Assembly (NCBI GenBank): GCA_001661245.1
Contig: KV454018.1
Location: 693,569-742,311 of the forward strand
DNA: 48,743 bases
Direction of reading: 5' to 3'
From: Pachysolen tannophilus NRRL Y-2460
Taxonomy: Eukaryota
In this document: in pieces, positions 1 through 48,743 of the stretch
Layout: each line of letters opens with the position of its first letter
How positions within the stretch are numbered: the first letter of the stretch is position 1
The notes under the pieces: generated by a model
The model's database searches: none
What the model was told of the DNA's origin: nothing
Seen by the model: the letters and a program-made list of their open reading frames with translations, nothing else
Translations under genes and position numbers: made by a program

Positions 1-1
1 A

Positions 2-1030
2 AAAATTTATTTGAAATGTTTTTCAAAAATTTTCACGAGAAAGTATTCTCCGTTGCCACGGTATGATCCTACTGTACCACAACCTTCAAATAGAAGACAA
101 CGAACAAGAAATAGAGTTTTACGAGATGATAATTTATCTGGGAGTATTGATAGCTATACGCACTCGCCACGTTATGATTACCCCTCTGAGTTTTATCCGC
201 CGAATCCACGGGGTACGATTTCTCATTCGGATCCAATTGCTGAACTTTTATCACAACCTACATTAGTTATTGAAAGACAATTGGAATTGATGAATGTTTT
301 CTTGGGGTTTGAACAGGCAAACAAATACCTGATTATGGATACAAGCGGTGCACAGTTGGGGTATCTGATGGAGAGAGATATTTCGTTTGTGAAGATGTTT
401 ATGAGACAAGTTTATCGATTACATAGACCTTTCACTGTTGATGTCTTTGATATAAAGGGAAACTTGTTATTAACTATAAGAAGGCCTTTTAGTTTTATAA
501 ATTCACACATCAAGTCGATTTTACCTGGAATTAGAAATGAGGAAACCGGTAATGAATTGATTGTTGGAGAATCGATTCAAAGTTGGCATTTATGGAGAAG
601 AAGGTATAATTTATTCAAGACAGAATTGAGTGCTAGCTCCATTGACTCCACAAATGAGGTAACTGGTAATATCTCTAATACCAGTGATCCAGCAGTGAAA
701 GAGGATATCGCATTTGAACAATTTGGGTATATAGACGCACCTTTCTTATCGTTTGAATTCCCAGTGAAAAATGAAAATGGAGAGATTATAGGTTCCGTTG
801 ATAGAAATTGGGTAGGAATAGGAAGAGAATTATTTACAGACACAGGTGTCTACATCATGAGAATGGACCCTTCAAGTTTTCAAGGCATGGAAGGAGTATA
901 CTCAAACATTGCAGGGCCAATGACTTTGGATCAAAGAGCTATAATGTTGGGTACAGCTATAAGTATCGATTTTGACTACTTCTCAAGGCACAGTAGCGGC
1001 AATGGTGGACTCATAGACTACGCAGACTAA
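2..1030 (+). CDS. AIM25: Phospholipid scramblase-family mitochondrial protein (Aim25), 5'-partial
   Basis: Scramblase motifs LVIERQLELMNVFLGFEQAN, YRLHRPF, WHLWRRRYNLF, RNWVGIGRELFTDTGVY and IDFDYFSRHS. The frame is open to the window edge and the ORF-track start is a TTG, so the true ATG is probably upstream. Confidence 0.9.
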   Translation, partial: KIYLKCFSKIFTRKYSPLPRYDPTVPQPSNRRQRTRNRVLRDDNLSGSIDSYTHSPRYDYPSEFYPPNPRGTISHSDPIAELLSQPTLVIERQLELMNVFLGFEQANKYLIMDTSGAQLGYLMERDISFVKMFMRQVYRLHRPFTVDVFDIKGNLLLTIRRPFSFINSHIKSILPGIRNEETGNELIVGESIQSWHLWRRRYNLFKTELSASSIDSTNEVTGNISNTSDPAVKEDIAFEQFGYIDAPFLSFEFPVKNENGEIIGSVDRNWVGIGRELFTDTGVYIMRMDPSSFQGMEGVYSNIAGPMTLDQRAIMLGTAISIDFDYFSRHSSGNGGLIDYAD

Positions 1031-1110
1031 ACCCTAAATACACCTTATATATATTCAAATAAAATTAACCTATTTATTTCCTTTTTTTTGCATGATTCTC
1101 ATTATAGTTT

Positions 1111-1140
1111 GTAAACATAGTAAACATAGTAAACATAGTA
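1111..1140 (+). repeat. 9-bp tandem repeat (GTAAACATA)x3
   Basis: Exact copies at 1111, 1120 and 1129 plus a partial copy. Each contains the forkhead-type core GTAAACA. Confidence 0.85.
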
Positions 1141-1146
1141 AAAGAT

Positions 1147-1210
1147 CCACCTCACACCATTCCACACCATTCCACACCACTTGCACCATCTACACCTCTC
1201 ACACCACCAC
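1147..1210 (+). repeat. Degenerate C/A-rich ~10-bp repeat (CACACCATTC-like)
   Basis: ctcacaccat tccacaccat tccacaccac ttgcaccatc tacacctctc acaccaccac, lying between AIM25 and PRE7. Confidence 0.7.
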
Positions 1211-1277
1211 AATAAGTCGTGTAATTTTATACTAATCGGTTTTCCTGTGTTTTTTTTTTTTTTTGGTGATAGCTTTC

Positions 1278-1289
1278 AAAATCGCCACT
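1278..1289 (-). promoter_or_regulatory. Possible Rpn4 (PACE-like) site
   Basis: AGTGGCGATTTT on the minus strand, about 100 bp upstream of a proteasome subunit ATG. It resembles (G/A)GTGGC(A/G)AA but is imperfect. Confidence 0.35.
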
Positions 1290-1385
1290 AAATTGAATAA
1301 TAAGAAGGTTCTGAATAGACAAAAGCCTTGGTAACAAGAGTACAATTGGATACGTTAGAGAGTTGGAATTAATTGAGTACGGATC

Positions 1386-2135
1386 ATGAGTGCTTCATCT
1401 TTTGCTGAGGGTAAACTGACGATTGCTTCTGAGTATTCGTCTGAGGTTCGTCGTGAACCTATTGAACATCAATTTAATCCTTATTCAGATAATGGAGGAA
1501 CTATATTAGGTATTGCAGGAAAAGATTTTGCTGTATTAGCTGGGGACACAAGACATACAACTGGGTATTCTATAAACTCTAGATATGAGCCAAAGGTGTT
1601 TGATGCTGGAGATGGGTTTCTTATAAGTGCCAATGGGTTTTCAGCTGATGGTAATGCTTTAGTAAAAAGATTTCAAAATCAATTAAAATGGTATCATTTT
1701 AATCATGGTAAAAAAATGGGTATAAGATCTGGAGCAAGATTTATTCAGCATTTGCTTTATGGTAAGAGGTTTTTCCCTTATTATGTTCATACAATTATTG
1801 CTGGTTTAGATGAAGAAGGTAAAGGTGCAGTATTTTCGTTTGATCCTATTGGTTCATATGAAAGAGAACAGTGTAGGGCAGGTGGTTCTGCAGCATCATT
1901 GATCATGCCTTTCTTGGATAACCAAGTAAATTTCAAAAATCAATTGGACCCGGAGTCCAATGGTACGAAAAAGAAAGAATTGAGATATCTTTCTTTAGAA
2001 GAAGTATTAAAACTTGTTAAAGATTCATTTAGTTCTGCTACTGAAAGACATATTCTTGTTGGTGATGGATTAGAGATCATGATTGTTACTAAGGAAGGAG
2101 TAAGAACAGAATATTATCCATTGAAAAAAGATTAA
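1386..2135 (+). CDS. PRE7: 20S proteasome subunit beta 6
   Basis: TIASEYSS...PIEHQFNPYSDNGGTILGIAG, LLYGKRFFPYYVH, YEREQCRAGG, ATERHILVGDGL and C-terminal YPLKKD. Confidence 0.97.
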   Translation: MSASSFAEGKLTIASEYSSEVRREPIEHQFNPYSDNGGTILGIAGKDFAVLAGDTRHTTGYSINSRYEPKVFDAGDGFLISANGFSADGNALVKRFQNQLKWYHFNHGKKMGIRSGARFIQHLLYGKRFFPYYVHTIIAGLDEEGKGAVFSFDPIGSYEREQCRAGGSAASLIMPFLDNQVNFKNQLDPESNGTKKKELRYLSLEEVLKLVKDSFSSATERHILVGDGLEIMIVTKEGVRTEYYPLKKD

Positions 2136-2275
2136 TTATTTTTTTATAAATAATATATATAATTAAAATTTAAAAAATTTAAAAATTATTTTTGAAAAAA
2201 TTGAATTTTTAAATAATAATAATAATCAAAAAAAAAAAAGTAAGTAAAAAAAAAGAATTATATTTATATAATCTT

Positions 2276-3021
2276 TCAGACTGGCAATTTACTTGATCTT
2301 GCCTGAATCACATTCTTATAATAAATATAAAAGAAATCACTATATAACAATGTTTGTATTAATCCTGTAAAGACAGCCAATTTATCGAAATGACCTTCTG
2401 CAAAATACCTATAAAACCAATTAGGTATATAAAAAGCTCTGTATAACCCCAAACAAAAAATATAATTTGTAGTTAACATATCTGCTTCTCCTGTTCTGGT
2501 TAACATCATCAATTGTGGTAATATGGCAACACTTTCTAACCATAAACTAAATGACCATAATATTTCCAATGGTGTAAATTTATAATTAAAAATCAATGAC
2601 AGTAATAATGATCCCAGTAACAAATATTCAACTTTAAAATTATCTAAATCTTGTTTAACCATATGTTTTTGACTATATTTATACTGAATTAAATATACAA
2701 TATAGACTGAAGATATAATGAAAAAAATTTTCATCAATGTATTGTACACAGATATAAATTTTGTAAATAAATCCAAATACCTAGTTATAAATACAATAAC
2801 GTATAATATCTGAGTCTTGAGTGATATACCCGTAGTTGATTTGTTTGTATTAATTGTATGTAACAAAATTATTATACTTGTAAGATGCGATAAATCGCCT
2901 ATTCATATAAACAAGTTAGCAATATATCCAAAAATTAATATATTTGAAACTAGCCAAAAAAGTAAAATTTAAAATAAATAAAATAAAATAACAACTTACC
3001 CAAGATTCTAAAGATATTCAT
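2276..3021 (-). CDS. ERD2: HDEL/KDEL receptor, 2 exons (3021-3000, 2898-2276), 214 aa
   Basis: Intron 2999-2899 (GTAAGT...TGCTAAC...TAG) restores the N-terminus MNIFRILGDLSHL. Also GISLKTQ, RYLDLF, WLESVAILPQL, LGLYRAFYIPNW and QTLLYSDFFY. Confidence 0.96.
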
Positions 3022-3304
3022 GATCACCAATCCACAAATTACAATTAAATTGAAACTTTTAATATAATCATGAATTTCATATAATACACATATTTTTATT
3101 ATTATTATTATCTATACACCTGTTCTGTATACAAAGAAGAGTTTTTCTTTTTTTTAAAAAACTCACTACCTGCCAGCGAACCAGCGAACCAGCCAACCCA
3201 AAAGCCGCCGCTGTCGCTGTCGCTGCCCCCCCTCGCCGCCCGCCACCAGCCAACGAAAAGCCAACGCACGCCGTTGCCTATTATTTTTGATATTTCGCAC
3301 ACTC

Positions 3305-4246
3305 TTACAATTCTCTTAGTTTCAGGTATTCTTCAAACTCATTGTCATAAGATTCATCATCATCATCATCATCATTTTCTTGTTCGTTTTGAAAAGAGTG
3401 AGTATTGTCATTTTTGGGGAAGAATTCGTATTGACCTGCATCTTTACCATCTAACAATTTTATTATATTTTCCTCAGATATGTCTATTAATTTGTAAAAA
3501 AAATTGTGTGTATTATTTTGTAAATGATATACAATAGTTGGATAATTAGCTATTGTGAATCTTGTTGCCAATTCAGAGACTTTTCCTCGTGTTATATCCA
3601 CCATTATGAAAATTACATTTTGGTGGTGATATTTTTTAGCTAATTTTTCATAATAGTTATTATATCTATTTTTAAAATCATCTATCCAAGGTGCATAAAA
3701 TAATACCAAACAATTTGAATTTTTAAAAATTTTATTAAATTCTATTGGATCATCAATTTGTAAAACTTTCAAATTTGGGTATTTTGCAATGATTCCTGTA
3801 TGATGATCCAAAAAGCTAACAAATTTTTCAATATTTCTTTCACCTACAAAATCAATATTTCCCACTTCATATAAATTTTCAACCATATCCATCAGTATGG
3901 GAAACAGTGGTACTTCTTGTTTTGATAATGACAAGAGTTTTAACGTTGGGAAACTGTTAATACCATATTTTGCTCGTATTTTTTTATTCTCTAAACAATC
4001 AATTTGAACTATTTGTAAATCTGTATTGTTGTATAATTTAGCCAAGAGTTCCCAGTCTGGATATAATTGTTGACAATATCTACAATTTGGGGAATAAAAA
4101 TCAATAAATGAAAAACTAGTATTTTTAATTATTGATTCAAAAGTTTTATCTGTTGCCAAGATAATTCCATTCTCTAATTTTTTACCAAATACCAACTTCA
4201 CTAATAATAGCAATAACAACACAAACCACCTCATCTTGTTCTTCAT
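3305..4246 (-). CDS. ER-luminal protein disulfide isomerase-like protein with two thioredoxin folds
   Basis: Signal peptide; FYSPNCRYC active site with INSFPTL; a second Trx-like domain (FYAPWIDDF...NYPTI) lacking CXXC; acidic tail ending KLREL. Confidence 0.85.
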   Translation of the reverse strand: MKNKMRWFVLLLLLLVKLVFGKKLENGIILATDKTFESIIKNTSFSFIDFYSPNCRYCQQLYPDWELLAKLYNNTDLQIVQIDCLENKKIRAKYGINSFPTLKLLSLSKQEVPLFPILMDMVENLYEVGNIDFVGERNIEKFVSFLDHHTGIIAKYPNLKVLQIDDPIEFNKIFKNSNCLVLFYAPWIDDFKNRYNNYYEKLAKKYHHQNVIFIMVDITRGKVSELATRFTIANYPTIVYHLQNNTHNFFYKLIDISEENIIKLLDGKDAGQYEFFPKNDNTHSFQNEQENDDDDDDESYDNEFEEYLKLREL

Positions 4247-4405
4247 CTTGTTCTTCTTATTGTGATATAAAAATAAAAGATAAATTGGTGATTCTTCAAA
4301 CGACCCCCTTGTTTCCCTTTGCCTTCCTTTATTAGTGTATTTTTAAATTGAAATAAAATAGCAAAGTAAAGAATTATAGGTATTTAACTCTATAACTAAT
4401 ACAAT

Positions 4406-4891
4406 ATGAGAGAAACAGCATTAGATAAATTATTTAATAAACCTAGAAAAAATCTTATGTGGATATTCACTGGGATTATAACTCTGAGTGCACTCTACAC
4501 CATATTTTTCAGTCAGGCACCTGATTTTGAAATTGATGATTCTGATGAAATTAAAATTACAGGAAAAAAAGATAAAGATAAAGAAAAAGAACAAGATACT
4601 AAAAAAATTAAATCTGGATTATCAAGAAAAGAAATTTTCACATTTTTATCAAAAGTAAGTAATAATAATAATAACCAACTATTTAAATCAACTAGGTTTT
4701 TTTAAGATAATAATCAATTTAAATATGTATCGTACTAATAAAATCTTCTCTGTAACTTATAGCGTAAAATATACCCCGATATTGATACACCATTACCAGA
4801 ATTAGAAAAATTAGTTAAAGACATACAAAAAGAACAAATTATTAAAATAGGATCCTCAAGTTATTCCGCTGAAACTAATGAAAAATATTAA
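4406..4891 (+). CDS. Small membrane protein with Ish1-like C-terminal helical motif, 2 exons (4406-4654, 4763-4891), 125 aa
   Basis: Phase-0 intron 4655-4762 (GTAAGT...TACTAAT...TAG) gives ...EIFTFLSK|RKIYPDIDTPLPELEKLVK...EKY*. One TM helix (LMWIFTGIITLSALYTIFF). It resembles a recalled family of uncharacterised fungal proteins starting 'TPLDRAL...FTGIV'. Confidence 0.7.
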
Positions 4892-5029
4892 TCATATTCA
4901 TATTTATATTCTTCATCCGGCTGGCTTAATATTAATATATAATGAGAAAATATATACTTTATACAAATAAATTGATGGTCAGTACACACCATTCATTCCA
5001 TTTTATTATACCTTACTTTCTTTCTGCAT

Positions 5030-5057
5030 TGAGCATATTAAAAGCATATTGAGCAAA
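5030..5057 (-). promoter_or_regulatory. Candidate Mac1 copper-response elements upstream of SOD1
   Basis: TTTGCTCA on the minus strand at 5050-5057, with near-copies at 5030-5037 and 5292-5299. Confidence 0.35.
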
Positions 5058-5194
5058 AAAACCCACTTATCGGTTTAATATTATAATAGAAGGAGAACTT
5101 TAATGGTTATTTTTTACATTAATTTACAGCCGAATAGACGATCATATAATATATTGAAATCATATATAAGCCAAAGAATATCTCAAGAAAATAT

Positions 5195-5197
<3 letters not shown>

Positions 5198-5228
<31 letters not shown>
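5198..5228. repeat. (TA)n microsatellite (others near 6243, 6790, 38968, 40570, 47625)
   Basis: Direct reading of the dinucleotide runs. Confidence 0.9.
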
Positions 5229-5231
<3 letters not shown>

Positions 5232-5653
5232 AATTATACTTACTTACTTTATTACTAGCTTTTAATGCTCTACTACGTATTGATTATGTTTTGAGCAAGC
5301 TTTTAACGCAGCAATTGTCGGGTAACGATATTTTGTTCTTTTCAAACACCTTTTCGGGCACCTTTACGGTTCGGTCAATTTTTAATAAGAAGAATTTTTA
5401 TAAGAAAGAATCCTTTTAGTATAGACACGCTTTTCCACTTTTTTCCAAGTTAAAATTGTTGCTCTCTATATGGCTAGATTTAAAGTGTGGAATTTTCTAT
5501 TCAATTTTTATGGCTAAATTGGATAATTTTATAATTTTTAATATAAATTATTAATAATCCAGTATCTAAGTATATATTATATAAATAAATTATTTTATTA
5601 TATTATTATATTTTATATTTTATATTTTAATTTAAAATTGTAATATATTAAAA

Positions 5654-6209
5654 ATGGTTAAAGCAGGTAAGTGTTAAGTGTATTATCAATTGAGTAGATT
5701 GAAATATTTTTTTTTTTTTTGGTAGCTTTTAATAATACTAACTTTTAAATAATTTAGTTGCTGTCTTGAGAGGTGATTCTAAAGTCTCTGGTGTTGTTAA
5801 TTTTGAACAAGAGTCTGAATCAAAACCAACAACGGTTTCATGGGAAATTTCTGGAAATGATCCAAGTGCATTGAGAGGTTTCCACATTCATCAATTTGGT
5901 GATAATACCAATGGGTGTACTTCTGCAGGTCCACATTTTAACCCATTCGGTAAGACCCACGGTGCTCCAGAAGATTCTGTTAGACACGTTGGTGATTTAG
6001 GTAATATTACCACTGATGCAAGTGGTGTTGCCAAAGGTGTTAAGCAAGATTCTTTAATTAAATTGTTTGGTGAAAACTCAATTCTTGGTAGAACCGTTGT
6101 TGTTCATTCAGGTCAAGATGATTTAGGTAAAGGTGGTCACCCAGATTCATTGAAAACTGGTAATGCTGGTGGTAGACCAGCATGTGGTGTTATCGGCTTT
6201 GCATCATAA
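5654..6209 (+). CDS. SOD1: Cu/Zn superoxide dismutase, 2 exons (5654-5666, 5758-6209), 154 aa
   Basis: Intron 5667-5757 (GTAAGT...TACTAAC...TAG) gives [12 protein letters not shown]. Motifs [31 protein letters not shown] and [14 protein letters not shown]. Confidence 0.98.
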
Positions 6210-6236
6210 GCAAGCAGGTTTTGTAGCAAGGCAATA

Positions 6237-6267
<31 letters not shown>

Positions 6268-6788
6268 TTTCCGATCACTCTTACATATTATTACCTTTTT
6301 TTTCTTTTTTTTGACTATTAGGAAAATTCAAATATCAATTTATCCTTGAAAAATGTTAAAAGTTAAACCCATTATGGTTTAATGATATTTCCATATATAT
6401 TTTAATAGGTTTTCATTGAGGTATAGAAATAAAATCCTTCCGCCTCTTGTCAGGGCGCGCCTGTTCGCCTGGTTGCTCTACCCGCTATACCTTCGGCCGG
6501 TAATACCGCCCGACCGCCCTTAAGTTTTTACTCTTTTTATTTATTTTATTCTTTACGTTGCTCCCCTTCCGATTCCCCTCTCTTTTTCTCTCTTTCTCTT
6601 TGTCTCTGCGCCCGCCCTTGGTCGCCTCCCGGTGGCGGAAACTTTTTTCTCTCTCTTTTTTGGCAGGAAGATTTTTGTTATTGCAAACACGACTCTTTGT
6701 TTTTTGATTTTTTTTTTTTCCTTCGTTTTTCTTGGTGATGGTGAAAAATTTTGGATTGGTAGCAGAAACTGGTATTTAACTTTTAACA

Positions 6789-6825
<37 letters not shown>

Positions 6826-6990
6826 CTATAAGTGGAGAAGAACAAGGTATAAAGTAACTAAATAACTAACTAATTATAACTTTATAAAGATTAATAAAGT
6901 TATATAGTTTGTTTGTTTTTTTTTTATTTTTGTTGTTGTTGTTTTTTGATACCGATTCTTGTATATATATATATTTAAAGATAATTTTCC

Positions 6991-8250
6991 ATGATGTTAA
7001 GAAATCAATTACAGAGACAGTTTAGAACAAATTTTTTGTTGAGTAGGAATTCGAAATTAACTTTTTCTACAAGTTCTTATTATTTGAGTAATAATAACTC
7101 ACCTTTAAAAGTATTTGTTGATACTTTTAGGAAAGAATGGGGGAAATCTCAAGAATTAAAAGATAATATTAAAGCTTTACAAGATGAAACTGGTAGAATG
7201 GCTGAAAGTGAAGCTTTTCATAAGGCAAAAGAAGCTTATGATAGGGCTCAAAAATCTAGAAGTGTTGCTTCACAAGGTTTGAAAAAAACTGCAGAAGTTG
7301 TTGGAGATGCTGCTGTTAAAGCATGGGAATCACCTGTAGGTAAAGCAACAAGATCTACTGTTAAGATTACTGCTGAAGTAATTGATAAATCGATTGATCC
7401 TCTTAGAAATACAGCTGTTTATAAGGAAGTTTCAAAAGTTATTGATGATGGTTCTTCATCGAGGTATGGTGGGTTTTTAACTAAAGAAGAAAGACAACGT
7501 AAAAGAGAAGAATTAATTAAAAGTGGTAAAAGGGCAAAAATTATTAAATCTGATGAAGATGCTGGTACTGCATTAATTGCTACAAAACATAAACCAACAG
7601 GTCCAAGTTGGACTGATAAAATTACTTTCTTAAGACCAAACACTTTTTTAGGGAAATTATTGGCTGAATTAAGATTTAGATATGAAGAAACTGATAATAG
7701 ATTAATTTCAACTATAAGAACTATTATTGAAAAAATTGGTGGTTTTTTTGCAGAAACTGAAAATGGTAGAGTTATAAGAGCTTTTAAAGATATCGATCCT
7801 TCTTTTAATATAGAAGATTTTAATACCCAATTAAGAGATTATATTGTTCCTGAAGTATTAGATGCTTATGTTCAAGGAGATGAATTAATCTTGAAAAAAT
7901 GGTTTTCAGAAGCTCCATTTAACGTGGTACAACTGCAACAAAAGGCAATGAAAGATCAAGGCCTTTTTTCAGACGGAAAAATCTTGGATATTAGAGGTGT
8001 AGATATTGTTAGTGCTAAAATTTTACCTCCAAGTAATATCCCAGTATTAGTAATTGGTTGTAGAGCTCAAGAAATACAACTTTTCAGAGATTTTAAAACT
8101 GGAGAAATTAAAGCAGGAACAGAAGAGAATATCATGTTGAGCAGTTACGCAATGGTCATCACTAGAATCCCTGAAGATGTTGATAACCCTGACACAGAAG
8201 GATGGAAAATCTTGGAATTTGTTAGAGGTGGATCAAGACAATTTACATGA
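6991..8250 (+). CDS. TIM44: Mitochondrial import motor subunit Tim44
   Basis: Presequence-like N-terminus; SRYGGF, KKWFSEAPFNV, ILDIRGVDIVSAK and GWKILEFVRGGSRQFT. Confidence 0.96.
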   Translation: MMLRNQLQRQFRTNFLLSRNSKLTFSTSSYYLSNNNSPLKVFVDTFRKEWGKSQELKDNIKALQDETGRMAESEAFHKAKEAYDRAQKSRSVASQGLKKTAEVVGDAAVKAWESPVGKATRSTVKITAEVIDKSIDPLRNTAVYKEVSKVIDDGSSSRYGGFLTKEERQRKREELIKSGKRAKIIKSDEDAGTALIATKHKPTGPSWTDKITFLRPNTFLGKLLAELRFRYEETDNRLISTIRTIIEKIGGFFAETENGRVIRAFKDIDPSFNIEDFNTQLRDYIVPEVLDAYVQGDELILKKWFSEAPFNVVQLQQKAMKDQGLFSDGKILDIRGVDIVSAKILPPSNIPVLVIGCRAQEIQLFRDFKTGEIKAGTEENIMLSSYAMVITRIPEDVDNPDTEGWKILEFVRGGSRQFT

Positions 8251-8744
8251 AAAAAAATAAAAAATAAAAAATAAAATAAAAAAAATCAAGATAAAAGATT
8301 TAAACATCTACACCTTCACATGTTCATAGACTAATATAGACACCCTCATTAAGATCCATCGCTTCCCCTTTACTCCTCGTTTGATTTAATGTTGTTTTTG
8401 TTTAAATATATTATTATTATTATTATTATTATTTTCATTATTATTATTATATAGGGTGCCTTAAAAATAAAAATAAAACAAAAATTTGTAAATACAAAAA
8501 GTAAGAAAAAAAATCAAAACAAGAAGAACAAAAGGTGTATTAAAACAAAACACTTGTTAATATAATAAACAAAATAGGAGTTAAAAAGGTTTAAAAGTAA
8601 TAGAAAGAATAGAAAGAGTAGATGGAATTTAAGATCAAATGTTGATATCTGATAATTAGTTCAATAAAGATATTTTATCATTAAAAATATTGATCTTTTA
8701 TTTTTTTTTTTTTTTGCTTTTTAAACAAAATTAAAATTAAGGAA

Positions 8745-11700
8745 ATGTCATCGAGTCCAAACTCCCCAAGAAGATCGATATCAAGACCTTCGTTATCCAC
8801 ACTTTCATCTTCATCACCCAATAGAAGCAAACTCGTTGATATTGATAGGGATGTGGCTTTGAATTCTAGTTCATCTTCCTCGCTGTCTCTGTTGTTGGGG
8901 ACGTCTTCAAAAGCGGTTATATCTGGTACTACTACCACTGTTAGGAATGGTTATCATCCTGATGCCTCATTTCGCAATAAAAAATTGAACTCATTACAGA
9001 AAAATATAAGGAAAAATAGGAGGACTAGTTCTCATAGTTTAGGAGTGATGGATAGTTTAACTAGTGTTAAGCCAGTTTCTAAAATCAAAGTGCCGTCACA
9101 TGATCATCATGATGAGCAGCACTCTTTAACAAAGAGACCGAGATTGATTTCAGAGGATGATAATGATAATGATAATTATGACATCAAGAGAACAAGAAAT
9201 TTAAAAGATGAAATAGATATCATAAATAAAGATGATGATGATAATATTTATAATGATTATGGGAAAAGCACTGTATCTTTGAGGATAAAGTTAAGAAAGA
9301 TACGATTATTGAATCAAGATTTTATAAAACCAATAGAAAACTGCTCGATTTCAATGTTGATATATGAAAATCTGGATTTTGAATTTGTCAAAGAAACTAA
9401 ATCACATTTAAAATCTTTAAAATTTTTGAAGATGAATTTACTGAAAGATTTAGATAAAATATATTTTCTGATCTATAACAAATCATTAAACAGAGATTTT
9501 GTAATGATCTTTAATAGGCCAATTGCAATAGATAGATTGGAATTGGAACAAATTTTAGATGAGAAATTACAATTTGAAGTTTTACCTGAAGTTAATAGCA
9601 TATGGGTATATGGGAATTCGGATATTGAAAATTTTAAAAATTTTAAAATTCTTATTAATGAATATGGGATCAAGTATTATGATAACGATATAAATGAATT
9701 AACTGAAAAATTTGCAACACGGAAAAAGTTGACTGTACCTTCATCTTCGTTTTATGGAAGTTCTAAAATTCACAAGCATAATAACACCACTAATGATAAC
9801 GACAATGATGACTTTTCTGCATTAAATCTCGATGAAAAATCACATGAATCTTCTATAATACCATTGAATGATTCTGCTCCACGTAATACGAGAAGTTACA
9901 TTACAAGAACAAAGCTGTTGTCTCTACCACCAGAACAGTTAAATACAAGAGAAACTGCAGAAGTTATACAAGAAGAAACACAACATGAAAATATCCTGGA
10001 AAATGATCAGATAAGATTTGTGCCCACTTTAAATTATAAATTTCAAATAGACAATAAGCATTTTAGCATTACACACTCAGATTTTAAGTGTTTATATAAT
10101 AATTGTTGGATAAATGATTCCATCATTGATTTTTTCTTAAAGTATGACCTGGAAAATTCAATTATAAAAGAAAAAAAGTTTAATAAAGATGATATATTAG
10201 TTTTAAATTCTTTTTTCTTTATGAAACTAAATCAAAATCAAAATGATTTTTATAATAACCTCAAATCATGGTTTAAAGATGATAAATTGTTTCGCTATAA
10301 ATATATAATAATTCCTATTAATCAAGATTTGCACTGGTACTGTTGCGTGATTGCTAATTTATCGATGTTATTGAATTTTGATAAAGATGGAATTTCAAAA
10401 GATTCAACTTTTAATGGAATTGAAAAAGAAGGAGAAGAACAAGTGAATACAAATGAAATTCGTAAAAGCAAAGATTCCAATAAAAGCAATAATAATATAA
10501 AAGATTTTTTCACCGCTCAAGTAGAGAATGAGGACTCAGAATTATCGCAACTAATGGTAAATAAGCCAAGATTTTCTGAAATATTAGTATTAGACTCTTT
10601 ACAAATGGATCATAAATCCATTAAGAAACCTTTAGTGGAATTTTTCATTGGATATGCTAAGGATAAATACGATATTAATGTATCTGCAGATAGATTCAAA
10701 TTATATCATTGCCATGTTCCTAAGCAACAAAATTTCAATGATTGTGGAATTCACGTAATTTATAATATTTCGAAATTCTTAGAGGAGAATGAATTATTTG
10801 TTTCAAACTGGAAAAAATCAGGTATGAAAATGAAAACTTTGAAATTATTCAAAAGTAAAGAGAGGGAACTTTTAAGATTTGAGTTACGACAGAAATTGAT
10901 TAAATTGTTACAGGAACAAGAAAAGGTAAAGGGAAATCCAAACTATGCAAAAATCGGTACTGTAACTATTGGTGAATATAAAAAATTGCGAAGGGAAGGA
11001 GGGTCTGATGAAGATAATAATGACGATGCCATATATGATGGAGATGATACCAAAGATAATGACGATGAAGGTGATGACGGATTCGAAATAATTGGCTCGA
11101 ACCAGTTAGAAAAGGAAAAAGAAGAAGCCAATAAAAAACTGCTTTTGGCTGTCGAAGAAACTGAAGCATCATCGATGTTGCAAAATCAACAAATGGAAGA
11201 AGCAGATAATCGTTCATTTCCGGCAACGCAAGAGACATCTGAATTACCGCAACAAGAAGACAAGACTGTTCCAGTGGATAATCAGCAAGAGAATCAGGAT
11301 CTGATAAGCGGGAATCCTTTATTCAAGTTTGCGACTCCCAACAAGAAAAGAATTGATCTTTCAAGTTTTGAATTTACAGAAAAAGATTTGGCATCCCCTT
11401 TTTTCACGAAGAGCATTAATGAGGTTGATCACAATGATGAAAAGACAAAATCTTCACTTGAAGCAGGTACTAGTAAGACTCGTGCATATGGAAATGAAAG
11501 AAATGTAAGCAGTGATCTGAGTGTTGATTCTGCGCTTGTTGATGATAATTACAATTATGGTGATGATAAAAGAGGTTCAACTAATAAATTTTATGACATT
11601 CAAAAAGAAACTGCTGAAATTAGTAACTCATCAAACGAAACTAGTGATAAATCTTCTGTTGAAGTTTACGCTACCCAATCTGATGGTGAACATAACAGTT

Positions 11701-13073
11701 TAGATGTGGGCCATGATGTCAATGAAGAAGAGACCATTTTGTCTGAACCGATTCAAGCTAATACAAATGATAGTCATTCATCAAAAGTTGGGAATTTTAA
11801 ACCTAATACATCGAATAGTATTTCCGATGGGGTCGATCTGATAGCTCTGAAATTAAAAGATTCTTCGATTTCCAAACGTTCAATTAATACCAGAGTCTTG
11901 TCACTAAATAAAGAAGAACAGATTGATATCAATAAGATATTAAATATTGTTAAAAATTTCCCTCCTAATGATAGCAATTTTCCTATTAGTGATAATTCTA
12001 ATTATGGAATGAAGTACATTGATGCCAAAGGAGTCAAGTTTGATGAACTAACGACAAGATTTTTTAATGAATTTAAACCTCTGTCCGAATTTGAAACTAA
12101 TTTCATCATACAAATCCTTGATTATTTATTCTTATTTGAAAGGCCATTTTCGTTAAAGAGGAAATATGGATTTGGGTTTAAAAAATTAAAATTGATTAAA
12201 AAGTTATATTTATTCTTGCAGAATGTTTCACTTGATGATGATAGGTTAGAAGTTGGTCTAATGAATTTTGTCAATGATTATAATAGTGAATTGAATTCGA
12301 TACCCAAGATTCAGGTTTCTGATGAGGAAGAAGATGAAGGGCATATCAATGGCGATGCAGATAGCGATACTGAGGATCCTGTTGATGATCCTGCTGATGA
12401 TCCTGTTGAGAATCATGCTGAGGATCATGCCCATGATCCTGCTGATGATCATGATGAGGATCCTGCCGAGGATTATTCTGAAGATCACCATCAGGAACCT
12501 CCGGCGGAAATAATTGATCTCAGTTCTTCCGTGAGCGACATGAGAAATAACTACAAGGCCCCAACTCGTTCGAATTCTGAGGAGCTGGAAAGTTCCACTA
12601 GAGATTTGCAAAAAATAGTTGTTATTGAAGATAGCAGTGATGAAGTAGATACTAAGGGGAAAAACAGACTGTTATTGAAACTCAACCATTTTTTAAATAA
12701 CAATCGGTACGAGGATGATGATTTCAAGATATTAGGAGAGAGGAAAAATAACACCAGGCATATTAAATCAACACCTCCAAAGACTCCGATTCAAGATGAT
12801 GAGTTTGCTGTTGAAGATGTCACAGTACGAAGAAAAGCAGTGTCTTCATCACCAGGTAATGACAACAGCAGAAAATTAATTCAACAAACGCTTCCTCATT
12901 CTTTTAGAAAATCCCAATCATCTTTCCCCAATGATGGATTTCAACATCACAGAAAGAGAAGTTCGAACACAAACAGTAGTGGAAGTAGCAGAAGTAATAG
13001 TAATAGTAACAATACTACCGAAGATGCTGAAAGAAGGATGAAAATAGTTAGCTACAAGAGAAGGAAAAACTAA
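8745..13073 (+). CDS. ULP2: SUMO isopeptidase (C48 family), Ulp2-like
   Basis: Central catalytic domain (WINDSIIDFF, IPINQDLHWY, LDSL, PKQQNFNDCGIHV) flanked by long low-complexity arms; basic NLS-like C-terminus. Confidence 0.85.
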   Translation: MSSSPNSPRRSISRPSLSTLSSSSPNRSKLVDIDRDVALNSSSSSSLSLLLGTSSKAVISGTTTTVRNGYHPDASFRNKKLNSLQKNIRKNRRTSSHSLGVMDSLTSVKPVSKIKVPSHDHHDEQHSLTKRPRLISEDDNDNDNYDIKRTRNLKDEIDIINKDDDDNIYNDYGKSTVSLRIKLRKIRLLNQDFIKPIENCSISMLIYENLDFEFVKETKSHLKSLKFLKMNLLKDLDKIYFLIYNKSLNRDFVMIFNRPIAIDRLELEQILDEKLQFEVLPEVNSIWVYGNSDIENFKNFKILINEYGIKYYDNDINELTEKFATRKKLTVPSSSFYGSSKIHKHNNTTNDNDNDDFSALNLDEKSHESSIIPLNDSAPRNTRSYITRTKLLSLPPEQLNTRETAEVIQEETQHENILENDQIRFVPTLNYKFQIDNKHFSITHSDFKCLYNNCWINDSIIDFFLKYDLENSIIKEKKFNKDDILVLNSFFFMKLNQNQNDFYNNLKSWFKDDKLFRYKYIIIPINQDLHWYCCVIANLSMLLNFDKDGISKDSTFNGIEKEGEEQVNTNEIRKSKDSNKSNNNIKDFFTAQVENEDSELSQLMVNKPRFSEILVLDSLQMDHKSIKKPLVEFFIGYAKDKYDINVSADRFKLYHCHVPKQQNFNDCGIHVIYNISKFLEENELFVSNWKKSGMKMKTLKLFKSKERELLRFELRQKLIKLLQEQEKVKGNPNYAKIGTVTIGEYKKLRREGGSDEDNNDDAIYDGDDTKDNDDEGDDGFEIIGSNQLEKEKEEANKKLLLAVEETEASSMLQNQQMEEADNRSFPATQETSELPQQEDKTVPVDNQQENQDLISGNPLFKFATPNKKRIDLSSFEFTEKDLASPFFTKSINEVDHNDEKTKSSLEAGTSKTRAYGNERNVSSDLSVDSALVDDNYNYGDDKRGSTNKFYDIQKETAEISNSSNETSDKSSVEVYATQSDGEHNSLDVGHDVNEEETILSEPIQANTNDSHSSKVGNFKPNTSNSISDGVDLIALKLKDSSISKRSINTRVLSLNKEEQIDINKILNIVKNFPPNDSNFPISDNSNYGMKYIDAKGVKFDELTTRFFNEFKPLSEFETNFIIQILDYLFLFERPFSLKRKYGFGFKKLKLIKKLYLFLQNVSLDDDRLEVGLMNFVNDYNSELNSIPKIQVSDEEEDEGHINGDADSDTEDPVDDPADDPVENHAEDHAHDPADDHDEDPAEDYSEDHHQEPPAEIIDLSSSVSDMRNNYKAPTRSNSEELESSTRDLQKIVVIEDSSDEVDTKGKNRLLLKLNHFLNNNRYEDDDFKILGERKNNTRHIKSTPPKTPIQDDEFAVEDVTVRRKAVSSSPGNDNSRKLIQQTLPHSFRKSQSSFPNDGFQHHRKRSSNTNSSGSSRSNSNSNNTTEDAERRMKIVSYKRRKN
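12372..12495 (+). repeat. Coding 12-bp minisatellite (GATCCTG(C/T)TGA(T/G)-like) encoding DP(A/V)(D/E) and DHAE units
   Basis: gaggatcctgtt gatgatcctgct gatgatcctgtt gagaatcatgct gaggatcatgcc catgatcctgct..., within ULP2. Confidence 0.8.
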
Positions 13074-13145
13074 AACCGTATATAGTTAATTATTTCAAGT
13101 ATAACAAGGCAAGAAATAAATTAGATTAGATTAAATCAAATTAAA

Positions 13146-13355
13146 AATTGTGCAACCCCTGGTAAGGAGAATACGTCATTGAATTCAAAAGTAATTGGAT
13201 TCCACGCATTTTCCAGCTAGAGGACATCATTTCACAACATGCAATCACATTGGAAATCTTCTCTCGAACTTCGTTGTAGAGGATGGCAATCTAGTCTATT
13301 CAAATCAAAAATCTGAGTCATTACACATCCTACAATAAATACGAGTTCTGAAAGT
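13146..13355 (-). ncRNA. Candidate box H/ACA snoRNA (about 205-215 nt)
   Basis: On the minus strand: hairpin 1 (GAACU/AGUUC, UUGUAG/CUACAA, GGAUG/CAUCC); H box AGAGAA at 13264-13259; an inserted hairpin (AUUUC-CAAUGUG/CAUGUUG-GAAAU); a 3' hairpin (CCUCU/AGGGG, GGAAAAUGCGU/ACGUAUUCUCC); ACA at 13151-13149 plus 3 nt. Upstream TATATAAATA at 13425-13416. The 5' end is approximate. Confidence 0.75.
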
Positions 13356-13589
13356 ACAATAGAGAAATCAAAAAAATATCAAAAGAGTTTTGTGAAAAAA
13401 ATTGGGAATCTTTGCTATTTATATAGTGATGGTGATTGATGTGCTTTTTTTGAAAAAAAATTTTTTAATACTTTTAAAGCAGGGTAAAACCAAACAAGAC
13501 CAAAAGAATAATCCAAATATATATCATATAGATTTATAGATATATATATATAGAGATATATAGATATATGATTGAAGATAGATGATATT

Positions 13590-14225
13590 ATGTTGCGGGT
13601 ATTAATTGTAATTTTTGTCTTTTTAGTATCATCTAGTCTTGGATTTGAGATTAACGGTAGAATTGAATTGCCGCTCTTAGCCACTGGTGAGCCAGACTAT
13701 ACAATTACTTCAAGAACAAGAATAGAACTACTTCCATTGAGTAAATACAATGATAACAATAATAAAAAAATCTTACATGGGAGTGTTTTGAAAGATGGGA
13801 GTTTCCATATACCAGATGTGAATGATTTGGGCTCTTATCAATTAGTTATCTCTAGTTTAGATTATCATTTTTTGAAAAATAGGTTTAAGATTGATATTGG
13901 TGATAAAACTATCAGCGCTTACGAATTCCCCATTGGATCCGAATATACAACAACTATAAAAACTTCATACCCAATATTAATTACCAAAGATTCTTTAATA
14001 AGAAGAAATTATATCGAACAAAGATCAAAATCCATTATCGAATCAATAAGCAGACCAATCTCCATCATCTTAAATAATCGTATATATCTAGCATGTGCAG
14101 TATTAATTCTATTAACAGCGCTATTACCAACCTTGATTAACTATCTAGATCCAGAGTTTAATGAAAAAGTCAAGGATCTAAACACGCAACAGCAATCACT
14201 TCCTCCTCCAAACAAATCAGATTAG
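13590..14225 (+). CDS. SOP4: ER membrane protein of the Sop4/EMC7 (DUF2012) family
   Basis: First in-frame ATG at 13590 opens a signal peptide. Motifs INGRI...SRTRIEL, DGSFHI and GSYQLVISSLDYHF; single TM ending in LDPE. It neighbours a SLY41-like gene, as SOP4 does YJL193W in S. cerevisiae. Confidence 0.72.
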   Translation: MLRVLIVIFVFLVSSSLGFEINGRIELPLLATGEPDYTITSRTRIELLPLSKYNDNNNKKILHGSVLKDGSFHIPDVNDLGSYQLVISSLDYHFLKNRFKIDIGDKTISAYEFPIGSEYTTTIKTSYPILITKDSLIRRNYIEQRSKSIIESISRPISIILNNRIYLACAVLILLTALLPTLINYLDPEFNEKVKDLNTQQQSLPPPNKSD

Positions 14226-14598
14226 ATTAACTCTTGATAATAGCAACCACCAACGTCGGAAAAACGGTTTACACGACTTGCGATTTCACTTTTGTTTCTT
14301 TTTTGGGCCTTATATGATGACAAGCCTCTATATATTTTATATTTTATATATTTATAAATATATTTATATACTTATATATTAATGGTTGAATTATAAATGC
14401 AATGGGTAGTAGAAGTTATTTTTTGAGCATTCCTTTGGCCTTCATTTAGTTTGTTTTGTTTCTAGTTTCATTTAGCCATTTGTTTTAATTTGCTTGTTGT
14501 AATAGAGATTTTTTTATATATTTGTTATTATTGTTATTATTGTTATTGTTATCGTTGGGTATTATTTTTCCATTTTTTTTTAAGCGCTAAAAGAGAGA

Positions 14599-16056
14599 AT
14601 GGTGGGTAATCATCATCAGCAGCAACAGCATCAGCAGCATCAGCAGGAGCAGCATCAGCACGTTTATAATCATAGTAGCCAGAATAGTGTGGTGGCGGGT
14701 TCGAATAATCAGATGTCAAAAGTGGTGACGGCCGTGGTGAGTAATTTACCGCCGTTTTCAATGAGAGTGATAGCTTTATGTGGTGTATGGTATTTTGTAT
14801 CATCCACCACTTCACAATTGACAAAAGAAGTGCTTGATAATTTCCCTTATCCATCATTTGTTGGAGAGTTTCAATTTTTCATATCTTCGGTTTATTGTAT
14901 AATATTATCCTTTATCTTTCAAAGTTTCCCCAATTGGATTCAATTTTTCCCTAAAGGTACTGTACCAGTTAATGGTAAACTAGTAATAAATAGAATCATA
15001 CTTCGAACTACAATACCTTTAGGTATATTTCAATTTTTGGGGAAATTTTCATCATTAGCTTCAACTTCAAGAGTTCCAATTTCAACAGTTTCAAGTATAA
15101 AATCATTATCTCCAATGTTAATCGTATTAGGTTATAGGTTTTATTATAAAGTTAAATTCCCAATTTTAACTTATGTATCATTGGCTCCATTAGTTGTAGG
15201 CGTTGTGTTAATAGTATTAAGTGATAATCAAAAATTTGAAGATTTTAAAAAAACAGCAGATTTAATTAATAATAAAGATCATTTACATGGAATTTTTTTT
15301 GCAATTTTAAGTACTTTTATCTTTGCTACTCAAAATATATATGCAAAAAATGTTGTTACTTATAATAGTAAGACAACTATTTCAAATAATTTGATTGTTA
15401 CAAATAAAACTGATCCTGCAAAATTAGCATTGAGTAATAGTAATAGTTCAAGTACAACAGATTTAGTCAATAATATAGAAGAATCGAAATATAGATTACC
15501 AATAACTGAAAATAGATTTGAAGAAAAAAATGAAGAATTAATGATGATGAATAATCAACATATTAAGAATAATAATTCATTTTATTACAAACAAGGAGAT
15601 GAAAAAACTAGTGGTGCAAAGAGTGGTAACTTATTAGCAACAACTAAACCGGATAAAATAACTATCTTGTGGTATTGTTCAACACTTGGTTTTTTGTTCC
15701 AATTACCCTTTTTCCTATTAACAGAATTCCCAAGAATTTTTTTTAGTACCACCATAAACACTACAACTGGAGCCATTGAACAAGGTACAATGGTTGACAT
15801 TCCTTTATTTAAACTTATTTTAAACGGGTCTTCACATTTCATACAGCTGCTATTGGCATTCCATCTCTTGGGAACAGTACCAACTGTCACTTACTCCATC
15901 GCCAGCATGATGAAAAGAATCATAATAATAACTGTTAGTATGATACTTGCAGGTCACAGCTTAAATTCAATGCAAATCTCTGGCCTAATATTAATTGGAA
16001 TAGGTTTATACAGCTACGATAGGTGGGCCGGCTCAAACAAGTTTGGCAAAAGATAA
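14599..16056 (+). CDS. SLY41: Triose-phosphate/nucleotide-sugar transporter family (SLC35E-like), Sly41-like
   Basis: Multi-pass protein with VSSIKSLSP, QNIYAKN, KPDKITIL and TVTYSIASMMKRI; N-terminal poly-Q/H tract. Confidence 0.82.
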   Translation: MVGNHHQQQQHQQHQQEQHQHVYNHSSQNSVVAGSNNQMSKVVTAVVSNLPPFSMRVIALCGVWYFVSSTTSQLTKEVLDNFPYPSFVGEFQFFISSVYCIILSFIFQSFPNWIQFFPKGTVPVNGKLVINRIILRTTIPLGIFQFLGKFSSLASTSRVPISTVSSIKSLSPMLIVLGYRFYYKVKFPILTYVSLAPLVVGVVLIVLSDNQKFEDFKKTADLINNKDHLHGIFFAILSTFIFATQNIYAKNVVTYNSKTTISNNLIVTNKTDPAKLALSNSNSSSTTDLVNNIEESKYRLPITENRFEEKNEELMMMNNQHIKNNNSFYYKQGDEKTSGAKSGNLLATTKPDKITILWYCSTLGFLFQLPFFLLTEFPRIFFSTTINTTTGAIEQGTMVDIPLFKLILNGSSHFIQLLLAFHLLGTVPTVTYSIASMMKRIIIITVSMILAGHSLNSMQISGLILIGIGLYSYDRWAGSNKFGKR

Positions 16057-16609
16057 ACGCTATATATGTATGTGGAGAAAAAAAAACAAGTTCAAGTTCA
16101 AAACTGTTTGCTATTATTGATAAATAAGCTCAATTAATCAATCAATCATTTATTTATTTATTTATTTATTGACATGGAAAAAATTCATTCGTAGCTAATA
16201 TTTATGGAAATAAACGTAGAAACATTATGTCCATTCTTAAGTAACCGCATCATCGTAAGGCTCTTATCGGATTTCTGTATCAGAAAATCCGCATCGCTGT
16301 TTTATAATCACTCTTTCTCTCTTTAAAATTGATCAAAATTTGATCAAAATTTTGGTCAAAAATTGTTGTTTTCCGAAAAGAGCGAAGAAATTTATTATCT
16401 ATAAAATCAATTAATAAATCAATTTATTTTAAAAACAATAAATAAATTAATAATAATAAAATTGATATTAACTTAGAGATAGGAGATCGGCAACCGGCTG
16501 TAGGATAACAAAGGGGAGATATATATAACAATAAGAGATGCTTCAAATTTGAAATCAAAAAATTGTTAGGCGAGGAAATAGAAGGTATATTTTTTTATAA
16601 ATTGGAATC

Positions 16610-19045
16610 ATGATTTTTTTAAAATTGTTCCAGCAAAAGATATTGTTAATAATATTACTGGTTTTCGTCAACTCTTCTGCCCAGCTTGAAATAGATTATA
16701 AGAGCAAAGAGCCGCCACTTATATTTGCTTGTATTTCAGAAATAGCTACGGATGGTTTTAAGTTTGATTTTGATTACCCTTCCAGTCCTTTTTGGGGACC
16801 GCTTTGTCTTTATCTGCCGAAACTTTCCACTATGACTTCATGTTTTAGTAAGACATCAGCGGCATTGTACCAAGACCAGTCTCTGCAAGTCTTTAACGGT
16901 ACGGTATTACTTTTATCCCAGATGTGTCAAAGTTTTGGAAATTTTGAAGAAGTAAGCTATTCTTACATAATAGAAACACATATTAATGGGTCACTTTATT
17001 TAACAAATCCCGATGTAATCGATGTTCATAATTTCTTATATAAACCAATTTCAATTGAAAATGTTGAAAGTGTTATGGCCTTAAATAAAGAGTACTCGAT
17101 TTATTTTAAAAATTTAAGCGACTCTTCTGATCATGGACATAGGACAATAATTTATTGGTTACTGGTATTAAGTATTGTTGGTTTATTCAATTTTATTAAA
17201 AATTTCAAAATTTTCAACAAGATTTTCTTGACAAATCAACTAGTGAATAATTTTAGAGGTTACATTTCCGTTGCTAACACCGTTCCAAAATATCATCTCA
17301 ATCCGTATAATTTCATGAATATAACTTTTACCTTATTACCAACATGTTTGGAAACAATTATAATAGTTGGATATATGCTTATGTGCTCTTACTTTATGTT
17401 TTCTGATTATACAATTCTTAGCCATAATCATTTGTATGGTTCCAAAACTATACAGTTGTACAGATTCATAGCAGATAGAACCGGTATACTTGCATTTATT
17501 CAGTTACCACTTTTAATTGTGTTTGGAGGAAGAAATAATATCTTGATCAATTTATCAGGATTGCCTTATAATACATTTATAATTTTCCACAAATGGATAT
17601 CAAGAATGATGTTTATATTAGCATTTGTACATGCTTTTACTTATTCGTTATTTCTGTTACTGCGTGGTTCTTTTAAACAAAATTTTTCAGAAGCTTATTG
17701 GAATTACGGAATTATGAGTTTATCAATATGTTTACTGATATTGGTCCAATCCATTTATTATTTAAGAAACCTAAGTTATGAAATTTTCTTTAAATTGCAC
17801 TGTATATTAGTTATTCTGTTTTTAGGTGGTTGTTTGCTACATTGTTGGAAAATTGGATGGCTTCAATGGATATACTATACATCAATTCTTTGGTTTACAG
17901 ATAGATTTTTAAGAATCATTCATGTTTTCAGAAATGGTTTCTTAATCAAAGACACAGAGTTGAAAATTGTTTCAACCAAGGACCCGACTTTTAAGATATT
18001 GATACCAAAACCAAAATATTTTAAATCTTTCCCTGGATGTTATGTATATATACAAATTTTTGATTTCAAATTCAATTTTTGGGAATCACATCCTTTCACA
18101 ATATTTGATAATAGTAACTTTATCGATAATGGGCAAGAGTACATAGTAATATGTGTCAAGCCTAAGAAGGGAATAACAGATAAAATTTATAAATTCTTAC
18201 TAACCCAAGAAGGTTTCCACTACAAAGTAAGACTAATTCTTGAAGGTCCATATGGCCATCATATTTCCAACATTAAAAATTACGATAACCTAATGATATG
18301 TGCTGGTGGAAACGGAGTGCCCGGTCCTTGTTATCACGCTTTAGAATTGATTCTTTCGTATTCTGAAAATGCAAAAGAAACAAATCTATCCACCAACACA
18401 AGAAAATTTCGGAATTACATGTTTGTATGGGTTATAAGAGATTCTGAATCCTTGAGGTGGTACTATGATGAATTGAAGTTATTGCTTAATATGAATGCTC
18501 AGAATAATAGTATCTTCAAGGTATACATTTATGTTACAAGGGAAAAGTTACCAAGAATTAAATACACAAGACGTATGAATGATATACACAGTCCACTTCT
18601 TGAAAGTGATAATAATACAAATAATAATGATAATGATAATGATAATGTCGACAATAATGATGCTGATATGACTGGAGAAATTGAACCGATCAATCTACTG
18701 TTAACTCCATCATCTCCATATGAATCTTTAATTGAAGACAGTAATGGTGAAGGATGTCACCCAAGTTTATTGAAAACCCCAATTACTGAAATATATAGCG
18801 AACTTCAAAAATTCGGAGATAATGGTAGCTTGGTATTTTTCGATAGTCGACCAAATTTTAGGAAATTAATAGAAACAGAATTATTACAAACAGATTTGAA
18901 CAAGCATAGTGAATTTGGTATCATTAGCTGTGGTGCTCCAGTAATGTGTGATCAATTGCGAGATATTTTGAGTGAAAATTTCTTGAAACATAAAGAGTAT
19001 AAAAATGTCCGTTTTGATTTGTTTGAGGAGTTGCAAGTGTGGTAG
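16610..19045 (+). CDS. Ferric/cupric reductase (FRE family)
   Basis: Signal peptide; ADRTGILAF, GGRNN, heme His pairs (FHKWISR...VHA, LHCIL...LHC), FAD motif ESHPFT, EGPYG, AGGNGVPG, SCGAPVMCD and C-terminal FEELQVW. Confidence 0.93.
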   Translation: MIFLKLFQQKILLIILLVFVNSSAQLEIDYKSKEPPLIFACISEIATDGFKFDFDYPSSPFWGPLCLYLPKLSTMTSCFSKTSAALYQDQSLQVFNGTVLLLSQMCQSFGNFEEVSYSYIIETHINGSLYLTNPDVIDVHNFLYKPISIENVESVMALNKEYSIYFKNLSDSSDHGHRTIIYWLLVLSIVGLFNFIKNFKIFNKIFLTNQLVNNFRGYISVANTVPKYHLNPYNFMNITFTLLPTCLETIIIVGYMLMCSYFMFSDYTILSHNHLYGSKTIQLYRFIADRTGILAFIQLPLLIVFGGRNNILINLSGLPYNTFIIFHKWISRMMFILAFVHAFTYSLFLLLRGSFKQNFSEAYWNYGIMSLSICLLILVQSIYYLRNLSYEIFFKLHCILVILFLGGCLLHCWKIGWLQWIYYTSILWFTDRFLRIIHVFRNGFLIKDTELKIVSTKDPTFKILIPKPKYFKSFPGCYVYIQIFDFKFNFWESHPFTIFDNSNFIDNGQEYIVICVKPKKGITDKIYKFLLTQEGFHYKVRLILEGPYGHHISNIKNYDNLMICAGGNGVPGPCYHALELILSYSENAKETNLSTNTRKFRNYMFVWVIRDSESLRWYYDELKLLLNMNAQNNSIFKVYIYVTREKLPRIKYTRRMNDIHSPLLESDNNTNNNDNDNDNVDNNDADMTGEIEPINLLLTPSSPYESLIEDSNGEGCHPSLLKTPITEIYSELQKFGDNGSLVFFDSRPNFRKLIETELLQTDLNKHSEFGIISCGAPVMCDQLRDILSENFLKHKEYKNVRFDLFEELQVW

Positions 19046-19930
19046 GAAATTCAATTAAAAAAATTGAACAATGAAATATCTGTTATCCTTAAGAAATGCA
19101 CATTATTATAGTGGGTTTTTAATTTATTTTTACTTTTGAATTTCCTCTTGAAATGTTTTTCTATTTAGTTAATTAATGCCTCTTATATAAGAAATTTTCA
19201 ATCTTTGTCATTATCTGCATTAAATAAAATAAAACATTAAACAAAATTTTAGTATCGATTGGTTTTCTGTTTATTTTATCTCTTCATTTAGTAGCTATTC
19301 AAGTTTTAAAAAAGTAACTTTTCATCTAAAGTCCCCCATTATACTAATTTTATTTTTTGACTGAAGCTGGTCTGTTTGCGGTACCTTGTTAGACCTTAGA
19401 TGTTATTTTTGATTTTCAACTAGATAGAAAACTACAAGTAGTCAAGGTTACAAAATTAGTTTTGAAAAATATATGTCGTCTACTAAGGATTTTCACTGAA
19501 CATACATCTATAATATAGCCTACAAAGTAAGCTGTAAGCTCTTGTTTTTCATATTTTTATCAATTTCAATATGTTATTTATAGGTTCAAATTGTTTTCTC
19601 TTCAGCTGTAAAATCTTTGCGGATCGACTTCAAATTAGGGGTATTACCCCCTTTGTATTACTTTACTCATTTTCTTTTACCAATTACTTCAATTTTGTGT
19701 GTCTGAATTTAATAAGTCTTCTATTTGTAAAAAAGTATATATCTAGGTGTATTATTCCAATAGACAGTAACGGTTCTTCTCAATTGTCCATATCAAATAA
19801 AAGTCTAAAAAGTTTAAAATAAAAAAAAAGAAAGAAAATTATAAAAGTTATTTCAAAAGTACATTATAAAACAACAGTAAGGCACAAATCGGGGAATAGG
19901 CATCTAGGTGATAATTAAATAGAATTAAGA

Positions 19931-21451
19931 TTATAATAATAAAACACTCGATGAAATGAATACCAAAGCAGCGATAAGAGAAAGTGGTTGACTTTTCTTA
20001 GCTGCAACGTTTTGATATAAGTCACCATCCATGTACCCATGTTTTGAATGATAGAAACTTCCAAAAAGACCATGATGATCTGCTTTGTTTGAAGTTGAGT
20101 TTAATTTAGTATTTTGTGTAAATTTTGAACTTTTTTCATTCTTTTTAGTGGTCAAAGAGTCTTGAGATTTTTTGTTTTTTGCATCTTTATTATTTGAATC
20201 ATCTTTCGAACTTTGCAAATTTATTCTCCTTGAACTTGGACCATGGGAGATTAAACTTGGGTTTGTATCAGATTTGTTGCCCCAAGCGATCATAATATAT
20301 CTCTCCTCTTCCGGTTCATCATAGTAGCTTCCTTCTTCGTAGTTTTTAATTTCATCTTGATGATATTTCCAAGGAAATTGAAAATTTTCTGCATCAAATT
20401 GGTCGTTTTGTGTCTTCGGTGATACAATTTCTTTATCATCATCTTCTTCTCCGAATTTGATGTAAATAATCTTGTGATAATCATCTTCTTCGTCATCACA
20501 GTCCTTATGATTTCTCCATGGGAAAATAAACGATTGAGCCTGAGCATCTTGTTGTAATTCTTTAGCTAGCTGGTCTTTATCAGTTTCATTATCAGCACCA
20601 AACGCAATAAAGATAATACGGCCATCTTCATCAAATACTGATTTCTCCTCGTCATCATGTCCGGTTAACTTTTCTTCACCTCTCCTAATTAAATCATGCA
20701 ACCAGTCCAAGAAGCATCCCTGAGCAGTAACAAGGTCGTCAGAAGATGGAAGGAATGTCTCGCCAACTTCTTTTGGGTTAGTGTCGTTAACGTCAAATTT
20801 AACATAGATTATTTTCCTTGGCCAATTATCTTCATAATCATGCTTCTTCTTCCAAGGAAATAGCTGAGCCAGTGGAATTTGATTATCATTATCCTGTAAT
20901 TGTCTATTTGGGGCTCTTGAATTTGGATTTGAATCAACAGTGTTTTCACGGTCGTTACCTATAATTTCAAATCCGTTATTCAATCCTGATCCCAAGTTAG
21001 TATCCTTTTGGGGCTTATGGCTCAACTTTTGATCAGGAGAAACAAATCCTGGAGCCTCAGTGGAAATAACAAGAAGCTCAGTTTTGGTAACCTTGTTTGG
21101 TTTTGGGGTAGTTTCAATTTTTTCGGTAGAGGTTAAAGTAACTGTCTTTTCGTAGGTTCTGGTCGTTGTAGAAGTTATTGTCTCAGTAATTTCCAGTGCT
21201 GGTGCTCCAACGTTGACAAAAGTAGAGGAAACTTCAAACATAGTCTTCGTGACAAAATCAGTTTCTTCAACTACTTGGGTCTTGTTACCAGCAGTCGTTG
21301 TAGCCGATGCTGACGAAGAGGTAGTAGTTCCAGTTGGAATTTCTTGAACAGACGTTATCTCACTGTCGTTGTTTCTTTTCCATATAGCACTTGCAAATGA
21401 AAATTGAGACAAAAGGAAAAACGTGATAACTGCCTGAATAAAGAACTTCAT
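19931..21451 (-). CDS. Orphan secreted, probably GPI-anchored protein with four internal repeats (protein A)
   Basis: Signal peptide then WKR (Kex2-type site); Ser/Thr-rich region; acidic repeats; hydrophobic C-terminus PLSLIAALVFISSSVLLL. Confidence 0.8.
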   Translation of the reverse strand: MKFFIQAVITFFLLSQFSFASAIWKRNNDSEITSVQEIPTGTTTSSSASATTTAGNKTQVVEETDFVTKTMFEVSSTFVNVGAPALEITETITSTTTRTYEKTVTLTSTEKIETTPKPNKVTKTELLVISTEAPGFVSPDQKLSHKPQKDTNLGSGLNNGFEIIGNDRENTVDSNPNSRAPNRQLQDNDNQIPLAQLFPWKKKHDYEDNWPRKIIYVKFDVNDTNPKEVGETFLPSSDDLVTAQGCFLDWLHDLIRRGEEKLTGHDDEEKSVFDEDGRIIFIAFGADNETDKDQLAKELQQDAQAQSFIFPWRNHKDCDDEEDDYHKIIYIKFGEEDDDKEIVSPKTQNDQFDAENFQFPWKYHQDEIKNYEEGSYYDEPEEERYIMIAWGNKSDTNPSLISHGPSSRRINLQSSKDDSNNKDAKNKKSQDSLTTKKNEKSSKFTQNTKLNSTSNKADHHGLFGSFYHSKHGYMDGDLYQNVAAKKSQPLSLIAALVFISSSVLLL

Positions 21452-21698
21452 AATGGAATTAGTTTTAAATTTTTTGGATATTCTTCTCTGTAGCTAAGAT
21501 AAACCAAGTATATTATGAAAACTCCTGTACTCAATATTTTGTTCTTTTATTTTTTCAAAGTTGAAATAAAAAATGTCCAAAATTCAATAAACTCATTGAG
21601 TTCCTTTCAGATTGTGCAATCTCTTATACAGTCAATCCAGAGCTATTTCATTCATTTCAATTCATTTCAAATGGCTGTAATCGTCAGAGTTAATGATT

Positions 21699-21752
21699 AC
21701 ACAAATGCATCTTTATGCGGTTTTCATGTTCCGGAGTTCACTGTGCGGCTCA
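21699..21752 (+). promoter_or_regulatory. MSE-like ACACAAAT plus TGTGCGGCTCA upstream of protein A
   Basis: ACACAAA at 21699-21705 and TGTGCGGCTCA at 21742-21752. The same pair recurs upstream of proteins B, C and D. Confidence 0.5.
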
Positions 21753-21900
21753 ACCAAAGAAAAACGGATGGATCAAAAGCTTGTCATGGCGACCACAAAC
21801 CAAATGTCAATCTAAGAGGCAAGAGAAGCTTCAGAGCAAGTAATACAGTGAGAGTGACGCATGAGTAAGAGTGTATATGATTATCGGTTGAATAAATAAT

Positions 21901-21933
21901 AATGAAAGTATACATTTGTTGTATACTTTCATT
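21901..21933. repeat. Perfect 14-bp inverted repeat with 5-nt spacer in the IND1 3' region
   Basis: AATGAAAGTATACA-TTTGT-TGTATACTTTCATT. Confidence 0.85.
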
Positions 21934-21978
21934 TTGAATAATTTATATATATACTGATTATTTGCAAAGATTTTTTTT

Positions 21979-22993
21979 TTATAATAGTAACTTTCTCTTA
22001 ACTTGGTCAGCAATATCAAGGTATTTCTTAGAAATCTCATTGTTTGGATTGATGAGAACAATTGGTTTGCCAGAATCTGAATTAAGGCAAATTTCTTCAT
22101 CCAATGGAATTTCGCCTAGTAATTCAATTTTTTCCTTTGTAGCTTCGTTTTTCTTAATACCAGAACCACCAAATATGTGAGATTCATGATTACAATTTGG
22201 ACATTTAAAATAACTCATATTTTCCACCATCCCCATTATTGGAATATTAACTTTTTTAAACATAGTTATACCTTTTATTGCATCGATCAATGCTATATCT
22301 TGAGGTGTTGACACAATAATTGCTCCATTAACCTTGACCTGCTGACTAATGGTCAATTGAGTGTCTCCCGTACCAGGAGGCATATCAATTACTAAGACAT
22401 CTAAATCATTCCATTTAACATCAAATAACAACTGTTGTAGAGCCTTCATAACCATCAATCCTCTCCATACTATAGCACTTGATTCTTGAGAAATTAAGTA
22501 TCCCATAGACATGGTTTCTATACCATAATTCACCAATGGCAACAACTTTCCATCATTGTTTGACAATCGTGGTTCCCCACGTAAATTCATCAATTTCGGA
22601 ATTGAAGGTCCAAATATATCTGCATCTAATAAACCTGTTTTCAAGTTCAATTTTTGAAGAGATAGTGCTAAGTTAACAGCTACAGTCGATTTACCAACAC
22701 CACCTTTACCTGAAGCCACTAACAAGACCTTCTTCACACCTGGAATATTCTGTCTTATCGGTAAACCTTTCGACATACCTGATGTATTCGAATTCTTCTT
22801 CGGAAGACCCTGTAAATCATGTAAATTAAACAACGTTAGTACTGCTTTAGCTTTTAATCATTTAATATATCAACTTCAAAAAGCAAGCAAAAAAAAAACC
22901 ACATACTAATGGATTCTCATGGCTATAGAATCGTCTGGCTACTTGAAACCCCCTTCTGCTATCCAATAGCATCTTATAAGCGTTATTAAACAT
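21979..22993 (-). CDS. IND1: Mitochondrial Mrp/NBP35-family Fe-S protein Ind1/NUBPL, 2 exons (22993-22907, 22809-21979), 305 aa
   Basis: Intron 22906-22810 (GTATGT...TACTAAC...CAG) joins a presequence exon ending HENPL to GLP. Motifs SGKGGVGKST, DADIFGPSIP, WRGLMVMKA, DMPPGTGD and CPNC. Confidence 0.93.
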
Positions 22994-23169
22994 TGTAATC
23001 AATAATTTAAAAATGAACTTCTTATCACCATCTATTTTTCACAATTTTTCACTTAAATGTGAAAAATTCAAAAATTGATGATGCTTTAATTAATACCGTT
23101 TTAATTATACTTCAAACAATTGAAACATTTGGAAAATTAATCGTGCTCGTCATTATATGCTATCTGGAG

Positions 23170-24651
23170 ATGTTTATTGCAATGGCTGGATGGTCCAAGG
23201 GAGGGATACTACATGTGAGGTTCAATTCTACTTATCTTTCGCCAACAATCTATGCGTTGTCGACCATAATGGGGAGATCAGCTATTGGAGTTATTAGAGT
23301 ATCAGGACCAGCAACAACAAATATACTTAAAGCATTGACTTTGAAGAAGGGAGTTCCCAGACCTAGGCTTGCTAGTGTGAGGAAGCTTTATAATCCAAAA
23401 GATGGGGTGATGTTAGATGAGGCCTTGACGATATTTTTCCAATCTCCAAAGTCATATACAGGTGAAGATTTGCTGGAGTTACATGTTCATGGAGGAACTG
23501 CTGTGATAAAATCTGTGTTAGCTGCCATTAGAAATTTGCATACTCCACAGGCACCTATTAGATATGCTGAAAATGGTGAATTTTCCAAGAGAGCGTTTCA
23601 AAATGGAAGGTTTGATCTTACTGAAGTTGAAGGAATAAGAGAATTAACAGATGCAGAAACTGAATCTCAAAGAATAAGTGCATTATCATCGATGAAGGGA
23701 GAAACAAGGCAGCTTTTCCATCATTGGAGAGAAGAGATTGTTAAGAATGTGGCTTTGTTGACAACAGTTATCGATTTTGGTGAAGATCATGATATTGAAG
23801 AAGTTAATGATTTGTTTGACACAGTAGAAAAAAATATTAACAAATTAGAATCCGAAATTAATGAATATTTAAATAGAGTTAAAAGGTCAGAGATATTATT
23901 GAAAGGAATCAAAGTGATTTTATTGGGTCCACCTAATGCTGGGAAATCTTCTTTATTAAATTACTTGGCTGATAAAGAAGCTGCAATAGTAAGCGATATA
24001 GAAGGAACTACAAGAGATACTATTGATATTCCTTTAGATATCAATGGATATAAAGTATTGATAGGAGATACTGCTGGTATTAGGTCATTGGCAAATGTAG
24101 GGAAAATTGAAAAAGAAGGTATAAGAAGAGCTAAGTTGAAATCAGTGGATGGTGATTTGGTACTAGTGGTCTTGCCATTAGATAAAAGTAACGTTGAACA
24201 AGAATTAATTGAACATGTAAATGAATTAAAATTAAAGAAACCAGTATTAGTTATATTAAATAAATCAGATTTAATAAGAAATTCACAAGAAATAGTTGAA
24301 AATTATCAAAAAATATTTAATCTACCAGCATCATCTTTCAAAATAATATCATGTATATCTGGGGAAGGAATTACAGAACTCATTTCATCATTAACTCAAT
24401 TTTTTAAAAAAATAACAGTAACAGAGTCCACTGATCCAATCATCATATCTCAAAGATCTCAAGATATTTTAAGCAACGATGTATTATATGGATTTGACGA
24501 GTTCAAATCTTATAAGAGACAAGACGATGTTGTGTTAGCCACTGAAAGCCTAAGATATTCAATTGAAGGAATTGGTAAAATAACTGGTGAAACCGTTGGT
24601 ATTGAAGAAATTCTTGGTGTAGTCTTTTCAAGTTTTTGTATAGGTAAATGA
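23170..24651 (+). CDS. MSS1: Mitochondrial tRNA modification GTPase (MnmE/TrmE family)
   Basis: TIYALST, SYTGED..ELHVHGG, GEFSKRAF, GPPNAGKSS, GTTRD, DTAGIR, NKSD and C-terminal FSSFCIGK. First in-frame ATG is 23170 (the ORF track starts at a GTG). Confidence 0.94.
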   Translation: MFIAMAGWSKGGILHVRFNSTYLSPTIYALSTIMGRSAIGVIRVSGPATTNILKALTLKKGVPRPRLASVRKLYNPKDGVMLDEALTIFFQSPKSYTGEDLLELHVHGGTAVIKSVLAAIRNLHTPQAPIRYAENGEFSKRAFQNGRFDLTEVEGIRELTDAETESQRISALSSMKGETRQLFHHWREEIVKNVALLTTVIDFGEDHDIEEVNDLFDTVEKNINKLESEINEYLNRVKRSEILLKGIKVILLGPPNAGKSSLLNYLADKEAAIVSDIEGTTRDTIDIPLDINGYKVLIGDTAGIRSLANVGKIEKEGIRRAKLKSVDGDLVLVVLPLDKSNVEQELIEHVNELKLKKPVLVILNKSDLIRNSQEIVENYQKIFNLPASSFKIISCISGEGITELISSLTQFFKKITVTESTDPIIISQRSQDILSNDVLYGFDEFKSYKRQDDVVLATESLRYSIEGIGKITGETVGIEEILGVVFSSFCIGK

Positions 24652-24673
24652 AAAGTAACAAATTTACAAACTT

Positions 24674-25131
24674 TTATTTCTTAAAATACCTTCTTGATCG
24701 TACTTCTAACTCTTTTGACCATTCACAAATTTCATCTGTTAGAGTTTCTAACTTATCAACATAATTTTCCAAAGATTTTATCTTAGAATCCATTTGTTCA
24801 AAATCCATTTCTTAAAGCAAAAGTTAGTTTAATTATAATAGTTGAAATAGCCTATAAAAACATTGAATAACATAAACTTACGAATATCTTCTGAATCCTT
24901 AATATCCTCATCTATTTCATTGAAAGTCTTTTCAAAACTTTTATATTTCAAAGAAGCAGTATTGTTTAAATTCTCTAAACTGCTCAAATCAACCAACGAA
25001 CTATCAATATCTAACTCAATGATTTTTTTAATACTTTCAAAAGATTCACTTATTAAAACCTGTGGCGATTTTACAGGTTGATCACTCGAAGAAACCTTAT
25101 TCCTTTGCTGCGAAGATGATGGTCTTGACAT
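24674..25131 (-). CDS. BLOC-1 subunit (Bli1/BLOC1S2-like coiled-coil), 2 exons (25131-24882, 24810-24674), 128 aa
   Basis: Intron 24881-24811 (GTAAGT...AACTAAC...AAG) gives the C-terminus KIKSLENYVDKLETLTDEICEWSKELEVRSRR, which matches the recalled LE..V.EL.EWS.ELE pattern. Confidence 0.65.
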
Positions 25132-25449
25132 TCTTCATCAATTCATCAATTCATCGATTAATTCTATCACGAATTTATTGGTATTATTTAATTAATCAGT
25201 ATTTAATACCTGCATAGAAAATGAGACTTTTCAAAAAGGTTTAAATTCACTTTAATTTAAACAAATTCTCTACGAGAGTTCCACAACGACCATTAAGAAC
25301 TAAGGAGTAAGGAGGATTAGAAGAGATTCCAATTGCTACTAATCTACTGAGCTTAAAAATTCTATATAAATAATTGGTAACTTAACTTGAAAAAATCAAT
25401 ATAAAAAAAAATACTTTATATACTGTATATTAGCTCTTTTAAGCTAGTA

Positions 25450-28400
25450 TTAGCTCTTTGAGCTAGAGCTTTCTTCAAGATATCCACCTTGCTTACACAA
25501 GTTATGAAAAATGCTGTCCTTATTGGCTAATAAGTTAGCTGGTGTGTCAAACTCTGCAACACGGCCTTTTTCCAAAACTATCACTCTGTCGCTATCCAAG
25601 ACCGTTTCCAATCTATGTGCAATGGTTAATATTGTTTTATCTTTGAATTCACTTCTAATAGTTTGTTGAAGAATCTTATCTGTTTGCACATCAACAGCGG
25701 CTGTAGCTTCATCCAATATTAATAATTTGGAAGGGTTCAATAATGCTCTTGCAAGACACATCAATTGTCTTTGTCCTACAGACAAGTTACCACCACCCTC
25801 TGAAACTTTAACATCTAAGGCAGATTCTAAGACTTCATAATCCTTTTCGATGCTATCTTGTGCCATTGATAAAACATGGTCTTTTAAATGTGATAGTTCC
25901 AAAACTCTCCATAGTTCTTCTTCTGGATATTGACCAAATGGGTCGAGGTTTTGTCTAATAGTACCTTCTAGTGCCTGAGAATCCTGAGGAATAATACTTA
26001 ACTTATGTCTTAAATCATATAAACCAATCTCGCTAATATCGATGTCATCAATTTCAATATTTCCCTCTGTAGCTTCAATCAATCTGAAAATGGCCATTGT
26101 TAAAGTTGATTTACCAGCTCCTGTTCTACCTACAATACCAATTTTTTCTTTTGATTTAATATCCAAGTTGATATCATTTAAAACAGGATCCAAATTGGCT
26201 CTGTATTTAGTGGAATAATGATTGAATTTAACTCTTCCTTGAGATGGCCAGAAAGGTGGTGGTCTGTGACCTTCGACAATTGGTAGGGCTTCAGACTTCA
26301 ACTTTGAGTACTCCAATACTCTTTCGACACAAACGATATTGGATTCAACGTCAACTATACTTTTAACAAGCCAATTCAAAGAATCTGTGATTTGTAAAGC
26401 ATAACTCATGACTAAACCGACCAGCCCTGAAGATAAAGGTTTATTTGTTCCAATAGTAAGAAGAGAAAGAACAGAAGCCGCAAAAATAACTATAGAACCA
26501 ATTAATTGTAACCTTGAAGCTAACCATCTATTGGTAGTTCTGAATGTGTAGGTTGCTCTCATATTAATGTCAATATTAGCACTATTCATAAAGTTAAATC
26601 TTTCTACTTGTCTGTAAGCCCTAATCGTGTCGCAACCATTTAAACTCTCTTGAAGATGAGCAAAAATGGGACTAAGTGTTATACTAGCTATTCTTTTTAA
26701 TTGTCTTGAAGTTTCAAGATAATATTTCTGATAGTATAAATAACATATCGACAAGAAAATCATAATGATAATGAATATTGGCATAGAATAAATGATAACA
26801 AGACCCATGAACAAGGTTCTTACCGAAGCACCAAAAACACCTGAAAACATTCTAGGAAGCATTTCATCAATTTTGTTGATATCATTTGAGAATCTATTCA
26901 TAATTCTTCCAATTGGTGTGGTTTCAAAGAATGACATTGGCGACCTCATTACTGCTCTAGCCATATTATCATGCAATATTTTAGAAGCTCTGATGCAACA
27001 CAATAACCACAAGACTAATGCTCTAATGAAAAGTGTGAAGTCTGATGACATACCCAAGAGGGCATAAATACCAACAAATTTGAAAACATTATCGTTAAAC
27101 CCATTTGCAACATTACTCTCAGACCAGATTTTTAACCAAAAACTACTAGCAACAGATAATGAGGTTGTTAGAAAAGTTAAGAAGATAAGCAAGTTTACAC
27201 CAAAGTATCCACATGATTTTGCATACGACATATATACTGACCATTGAACTTTTCCCTTTTGCATTTTTTCAACCTCTTGTGCTGATCTTCTACTTTGATT
27301 GGTGTTACTTTCCAGCGGGTTTCTTTGATACGAATCCATACTTGCTCTTCTTAAAGATTGATGACTAAGAGTGACAGTTAAAGGTATCTCTTCAAGCAGA
27401 ATTGGAACTGAACTACCACTGCGATCATATTCAGGACCATTATATAGCTCTATCTCCTTCACAACGTCTTCGAATTCATCGTCTTCTTTTTTCAAGTTTT
27501 CATCATCTGCTTCTCCTGTTGCATCTTGTACCGTAGTGGTGGCAGATAATTTCGTCTCGCTATCAGATTCTACGACTTCGTTTAATGTTTCTTCTAAATC
27601 ATGATCTTGTGAATCATCCCGAGAAAAATCAGTGATCAATGTGTACAATGCAGATTTATTGCTCATAACTTGATCGTATGATCCACTCTCAACTATCTTT
27701 CCATCTGATAACAGTACAATACTTTTAGCATGTTTTAAGACAGAAATAGAATTAGTAGCTAATATGATAGTCTTTGATGAAAGTAATCCAGTTCCGCTAA
27801 ATAGTTGATCAACAATGTTTTGTCCGACATGAGCATCTACAGCAGATAACACATCATCTAAAAGATATACATCAGCTCTTGCGTAAACGGTTCGAGCTAA
27901 AGAAATTCTGGCCTTTTGCCCTCCACTCAATGAAATACCTTTCTCGCCAACTATTGTGGCATCACCATCAGGTAGAGTCTTTAAATCATCAAGTAACTGA
28001 CAACTTTCAATAGTCCTTTGGTAAAAATCTGGTTCATACTTGGTACCAAACAATATATTTGCTTTAACAGAGGCATTCATGACCCATGGGACTTGTGAAC
28101 AGTATGCTACAGACCCCAGAACTTTAACTTCCACTGGTCTCGTATTATTAGCTGGAACATATACTAATTTTCCCAATAAAGCCTGAATAAAAGAGGACTT
28201 ACCACTCCCAACTTTTCCAACAATACAAGATAGTTCGCCTTTTCTGGCAGTGAAATTTATACCCGTCAACGCAGCTTTAGGTGATGATAACTCACTTTCA
28301 TCATTATCATAATAATAGCCATGTCCATCTACAAAAGGTTTTGACCATAGAAAAGTTGCGTTTGAAACTTTAACAGAAACTTCACCCAAATGATGGACTT

Positions 28401-30279
28401 TTGGTAATGGCTTGAAAAGTTCAGGATCTAGCTCATCGCTTGTTAAAAATGCTGAAATTCTTCTCAATGCCACCGAGGTTTCTATCAAAGCTGTGACCAC
28501 ATTTGGAACATCGAAAAATGGTTCTGATATCAAATTAAATAAAGACAAAGCTGGAAATACAAGATCTGGAGTTAATGGATTACTTGAAGTAAACGCAAAT
28601 GCAGAAAAAATTGCACATGAAATGAAAAATGGAATAGACGACCAAATAAAATGAACCAAACCGCTATATGCCCCTATTTTTTCCATAATCTTTAGTTCTT
28701 TATTATTTCTTATATCTTCCAAATTCAGAAGCATTGGATTCTCCCAAGAATATAGCTTAATACTTTTGATAGACGTCAATATCTCATTTGTTGCCTTAGT
28801 TCTAGCATCCTTGTAGGTCATCTGGAGCTTATACAAATCTTTCAAAGTTCTTACTAAGAAAGTATTCACAGGAATAACTATCAAGATAATAATAACAGAG
28901 CTGAATATGGATTTCCCTAATAACAGGTACAAAGAAATCAAAGCTAAAAATAATTTTGTTGGAGCTGAAACTAATGTTTGAAATTGCATAAACAATTCTT
29001 GGAGTCTAGTGACATCGACAGAGACTAAGTTTACAATATCTCCAGTGTTATTTTTCTTCTGAGATTCAGTAGATAGCCTTAAAGCTTTTTGATAGACTAG
29101 AGACATTAAACCAGACTTAGCACGTAATCCAGCTTCAAAAGTCAACAATGCAAAATAGTTGAAAACTATAATTTTCAACATCGAAATAACAAACATAAGT
29201 AATGAGATACCAAGCCCAAGAACTACTGGTCTTTGATGACCAGGTACAAAAAATGAAATTAAAAGACCTAAGAACTGTGGTTGAATAACAGATAAGGCCC
29301 CATCAACAAAATTAAGAAATAAAGAGATGATTAAAATTTTGAAAACAGTTTTAAACACTGCCATAGATAAGGAAGGGTTAATGGGGTTTTTCCTTAATTC
29401 ATGTTCCCAGTTTTCGGATAATTTAGCCACTGCCTCGTCTGTGTATTGAAACCCTATAGGATAAGGTATATCTTCCTCTGTAATACCTTCTTCTGTAGTT
29501 GCTTTAACCATAAACTTGTTTAAGTACGAGAATGTAATTTCTGATATTATATTTGGAACTTCTAAATTAAGTTCACTTACTCTATAATAATGTATCAATT
29601 GCCTAGAAGGTGACCAACGAGCATATTCCATATAGAGTATGAATATGGAATTTATCAACAGTAAAAACTCAATTCCAGTCATCAATTTAGAATTTCCAAC
29701 AAGTTTGTGATCAGAGAAAATTTGTTGGATCATCACCACACAATTTAAAAAAATATGTAAAGGCCAATATAATAACAAACTAGCACTTGCTGTAACTCTA
29801 CTAACAACTTCAACAGAATGTAAAGGTAAAAAAACGAAAAGTATTGTTAAAAAAGTTATCCCATAACCTATACTTTTAGTATCTGTGAATGACAAATTTT
29901 GGTCTCCATGATGTAAATGAGACGTTATTATAAAGTATAATAGGCCTTGTAAAAAGACTGAAAACATCCTTATCCAATGATACCCTCCTGTATTCCTCAA
30001 CCCTAACCCTCCAAAATTATTCTTATAGAACAAAGATTGAATTAATTGGAAAACCCCTAACGATGCAAAAGAAAGCGACAAGATGGTAAATAGCAGAGAT
30101 ATAAAACAAGGACTAAGTGCATTACTGTCTTGTGAAACCAAAGGATACCATGATCCACATGAATTGTTCCAATTCATATCCGAATGAATGTTGACCCCAG
30201 CAACATGAATATCTCTACTTTGAATAAAGAAATATTGATGATTCTCAATATTAGATTTCGCATACTCTCCAATGCTCAT
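25450..30279 (-). CDS. YCF1: Vacuolar ABCC/MRP transporter, Ycf1/Mlt1-like (copy 1)
   Basis: TMD0-TMD1-NBD1-TMD2-NBD2 layout; GKVGSGKSS, LSGGQKAR, DDVLSAVDAHVG, LRRAS linker, GRTGAGKS, LSVGQRQL and DEATAAVD. First in-frame ATG is 30279. Orthology to YCF1 versus close paralogues is not resolved. Confidence 0.88.
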   Translation of the reverse strand: MSIGEYAKSNIENHQYFFIQSRDIHVAGVNIHSDMNWNNSCGSWYPLVSQDSNALSPCFISLLFTILSLSFASLGVFQLIQSLFYKNNFGGLGLRNTGGYHWIRMFSVFLQGLLYFIITSHLHHGDQNLSFTDTKSIGYGITFLTILFVFLPLHSVEVVSRVTASASLLLYWPLHIFLNCVVMIQQIFSDHKLVGNSKLMTGIEFLLLINSIFILYMEYARWSPSRQLIHYYRVSELNLEVPNIISEITFSYLNKFMVKATTEEGITEEDIPYPIGFQYTDEAVAKLSENWEHELRKNPINPSLSMAVFKTVFKILIISLFLNFVDGALSVIQPQFLGLLISFFVPGHQRPVVLGLGISLLMFVISMLKIIVFNYFALLTFEAGLRAKSGLMSLVYQKALRLSTESQKKNNTGDIVNLVSVDVTRLQELFMQFQTLVSAPTKLFLALISLYLLLGKSIFSSVIIILIVIPVNTFLVRTLKDLYKLQMTYKDARTKATNEILTSIKSIKLYSWENPMLLNLEDIRNNKELKIMEKIGAYSGLVHFIWSSIPFFISCAIFSAFAFTSSNPLTPDLVFPALSLFNLISEPFFDVPNVVTALIETSVALRRISAFLTSDELDPELFKPLPKVHHLGEVSVKVSNATFLWSKPFVDGHGYYYDNDESELSSPKAALTGINFTARKGELSCIVGKVGSGKSSFIQALLGKLVYVPANNTRPVEVKVLGSVAYCSQVPWVMNASVKANILFGTKYEPDFYQRTIESCQLLDDLKTLPDGDATIVGEKGISLSGGQKARISLARTVYARADVYLLDDVLSAVDAHVGQNIVDQLFSGTGLLSSKTIILATNSISVLKHAKSIVLLSDGKIVESGSYDQVMSNKSALYTLITDFSRDDSQDHDLEETLNEVVESDSETKLSATTTVQDATGEADDENLKKEDDEFEDVVKEIELYNGPEYDRSGSSVPILLEEIPLTVTLSHQSLRRASMDSYQRNPLESNTNQSRRSAQEVEKMQKGKVQWSVYMSYAKSCGYFGVNLLIFLTFLTTSLSVASSFWLKIWSESNVANGFNDNVFKFVGIYALLGMSSDFTLFIRALVLWLLCCIRASKILHDNMARAVMRSPMSFFETTPIGRIMNRFSNDINKIDEMLPRMFSGVFGASVRTLFMGLVIIYSMPIFIIIMIFLSICYLYYQKYYLETSRQLKRIASITLSPIFAHLQESLNGCDTIRAYRQVERFNFMNSANIDINMRATYTFRTTNRWLASRLQLIGSIVIFAASVLSLLTIGTNKPLSSGLVGLVMSYALQITDSLNWLVKSIVDVESNIVCVERVLEYSKLKSEALPIVEGHRPPPFWPSQGRVKFNHYSTKYRANLDPVLNDINLDIKSKEKIGIVGRTGAGKSTLTMAIFRLIEATEGNIEIDDIDISEIGLYDLRHKLSIIPQDSQALEGTIRQNLDPFGQYPEEELWRVLELSHLKDHVLSMAQDSIEKDYEVLESALDVKVSEGGGNLSVGQRQLMCLARALLNPSKLLILDEATAAVDVQTDKILQQTIRSEFKDKTILTIAHRLETVLDSDRVIVLEKGRVAEFDTPANLLANKDSIFHNLCKQGGYLEESSSSKS

Positions 30280-31093
30280 TATCGATCCTCCAAACCGAAA
30301 ATTGAATAATTGAAAATATGAAAAATTTGAAAAATCAATAATACCAACCAACTTCTCTCTTTATCTATATATATAAATATACATAGATAAAAGTAAAAGC
30401 AGGAAAACCAATTACACAACAACCACTAGTATTACTTTTACTTTATCTAAATCACTAATATGCTCCTGATAACATTTGATCTTTCCAAAAACGAAAATAT
30501 ATATAGTTGCAAGTAATAAGTAGTAGTTGTATCTTTTGAATATTATCTATCACTTGCTGTTGCCAGCCTGCTTAGTTTACGGCTCCCTGTAGCTTCATTT
30601 CCTGACAACTTGCATATAAGATGCATAACCATACATGAAGTATTAATTAATTTCTTCAAGTTCCCGTTCAAATAAGTTTAGATTTGAGCGATATGCCACA
30701 GGATTGGAGTGTTAGTTAGAGTTATAGTTAGTTAGTTGGTGTGTTCTTTTGGAAATTTTGCTTAGCAGCTATTCACCAATTTATATTTTGAAGAAACTCC
30801 GGTGAAAATTTTGACTGCAAAAGTACGTTCTTGGTTATCTCCGGTTCTCTTTGATTTTCCAAATTGATCGACTATATAATGGGAAGAAAGACGACTGATT
30901 CAAGTTGATACTTCAAAAGGTATTATAATAATAATATTTACGTTCAAAAAATTTTCTTAATATTAGTTTATAGTATCTGTAGTGCTACGGTGTATGGGAA
31001 AGTTGGAATGACCCATTGCATATCAAAAATATGTATTTACATGCGAACGAATAAATAATAATAATAAATGGAAAAAAAAAACATTATATAGGG

Positions 31094-34000
31094 CTAAATG
31101 TCAGTTGTACTTGTAGTAGAGACGTTTTGGACTTTATCGGTGTTACCGTGCTTGAGGTAGCCTCCCTGGTTACACAAGCTGTAAAAAATGCTATCTTTAT
31201 TGGCTAATAGGTTTGTTGGTGTATCGAACTCTGCAACATGTCCTTTTTCCAAAACTACTACTCTGTCGCTATCCAAGACGGTTTCCAATCTATGTGCAAT
31301 GGTTAATATTGTTTTATCTTTGAATTCACTTCTAATAGTTTGTTGAAGAATCTTGTCTGTTTGTACATCAACAGCAGCGGTAGCTTCATCCAATATTAAT
31401 ACTTTGGAAGGGTTCAATAATGCTCTTGCAAGACACATCAATTGTCTTTGTCCTACGGACAAGTTACCACCACCTTCGGAGATTTTAACTTCCAAAGCTG
31501 AATCCAATATTTCTTCGCCTTTCCCCTTGCTTTCCTCAGCCATTGATAAGACATGGGTTTTCAAATGTGATAGTTCTAAAACTCTCCATAATTCTTCATC
31601 AGAATGTTGTCCAAGTGGATCCAAGTTTTGTCTCATGGTGCCTTCTATGGCTTGAGAATCTTGAGGAATAATACTCAACTTATGTCTCAAGTCATAAAGG
31701 CCAATCTCACTTGTGTTGATGTTATCAATTTCAATATGACCTTCTGTGGCTTCAATTAATCTGAAAATAGCCATTGCTAAAGTCGATTTACCAGCACCTG
31801 TTCTTCCTACAATACCAATTTTTTCGCTCGGTTGAATATCCAAATTGATATCATTTAAAACAGGATCCAAATTGGCTCTGTATTTAGTGGAATAATGATC
31901 AAATTTAACGCGTCCTTCAGATGGCCAGTATGCTGGTGGCCTATGATTCTCAATAATTTCTGAAGCTTCAGATTTTAATTTGGAGTATTCCAAAATTCTT
32001 TCGACACAAACAATATTGGATTCAACATCAACAGTACTTCTAACAACCCAATTCAAAGAGTCTGTAACTTGCAAAGCATAACTCATTAGTAAACCAACCA
32101 TACCTGAAGTTAAAGGAGTAGACGTTGTAAGTGTATAAAGAGCTAACAAAGATGCGGAAAAAATAATCAATGATCCAATAAATTGTAATCTAGCAGCTAA
32201 CCATCTATTGGAAGATCGAAGAGTATGCATAGCTCTCATATTAAAATCAATATTGGCGCTATTCAAGAAATTAAATCTGTCTTCTTGTCTATATGCTCTT
32301 ATGGTATCAGATCCGTTTAAACTTTCTTGAAGATGTGCAAAAATAGGACTCACTGTGATACTAGATATCCTCTTTAATTGTCTTGAAGTTGCAACATAAA
32401 ACCTTTGGTAATAAATGTACCATAATGACAAAGCAACCATAACAAGAAGGAAAACAGGCATTGAATAAGCAATGACACCAACTGTGAAAATGGTTCTGAC
32501 ACATGATCCAAAGAAACCTGAAAAAGTTCTAGGTAACATTTCGTCTACTTTATTAACATCATTTGAAAATCTGTTCATAATCCGACCAATTGGAGTTGTT
32601 TCAAAAAAAGACATAGGAGCTCTTAAAACAGACTTTGCCATGTTATCATGAAGTAACCTCGAACCCCTTATAGAACATAAAAAGAACATGACAGCTGTTC
32701 TCAGAAGAATACAAATATCAGAAGCAATACCTAATCCAGCATATATGGCAACAAACATAAGGACAGACTTGTTGGACCCACTCATGGCATTCTTCTCTGC
32801 CCAGTATTTCAACCAATAATTATCTGCCACAGATAATGCAGTCGTCAAGACAATCAAGGTTAAAAATAAACACACACCAAAATAACCACAGGATTTTGCA
32901 TAAGTAACATAAATAGACCATTGAACTTTTCCCTTTTCAGCTTTTTCAGCTTCTTGAGCAGTTCTTTTATTAGAAGTTTCATTCAAATCAATCAATGGCT
33001 TTTTCTTATATGAAGCCATACTTGATCTTCTCAATGATTGATGAGTTATTGTAGTAGTCAATGCTAATCCTTCTGAGTCAAGCTGATTAGTTCCAACTTC
33101 TGCCGTTTCAAACAGCATGAGATTTTCAGATTTATCATCGTCTATATCGATTATCAGGTCAGTTGAATCTGATTCCGCCATTTCTGTAGGACTCTCTTCT
33201 TCTGAGTGTAGTTCTTTGGCTTCTTGACGACCAAACTCGTCAATTAAAGCATATAATGCAGATTTCTTACTCATCACCAGTTTATACGAACCTCTTTCAA
33301 TTATTTCCCCACCGGACAACAAAACAATATTTTTGGAATGCTTCAAAACAGAAACTGAGTTTGTAGCTAATATAATCGTTTTTGTAGCCAATAGACCAGT
33401 TTCACTTAAGACTTGATCGACAATATTTTTTCCTACATGCAGGTCAACGGCAGATAATATATCATCTAATAAATATACATCTGCTCTAGCGTAAACAGCA
33501 CGAGCTAAACTAACTCTTGCCTTTTGACCTCCACTCAATGAAATCCCCTTTTCTCCAACTAAAGTATCATCACCATCTGGCAAAATATCTATATCATCCA
33601 ACAACTGGCAGCTCTCTATTGTCCTCTGATAAAAATCTTCATCAAACTTGCTACCGCACAAAATGTTATCCTTAAGAGATGCATTCATAATCCACGCCAC
33701 TTGAGAGCAATATGCAACAGAACCATGTATTTCAGTAACCATAGGTTCTGTAGGCACTGCTGGAATAGCCACTAATTCGCCTAATAATGCTTTTATAAAT
33801 GATGACTTACCAGCACCTACTCTTCCAACAATACAGGTTAATTGTCCTTTCCGTGCAGTGAAATTCACATCCTTCAAAGCAACTTTAGGTGTTGAAATTT
33901 CGTTTTCTTCATCGTAATTCTTCTTATCTGTTTTAGGTCTCGACCAAAGAAATGTAATATTTGATATTTTCACTGAAACGTCACCTAAATGATTAACTTT

Positions 34001-35890
34001 CGGTAATTCTTTAAAAACTTCAGGATTAAGCTCATCACATAGTAAGAAAGAGGTTATTCTACCTAAAGCAACTCCTGTCTCTATCAAAGAAGTAACAACG
34101 GCTGGAATAGCAAAGAACGGTTCAGAAAGTAAATTGAACAAAGATAAAGCGGGGAAAACAATATCAGGAGTCAATGGAGTATTTGAAATAAAGGCAAATA
34201 CTGAAAAAATAGAACATGAAATGAAAAATGGAATAGAAGACCATACAAATTGAACGGTAGCAGAAAGCATTCCAATTTTTTTCAAATTTTTCAACTCTTT
34301 ATTGTTTCTAATATCTTCCAATTTCAGTAACATAGGTTTTTCCCAACTGTACAACTTGATACTTTTAATGGAAGTCAATATCTCATTCATAGTTTTCGTT
34401 CTCATATCCTTATATTTCATCTGCTGCTTGTGGAGTCCTCTTAAAGTTTTAATCATTACAACATTAACGGGGACAATTAGTAAAACAATAATAGCAGCAC
34501 TAAATACAGACTTCCCTAATAATGAGTACAATGAAATTAAACATAAAACTAATTGTGTTGGTGCAGAAACTAAAATCTGAAGCTGGAAAAACATTTCTTG
34601 AACTCTCCCAACATCAACAGACATTAAATTAACAATATCACCTGTACTTCTCTCCTGTTTTGACTCTGCAGACAAGTGTAATGCTTTTTGATAAACTAAT
34701 GACATCAATCCTGATTTTGCTCTTATTCCAGATTCAAAGATTAACATAAGGTACTGGTTGAAAAATGCAGTCTGTAAAATTGATACAGCAAACATAGCAA
34801 GGGAAACACCAAAACCAATGATCAAAGGTTGATCATTATCTTTAACGAAAAATGAAATCAAAATTCTTAAAAACTGAGGTTGAACAACACTTAAAAATGA
34901 ATTTGAAACATCCAATGTTATAGAAAAAATTACTATAAGGAAAACAGACTTAAATAAAGCCCATGCCAAAGAAGGTTTTTCCGGGTTTTTATCTAATTGA
35001 TGTTTCCAATTTTTGAGTAAAATTTCAGAAGAATCTTTTGTAAATTGAACACCTGTTGGAATTGGTATATCATCTTCGGTAATACCTTCTTCAGTAACAC
35101 CTTTGGCCATAAATTCATTTAAATTAGAAAAAGTAATCAATGAAATAATGTTTGGAACTTTTAGTTTCAATCCATTTTCCTTATAGTATTCAATTAATTC
35201 TTCAGTTGGAGACCAATTCAAAAATTCCAAGACAAAAATTGAAATAGAATTGAATAAAAGCAAATATTCAACCCCACTAATCACTGTTGAATCCCCTAAA
35301 ATTTTATGCTTTGAGAAAACTTGCTGAATAACAACCGCCAAATTACAAAAAATGTGGAATGGCCAGAATAATAATAAACTAGCGCTTTGAACTACGCTGG
35401 TAGTAACTTCTATAGCATGTAATGGTAAGAATATTAGCAAAATTACCAACGCAGTAAGCCCAAACCCTGCAACTTTGACATCTGTTAACTTCAGCCCTTC
35501 TTCACTCTGGAGATTTTCAAAAACTACAATCAAATATAATATACTTTGTAATAAAACTGAATTTAACCTAATCCAATGATAAATACCGCAACTTTTCAAT
35601 TGACTCAAATTACCAAATTTTTGCCTGGAACTAAGTGATTGAAGTAACTGAAATCCAGCAAAAACTCCAAAGACAACCGAGATAATTGCATATATCAAAG
35701 AAACAAAACATGGATTAAGAGCATTGCTTGTCCTTGAAACCAAAGGATACCATGAACCACAAGAATTATTTAAACCAGTGACACCATACAGCTCAGAACT
35801 TGAAGAAAAAACAAAAGTATCATCCAATACCAGTAACAGTAATAGTTTCTGATACCCTGGATTATCTCCCATCAAAACTTCATCAACCAT
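31094..35890 (-). CDS. YCF1: Vacuolar ABCC/MRP transporter, Ycf1/Mlt1-like (copy 2, tandem paralogue)
   Basis: Same architecture and motifs as copy 1, colinear throughout, including the N-terminal NNSCGSWYPLVS. Confidence 0.88.
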   Translation of the reverse strand: MVDEVLMGDNPGYQKLLLLLVLDDTFVFSSSSELYGVTGLNNSCGSWYPLVSRTSNALNPCFVSLIYAIISVVFGVFAGFQLLQSLSSRQKFGNLSQLKSCGIYHWIRLNSVLLQSILYLIVVFENLQSEEGLKLTDVKVAGFGLTALVILLIFLPLHAIEVTTSVVQSASLLLFWPFHIFCNLAVVIQQVFSKHKILGDSTVISGVEYLLLFNSISIFVLEFLNWSPTEELIEYYKENGLKLKVPNIISLITFSNLNEFMAKGVTEEGITEDDIPIPTGVQFTKDSSEILLKNWKHQLDKNPEKPSLAWALFKSVFLIVIFSITLDVSNSFLSVVQPQFLRILISFFVKDNDQPLIIGFGVSLAMFAVSILQTAFFNQYLMLIFESGIRAKSGLMSLVYQKALHLSAESKQERSTGDIVNLMSVDVGRVQEMFFQLQILVSAPTQLVLCLISLYSLLGKSVFSAAIIVLLIVPVNVVMIKTLRGLHKQQMKYKDMRTKTMNEILTSIKSIKLYSWEKPMLLKLEDIRNNKELKNLKKIGMLSATVQFVWSSIPFFISCSIFSVFAFISNTPLTPDIVFPALSLFNLLSEPFFAIPAVVTSLIETGVALGRITSFLLCDELNPEVFKELPKVNHLGDVSVKISNITFLWSRPKTDKKNYDEENEISTPKVALKDVNFTARKGQLTCIVGRVGAGKSSFIKALLGELVAIPAVPTEPMVTEIHGSVAYCSQVAWIMNASLKDNILCGSKFDEDFYQRTIESCQLLDDIDILPDGDDTLVGEKGISLSGGQKARVSLARAVYARADVYLLDDILSAVDLHVGKNIVDQVLSETGLLATKTIILATNSVSVLKHSKNIVLLSGGEIIERGSYKLVMSKKSALYALIDEFGRQEAKELHSEEESPTEMAESDSTDLIIDIDDDKSENLMLFETAEVGTNQLDSEGLALTTTITHQSLRRSSMASYKKKPLIDLNETSNKRTAQEAEKAEKGKVQWSIYVTYAKSCGYFGVCLFLTLIVLTTALSVADNYWLKYWAEKNAMSGSNKSVLMFVAIYAGLGIASDICILLRTAVMFFLCSIRGSRLLHDNMAKSVLRAPMSFFETTPIGRIMNRFSNDVNKVDEMLPRTFSGFFGSCVRTIFTVGVIAYSMPVFLLVMVALSLWYIYYQRFYVATSRQLKRISSITVSPIFAHLQESLNGSDTIRAYRQEDRFNFLNSANIDFNMRAMHTLRSSNRWLAARLQFIGSLIIFSASLLALYTLTTSTPLTSGMVGLLMSYALQVTDSLNWVVRSTVDVESNIVCVERILEYSKLKSEASEIIENHRPPAYWPSEGRVKFDHYSTKYRANLDPVLNDINLDIQPSEKIGIVGRTGAGKSTLAMAIFRLIEATEGHIEIDNINTSEIGLYDLRHKLSIIPQDSQAIEGTMRQNLDPLGQHSDEELWRVLELSHLKTHVLSMAEESKGKGEEILDSALEVKISEGGGNLSVGQRQLMCLARALLNPSKVLILDEATAAVDVQTDKILQQTIRSEFKDKTILTIAHRLETVLDSDRVVVLEKGHVAEFDTPTNLLANKDSIFYSLCNQGGYLKHGNTDKVQNVSTTSTTDI

Positions 35891-36424
35891 TATTCTTAAC
35901 CCGTCAGCGCCAGCTATCTCAATATATTCTAATAGATGATGATAATTACAAGAATTTTGCTATATATAGCAAAGTCTTCTTTCCGCAGAGAAAAGATTTC
36001 TGCCAATTTTACATTCGAAAAAGGCGGTTAAAGGGCGGCCAAAGGGCGGTGGGCAGTTTGCGGCTGGCTGGCTGGCCGATGGAGGGACGGCTGCCTTTCG
36101 GGTTTATCAGCTAGCTGTACCCGCCGCTCTTTGGCCGCTTGGTTAGAGGGCTGAGGACGATGAGAGACTCTCATAAAATAGAGTCGAACGGAAATAAGAG
36201 CCCGAGGACATTGAAGATAAGATGAATACATAAGATTGAAGAGAATATTCACCTGTAGCGTATAACTTAGTTACTGGGTTGGGCTCAATGTGGTGGACTA
36301 TAGTTTAGTGTTATTTAAAGTATTCTCAAAATGGAATATTACTTATTTAAAAAAAAAAGAGAAATAAAGATAGATACTAGTAGTAATATATCGTTTATAA
36401 GATATTACTATTGAGCCGCTTTGG

Positions 36425-37615
36425 TTAGAAATAGGCAAAGAAACCGGTAATGGCAATCGAACCAACTGTAAGATAGAAATTTTCTGAAAAAGCAGCTTTA
36501 TTTGCACTTGATTCAAGATCCTGGCTTGTTGAATTGACTCTTGTAATATTGGTTGAAGTAGCGTTGGAAAATTTGAATTGTCTTGGTTCTAATTTTACTT
36601 TTGGAGCAACTTCGTACAATTTTTGTTTTACAAAAGGAATGGCTTCTGAAGGATCATTTGAAATCAAATTTGAAGGTAAAACTATCTTATCTGATTCCAA
36701 GATATTTTCTTTTTTTGCCAATTTCTGTTGTTCTTCTTCTTCGGCAGTTAAACCAGAAAATACATGTCTGTCATTATAAGTTTCGTCACCTTCTCTTCTT
36801 CTTCTTCTATAAGTACCATGCTCTCCACATTCAGCAGCTTCTTCTTCGCTGTGATGATGGTGATGGTCAGATTCGTTGCAATCATCTTCGTCGTGGTTAT
36901 AAGCATCACCATTGTTTAAGTCAAAATAATCTGGGATAGTCTTACCAAATTTGGATTCGGTAGATTTGGAACCTTCATCTGTGGTACTTTCACCACAGTC
37001 ACTTTCATTCTCCCCAATTATTGCTTCTGTGGCCTCTTTAACTGGATTCAAGAATTTATCTAAAAATGATGGCCATTTAACGTTAGCTGAAGCAGTTACT
37101 TGATTTTCTTGTAAACCTCCTGCTTTGACAATTTGACCTTGTACTTGTGCTTGTACTTCTGCTTCTGCTTGTGCTTGTGGTGCAGCTTCTTCAACTTCTG
37201 ATTGTGCCTCAAATTGTTCTTGATCTTGATCTTGAACTTCTGGTTGAACTTGTTTTTGAGCTAAAAATTCATTTGAATCTTCAGAAACAGAAGAAAAATC
37301 CTGATCATTTGACTTTTCAGAAACTAAATTTTCTTCTTCCTGAGTACCTTGAGTTTCCTGTGATTGTGGAATAAAATCAACTTCATTTGAAGATGCTTCT
37401 ACATTTAAAACATCTTGTTCCTCTTCCCTCTTCATATTGAGCGCAACAAAAGGATTTCCAGCAGATAAGACTTGTTGTTTAGTTCCCCAAAACCTTTTTT
37501 CTGGGGAAAAACCCTCAAAATTCTCAACATCAGAATTAATAGCAGCCGCACTTGAGAAACTTAAATTCTCAGTACCTATCAAAATAATTGGAGCTAAAAT
37601 TTTGAAAAGTTTCAT
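36425..37615 (-). CDS. Orphan secreted acidic, probably GPI-anchored protein (protein B), 396 aa
   Basis: ATG 37615 opens a signal-peptide-like segment. Two KR sites, E/Q-rich body, His5 and Arg5 tracts, N-glycosylation sequons, and tail SSANKAAF...LTVGSIAITGFFAYF. Confidence 0.78.
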   Translation of the reverse strand: MKLFKILAPIILIGTENLSFSSAAAINSDVENFEGFSPEKRFWGTKQQVLSAGNPFVALNMKREEEQDVLNVEASSNEVDFIPQSQETQGTQEEENLVSEKSNDQDFSSVSEDSNEFLAQKQVQPEVQDQDQEQFEAQSEVEEAAPQAQAEAEVQAQVQGQIVKAGGLQENQVTASANVKWPSFLDKFLNPVKEATEAIIGENESDCGESTTDEGSKSTESKFGKTIPDYFDLNNGDAYNHDEDDCNESDHHHHHSEEEAAECGEHGTYRRRRREGDETYNDRHVFSGLTAEEEEQQKLAKKENILESDKIVLPSNLISNDPSEAIPFVKQKLYEVAPKVKLEPRQFKFSNATSTNITRVNSTSQDLESSANKAAFSENFYLTVGSIAITGFFAYF

Positions 37616-37787
37616 CGTAGAAGTTAATGCTTTTAAAAAAAAAAGATTATTATCGATGTCAAATCTCAAACTAAAAAGTTGCAATCTTCTGAATAAGCAA
37701 AAAAAAAATTTCTAAAAGAATTCAAATCATTTATAGAAATATCTTGAGCATTTCAATAGCCAAATGATCCAACTATTATATCAACTC

Positions 37788-37843
37788 TGTGCGGTTTGAG
37801 CCATAGAACACAAAATCAAAAGTAGCGTGCGGCATGCGGCTGA
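37788..37843 (+). promoter_or_regulatory. TGTGCGGTT, AGAACACAAAA and GTGCGGCATGCGGCTGA upstream of protein B
   Basis: Motifs read at 37788-37796, 37805-37815 and 37827-37843. Confidence 0.5.
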
Positions 37844-38101
37844 AATTATTTTATGCAGAAACTTACATCAGTTGAAAAGTTTGGTTAACAAACCAAAATA
37901 TCCCACAAAACAAAACATCTACTTTCTATTGTGGTTCCCTATCAGAGTTTCATTATTTTTCAATTTTCTTGATATTAGTTTTAATTAATTTTATTTAAAT
38001 CCCAAAAAAAAAAAAAAAAAAAAAAACATAAAATAATGCTAAATATTTTTCAGGAAATAAAAAGGGTTACGTCTATATCGTATGTCTACAAAACTTTAAT
38101 T

Positions 38102-38692
38102 TTAATCATTTTTCTTTTCTAGAATCCTATCTCCAAATTTTTTCTCTCCATTTTCCTTGTCTTTTAAAGTAATTATAAGATATTTTGTATTATCTTCGGC
38201 TTTTTCAGGCTGTGAACAATCTTCAAGTCTCTCTCTCCCTGATCTTGTATCTCTATAAAGATGAAAATCGTCATCATCTTCTGCCTCATCATTCAACCCT
38301 AAAATCCCCTTTATTTTATCTCCTAGTTTAGGAATCTCAAAGTATGAACTGAATTTTTCTCGGTAATTTAAATCTTTGTTTTCGTTTTCATTTTCGAACG
38401 AGCTCAAAGAAGTTTGATTAACGTATACTTTTTGATCTTTTCCAATTTCCGTGCTTTTAGGCTCAAAGTTGAAATCTGACTTGTTTTGTTTGATATTTGT
38501 TGCATTATTCGAAAGTCTTTTATTACTAAGAAAATATTCAGCTCTATTGGCTTCAAGCTGAAGAATTGCTGGATTCTCTCTCAAAGCAATTGGATGTGAT
38601 AAAACAAAGTTTAAATATAGAAACTCGTTGATTATTACTAAGGATATCATAAAAATGAGTTTTTTCTTAATCAACTTTGCAAAAAATGACAT
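38102..38692 (-). CDS. Orphan secreted protein without GPI tail (protein C), 196 aa
   Basis: Basic then hydrophobic N-terminus, NKR site and acidic patch. Motifs LGDKIKGILG and KYLIITL are shared with the other orphans. Confidence 0.62.
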   Translation of the reverse strand: MSFFAKLIKKKLIFMISLVIINEFLYLNFVLSHPIALRENPAILQLEANRAEYFLSNKRLSNNATNIKQNKSDFNFEPKSTEIGKDQKVYVNQTSLSSFENENENKDLNYREKFSSYFEIPKLGDKIKGILGLNDEAEDDDDFHLYRDTRSGRERLEDCSQPEKAEDNTKYLIITLKDKENGEKKFGDRILEKKND

Positions 38693-38870
38693 AATTGGTT
38701 AATGTACTTTTCTTTTCTAAAAGTTTTTTTAAATATTCAAAGACTGTTTTGAAAAAAAACTTATAGTTGATTTGAGTCTTTTGAGTATGGTTTAGCTGCA
38801 CATTATTCCGTCAGAAAGGACAACGACCTGGTTGTTACTCTTATTTTGGCTTCAAGGTTTTCTCGTTATC

Positions 38871-38898
38871 TTACACAAAAGCCTCTATGTGCGGCTCA
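38871..38898 (+). promoter_or_regulatory. TTACACAAAA plus TGTGCGGCTCA upstream of protein C
   Basis: The 11-mer TGTGCGGCTCA at 38888-38898 is identical to 21742-21752; MSE-like site at 38873-38880. Confidence 0.52.
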
Positions 38899-39092
38899 TG
38901 AATTATCAGATCTCATTTTGAAGATATATGGTGCTAATTTAAAGTCATTTTGCTACAAAATCGCTTTTATATATATATATATATATATATATTAGACTAT
39001 AGTGAACAAAAAAAAAAAGAAAAAAGAGTATTTGAATAGACTAGCTTTCGTTCAAAAGTACTCTTAAAAATAAAGACTCTTTTTATGTTAAT

Positions 39093-40190
39093 TTACAACA
39101 GGAAAATCATCCCAAGAAACCCCATTGAGGCTGCAAGAAACACATTGTTAACTTTAACACTGTTTGCAGCTGAAATATCACAATTGCTATCAAGGTAAAT
39201 ATCACTTTCTCTATAAGTAAATTCGGTTTTAGCAGCATCTCCTTTTTGAGTCTTAGTGCTTGGTACTACTTTGGATTTAATTTTTGGTGATTTGTTAGCC
39301 TTTTCTTCCTTTGCTAAAGAAACCAGTTCATTACCGTCATTCTCTCTAAGATAACCACCTCTTGTCTGTGACAGTTTTGAGTCTGAATTTCTCATGGTAG
39401 GAACTTCATTCTCTTCTTCTTCTTCATCCTCTTCTTTATTCGTAGTTTTGTCCTTATCATTACCAATTAAATTTTTAACTTTATCAATTATTCCTTCTGC
39501 TTGAACTAATTCAGAAGAATCAACTGATGACTCTGAGATATCATCATCTTCTTCACTTTCTTCATTTGAATTGTAAGGAGAAAATTCATCGTCTTCAAAA
39601 CTTTCAGTTTGAAGACCCTCATCATCTTCATTTTCGTTTGCTTCAAATTCTGATTCCAAGAAGGCTTCTTCACTGCCTTCATAACTCAAAGGAACAATAA
39701 CATTATCAGGAGTGGTTAAATAATGAGAAAAATCGTTGTTACTTTCTTGATCTTCATCAAAGTTTTCTTGATTACCGTATTCTGTGGTTTCTGGAACAAC
39801 TAAATTTTGTTCAAAAAAATCCAGATCATAAGAACTTGGCTTATAGTCAGCATCGTTTGAATGATCAAACTCTCTCTTTTTTTTCAATGCTTCAGCAAGT
39901 GCAGCAGCAGCAGGTGCAGGAGCTTTATCAACGTAATTTTCTACAATTTGGGTCCTAAAAATCTTACTATTAGCATTATCACTACCAGAACCAGTAATAT
40001 GTGGAGTGTAACCACCGTTGTTACTGTTATATTTAGAACCTAAATAAACATTTTGGTTATTGACTGATGGTAAACCTGGCTCTCTCAATCTTGCTGCTGG
40101 TATAGCTGAGGCTGAACCAGTGGTAGAGTATAGGGACAAAGCAAACAAGATCATAGATCCGCAGTTCGACATGAATTTTGATTGAACCAT
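39093..40190 (-). CDS. Orphan secreted acidic, probably GPI-anchored protein (protein D), 365 aa
   Basis: First in-frame ATG is 40190. Signal peptide ending ASA|IP, KKKR site, D/E-rich body and tail SAANSVKVNNVFLAASMGFLGMIFLL. Confidence 0.78.
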   Translation of the reverse strand: MVQSKFMSNCGSMILFALSLYSTTGSASAIPAARLREPGLPSVNNQNVYLGSKYNSNNGGYTPHITGSGSDNANSKIFRTQIVENYVDKAPAPAAAALAEALKKKREFDHSNDADYKPSSYDLDFFEQNLVVPETTEYGNQENFDEDQESNNDFSHYLTTPDNVIVPLSYEGSEEAFLESEFEANENEDDEGLQTESFEDDEFSPYNSNEESEEDDDISESSVDSSELVQAEGIIDKVKNLIGNDKDKTTNKEEDEEEEENEVPTMRNSDSKLSQTRGGYLRENDGNELVSLAKEEKANKSPKIKSKVVPSTKTQKGDAAKTEFTYRESDIYLDSNCDISAANSVKVNNVFLAASMGFLGMIFLL

Positions 40191-40422
40191 CTTTTGCTCT
40201 TTGTTGGAATAAGGCACAATGATCAAAATAACAGTTATTAAAGTAAAAAAAAAAAAAAAAAAACAAAAAAAGAGAAAGAAAAAAATAGGCTTTAATCCTT
40301 ATTGTGATAACTAATTACTACGTTTTCCCATTAATGAAAAAAAGATCTCAAGATTATATACAATTAGGGGGAATGCAAAACATATCTTCTCTTCCTGTAG
40401 AACTAATTCAATTCTGCTAGTC

Positions 40423-40519
40423 AGAACACAAAAACTGTTTATGGTTAGATGGAACAGAAGAAGTAGGTTCATGCATTAACACAAACAAAACAAAAAAATG
40501 TGTACCCTCACGCGGCTCA
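40423..40519 (+). promoter_or_regulatory. AGAACACAAAAA plus CGCGGCTCA upstream of protein D
   Basis: AGAACACAAAA at 40423-40433 is identical to 37805-37815; GCGGCTCA at 40512-40519. Confidence 0.5.
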
Positions 40520-40638
40520 AAATTTCGGTTAAATCTTTATTATTAAATAATAAATAATACTCTATAAAATATATATATATATATATATACATATAAACTT
40601 TTCTGTTTAATTTACTTCTGGTACAATATGCACAATAT

Positions 40639-42399
40639 TTACCAAGTTTCTTGGATATATCTGCCTTGGTTTTCCATTTCAAGTAGCATTTGGTTAGCTT
40701 TTTCGTTATCAACATCTTCATTACATTCTTCAAAAATAGTCGTAAAAGTAATTCTAACTTGATTGGGCATCTTACCTGAACTACCGCATAAATAAATAAT
40801 AGCATTTCTATTTGAAATTAAATCGTTAAGTAACAGTTTTTCTTTATACAAGATTTCTTGAACGTAACCTCCTTTACCTTCTCTAGAGAAGGAACTAAAT
40901 AATTTAGTTAATTTTCCCTCATGAAGTAGTGAATTCCATAATTCTCCATAAAGAAAATCTTTATCATGATATCTGTTACCTGTAAATAAATATAATTCAA
41001 TATTTGGGTTTGTTTGGATTTTGGTTTCAATTAATGATTTGATTGGCGCAATACCTGTTCCAGGAGCAATCATTATTAATGGAACATTTACAGATGGTTT
41101 CCCTATTTGTAAATTTTGTTCACGAATATGGAAAACCAAATTATCTCCCAGTTTCAATTTCTTTAACCATCTAGTACATATACCTCTTCTAATTTTTCTA
41201 AGCATTGTCTTATATTCTACAATGGCAACTGTAAGCTCAACGGTAGAATCATTTGGTTTTGAAGATATAGAGAATAATCTTGGTTTCAAGATGGGGAAAA
41301 TTTCCAAGATATAATCCACTGGGATTTTTAAAGAAAAAAATTCTAAAATGGTTTCTAAAATTGATCTTCTTGGTCTATTAGCATAATCATATAATTCTTG
41401 TGTTCCTTCAATCTTGGAAAATTCTAATAATTTTTCACGTTCTCTTTCATCTGATGCAAAATACCAAGCATTTAAGAAAAAACTTCTCTTTGGTATGGAT
41501 ACTATATCTAAATGATAAGTTATTAATGATCTTAAAGTTAATTTTTGTAATAATCCACCTTCAACTTTTGGTAAATCTCCTTGAATTGAAAGTGGGAAAT
41601 CAGCAATATTATCCCAACCTTGAGAATCTAACAAAGTTTGAACATCTCTTGGATCATTTGATGGGTATAATGCTACTGTATCTCCAGGTTTATAATGTAA
41701 TTGTAAATCCGAATTACTTTTGATTAAAACATTTCTAACATCTTGGAAATGATCATCACTTGTCATTCTTTCATTATGTAAGATCTGACCAGTTATTAAC
41801 GTATTATCTGAACGATTAAGTGAATCCTTGGTATCTATTAATTTTTTAAATTTTGTAGTATGAATTGTTAAAGAATTTCTTGCTGGTAATAATTCTGATA
41901 TTGGAATTTCTTTTAAATTTTCTGGTAAGGGAAATTTTTGATTTAAATTTGAAATTAATACTTTTTCCCATTCCATATAAAAACCTTCAATACCATCAGG
42001 CAGTTGTTCATCACTTTCAGCCCTATTACTAATTTCAATTGCTCCTAATTGTAATAATCTTCTATGAATTTTTTTTGCCGCATAATTAAATTGTGGATAA
42101 GAAGAATCTCCAAGACCAAATGTAGTAAAATATAAATGTTCCAATAAATCTAATGGAAGTTTTTTCCTTAACATAAATTTCCAAAAACTTCTTGCATTTC
42201 TTGGTAATTCTCCTTGACCTGTTGTTGAACATATTATAATTAAAATTTTAATATCTAATAATTTTTTTAAATCAAAATCATCCAAGCTACAAACAACTGT
42301 TTGAAACCTTAACCGCTCACATTTCCTGGCCAATAGATAAGCCAAATCTTGAGAATTCCCAGTCTCCGACCCATATAGTATCACTATTGATCTCGTCAT
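40639..42399 (-). CDS. TAH18: NADPH-dependent diflavin reductase (NDOR1)
   Basis: ILYGSETGNSQD, CSTTGQG, FGLGDSSY, HFQDVR, PRLFSISS, PGTGIAP and C-terminal GRYIQETW. ATG at 42399. Confidence 0.95.
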   Translation of the reverse strand: MTRSIVILYGSETGNSQDLAYLLARKCERLRFQTVVCSLDDFDLKKLLDIKILIIICSTTGQGELPRNARSFWKFMLRKKLPLDLLEHLYFTTFGLGDSSYPQFNYAAKKIHRRLLQLGAIEISNRAESDEQLPDGIEGFYMEWEKVLISNLNQKFPLPENLKEIPISELLPARNSLTIHTTKFKKLIDTKDSLNRSDNTLITGQILHNERMTSDDHFQDVRNVLIKSNSDLQLHYKPGDTVALYPSNDPRDVQTLLDSQGWDNIADFPLSIQGDLPKVEGGLLQKLTLRSLITYHLDIVSIPKRSFFLNAWYFASDEREREKLLEFSKIEGTQELYDYANRPRRSILETILEFFSLKIPVDYILEIFPILKPRLFSISSKPNDSTVELTVAIVEYKTMLRKIRRGICTRWLKKLKLGDNLVFHIREQNLQIGKPSVNVPLIMIAPGTGIAPIKSLIETKIQTNPNIELYLFTGNRYHDKDFLYGELWNSLLHEGKLTKLFSSFSREGKGGYVQEILYKEKLLLNDLISNRNAIIYLCGSSGKMPNQVRITFTTIFEECNEDVDNEKANQMLLEMENQGRYIQETW

Positions 42400-42959
42400 A
42401 GCCAAATAGCACTTGAGCTGTTTTTTCTTGCGGTATTATTGATGACTCTAAAGAAATTTTATCTTAACTTATTGTCTTTCAACTGAAAAAATGAAAAATG
42501 AAAAATGAAAAAAGAAAAGAGAGAGATCAAATAGATAGCAAACAGTTTTCAGTCTTGATGATGTATAAAAATGCCCTTCTTATTTTCTTATTTACGGGCA
42601 AAGAGAACATGAATCTGCCGTGTTGTTTCTGATAAAAAAGGTGGAAAATTTTTGTTAAGAAATTAGATCGAGAAACGAGCAAAAAAAGGTTAACTCAGTC
42701 AGTATCTTGTTCGTATAAATTTTATAAACGGGGTTTTGCTGCTGTCTTTCTGTTGCCGCCTAGTTTAGCGTGGACTTAGACCAAACTGGAGTTGGGCAGC
42801 TTTCTGGCGTTGGGCAGCTAGCTAACTTTTGGCCGGCCGGTGACTTTGGCCGGTGACTGGCGCCGTTAGGTGCTTACTTACAGTCTCATTCACACTATTT
42901 CTACGATTTCTTGCTGCCAAAAATAGATGCACAATTAGCAGCCGGTCTCTTAAATGATT

Positions 42960-43033
42960 GACTTCGTGGCCAAGTTGGTTAAGGCGTGTGACTGTTAATC
43001 ACAAGATCGCTGGTTCGACTCCAGCCGTTGTCG
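42960..43033 (+). tRNA. tRNA-Asn(GTT), intronless, 74 nt
   Basis: A box TGGCCAAGTTGG; anticodon arm TGTGA-CTGTTAA-TCACA (GTT at 42994-42996); T arm GCTGG-TTCGACT-CCAGC; discriminator G. Confidence 0.95.
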
Positions 43034-43034
43034 A

Positions 43035-43060
43035 TTTTAATTTTTTTTTTTTTTTTTTTT
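43035..43060 (+). terminator. RNA polymerase III oligo-T terminator
   Basis: T4, then T20, directly after the tRNA. Confidence 0.85.
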
Positions 43061-43239
43061 ACAAATTTTTTTTTAAGTTTCTTTGTTAATTTGCAATTGC
43101 AATTTCAAAAAATTCCCAAATATCAATCATCACATTTCTTATCGAACATCTCGTAATTGGTATCCACTTCCCCTTAGTTGTTACTTGTCACTTCTGTTGC
43201 GTCGTTTTTCTCTGTTTTTGTATAAAAAGTTTTTTGGAA

Positions 43240-43245
43240 ACGCGT
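43240..43245. promoter_or_regulatory. MCB element (ACGCGT) upstream of RFC5
   Basis: Exact MluI box about 160 bp upstream of a DNA replication gene, in otherwise CpG-poor sequence. Confidence 0.65.
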
Positions 43246-43400
43246 ATTTTTCAATTGTTTTTTTTTTTCTTATTTTTTTGCTGCAGTAAGAATAACAAGA
43301 AGAGAAAGAAGAAGAAGAAGAAGAAGAAGAAAAAGAAGTAGTTGTATAACTGAACGATAGTAACTTAAATTTTTTTTCTTTTCCCATTTGGAAATTCATC

Positions 43401-44537
43401 ATGTCATTGTGGGTTGATAAGTATAGACCAAAATCTTTGGATAAATTGGATTATCATCATGATATTTCTAAAAGGTTAAAAGCTTTGGCTTCTTCAGGAG
43501 ATTTCCCACATTTGTTAGTTTATGGACCTTCTGGAGCAGGTAAAAAGACTAGAATTTTATCAAGTTTAAGAGAGTTATATGGTCCTGGTGTTGAAAAATT
43601 GAAAATTGATGTCAAGACATTTGTTACACCTACTAATAGGAAATTGGAATTTAATGTTATTTCATCACCATATCATTTAGAGATTACACCAAGTGATATG
43701 GGAAATAATGATAGAATTGTTATTCAAGATTTATTAAAAGAAGTTGCACAAACTGAAAGTGTTGATTTTTCTAATATTGTAAGTAATATGAAACCTACAA
43801 TAAATAAGAAAAATAAATTTAAAGTTGTTATTATTAATGAAGCTGAACTTTTAACAAGAGATGCTCAAGCAGCTTTAAGAAGAACAATGGAAAAATATTC
43901 TTCAAATATTAGATTAATTTTAATTTCTAATTCAACATCTAATATTATTGGACCAATAAGATCAAGAACTTTATTAATAAGAGTTGCAGCACCAACAAAT
44001 ATTGAAATTTTATCAGTTTTTAATAAAATTATAGAAAAAGAAGATTTATTAAAATTTTTACCAAAAGATGAAATTGAAAGAGAAAAATTATTAAATAATA
44101 TAGCTAATTATAATGATCGTAATTTAAGAAAAGCAATTTTATCATTTGAAGCATTATATATGAATAATGATATTATAACTATTTCTACACCATTAATTAA
44201 ATTAGATTGGGAAGAAATATTGAAAAAATTAGCTGATTCAATTTTAATTAAAAGATCTGTTGCTAATATACAACATATAAGATCAATATTATATGATTTA
44301 TTATCTCATTGTATACCAGCAAGATTAATTTTGAAAACTTTAGTTATTAATCTTTGGGAATTTTGTTCTATAAATGATAAAAAATATAAAATTAAATCAA
44401 AAGATGAGGTTAAATTAAAAATTGTTAATACTGGTTCAATTTTTGATGAAAGGTTAAGTCTTGGTAGTAAAGATATTTTCCATTTAGAAGGTTTTACAAT
44501 TAAAGTAATGGTTATCTTGGAAAAAGATTCATTATAA
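43401..44537 (+). CDS. RFC5: Replication factor C subunit 5
   Basis: MSLWVDKYRP, YGPSGAGKKT, HLEITPSD, DAQAALRRTMEKYS and IFHLEGF. Confidence 0.97.
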   Translation: MSLWVDKYRPKSLDKLDYHHDISKRLKALASSGDFPHLLVYGPSGAGKKTRILSSLRELYGPGVEKLKIDVKTFVTPTNRKLEFNVISSPYHLEITPSDMGNNDRIVIQDLLKEVAQTESVDFSNIVSNMKPTINKKNKFKVVIINEAELLTRDAQAALRRTMEKYSSNIRLILISNSTSNIIGPIRSRTLLIRVAAPTNIEILSVFNKIIEKEDLLKFLPKDEIEREKLLNNIANYNDRNLRKAILSFEALYMNNDIITISTPLIKLDWEEILKKLADSILIKRSVANIQHIRSILYDLLSHCIPARLILKTLVINLWEFCSINDKKYKIKSKDEVKLKIVNTGSIFDERLSLGSKDIFHLEGFTIKVMVILEKDSL

Positions 44538-44632
44538 GATTCAATTACACAAACACATAGAGACAAAAATTTTAAGAAAATTAATATTGTTTGTTTATTT
44601 TTATATATATCTATATACAAGAAATATCATTA

Positions 44633-45301
44633 TTATCTTTTACGACCAGTATATAATCTATATTCAGGTAATTTTGATTTCAATACATTACCGAAAACTT
44701 TTGTTGGATTTTGTTTTAAAGTTTCAAGATAATTTATTTGATTTCCAGTTTCCTTTATTGCTTTTAAACCAACTCTTAGAGCATCATTTTTTTTAACAAA
44801 TTCAAATACACCAGGAAGTTTTTCACCAGCTTTTCTAAAAGCTTCTCTTGCAACTTTTTCATGTAAAGTATTTGAACCTCCAATTTCAAATATAATTTTA
44901 CCAGTAGGTACCCTAACGGCCCAATAATCAAAAGCTCCTTTACCTTTACCCATACGTGTCTCATTACCTTTAGTACAAACAGCAACATTAGTACATAATC
45001 TCCTCCATATCTTTGCTCCAATAGGTCTCATCATCCTCAATATAACAGCATCCGCTTCTTTCAACTGATTTGCTGACATACGAACACCTTCGGATTTTAA
45101 CCTAATACCATATTCTCCAAACTCAATAGTTGAACCTTTAGTAGAACCACCAGTCCTTACAGGAACTCTACCTTTATGTCTCTTACCAACATGTTTAAAT
45201 CTAGGTGCCAACTCATGAGAAAATCGTTTCCCCAATGTACTAACAACTGATAAAACAGAAGTCTTTCTAACCGCCAGAAATCCAACTCTTGCTAAAAACA
45301 T
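44633..45301 (-). CDS. MRPL16: Mitochondrial ribosomal protein uL16m
   Basis: HELAPRFK...[15 protein letters not shown] and [17 protein letters not shown]. Confidence 0.96.
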
Positions 45302-45553
45302 CTTTCACTAAATTTCAAATTGATCTCTTCCTTTATTTCTTGTTGGTTGGATTTCATTTCAAAACCTTCTTTTTTTCCTTCAAAAATTTTTTTTTTCCAA
45401 TTTTTCAACTTCTTTTCGGTTACGCAGCACATAAAAAAAATCAAAGAAATTTTGAAGGAATTTTAAGAAAATAACGTTTGTTTTGAAAGGTATTATTGAA
45501 TTGGAGGAAAGTTGGGGTTTTTTTCTTTTCTTCTTAGTGGTTGTATTGATTTG

Positions 45554-46957
45554 ATGATGATGATGATTCGAGGTAGATGGAATGGATCTTGTGTTGTTAT
45601 GTTGCAATTGTTTAGAAGGTTTTCATCGGTGAAGGTTAATACTGGAGATGTTCCAAGTATTATTGTTAATAATAAGAGTTATAAACCTGATGAATGGACC
45701 AATGTTCCTAATTCGATTTTACAGTTGACTAATAGGAAGTTACATTTGGATGAGAATCATCCTATTGGGATATTGAGGAGTCTTATTGAAGATAGGTTTA
45801 AAGGATTAGGGTATACTTATTATAATGAATTTGAACCTGTGGTGAGTACATTTGAAAATTTTGATGTTTTAAATTTTCCAAAAGATCATCCAGGAAGGTC
45901 AAAATCTGATACTTATTATTTAAATAAAGATATGTTATTGAGAACACATACATCTGCACATGAATATCTGTGTTTTAAAAAATGTGAGACTCCTGGGTAT
46001 TTTATTAGTGCTGATGTTTATAGGAAAGATGAAATTGATAAAACACATTATCCTCTGTTTCATCAAATGGAAGGTGCTAGGATATGGGAAAGATCTAAAG
46101 ATTTCGAACAAAAAATTAAAGATGATATTAATGCCATCCCAAAGTTAGATATGATTGTAGAAGATGATTTCCCTTGTTTTGATCCTATAACAAATCCAAA
46201 ACAAGATTATATGACACCTAATGAAGTTGAATTAGTTAGTACACATTTGAAAAGAACAATTGAATTATTAATTTATCAAGTTTTCAGTGCTGCAAAGGAA
46301 AATGCCATTATTGAGAAAAAAATCAATGGGAAAATATCTGTTGATGAAGCTTTTTTGAATGAACCACTTCGAGTCAAATGGATTCCTGATTATTTCCCAT
46401 GGACAGCTCCAAGTTGGGAAATTGATGTTTGGTGGAAAGGTGAATGGTTAGAATGTTGTGGGTGTGGTCTTGTAAGACAAAAAATCCTAACAAATTCTGG
46501 AATCTCACCCAATACCGTCGGATGGGCATTTGGTGTTGGTCTAGATAGAATTGCAATGTTATTATTTGGTATCCCAGATATAAGATTATTTTGGACATTA
46601 GATGAACGTTTTAAATCTCAATTCATAAAGGGTAAAATCACAAGTTTCAAACCTTATTCCAAATACCCAGCCACTATAAGAGATGTGGCATTCTGGTTGC
46701 CACAAGATAATTTGAACTTAAATGAACCATTACATGAAAATGATTTAATGGAAATTGTTAGAGAAACTGCTGGTGATTTAGTAGAAAGTGTAAAATTAAT
46801 TGATGAATTTATTCACCCAAAGACAAACAGAAAATCCCAATGTTACAGAATACAATATCAGTCAATGGATAGAAACTTAACAAACGAAGAGATAAACATC
46901 TTACAGGAAACCGTAAGACTCAAACTACAACAGAAATATAACATCGAATTACGCTGA
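45554..46957 (+). CDS. MSF1: Mitochondrial phenylalanyl-tRNA synthetase
   Basis: HPGRSKSDTYY, LRTHTSAH, FHQMEG, YFPWTAPSWE, GWAFGVGLDR and a C-terminal anticodon-binding domain. The start is either 45554 or 45599 (MLQLFRRFSS). Confidence 0.95.
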   Translation: MMMMIRGRWNGSCVVMLQLFRRFSSVKVNTGDVPSIIVNNKSYKPDEWTNVPNSILQLTNRKLHLDENHPIGILRSLIEDRFKGLGYTYYNEFEPVVSTFENFDVLNFPKDHPGRSKSDTYYLNKDMLLRTHTSAHEYLCFKKCETPGYFISADVYRKDEIDKTHYPLFHQMEGARIWERSKDFEQKIKDDINAIPKLDMIVEDDFPCFDPITNPKQDYMTPNEVELVSTHLKRTIELLIYQVFSAAKENAIIEKKINGKISVDEAFLNEPLRVKWIPDYFPWTAPSWEIDVWWKGEWLECCGCGLVRQKILTNSGISPNTVGWAFGVGLDRIAMLLFGIPDIRLFWTLDERFKSQFIKGKITSFKPYSKYPATIRDVAFWLPQDNLNLNEPLHENDLMEIVRETAGDLVESVKLIDEFIHPKTNRKSQCYRIQYQSMDRNLTNEEINILQETVRLKLQQKYNIELR

Positions 46958-46961
46958 TTAT

Positions 46962-46971
46962 CTTGTAAATA
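46962..46971 (+). promoter_or_regulatory. Puf3-type 3'UTR element CTTGTAAATA
   Basis: Matches C-N-UGUA(A/U)AUA just after the MSF1 stop. An equivalent CTTGTATATA follows MRPL16 (44621-44612, minus strand). Confidence 0.6.
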
Positions 46972-47125
46972 GAATAGAAATAGAGATTTTGTATGTAGTG
47001 TAATGAACCACCAATAGAAATCATATAGTATAGAAAAATTTGTATATAATAATAATGAATATAAATTTAACAAGTTTATTGAATTAATTAATTAGTTAGT
47101 TAAAAAGAAAGAAGGATCTATAGAG

Positions 47126-48256
47126 ATGTCAGATATTCCTTCGTTATTGGATAGATCATTGGATGAGATAATTGGTGAGAAGCCTTCAATGGGAAGTGTA
47201 AGTTTAGTGTTGAAGATTGATGATTTTATAAAAAGTCTTTTTTTTTTTGATTGTGTTTTTTTGACTAACAAGAATTTTAAATATAGCGTTCTCATCGTGG
47301 TGGAAGATCAAATCATCGTATAGGCAAGAGAGTATGTTAGAATTTATTAAGTGGGAGAGGAAAGAAAGTAGAAAAGAAGGACCCAAAAGACCAAAAAGAG
47401 AAAAAATTGCTAACAAGTTTCTTTTTATCTTTGATTTTTTTTTTTTTCTGTTTAGAATGGTCCACTGAGAAGAAGAGGTTCGTCTTCATCGTATCGTCCT
47501 TATAGACAGAAGTATATTCTGCCTAATAAGGAGGTTGAACAATTGAGTGGTGGAAGACCGTATCTCAGGATAACAAATTTGAATGTTGAATTAACTGAGA
47601 ATGATATTCATGTAAGTTTAAGGCCATATATATATATATATATATATATATGATGTGACTGACTAGCTGATTGTACTTTATTTAACAAAAAAGCTAAAGT
47701 TTTCTTATTTTTTTTTTTCTTGGGTTATAGTTTTGCTAACATTTGAGTATAGGATTTATTTTCAAAAATTGGGAGAGTTGCATTTTGTCGTATTGATTAT
47801 GATACTGCTGGTTATAGTAAAGGTGTTGCGTATGTTGGTTATGATGATCCATCACTTGGTAAAGTTGCCATTGATCAATTTGATGGTCGTAAGGCTGCTG
47901 GCCAAGTGATTTCGATTGAAGATAGTACTCCACTTTCTGAAAGAATTCATCTTGCACCTCTGAAACCAGGTGTTGGTTTAAGAGCTAGATCAAAGCATGC
48001 AGGAAATAAGCCAATATCAAAAAATGGGAATAAGAGGAAAACTGCAGAAGAATTAGATGCAGAATTGGAAAGTTATTTTGAAAATAAAAATGATGAAACT
48101 CCTCAAGAAGTTGAAAGACATGAATTGGATAAAGAATTGGATAATTATATGCACGATGGAGATCAACAAGCTACTACCAGTGCTACTGGTGTTAGTGGTG
48201 CTACTAGTAACACTAGTGCTACTAGTACTGCCTCACCATTTCCTGCGGTAGAATAA
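47126..48256 (+). CDS. ALYREF/Yra1-Yra2 family mRNA export adaptor, 4 exons (47126-47197, 47287-47331, 47456-47611, 47753-48256), 258 aa
   Basis: Three phase-0 introns with GT(A/T)-type donors (GTAAGT, GTATGT, GTAAGT), CTAAC branch points and TAG acceptors. The spliced product has N-box LDRSLDEIIG, an Arg/Gly region, an RRM (LRITNL...SKGVAYVGY...FDGRKAAGQVISIE) and C-box KTAEELDAELESYF. Confidence 0.87.
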
Positions 48257-48743
48257 AACAGTGTAAACTTTTCATTTTTCTTTGTTTCCTGTGTACAATT
48301 ATAAAAATATGTTTTATTTTTTTTTATTTTTTGAGAATATGATTCACATGTTTGATATGTATACTATAAACTATATATATATAATATAATATATAATATA
48401 TATTATATTATATATTTTTTTTTTTCCATTCTTTTCTTTCTCTAATTAAGCTATTATCTGCATTTTATAAATAAATAATCACAAATAGCAATAGCAATAG
48501 CAATAACAAAAGCAATATATAGCGGATATTTATATATAATAAAAGAAAAGGGGGAAGAAGGAGGAGGAAAAAAAAAAAAAAGAAAAAATGAATTGACAGG
48601 TCTCTAAAAATACAAGCTGTAAAAAAATGTGATAATGAATATAAGAATTTGCAATAACGATAACGACAACAACAATAATTTAGAAAAAAAAAAAAAAAAA
48701 AAAAATCAATCAATCTAAAAAATTTTTTTTTTTTTTTTTTTTT

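What the first reader, a model, noticed from the sequence alone, without database searches (positions are those of the whole stretch)
329..46057. CUG appears to be decoded as alanine throughout the window (non-standard nuclear code)
Seen in sequence: CTG occupies AIM25 NKY[CTG]IMD (329-331), PRE7 K[CTG]TIASEY (1416-1418), TIM44 NVVQ[CTG]QQK (7933-7935), SLY41 HFIQ[CTG]LLAF (15847-15849), YCF1 copy 2 SAVD[CTG]HVG (33440-33442) and MSF1 HYP[CTG]FHQ (46055-46057). The YCF1 case has an internal control, because copy 1 reads SAVDAHVG at the same site. Recalled S. cerevisiae homologues read YAIMD, MATIASEY, VYAAQQK and FFQAMLAF. Established: CUG=Ala is described for Pachysolen tannophilus and relatives (table 26). 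Inference: the organism belongs to that clade, and every CTG-derived L in the ORF track should be A. One ambiguous site is MSS1 GEDL[CTG]ELH (23473), where Leu is common in homologues.
Basis: partly seen in the sequence, partly recalled or inferred. Interest (0 to 1): 0.75.

Follow-up and report, generated by a model that had tools for sequence, protein, structure and literature searches.

The report
Yeast window reads CUG as alanine
This stretch of budding-yeast DNA comes from a lineage that reads the codon CUG as alanine instead of leucine, a real but already described change of the genetic code.

Summary
All seven cited sites are in-frame CTG codons, and ORFs of 150 aa or more hold 67 CTG among 11,526 codons.

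Leucine is firmly rejected. At 146 columns that are at least 80% Leu in homologues, the window uses 139 Leu-box codons and 0 CTG (p=4e-4). In a Codetta-style test, CTG is the only one of 61 codons that departs from the standard code.

Alanine is the best reading. Pfam scores over 16 domain regions sum to Ala 1637.2, Ser 1630.2 and Leu 1622.2 bits. S. cerevisiae has Ala at the PRE7 and TIM44 sites. YCF1 copy 1 has GCT where copy 2 has CTG. The MSF1 column is Ala in 98 of 119 homologues.

The public translations of this locus carry Ala at all 10 CTG sites they cover. Trees place the window outside the Ser1, Ser2, Leu1 and Leu2 clades.

Ala over Ser is moderate on column statistics alone, about 7 bits. 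No tRNA(CAG) could be examined. CUG=Ala is established (table 26, order Alaninales), so this is already known.

The parts
2..46957 (.). Span holding the 21 ORFs of 150 aa or more. They carry 67 in-frame CTG codons, 0.58% of 11,526 codons. 16 of the 21 ORFs have at least one.
329..331 (+). CTG in the scramblase (AIM25-like) gene, NKY[CTG]IMD. A second CTG lies at 365-367.
   Evidence: Pfam Scramblase scores over both sites: Ala 120.7, Ser 118.9, Leu 118.5 bits.
1416..1418 (+). CTG at residue 11 of proteasome beta-6 (PRE7-like).
   Evidence: Aligns to Ala-2 of the S. cerevisiae chain, ATIASEY.
7933..7935 (+). CTG at residue 315 of TIM44.
   Evidence: Aligns to Ala in S. cerevisiae Tim44, NVYAAQQK. 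Pfam Tim44: Ala 123.9, Ser 123.2, Leu 121.1 bits.
15847..15849 (+). CTG at residue 417 of a TPT-family transporter (SLY41-like).
   Evidence: Pfam TPT: Ser 54.8, Ala 54.0, Leu 52.6 bits. No PDB homologue.
23473..23475 (+). CTG at residue 102 of MnmE/MSS1. This is a hydrophobic column.
   Evidence: Four bacterial MnmE structures read V, V, L, V. Pfam TrmE_N: Leu 133.9, Ala 133.5, Ser 132.2 bits.
33440..33442 (-). CTG at residue 817 of YCF1 copy 2, SAVD[CTG]HVG.
   Evidence: Column among 144 homologues: A 69, S 45, E 10, V 6, L 0. The paralogue has GCT here.
27832..27834 (-). GCT (Ala) at residue 816 of YCF1 copy 1, the internal control opposite the CTG of copy 2.
   Evidence: Coordinates were computed from the ORF end at 30279.
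46055..46057 (+). CTG at residue 168 of mitochondrial PheRS (MSF1-like), HYP[CTG]FHQ.
   Evidence: Column: A 98, V 11, G 8, L 1, I 1 of 119. The single L belongs to P0171, an unnamed close relative.
45968..45970 (+). CTG at residue 139 of MSF1, in a column that is Glu in 103 of 119 homologues. It fits neither Ala, Ser nor Leu.
42001..42003 (-). CTG at residue 133 of TAH18. The column has a Ser consensus (S 78, A 23, T 8), so this site favours Ser.
28726..28728 (-). CTG at residue 518 of YCF1 copy 1. Copy 2 has CTG at the same column (residue 522, 34325-34327). The column is variable (E/D/K).
25450..30279 (-). YCF1/MRP-type ABC transporter, copy 1 (9 CTG). Residues 62, 207 and 856 align to Leu codons (TTG, CTT, TTG) in copy 2, and residue 1286 aligns to ATG.
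31094..35890 (-). YCF1/MRP-type ABC transporter, copy 2 (10 CTG). It is 65.6% identical to copy 1.
42959..43034 (+). tRNA-Asn(GTT), the only tRNA in the window. It is not the CUG decoder.

Best explanation
The window is nuclear DNA of a budding yeast of the CUG-Ala lineage. That lineage is the order Alaninales (Pachysolen, Nakazawaea, Peterozyma), which uses NCBI table 26, so all 67 in-frame CTG codons should be read as alanine.

The mechanism is taken from published work on Pachysolen and was not tested here. The ancestral tRNA-Leu(CAG) was lost. A tRNA-Ala acquired the anticodon CAG while keeping the alanine identity marks G3:U70 and A73, so alanyl-tRNA synthetase charges it.

What the window itself shows:
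- CTG is absent from conserved Leu positions.
- CTG is the only codon whose aligned columns contradict the standard code.
- Ala is the best-fitting meaning.

One further point is inferred. Present-day CTG codons are evolutionarily young and arise mostly by single-base changes from TTG, CTN and ATG. That would explain why they sit at weakly conserved and often hydrophobic sites that tolerate Ala.
For: Against Leu:
- At 146 columns that are at least 80% Leu, the window has 139 Leu-box codons and 0 CTG. About 7.6 were expected from CTG's share of 67/1227 (p=4e-4). At 60% conservation or more it is 1 of 216 (p=7e-5).
- The Ala-minus-Leu log-likelihood of the CTG columns is +5.0. True Leu codon sets give a mean of -30.8 and a maximum of -9.8 in 20,000 resamples. 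With unweighted profiles, none of 10,000 resamples came above -34.9.

For Ala:
- With background-corrected log-odds, CTG is the only one of 61 codons that departs from the standard code.
- Unweighted profiles give Ala -13.2, Ser -20.9, Gln -27.2 and Leu -36.3 bits.
- Pfam scores over 16 domain regions translated by tables 1, 12 and 26 sum to Leu 1622.2, Ser 1630.2 and Ala 1637.2 bits.
- Pairwise matches: Ala in S. cerevisiae at the PRE7 and TIM44 sites, GCT in the YCF1 paralogue, and Ala in 98 of 119 homologues in the MSF1 column.

Independent lines:
- P0001, P0048 and P0168 are this window's own proteins as held in the public collection. They carry A at all 10 CTG sites they cover.
- P0171 is an unnamed relative, 70% identical and translated by the standard code. 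It has L at the same conserved-Ala column as the window's CTG, and L at a second column that is 90% Ala.
- In trees the window groups with P0170 and P0171 (SH-aLRT 94). It lies outside Ser1 (98-100), Ser2 (98-100), Leu1 (98-100) and Leu2 (91-99).
- CTG density is 67 in 21 ORFs, with 16 of 21 ORFs affected. Pachysolen has 16,824 CUG in 5,288 genes, with 80% of genes affected (PMC4937558, Results section read).

Literature:
- Mass spectrometry and the tRNA-Ala(CAG) in Pachysolen (PMC4937558).
- The Ala clade of three genera (PMC5951914, passages).
- The order Alaninales, diagnosed by CUG-Ala (PMC11182611, passages).
Against: - Ala over Ser rests on only about 7 bits. The Pfam test and my own profile test share 14 of their roughly 22 columns.
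- With HMMER's default entropy-weighted profiles, Ala (2.3 bits), Gln (2.2) and Ser (2.1) are not separable.
- CTG columns are not typical Ala columns either. No resample, or almost none, of true Ala codons scored as low.
- Between the YCF1 paralogues, 8 of 15 CTG sites face L, I or M. The figure for GCN Ala codons is 24 of 177 (p=7e-4).
- Ala is the compromise residue for any mix of polar and hydrophobic columns, so a mixed meaning would also score as Ala.
- Individual sites favour other readings. TAH18-133 has a Ser consensus, MSF1-139 is a conserved Glu, and ERD2, MSS1 and the second transmembrane domain of YCF1 copy 2 score best as Leu.
- Column analysis led the Pachysolen authors themselves to call Ser in 2014 (PMC4986446, passages).
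- Neither the tRNA nor any peptide was examined.
- No named Alaninales sequence anchors the trees.
Confidence: 0.93

Rival explanations
1. CUG is read as serine, as in the Candida (Ser1, table 12) or Ascoidea/Saccharomycopsis (Ser2) yeasts.
For: - Ser is the runner-up in every test.
- Ser is best in 5 of 15 informative Pfam regions.
- TAH18-133 is a Ser-consensus column (S 78, A 23).
- YCF1b-817 is Ser in 45 of 144 homologues.
- The entropy-weighted profile cannot separate Ser from Ala.
- Pachysolen was once mis-called Ser from the same kind of data (PMC4986446).
Against: - Ser scores 7.0 bits (Pfam) and 7.7 bits (own profiles) below Ala.
- None of 36 columns that are at least 80% Ser holds a CTG.
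- The MSF1-168 column has no Ser among 119 homologues.
- 8 of 15 CTG sites in the YCF1 paralogues face hydrophobic residues, against 17 of 316 for true Ser codons (p=1.5e-6).
- The Ser1 and Ser2 clades are recovered with 98-100 support and exclude the window.
- The public translation uses Ala.
Confidence: 0.04
2. CUG is decoded ambiguously, as Ala or Ser together with Leu. This would resemble the stochastic decoding in Ascoidea asiatica, so that only sites tolerating both residues keep CTG.
For: - CTG sites are a mix of weakly conserved polar and hydrophobic columns, unlike any single amino acid's codons.
- Their hydrophobic-partner fraction is intermediate between Ala and Leu codons (8/15 against 24/177 and 354/381).
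- The published mass spectrometry surveys do not exclude low-level incorporation of a second residue (PMC5951914 passage).
Against: - CTG occurs at positions where Leu is essentially never seen: MSF1-168 and YCF1b-817, both with 0 true L.
- In Pachysolen, 97.2% of the 907 fully supported CUG positions read Ala, with error levels like those of AUG (PMC4937558).
- The hydrophobic excess has a simpler explanation. 58% of CTG's one-step neighbour codons in these ORFs are Leu codons, 21% are ATG and 8% are GTG.
- The window is not in the Ascoidea clade.
Confidence: 0.02
3. CUG keeps its standard meaning, leucine. It is merely rare in an AT-rich genome and confined to unconstrained sites. The Ala matches are then chance.
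For: - The genome is 31% G+C and CTG is rare.
- 4 of 15 CTG sites face Leu codons in the paralogue.
- Three Pfam regions score best as Leu.
Against: - 0 of 139 Leu-box codons at conserved Leu columns are CTG (p=4e-4).
- The equally rare CTC (9 columns) and CTA (35 columns) are still inferred as Leu.
- Leu scores 15 bits (Pfam) and 15 to 23 bits (own profiles) below Ala.
- No resample of true Leu codons resembles CTG.
- Only 4 of 15 CTG sites face Leu in the paralogue, against 73% for true Leu codons.
Confidence: 0.01

Closest known systems
[quoted passage not shown] Source: Muhlhausen et al. 2016, PMC4937558 (abstract and Results read).
   Same: - CTG is absent from conserved Leu sites, and Ala is the best-fitting meaning.
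- CTG density per gene is similar (3.2), as is the share of genes affected (76% here, 80% in Pachysolen).
- The genome is an AT-rich yeast genome.
- The public translation of this locus uses Ala.
   Different: - Nothing shown here differs in kind.
- The tRNA and the proteome were not examined here.
- In this small sample, CTG sits more often at weakly conserved or hydrophobic sites than at the 'conserved alanine positions' that paper stresses.
Ala clade, order Alaninales (Pachysolen, Nakazawaea, Peterozyma). Sources: Krassowski et al. 2018, PMC5951914; Groenewald et al. 2023, PMC11182611 (passages read).
   Same: - The window forms a separate lineage outside the Ser1, Ser2, Leu1 and Leu2 clades.
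- It groups with unnamed relatives, one of which shows the Ala-clade signature (L at conserved Ala when translated by the standard code).
   Different: - The published sister relation to Pichiales (Leu2) was not recovered in my two-gene trees.
- No named Alaninales member was available as a reference.
CUG-Ser1 code of Candida and Debaryomycetaceae (table 12).
   Same: The same codon is reassigned. Old CUG codons were lost from conserved Leu sites and new ones arose elsewhere.
   Different: - The amino acid is Ser, carried by a tRNA-Ser(CAG).
- The window lies outside that clade.
- Ser scores about 7 bits below Ala here.
- No CTG sits at a strongly conserved Ser column.
Stochastic Ser/Leu decoding of CUG in Ascoidea asiatica. 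Source: PMC6041473 (search listing and abstract only).
   Same: CUG is rare and lies mostly at unconstrained sites.
   Different: - That case has two competing tRNAs and belongs to a different clade.
- In this window CTG also occupies sites where Leu is not tolerated.

Membership tests
CUG-Ala nuclear code (NCBI table 26, Alaninales) | CUG-encoded residues are alanine in the proteome (LC-MS/MS). | not testable with these tools
   No proteomic data are available here. Published for Pachysolen: 97.2% of 907 fully supported CUG positions read Ala (PMC4937558).
CUG-Ala nuclear code (NCBI table 26, Alaninales) | The genome has a tRNA(CAG) with alanine identity (G3:U70, A73, short variable arm) and no tRNA-Leu(CAG). 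| not testable with these tools
   No genome is held for this window. The only tRNA in the window is tRNA-Asn(GTT).
CUG-Ala nuclear code (NCBI table 26, Alaninales) | CTG is absent from conserved leucine columns. | tested here: met
   0 CTG among 139 Leu-box codons at columns at least 80% Leu (p=4e-4). 1 of 216 at columns at least 60% Leu (p=7e-5).
CUG-Ala nuclear code (NCBI table 26, Alaninales) | Columns aligned to CTG fit Ala better than any other residue (Codetta-type inference). | tested here: met
   - Pfam: Ala +7.0 bits over Ser and +15.0 over Leu. Only these three residues were tried there.
- Own unweighted profiles: Ala is best of 20 residues, with Ser 7.7 bits lower.
- Weak point: entropy-weighted profiles tie Ala, Gln and Ser.
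CUG-Ala nuclear code (NCBI table 26, Alaninales) | Phylogenetic placement within Alaninales. | tested here: inconclusive
   The window lies outside Ser1, Ser2, Leu1 and Leu2 and groups with unnamed P0170 and P0171 (SH-aLRT 94). No named Alaninales sequence was in the hit lists, and deeper nodes are unresolved.
CUG-Ala nuclear code (NCBI table 26, Alaninales) | Existing public translation of the same genes uses Ala at CTG. | tested here: met
   P0001, P0048 and P0168 carry A at 10 of 10 covered CTG sites.
CUG-Ser codes (table 12: Serinales, Ascoideales) | CTG lies at conserved serine columns, and the organism is placed inside a Ser clade. | tested here: not met
   - 0 CTG at 36 columns at least 80% Ser, and 1 at the 60% level.
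- The Ser1 and Ser2 clades exclude the window with 98-100 support.
Standard code (CUG=Leu) | CTG shares the column profile of the other Leu codons. | tested here: not met
   CTC and CTA, which are about as rare, are inferred as Leu.

The most novel reading that the evidence does not exclude
CUG may be read mainly as Ala but with a real minor Leu component, or may otherwise be under special constraint. The basis is that CTG sites face hydrophobic residues far more often than ordinary Ala codons do: 8 of 15 against 24 of 177 between the two YCF1 copies.

I prefer a milder version. Frequent TTG-to-CTG and CTN-to-CTG mutations keep feeding Leu-to-Ala replacements into the proteome of CUG-Ala yeasts. 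CTG-encoded alanines would then form a distinct, young and hydrophobic-site-biased class of residues.
Probability: 0.05. Interest if true: 0.6.

Novelty: already known. Interest (0 to 1): 0.2.

Why it matters
For annotation it matters a lot. Under the standard table, 16 of the 21 ORFs in this window would each get one to sixteen wrong residues (Leu for Ala).

Some public protein sets built with the standard code already carry this error for relatives. P0171 is an example, with L at conserved Ala columns.

As biology it is a correct rediscovery. The reassignment was shown by mass spectrometry and tRNA analysis in 2016. It has its own NCBI table (26) and is now the diagnostic character of an order, Alaninales.

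Tried and rejected
- **Whole genome for a tRNA(CAG) search.** None is held. ARAGORN with intron search and Rfam find only tRNA-Asn in the window.
- **Representative search with full-length YCF1.** It was rerun with residues 400-1598.
- **PDB searches.** AIM25 and SLY41 gave no hit. The three CTG of the MPD1-like protein fall outside the aligned stretches. Of the two ULP2 CTG in the stretch searched, only residue 469 was aligned.
- **Raw-emission likelihoods without background correction.** These mis-inferred ATG as L, TGT as A, TGC as V and CCG as E. I replaced them with log-odds, which get all 60 other codons right.
- **Entropy-weighted profiles.** They cannot separate Ala, Gln and Ser.
- **Resampling against true Ala and Ser codons.** CTG is atypical of both. 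So resampling rejects Leu but cannot by itself choose Ala.
- **The look-up of sequencing runs.** Five rows in two studies hold the stretch. Organism names are coded and no RNA holder is listed. Nothing was laid.
- **Earlier scan notes.** There are none for this genome. One word match concerns a phage tRNA in another genome and does not bear on this window.
- **Amino acids other than L, S and A** were not tried in the Pfam score test.
- **FRE family.** Homologues are only 23-39% identical, so its six aligned CTG columns carry little weight.
Full report
**Observation.** The window is 48,743 bp at 31.3% G+C. It holds 21 ORFs of at least 150 aa.
- The 21 ORFs contain 67 CTG among 11,526 codons (0.58%). 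The other Leu-box codons number 1,160 and GCN codons 525. 16 of the 21 ORFs have at least one CTG.

**Is CTG leucine?** No.
- I collected homologues for four families:
  - ferric reductase, 46 sequences;
  - TAH18, 119;
  - MSF1, 119;
  - YCF1, where 144 of the 150 representatives were kept after a length filter of 1,000-1,800 aa.
- At 146 columns where at least 80% of homologues have Leu, the window uses TTA 78, TTG 42, CTT 10, CTA 8 and CTC 1, and CTG 0. CTG makes up 67 of 1,227 CTN/TTR codons, so the binomial p is 4e-4. At 60% conservation or more, CTG is 1 of 216 (p=7e-5).
- I built profile HMMs from the homologues, leaving out the window's own proteins. I aligned the window proteins to them with X at each CTG, in the manner of Codetta.
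- The 20 confidently aligned CTG columns give ln L(Ala) minus ln L(Leu) of +5.0. Sets of 20 columns drawn from true Leu codons give a mean of -30.8 (sd 5.2) and never exceeded -9.8 in 20,000 draws.
- Unweighted profiles give the same answer, with a maximum of -34.9 in 10,000 draws.
- The comparably rare CTC (9 columns) and CTA (35 columns) are still inferred as Leu. Rarity alone therefore does not explain the result.

**Which amino acid?**
- With proper log-odds (emission divided by mean emission), all 60 other sense codons are inferred correctly. CTG is the single exception.
- Unweighted profiles rank Ala -13.2, Ser -20.9, Gln -27.2, Val -28.3 and Leu -36.3 bits.
- HMMER's default entropy-weighted profiles are too flat to decide: Ala 2.3, Gln 2.2 and Ser 2.1 bits, with Leu 14.7 bits lower.
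- As a second test I translated 16 domain regions under tables 1, 12 and 26 and scored them against Pfam. The totals are Leu 1622.2, Ser 1630.2 and Ala 1637.2 bits.
- Eight of the CTG columns in that test belong to six genes not used in my own profiles (AIM25, ERD2, TIM44, SLY41, MSS1, ULP2). On those alone, Ala leads Ser by 4.7 bits and Leu by 5.9.
- Among 15 informative regions, Ala is best in 6 and ties Ser for best in 1. Ser is best in 5 and Leu in 3.
- Pairwise checks:
  - S. cerevisiae has Ala at the PRE7 and TIM44 sites.
  - YCF1 copy 1 has GCT opposite the CTG of copy 2.
  - The MSF1 column reads A 98, V 11, G 8, L 1, I 1.
  - The YCF1b-817 column reads A 69, S 45, L 0.
- Sites against Ala:
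  - TAH18-133 has a Ser consensus (S 78, A 23).
  - MSF1-139 is Glu in 103 of 119 homologues.
  - Several sites are hydrophobic. MSS1 reads V, V, L, V in four bacterial structures. ERD2 aligns to V and L in the KDEL receptor. ULP2-469 aligns to I in yeast Ulp2.

**Caveats.**
- CTG columns resemble neither typical Ala nor typical Ser columns. They are mostly weakly conserved.
- Ala is the natural compromise residue for a mix of polar and hydrophobic columns.
- The 7-bit margin over Ser is moderate, and the two tests share 14 columns.
- The same kind of analysis led the discoverers of the Pachysolen code to call Ser in 2014, before tRNA and proteomic data corrected it to Ala (PMC4986446 passages; PMC4937558).

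**Independent lines.**
- Three proteins in the public collection are flagged as encoded by this window (P0001, P0048, P0168). They carry A at all 10 CTG sites they cover. Whoever translated them already used CUG=Ala.
- Where public sequences were translated by the standard code, CUG-Ser yeasts betray themselves by L at conserved Ser columns. Examples are P0300 with 5, P0201 with 4 and P0265 with 3.
- P0171 is one of the closest relatives of the window's MSF1 (70% identity). It instead has L at two conserved Ala columns, and one of these is the very column of the window's CTG at 46055.
- A concatenated TAH18+MSF1 tree and an MSF1 tree recover Ser1, Ser2, Leu1 and Leu2 as supported groups that exclude the window. 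The window joins the unnamed P0170 and P0171 lineage (SH-aLRT 85 and 94).
- The deeper placement is unresolved, and no named Alaninales sequence was among the hits. Clade membership is therefore consistent but not demonstrated.
- The window has 3.2 CTG per ORF with 76% of ORFs affected. Pachysolen has 16,824 CUG in 5,288 genes with 80% of genes affected.

**A pattern worth recording.**
- Between the two YCF1 copies (65.6% identical), the residue opposite a CTG is L four times (TTG three times, CTT once). It is I three times, M once and A once, with six polar residues. One further column is CTG in both copies.
- The partner is hydrophobic at 8 of 15 CTG sites. The figures are 24 of 177 for GCN codons, 17 of 316 for Ser codons and 354 of 381 for Leu codons. 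Fisher p values are 7e-4, 1.5e-6 and 7e-5.
- I explain this by mutational origin. In these ORFs, 58% of the codons one step from CTG are Leu codons, 21% are ATG and 8% are GTG. New CTG codons therefore arise mostly as Leu-to-Ala or Met-to-Ala replacements at tolerant sites. This step is inferred, not shown. Low-level dual decoding is the less likely alternative.

**Not tested.** No genome is held and the window has no tRNA(CAG). The decoder tRNA and its alanine identity marks could not be examined. No peptide data exist here either.

**Comparison and novelty.**
- CUG=Ala was shown for Pachysolen tannophilus by LC-MS/MS and by a tRNA-Ala(CAG) with G3:U70 and A73 (PMC4937558).
- It was extended to Nakazawaea and Peterozyma (PMC5951914, passages).
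- It is now the diagnostic character of the order Alaninales (PMC11182611, passages). The tools here know it as NCBI table 26.

**Verdict.** Its practical value is that this window, and public standard-code translations of its relatives, must be read with table 26.

Noticed in passing
window 25450-30279 and 31094-35890 (both on the - strand): Two tandem MRP/YCF1-type ABC transporter genes, 65.6% identical at protein level. They share one CTG codon at the same column (residues 518 and 522).
   Followed up: partly
P0171 (unnamed protein), columns 305 and 439 of the MSF1 alignment: A public protein predicted with the standard code has Leu at two conserved Ala columns. It is probably a CUG-Ala relative that was mistranslated. 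Several other unnamed hits (P0300, P0201, P0265, P0124) show Leu at conserved Ser columns, as expected for mistranslated CUG-Ser yeasts.
   Followed up: partly
window 2276-2734 (- strand): The ER-retention-receptor ORF matches only Pfam positions 36-143 and residues 63-211 of the KDEL receptor. Its first 60 or so residues must lie in an upstream exon, so an intron is likely.
   Followed up: no
window 1100-1200: The AIM25-PRE7 spacer holds short tandem repeats: GTAAACATA repeated three times, and several copies of CCACACCATT-like units.
   Followed up: no
window 4706-6990 and 46958-48743: Two stretches of about 2.3 kb and 1.8 kb have no ORF of 70 aa or more starting at ATG (apart from one low-complexity frame at the window's end) and no Rfam match.
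   Followed up: partly
window 42959-43034 (+ strand): tRNA-Asn(GTT) lies between the TAH18 and RFC-subunit genes. In several other yeasts TAH18 and MSF1 are near neighbours, judging from locus tags and shared contig lengths, so local synteny seems conserved.
   Followed up: no
window 45968-45970 (+ strand): A CTG sits at a column that is Glu in 103 of 119 mitochondrial PheRS homologues (HEY[CTG]CF). Read as Ala, this is an unusual replacement at a conserved acidic site.
   Followed up: no

Follow-up and report, generated by a model that had tools for sequence, protein, structure and literature searches.

Box H/ACA RNAs act together with the protein partners Cbf5, Nop10, Nhp2 and Gar1. In Saccharomyces cerevisiae, the H/ACA RNA snR189 (Rfam RF01250), about 190 nucleotides (nt) long, is the guide for pseudouridine (Psi) 2735 of 25S rRNA and for Psi466 of 18S rRNA, the latter being a listed snR189 site (PMC8307265). 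A survey of 147 species assigned the 25S site to snR189 in the Saccharomycetaceae, whereas outside this family the RNA was mostly predicted to direct modification of '18S-633' through its hairpin 2 (Canzler et al. 2018, PMC5824354). The survey numbers positions by alignment column; because its 18S-614 equals yeast position 562, '18S-633' equals S. cerevisiae 581 by our conversion, given no gap between the two (PMC5824354). U581 as a target of snR189 outside the Saccharomycetaceae is thus already predicted in 2018, and the supplements to that survey may already contain the gene and target described below. In Neurospora crassa, the snR189 homologue Nc ACA4 was cloned as a 206-nt intergenic RNA directed at 18S Psi463, and the account that describes it assigns no 3′ target (Liu et al. 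2009, PMC2780460). For H/ACA pockets in general, a minimum of 8 guide–substrate pairs has been reported, with several extra unpaired nucleotides accepted and the 5′-most uridine modified (De Zoysa et al. 2018, PMC6049503).

Here we describe an snR189-family gene in a 48,743-nt stretch of DNA (the window) from Pachysolen tannophilus, an AT-rich budding yeast. On the minus strand, between about 13368 and 13146, all the named elements of a box H/ACA RNA are present in sequence and fold. Our reading, to which we give a probability of about 0.75, is that the locus encodes a stand-alone snR189 orthologue, probably transcribed by RNA polymerase II, that would serve as a double guide for 18S positions 466 and 581. 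The original prediction had proposed a three-hairpin H/ACA snoRNA on the minus strand, which our analysis supports, and had found it unassignable to a named snR family, implying novelty; that part is not supported, as the 5′ hairpin, whose pocket had been overlooked, is the snR189 hairpin for 18S Psi466.

The gene (13146–13368, minus strand) is delimited by the Rfam snR189 match and the fold. Its 5′ end probably lies between about 13355 and 13368, the Rfam alignment setting the homologous end near 13368 rather than 13355, and its 3′ end is predicted 3 nt past the ACA, at 13146. The 5′ hairpin (13266–13348) comprises a lower stem, in which 13348–13341 pair with 13274–13266, and an upper stem (13331–13280). 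These enclose pocket 1, with a 5′ strand at 13332–13341 and a 3′ strand, CUAC, at 13276–13279, beginning 15 nt before the H box. The H box AGAGAA (13259–13264), an ANANNA motif that aligns to the snR189 H box, is partly paired with 13354–13350 in the naked fold. It is followed by an extra middle hairpin that contains neither box nor pocket (13229–13257; mean pair probability 0.95–0.99). The 3′ hairpin (13156–13223) consists of a 5-pair lower stem, in which 13223–13219 pair with 13160–13156 (probability 0.95), and an upper stem (13214–13166), and between them lies pocket 2, formed by a 5′ strand, AGCUGG (13213–13218), and a 3′ strand, UUACC (13161–13165), that begins 14 nt before the ACA. The ACA box (13151–13149) and the 3-nt tail AUU complete the RNA (13146–13151). 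The H box, the pocket strands and the ACA–AUU end all lie where they had originally been placed. The RNA thus shows the box H/ACA succession of hairpin, ANANNA hinge, hairpin and ACA 3 nt from the predicted 3′ end, with one extra hairpin in the hinge, and both pockets have the bipartite form, at a distance of 14–16 nt from their box and with 8 or more target pairs (14 pairs at 15 nt for pocket 1; for pocket 2, 9 or 11 at 14 nt).

Folding distinguishes the two strands. The minus strand reaches −52.3 kcal/mol (z −2.11; 5 of 200 shuffles equally good) and the plus strand −40.1 kcal/mol (z −0.71; 42 of 200). G–U pairs had been said to fit the minus strand only; their counts are alike on the two strands (9 of 71 pairs on the minus, 8 of 71 on the plus), and it is the fold energies that separate them. 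The G+C fraction is 0.37 inside the snoRNA and drops to 0.22 and 0.19 in the sequence on either side.

The snoRNA gene is convergent with a Ulp-family SUMO protease gene (8745–13073, plus strand; PF02902) and divergent from an SOP4/EMC7-like gene (13590–14225, plus strand; PF17081 and PF09430), with which it has a common upstream region of about 220 bp. Only 72 nt separate the SUMO-protease stop codon from the snoRNA 3′ end (13073–13146) and the two ends face each other, so that the snoRNA precursor probably overlaps the SUMO-protease 3′ untranslated region in antisense. A TATA-like element, TATATAAAT (13417–13425, minus strand), lies about 50–65 nt upstream of the snoRNA. The TATA box of its own that had been attributed to the gene is present as a word at 13425–13417, but TATA-like words abound, 335 of them across the window, and the element is weak evidence alone. 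Elsewhere in the window, two similar ABC-transporter open reading frames (ORFs) of about 1,600 amino acids, which we take to be ABCC/Ycf1-like, are arranged head to head at 25450–35890, and a tRNA gene with the anticodon GUU (Asn; 62.4 bits) is located at 42960–43033. Several ORFs at 36425–40190 and 19931–21451 begin like signal peptides, continue through acidic stretches of low complexity and end in mostly hydrophobic sequence; by eye, they look like secreted or GPI-anchored wall proteins.

When the entire window was searched against Rfam at the gathering threshold, tRNA alone passed. With permissive filters, the best of three matches was snR189 (RF01250; 13237–13368; 25.1 bits, E 0.11), a score half of the family cut-off of 50, and the alignment, which covers both pocket 1 strands and the H box, is essentially limited to the 5′ hairpin. 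The Rfam scan proposed with the original prediction therefore does name a family, albeit below its cut-off. Because the 3′ half of the model follows the S. cerevisiae type, the low score counts against formal RF01250 membership and not against orthology as understood more broadly in PMC5824354. The P. tannophilus genome encodes the complex I 49 kDa subunit (411 bits). To our knowledge, complex I is absent from the Saccharomycetaceae, and this subunit thus places the host, indirectly, outside that family. An RF01250 search of the same genome, in which 40 of 1,300 candidates were scored, returned no match; since it missed even this locus, it says nothing on paralogues. BLAST returned this locus alone and no second copy, and the pocket-1 pattern gave 10 matches in the genome against 17 in a reversed control.

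We took the host rDNA from the genome and scanned all uridines of the 18S, 5.8S and LSU pieces as targets. In that assembly, the 3′ part (818064–819422) of the LSU rRNA gene at C1:816275–819644 (L006) is inverted with respect to the 5′ part, and additional incomplete 18S pieces are found at C1:814886–815703 and on C10; these are probably assembly artefacts. Pocket 1 pairs best with U467 of the host 18S through 4 + 10 Watson–Crick pairs, its 3′ strand binding 5′ of the target and its 5′ strand 3′ of it, with the H box 15 nt away. This uridine ranks first among all those scanned, and its energy score of −13.0 was reached in none of 40 shuffled rRNA sets. From the motifs that anchor the conversion, we take the host 18S numbering to run one ahead of that of S. 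cerevisiae here, so that host U467 is S. cerevisiae Psi466. The 5′ pocket is accordingly complementary to 18S around U466, as in snR189, and the window RNA shares with S. cerevisiae snR189 a near-identical 5′ pocket, the H-box spacing and the 18S-466 target. It differs in that the 3′ pocket fits 18S U581 rather than 25S U2735, in its extra middle hairpin, in its greater length (about 215–223 nt) and in its score under the Rfam cut-off. As the 5′ pocket identifies the family, the snoRNA is not an orphan, and we consider it very probable that it is an snR189 orthologue.

A pattern scan of metagenomes returned nine loci. Two of them, L013 and L014, fit the Rfam snR189 consensus, L010 is snR189-like, and the remaining six were judged by eye to be chance matches. 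Covariation, suggested earlier as a check, is apparent when the window RNA is aligned with L013 and L010 in RNAalifold: 5 of the 16 predicted pairs of the 5′ hairpin are changed on both sides in this small sample of three sequences. L013, which is of the S. cerevisiae type, lacks the middle hairpin, and L010 has an extra hairpin. The U581-type 3′ hairpin was found in none of the nine loci. In L010 (326–565), from a metagenome contig, the conserved 18S-466 hairpin and the extra hairpin are followed by a last hairpin that fits neither 25S-2735 nor 18S-581; it is possibly a third state of the snR189 hairpin, or the 3′ end of L010 may lie elsewhere.

The 3′ hairpin carries the putative second guide. 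UUACC before the ACA and AGCUGG opposite had been described as complementary to the small-subunit sequence GGUAA-UU-CCAGCU, and both strands and that 18S sequence are found, UUACC pairing with the GGUAA 5′ of host U582, which corresponds to S. cerevisiae U581. In a strict test, designed after the target was known, the folded hairpin was held fixed and only Watson–Crick pairs were counted. Host U582 was the sole full match, whether the GG of AGCUGG was counted as open to the target (11 of 11 pairs; 0 of 300 shuffles) or as closed (9 of 9; 2 of 300), in agreement with the claim that the pocket points at U581. The S. cerevisiae 25S-2735 guide words are absent from the window RNA, though the 25S site exists in the host genome; the 3′ pocket is therefore not of the Saccharomycetaceae type, whereas the control L013 does contain these words and the scan of rRNA uridines ranked 25S-2735 joint first for it. 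The 3′ pocket of the window RNA corresponds instead to the HACA_4 type, in which this pocket is predicted to target alignment position 18S-633, assuming no gap between 562 and 581, and the conserved first hairpin and second-hairpin target described for snR189/HACA_4 outside the Saccharomycetaceae show no difference from the window RNA (PMC5824354). Across the host genome, a pattern for the pocket-2 words gave 7 matches, this locus among them, against 3 in a control. The corresponding pattern for a separate 25S U2735 guide gave 6 matches (L020–L025) against 2 in its control and identified no such guide. Over-prediction by snoGPS in Candida has been warned of (PMC5033589).

Pocket 2 has an atypical geometry, as had been pointed out: its GG can pair either with 18S or with the snoRNA's own CC at 13167–13166. 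This ambiguity is real, yet it falls inside the pocket flexibility that has been tested (PMC6049503). In the closed form, the GG–CC pairs of the upper stem would stay intact, the pocket would form 5 + 4 pairs with the target UUCC unpaired, and the 5′-most U would be modified; in the opened form, 5 + 6 pairs would leave two target nucleotides unpaired. Both forms select U581, and no new mechanism has to be invoked for the unusual pocket. In N. crassa Nc ACA4, inspected by eye in the published sequence, the 5′ pocket is the same as in the window RNA, and the 3′ hairpin likewise carries UGGA and, before the ACA, CUUACC, with a GG again able to pair with its own 3′ strand (PMC2780460). With the 581 site it would pair as about 7 + 3, where the window RNA has 5 + 6, and its left arm seems GG-dependent, which would favour opening in that RNA, on one sequence judged by eye.

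The question of whether the 581 site is modified in other organisms bears on the activity of this pocket. U581 had been named as missing from the mapped S. cerevisiae pseudouridines, and it is indeed absent from the tables consulted for that yeast, that of PMC8307265 included. In tomato 18S, mass spectrometry (MS) placed Um581 and Psi584 in the fragment (Um)AA-Psi-UCCAG, each at 100% (Cottilli et al. 2022, PMC9483110); Psi584 is the same nucleotide as U581 and has the same neighbouring Um, a comparison confined to the target site. Nanopore reads of two Chaetomium species, whose positions we matched by uridine pattern, give Psi calls at the 581 equivalent in 2,376 of 6,491 reads (36.6%) for C. 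thermophilum 18S-578 and in 60,468 of 294,434 (20.5%) for C. globosum 18S-604, where the authors' cut-off is 20% (PMC12723226). These calls are by Nanopore only, at a position 3 nt from a Um, and the next U has 34–41% U-to-C miscalls. At C. thermophilum 18S-463, Psi was called in 4,838 of 5,476 reads (88%) (PMC12723226). In the same data, C. thermophilum 18S-585 and C. globosum 611 (S. cerevisiae 18S-588) show 33–40% Psi calls; this U is next to the N. crassa position given as Cm584 (PMC2780460), and the signal would stem either from a further pseudouridine in helix 18 or from a Nanopore artefact caused by the methyl group. We also considered a dual guide for U581 and U582 (S. cerevisiae numbering) and rejected it, as the tomato fragment has the first U alone modified (PMC9483110) and in Chaetomium the second U is called as Psi in only 2.7% and 1.7% (PMC12723226).

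The alternative that survives best, although we regard it as improbable, is an snR189 orthologue that guides Psi466 alone, its 3′ pocket being a relic, or else silenced by a GG that stays bound in the upper stem or by a helix 18 that cannot be reached. In the fold, the GG pairs with the snoRNA's own CC at a probability of 0.98–0.99, and a rough model puts the cost of opening it at about 5.8 kcal/mol, but the closed form still offers 9 pairs, over the tested minimum of 8 (PMC6049503). That Nc ACA4 is assigned 18S-463 alone would fit an inactive second pocket, as would the fission yeast Schizosaccharomyces pombe, for which the published listing has Psi at the 466 equivalent and only Um, with no Psi, in the fragment holding the 581 equivalent (PMC4605285); set against these are the guide words held in common with N. 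crassa (PMC2780460) and the Psi signal at the 581 equivalent in Chaetomium (PMC12723226). The snR189-like gene L010, which carries neither of the two second guides, also speaks against the double-guide reading. More generally, complementarity need not mean activity on native rRNA, on which predicted guides often fail, and a weak pocket can be helped by a strong pocket of the same RNA (Deryusheva and Gall, bioRxiv 2021.07.15.452550); such help could apply to the 466 and 581 sites, which are 115 nt apart.

A permissive energy scan left pocket 2 with a tie between host U582 and U157, at −13.9 each and with 4 of 40 shuffles equal, and therefore does not by itself establish the target. U157 (UGGUAA-U-U-CUAGAG), in place of or besides U581, would have 6 + 6 Watson–Crick pairs at 14 nt from the ACA. 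This pairing requires a weak stem to replace the 5-pair lower stem described above, and with the hairpin intact, as in the strict test, U157 reaches only 7 pairs. Its equivalent, C. thermophilum 155, is unmodified (13 of 1,595 reads; PMC12723226), and the listings for S. pombe (PMC4605285) and S. cerevisiae (PMC8307265) do not include U157 as Psi, making it a very unlikely target. Equally remote is a non-expressed relic, or a distinct or chimeric snoRNA whose kinship with snR189 is limited to the 5′ hairpin. The window RNA, L013 and L010 do align poorly over their 3′ halves, but both the 5′ pocket and the 3′ pocket words recur in Nc ACA4, an RNA assigned to snR189 (PMC2780460), BLAST and the pocket-1 pattern reveal no second copy in the host genome, and boxes, spacings and stems are intact.

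In the double-guide reading that we prefer, the snoRNA would be bound to Cbf5, Nop10, Nhp2 and Gar1, the 5′ pocket would place 18S U466 and the 3′ pocket 18S U581, in helix 18, for isomerization to pseudouridine, and the middle hairpin would be an insertion without a guide role. Expression, protein binding and both modifications are accordingly what this reading predicts for P. tannophilus. A more far-reaching version is tentative, and we hold it to be rather unlikely: pocket 2 would be a natural, conserved strand-exchange pocket, whose GG swaps from its own pyrimidines to the helix 18 CC on binding, with the dual pairing kept from this yeast to Neurospora; guidance of 18S-466 and 18S-581 would be what snR189 did ancestrally in the ascomycetes, and the switch of the hairpin to 25S-2735 would have cost the Saccharomycetaceae a pseudouridine of the decoding centre. 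If that version were true, the gene expressed in S. cerevisiae would restore Psi581, and how this pseudouridine affects decoding could be tested directly.

This is no new kind of RNA or chemistry: the family is known, its second target was already predicted and the site has already been measured in tomato by MS. The annotation fills a gap missed by the Rfam cut-off, and the gene joins three published facts, namely the 2018 second-target prediction, the MS-measured plant Psi584 and the Chaetomium Nanopore signals; our literature search around snR189, partial in its coverage, found no paper joining them. Within the decoding centre, U581 belongs to helix 18 (PMC8351944, which gives helix 18 without the position), 3 nt from Um578 (PMC8307265). 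The second arm of this snR189 orthologue most likely directs, judging from its complementarity, a pseudouridine near the decoding centre that S. cerevisiae is without, and because of the location of U581 the gene would be a ready-made guide with which to add this pseudouridine to S. cerevisiae ribosomes and measure translation accuracy.
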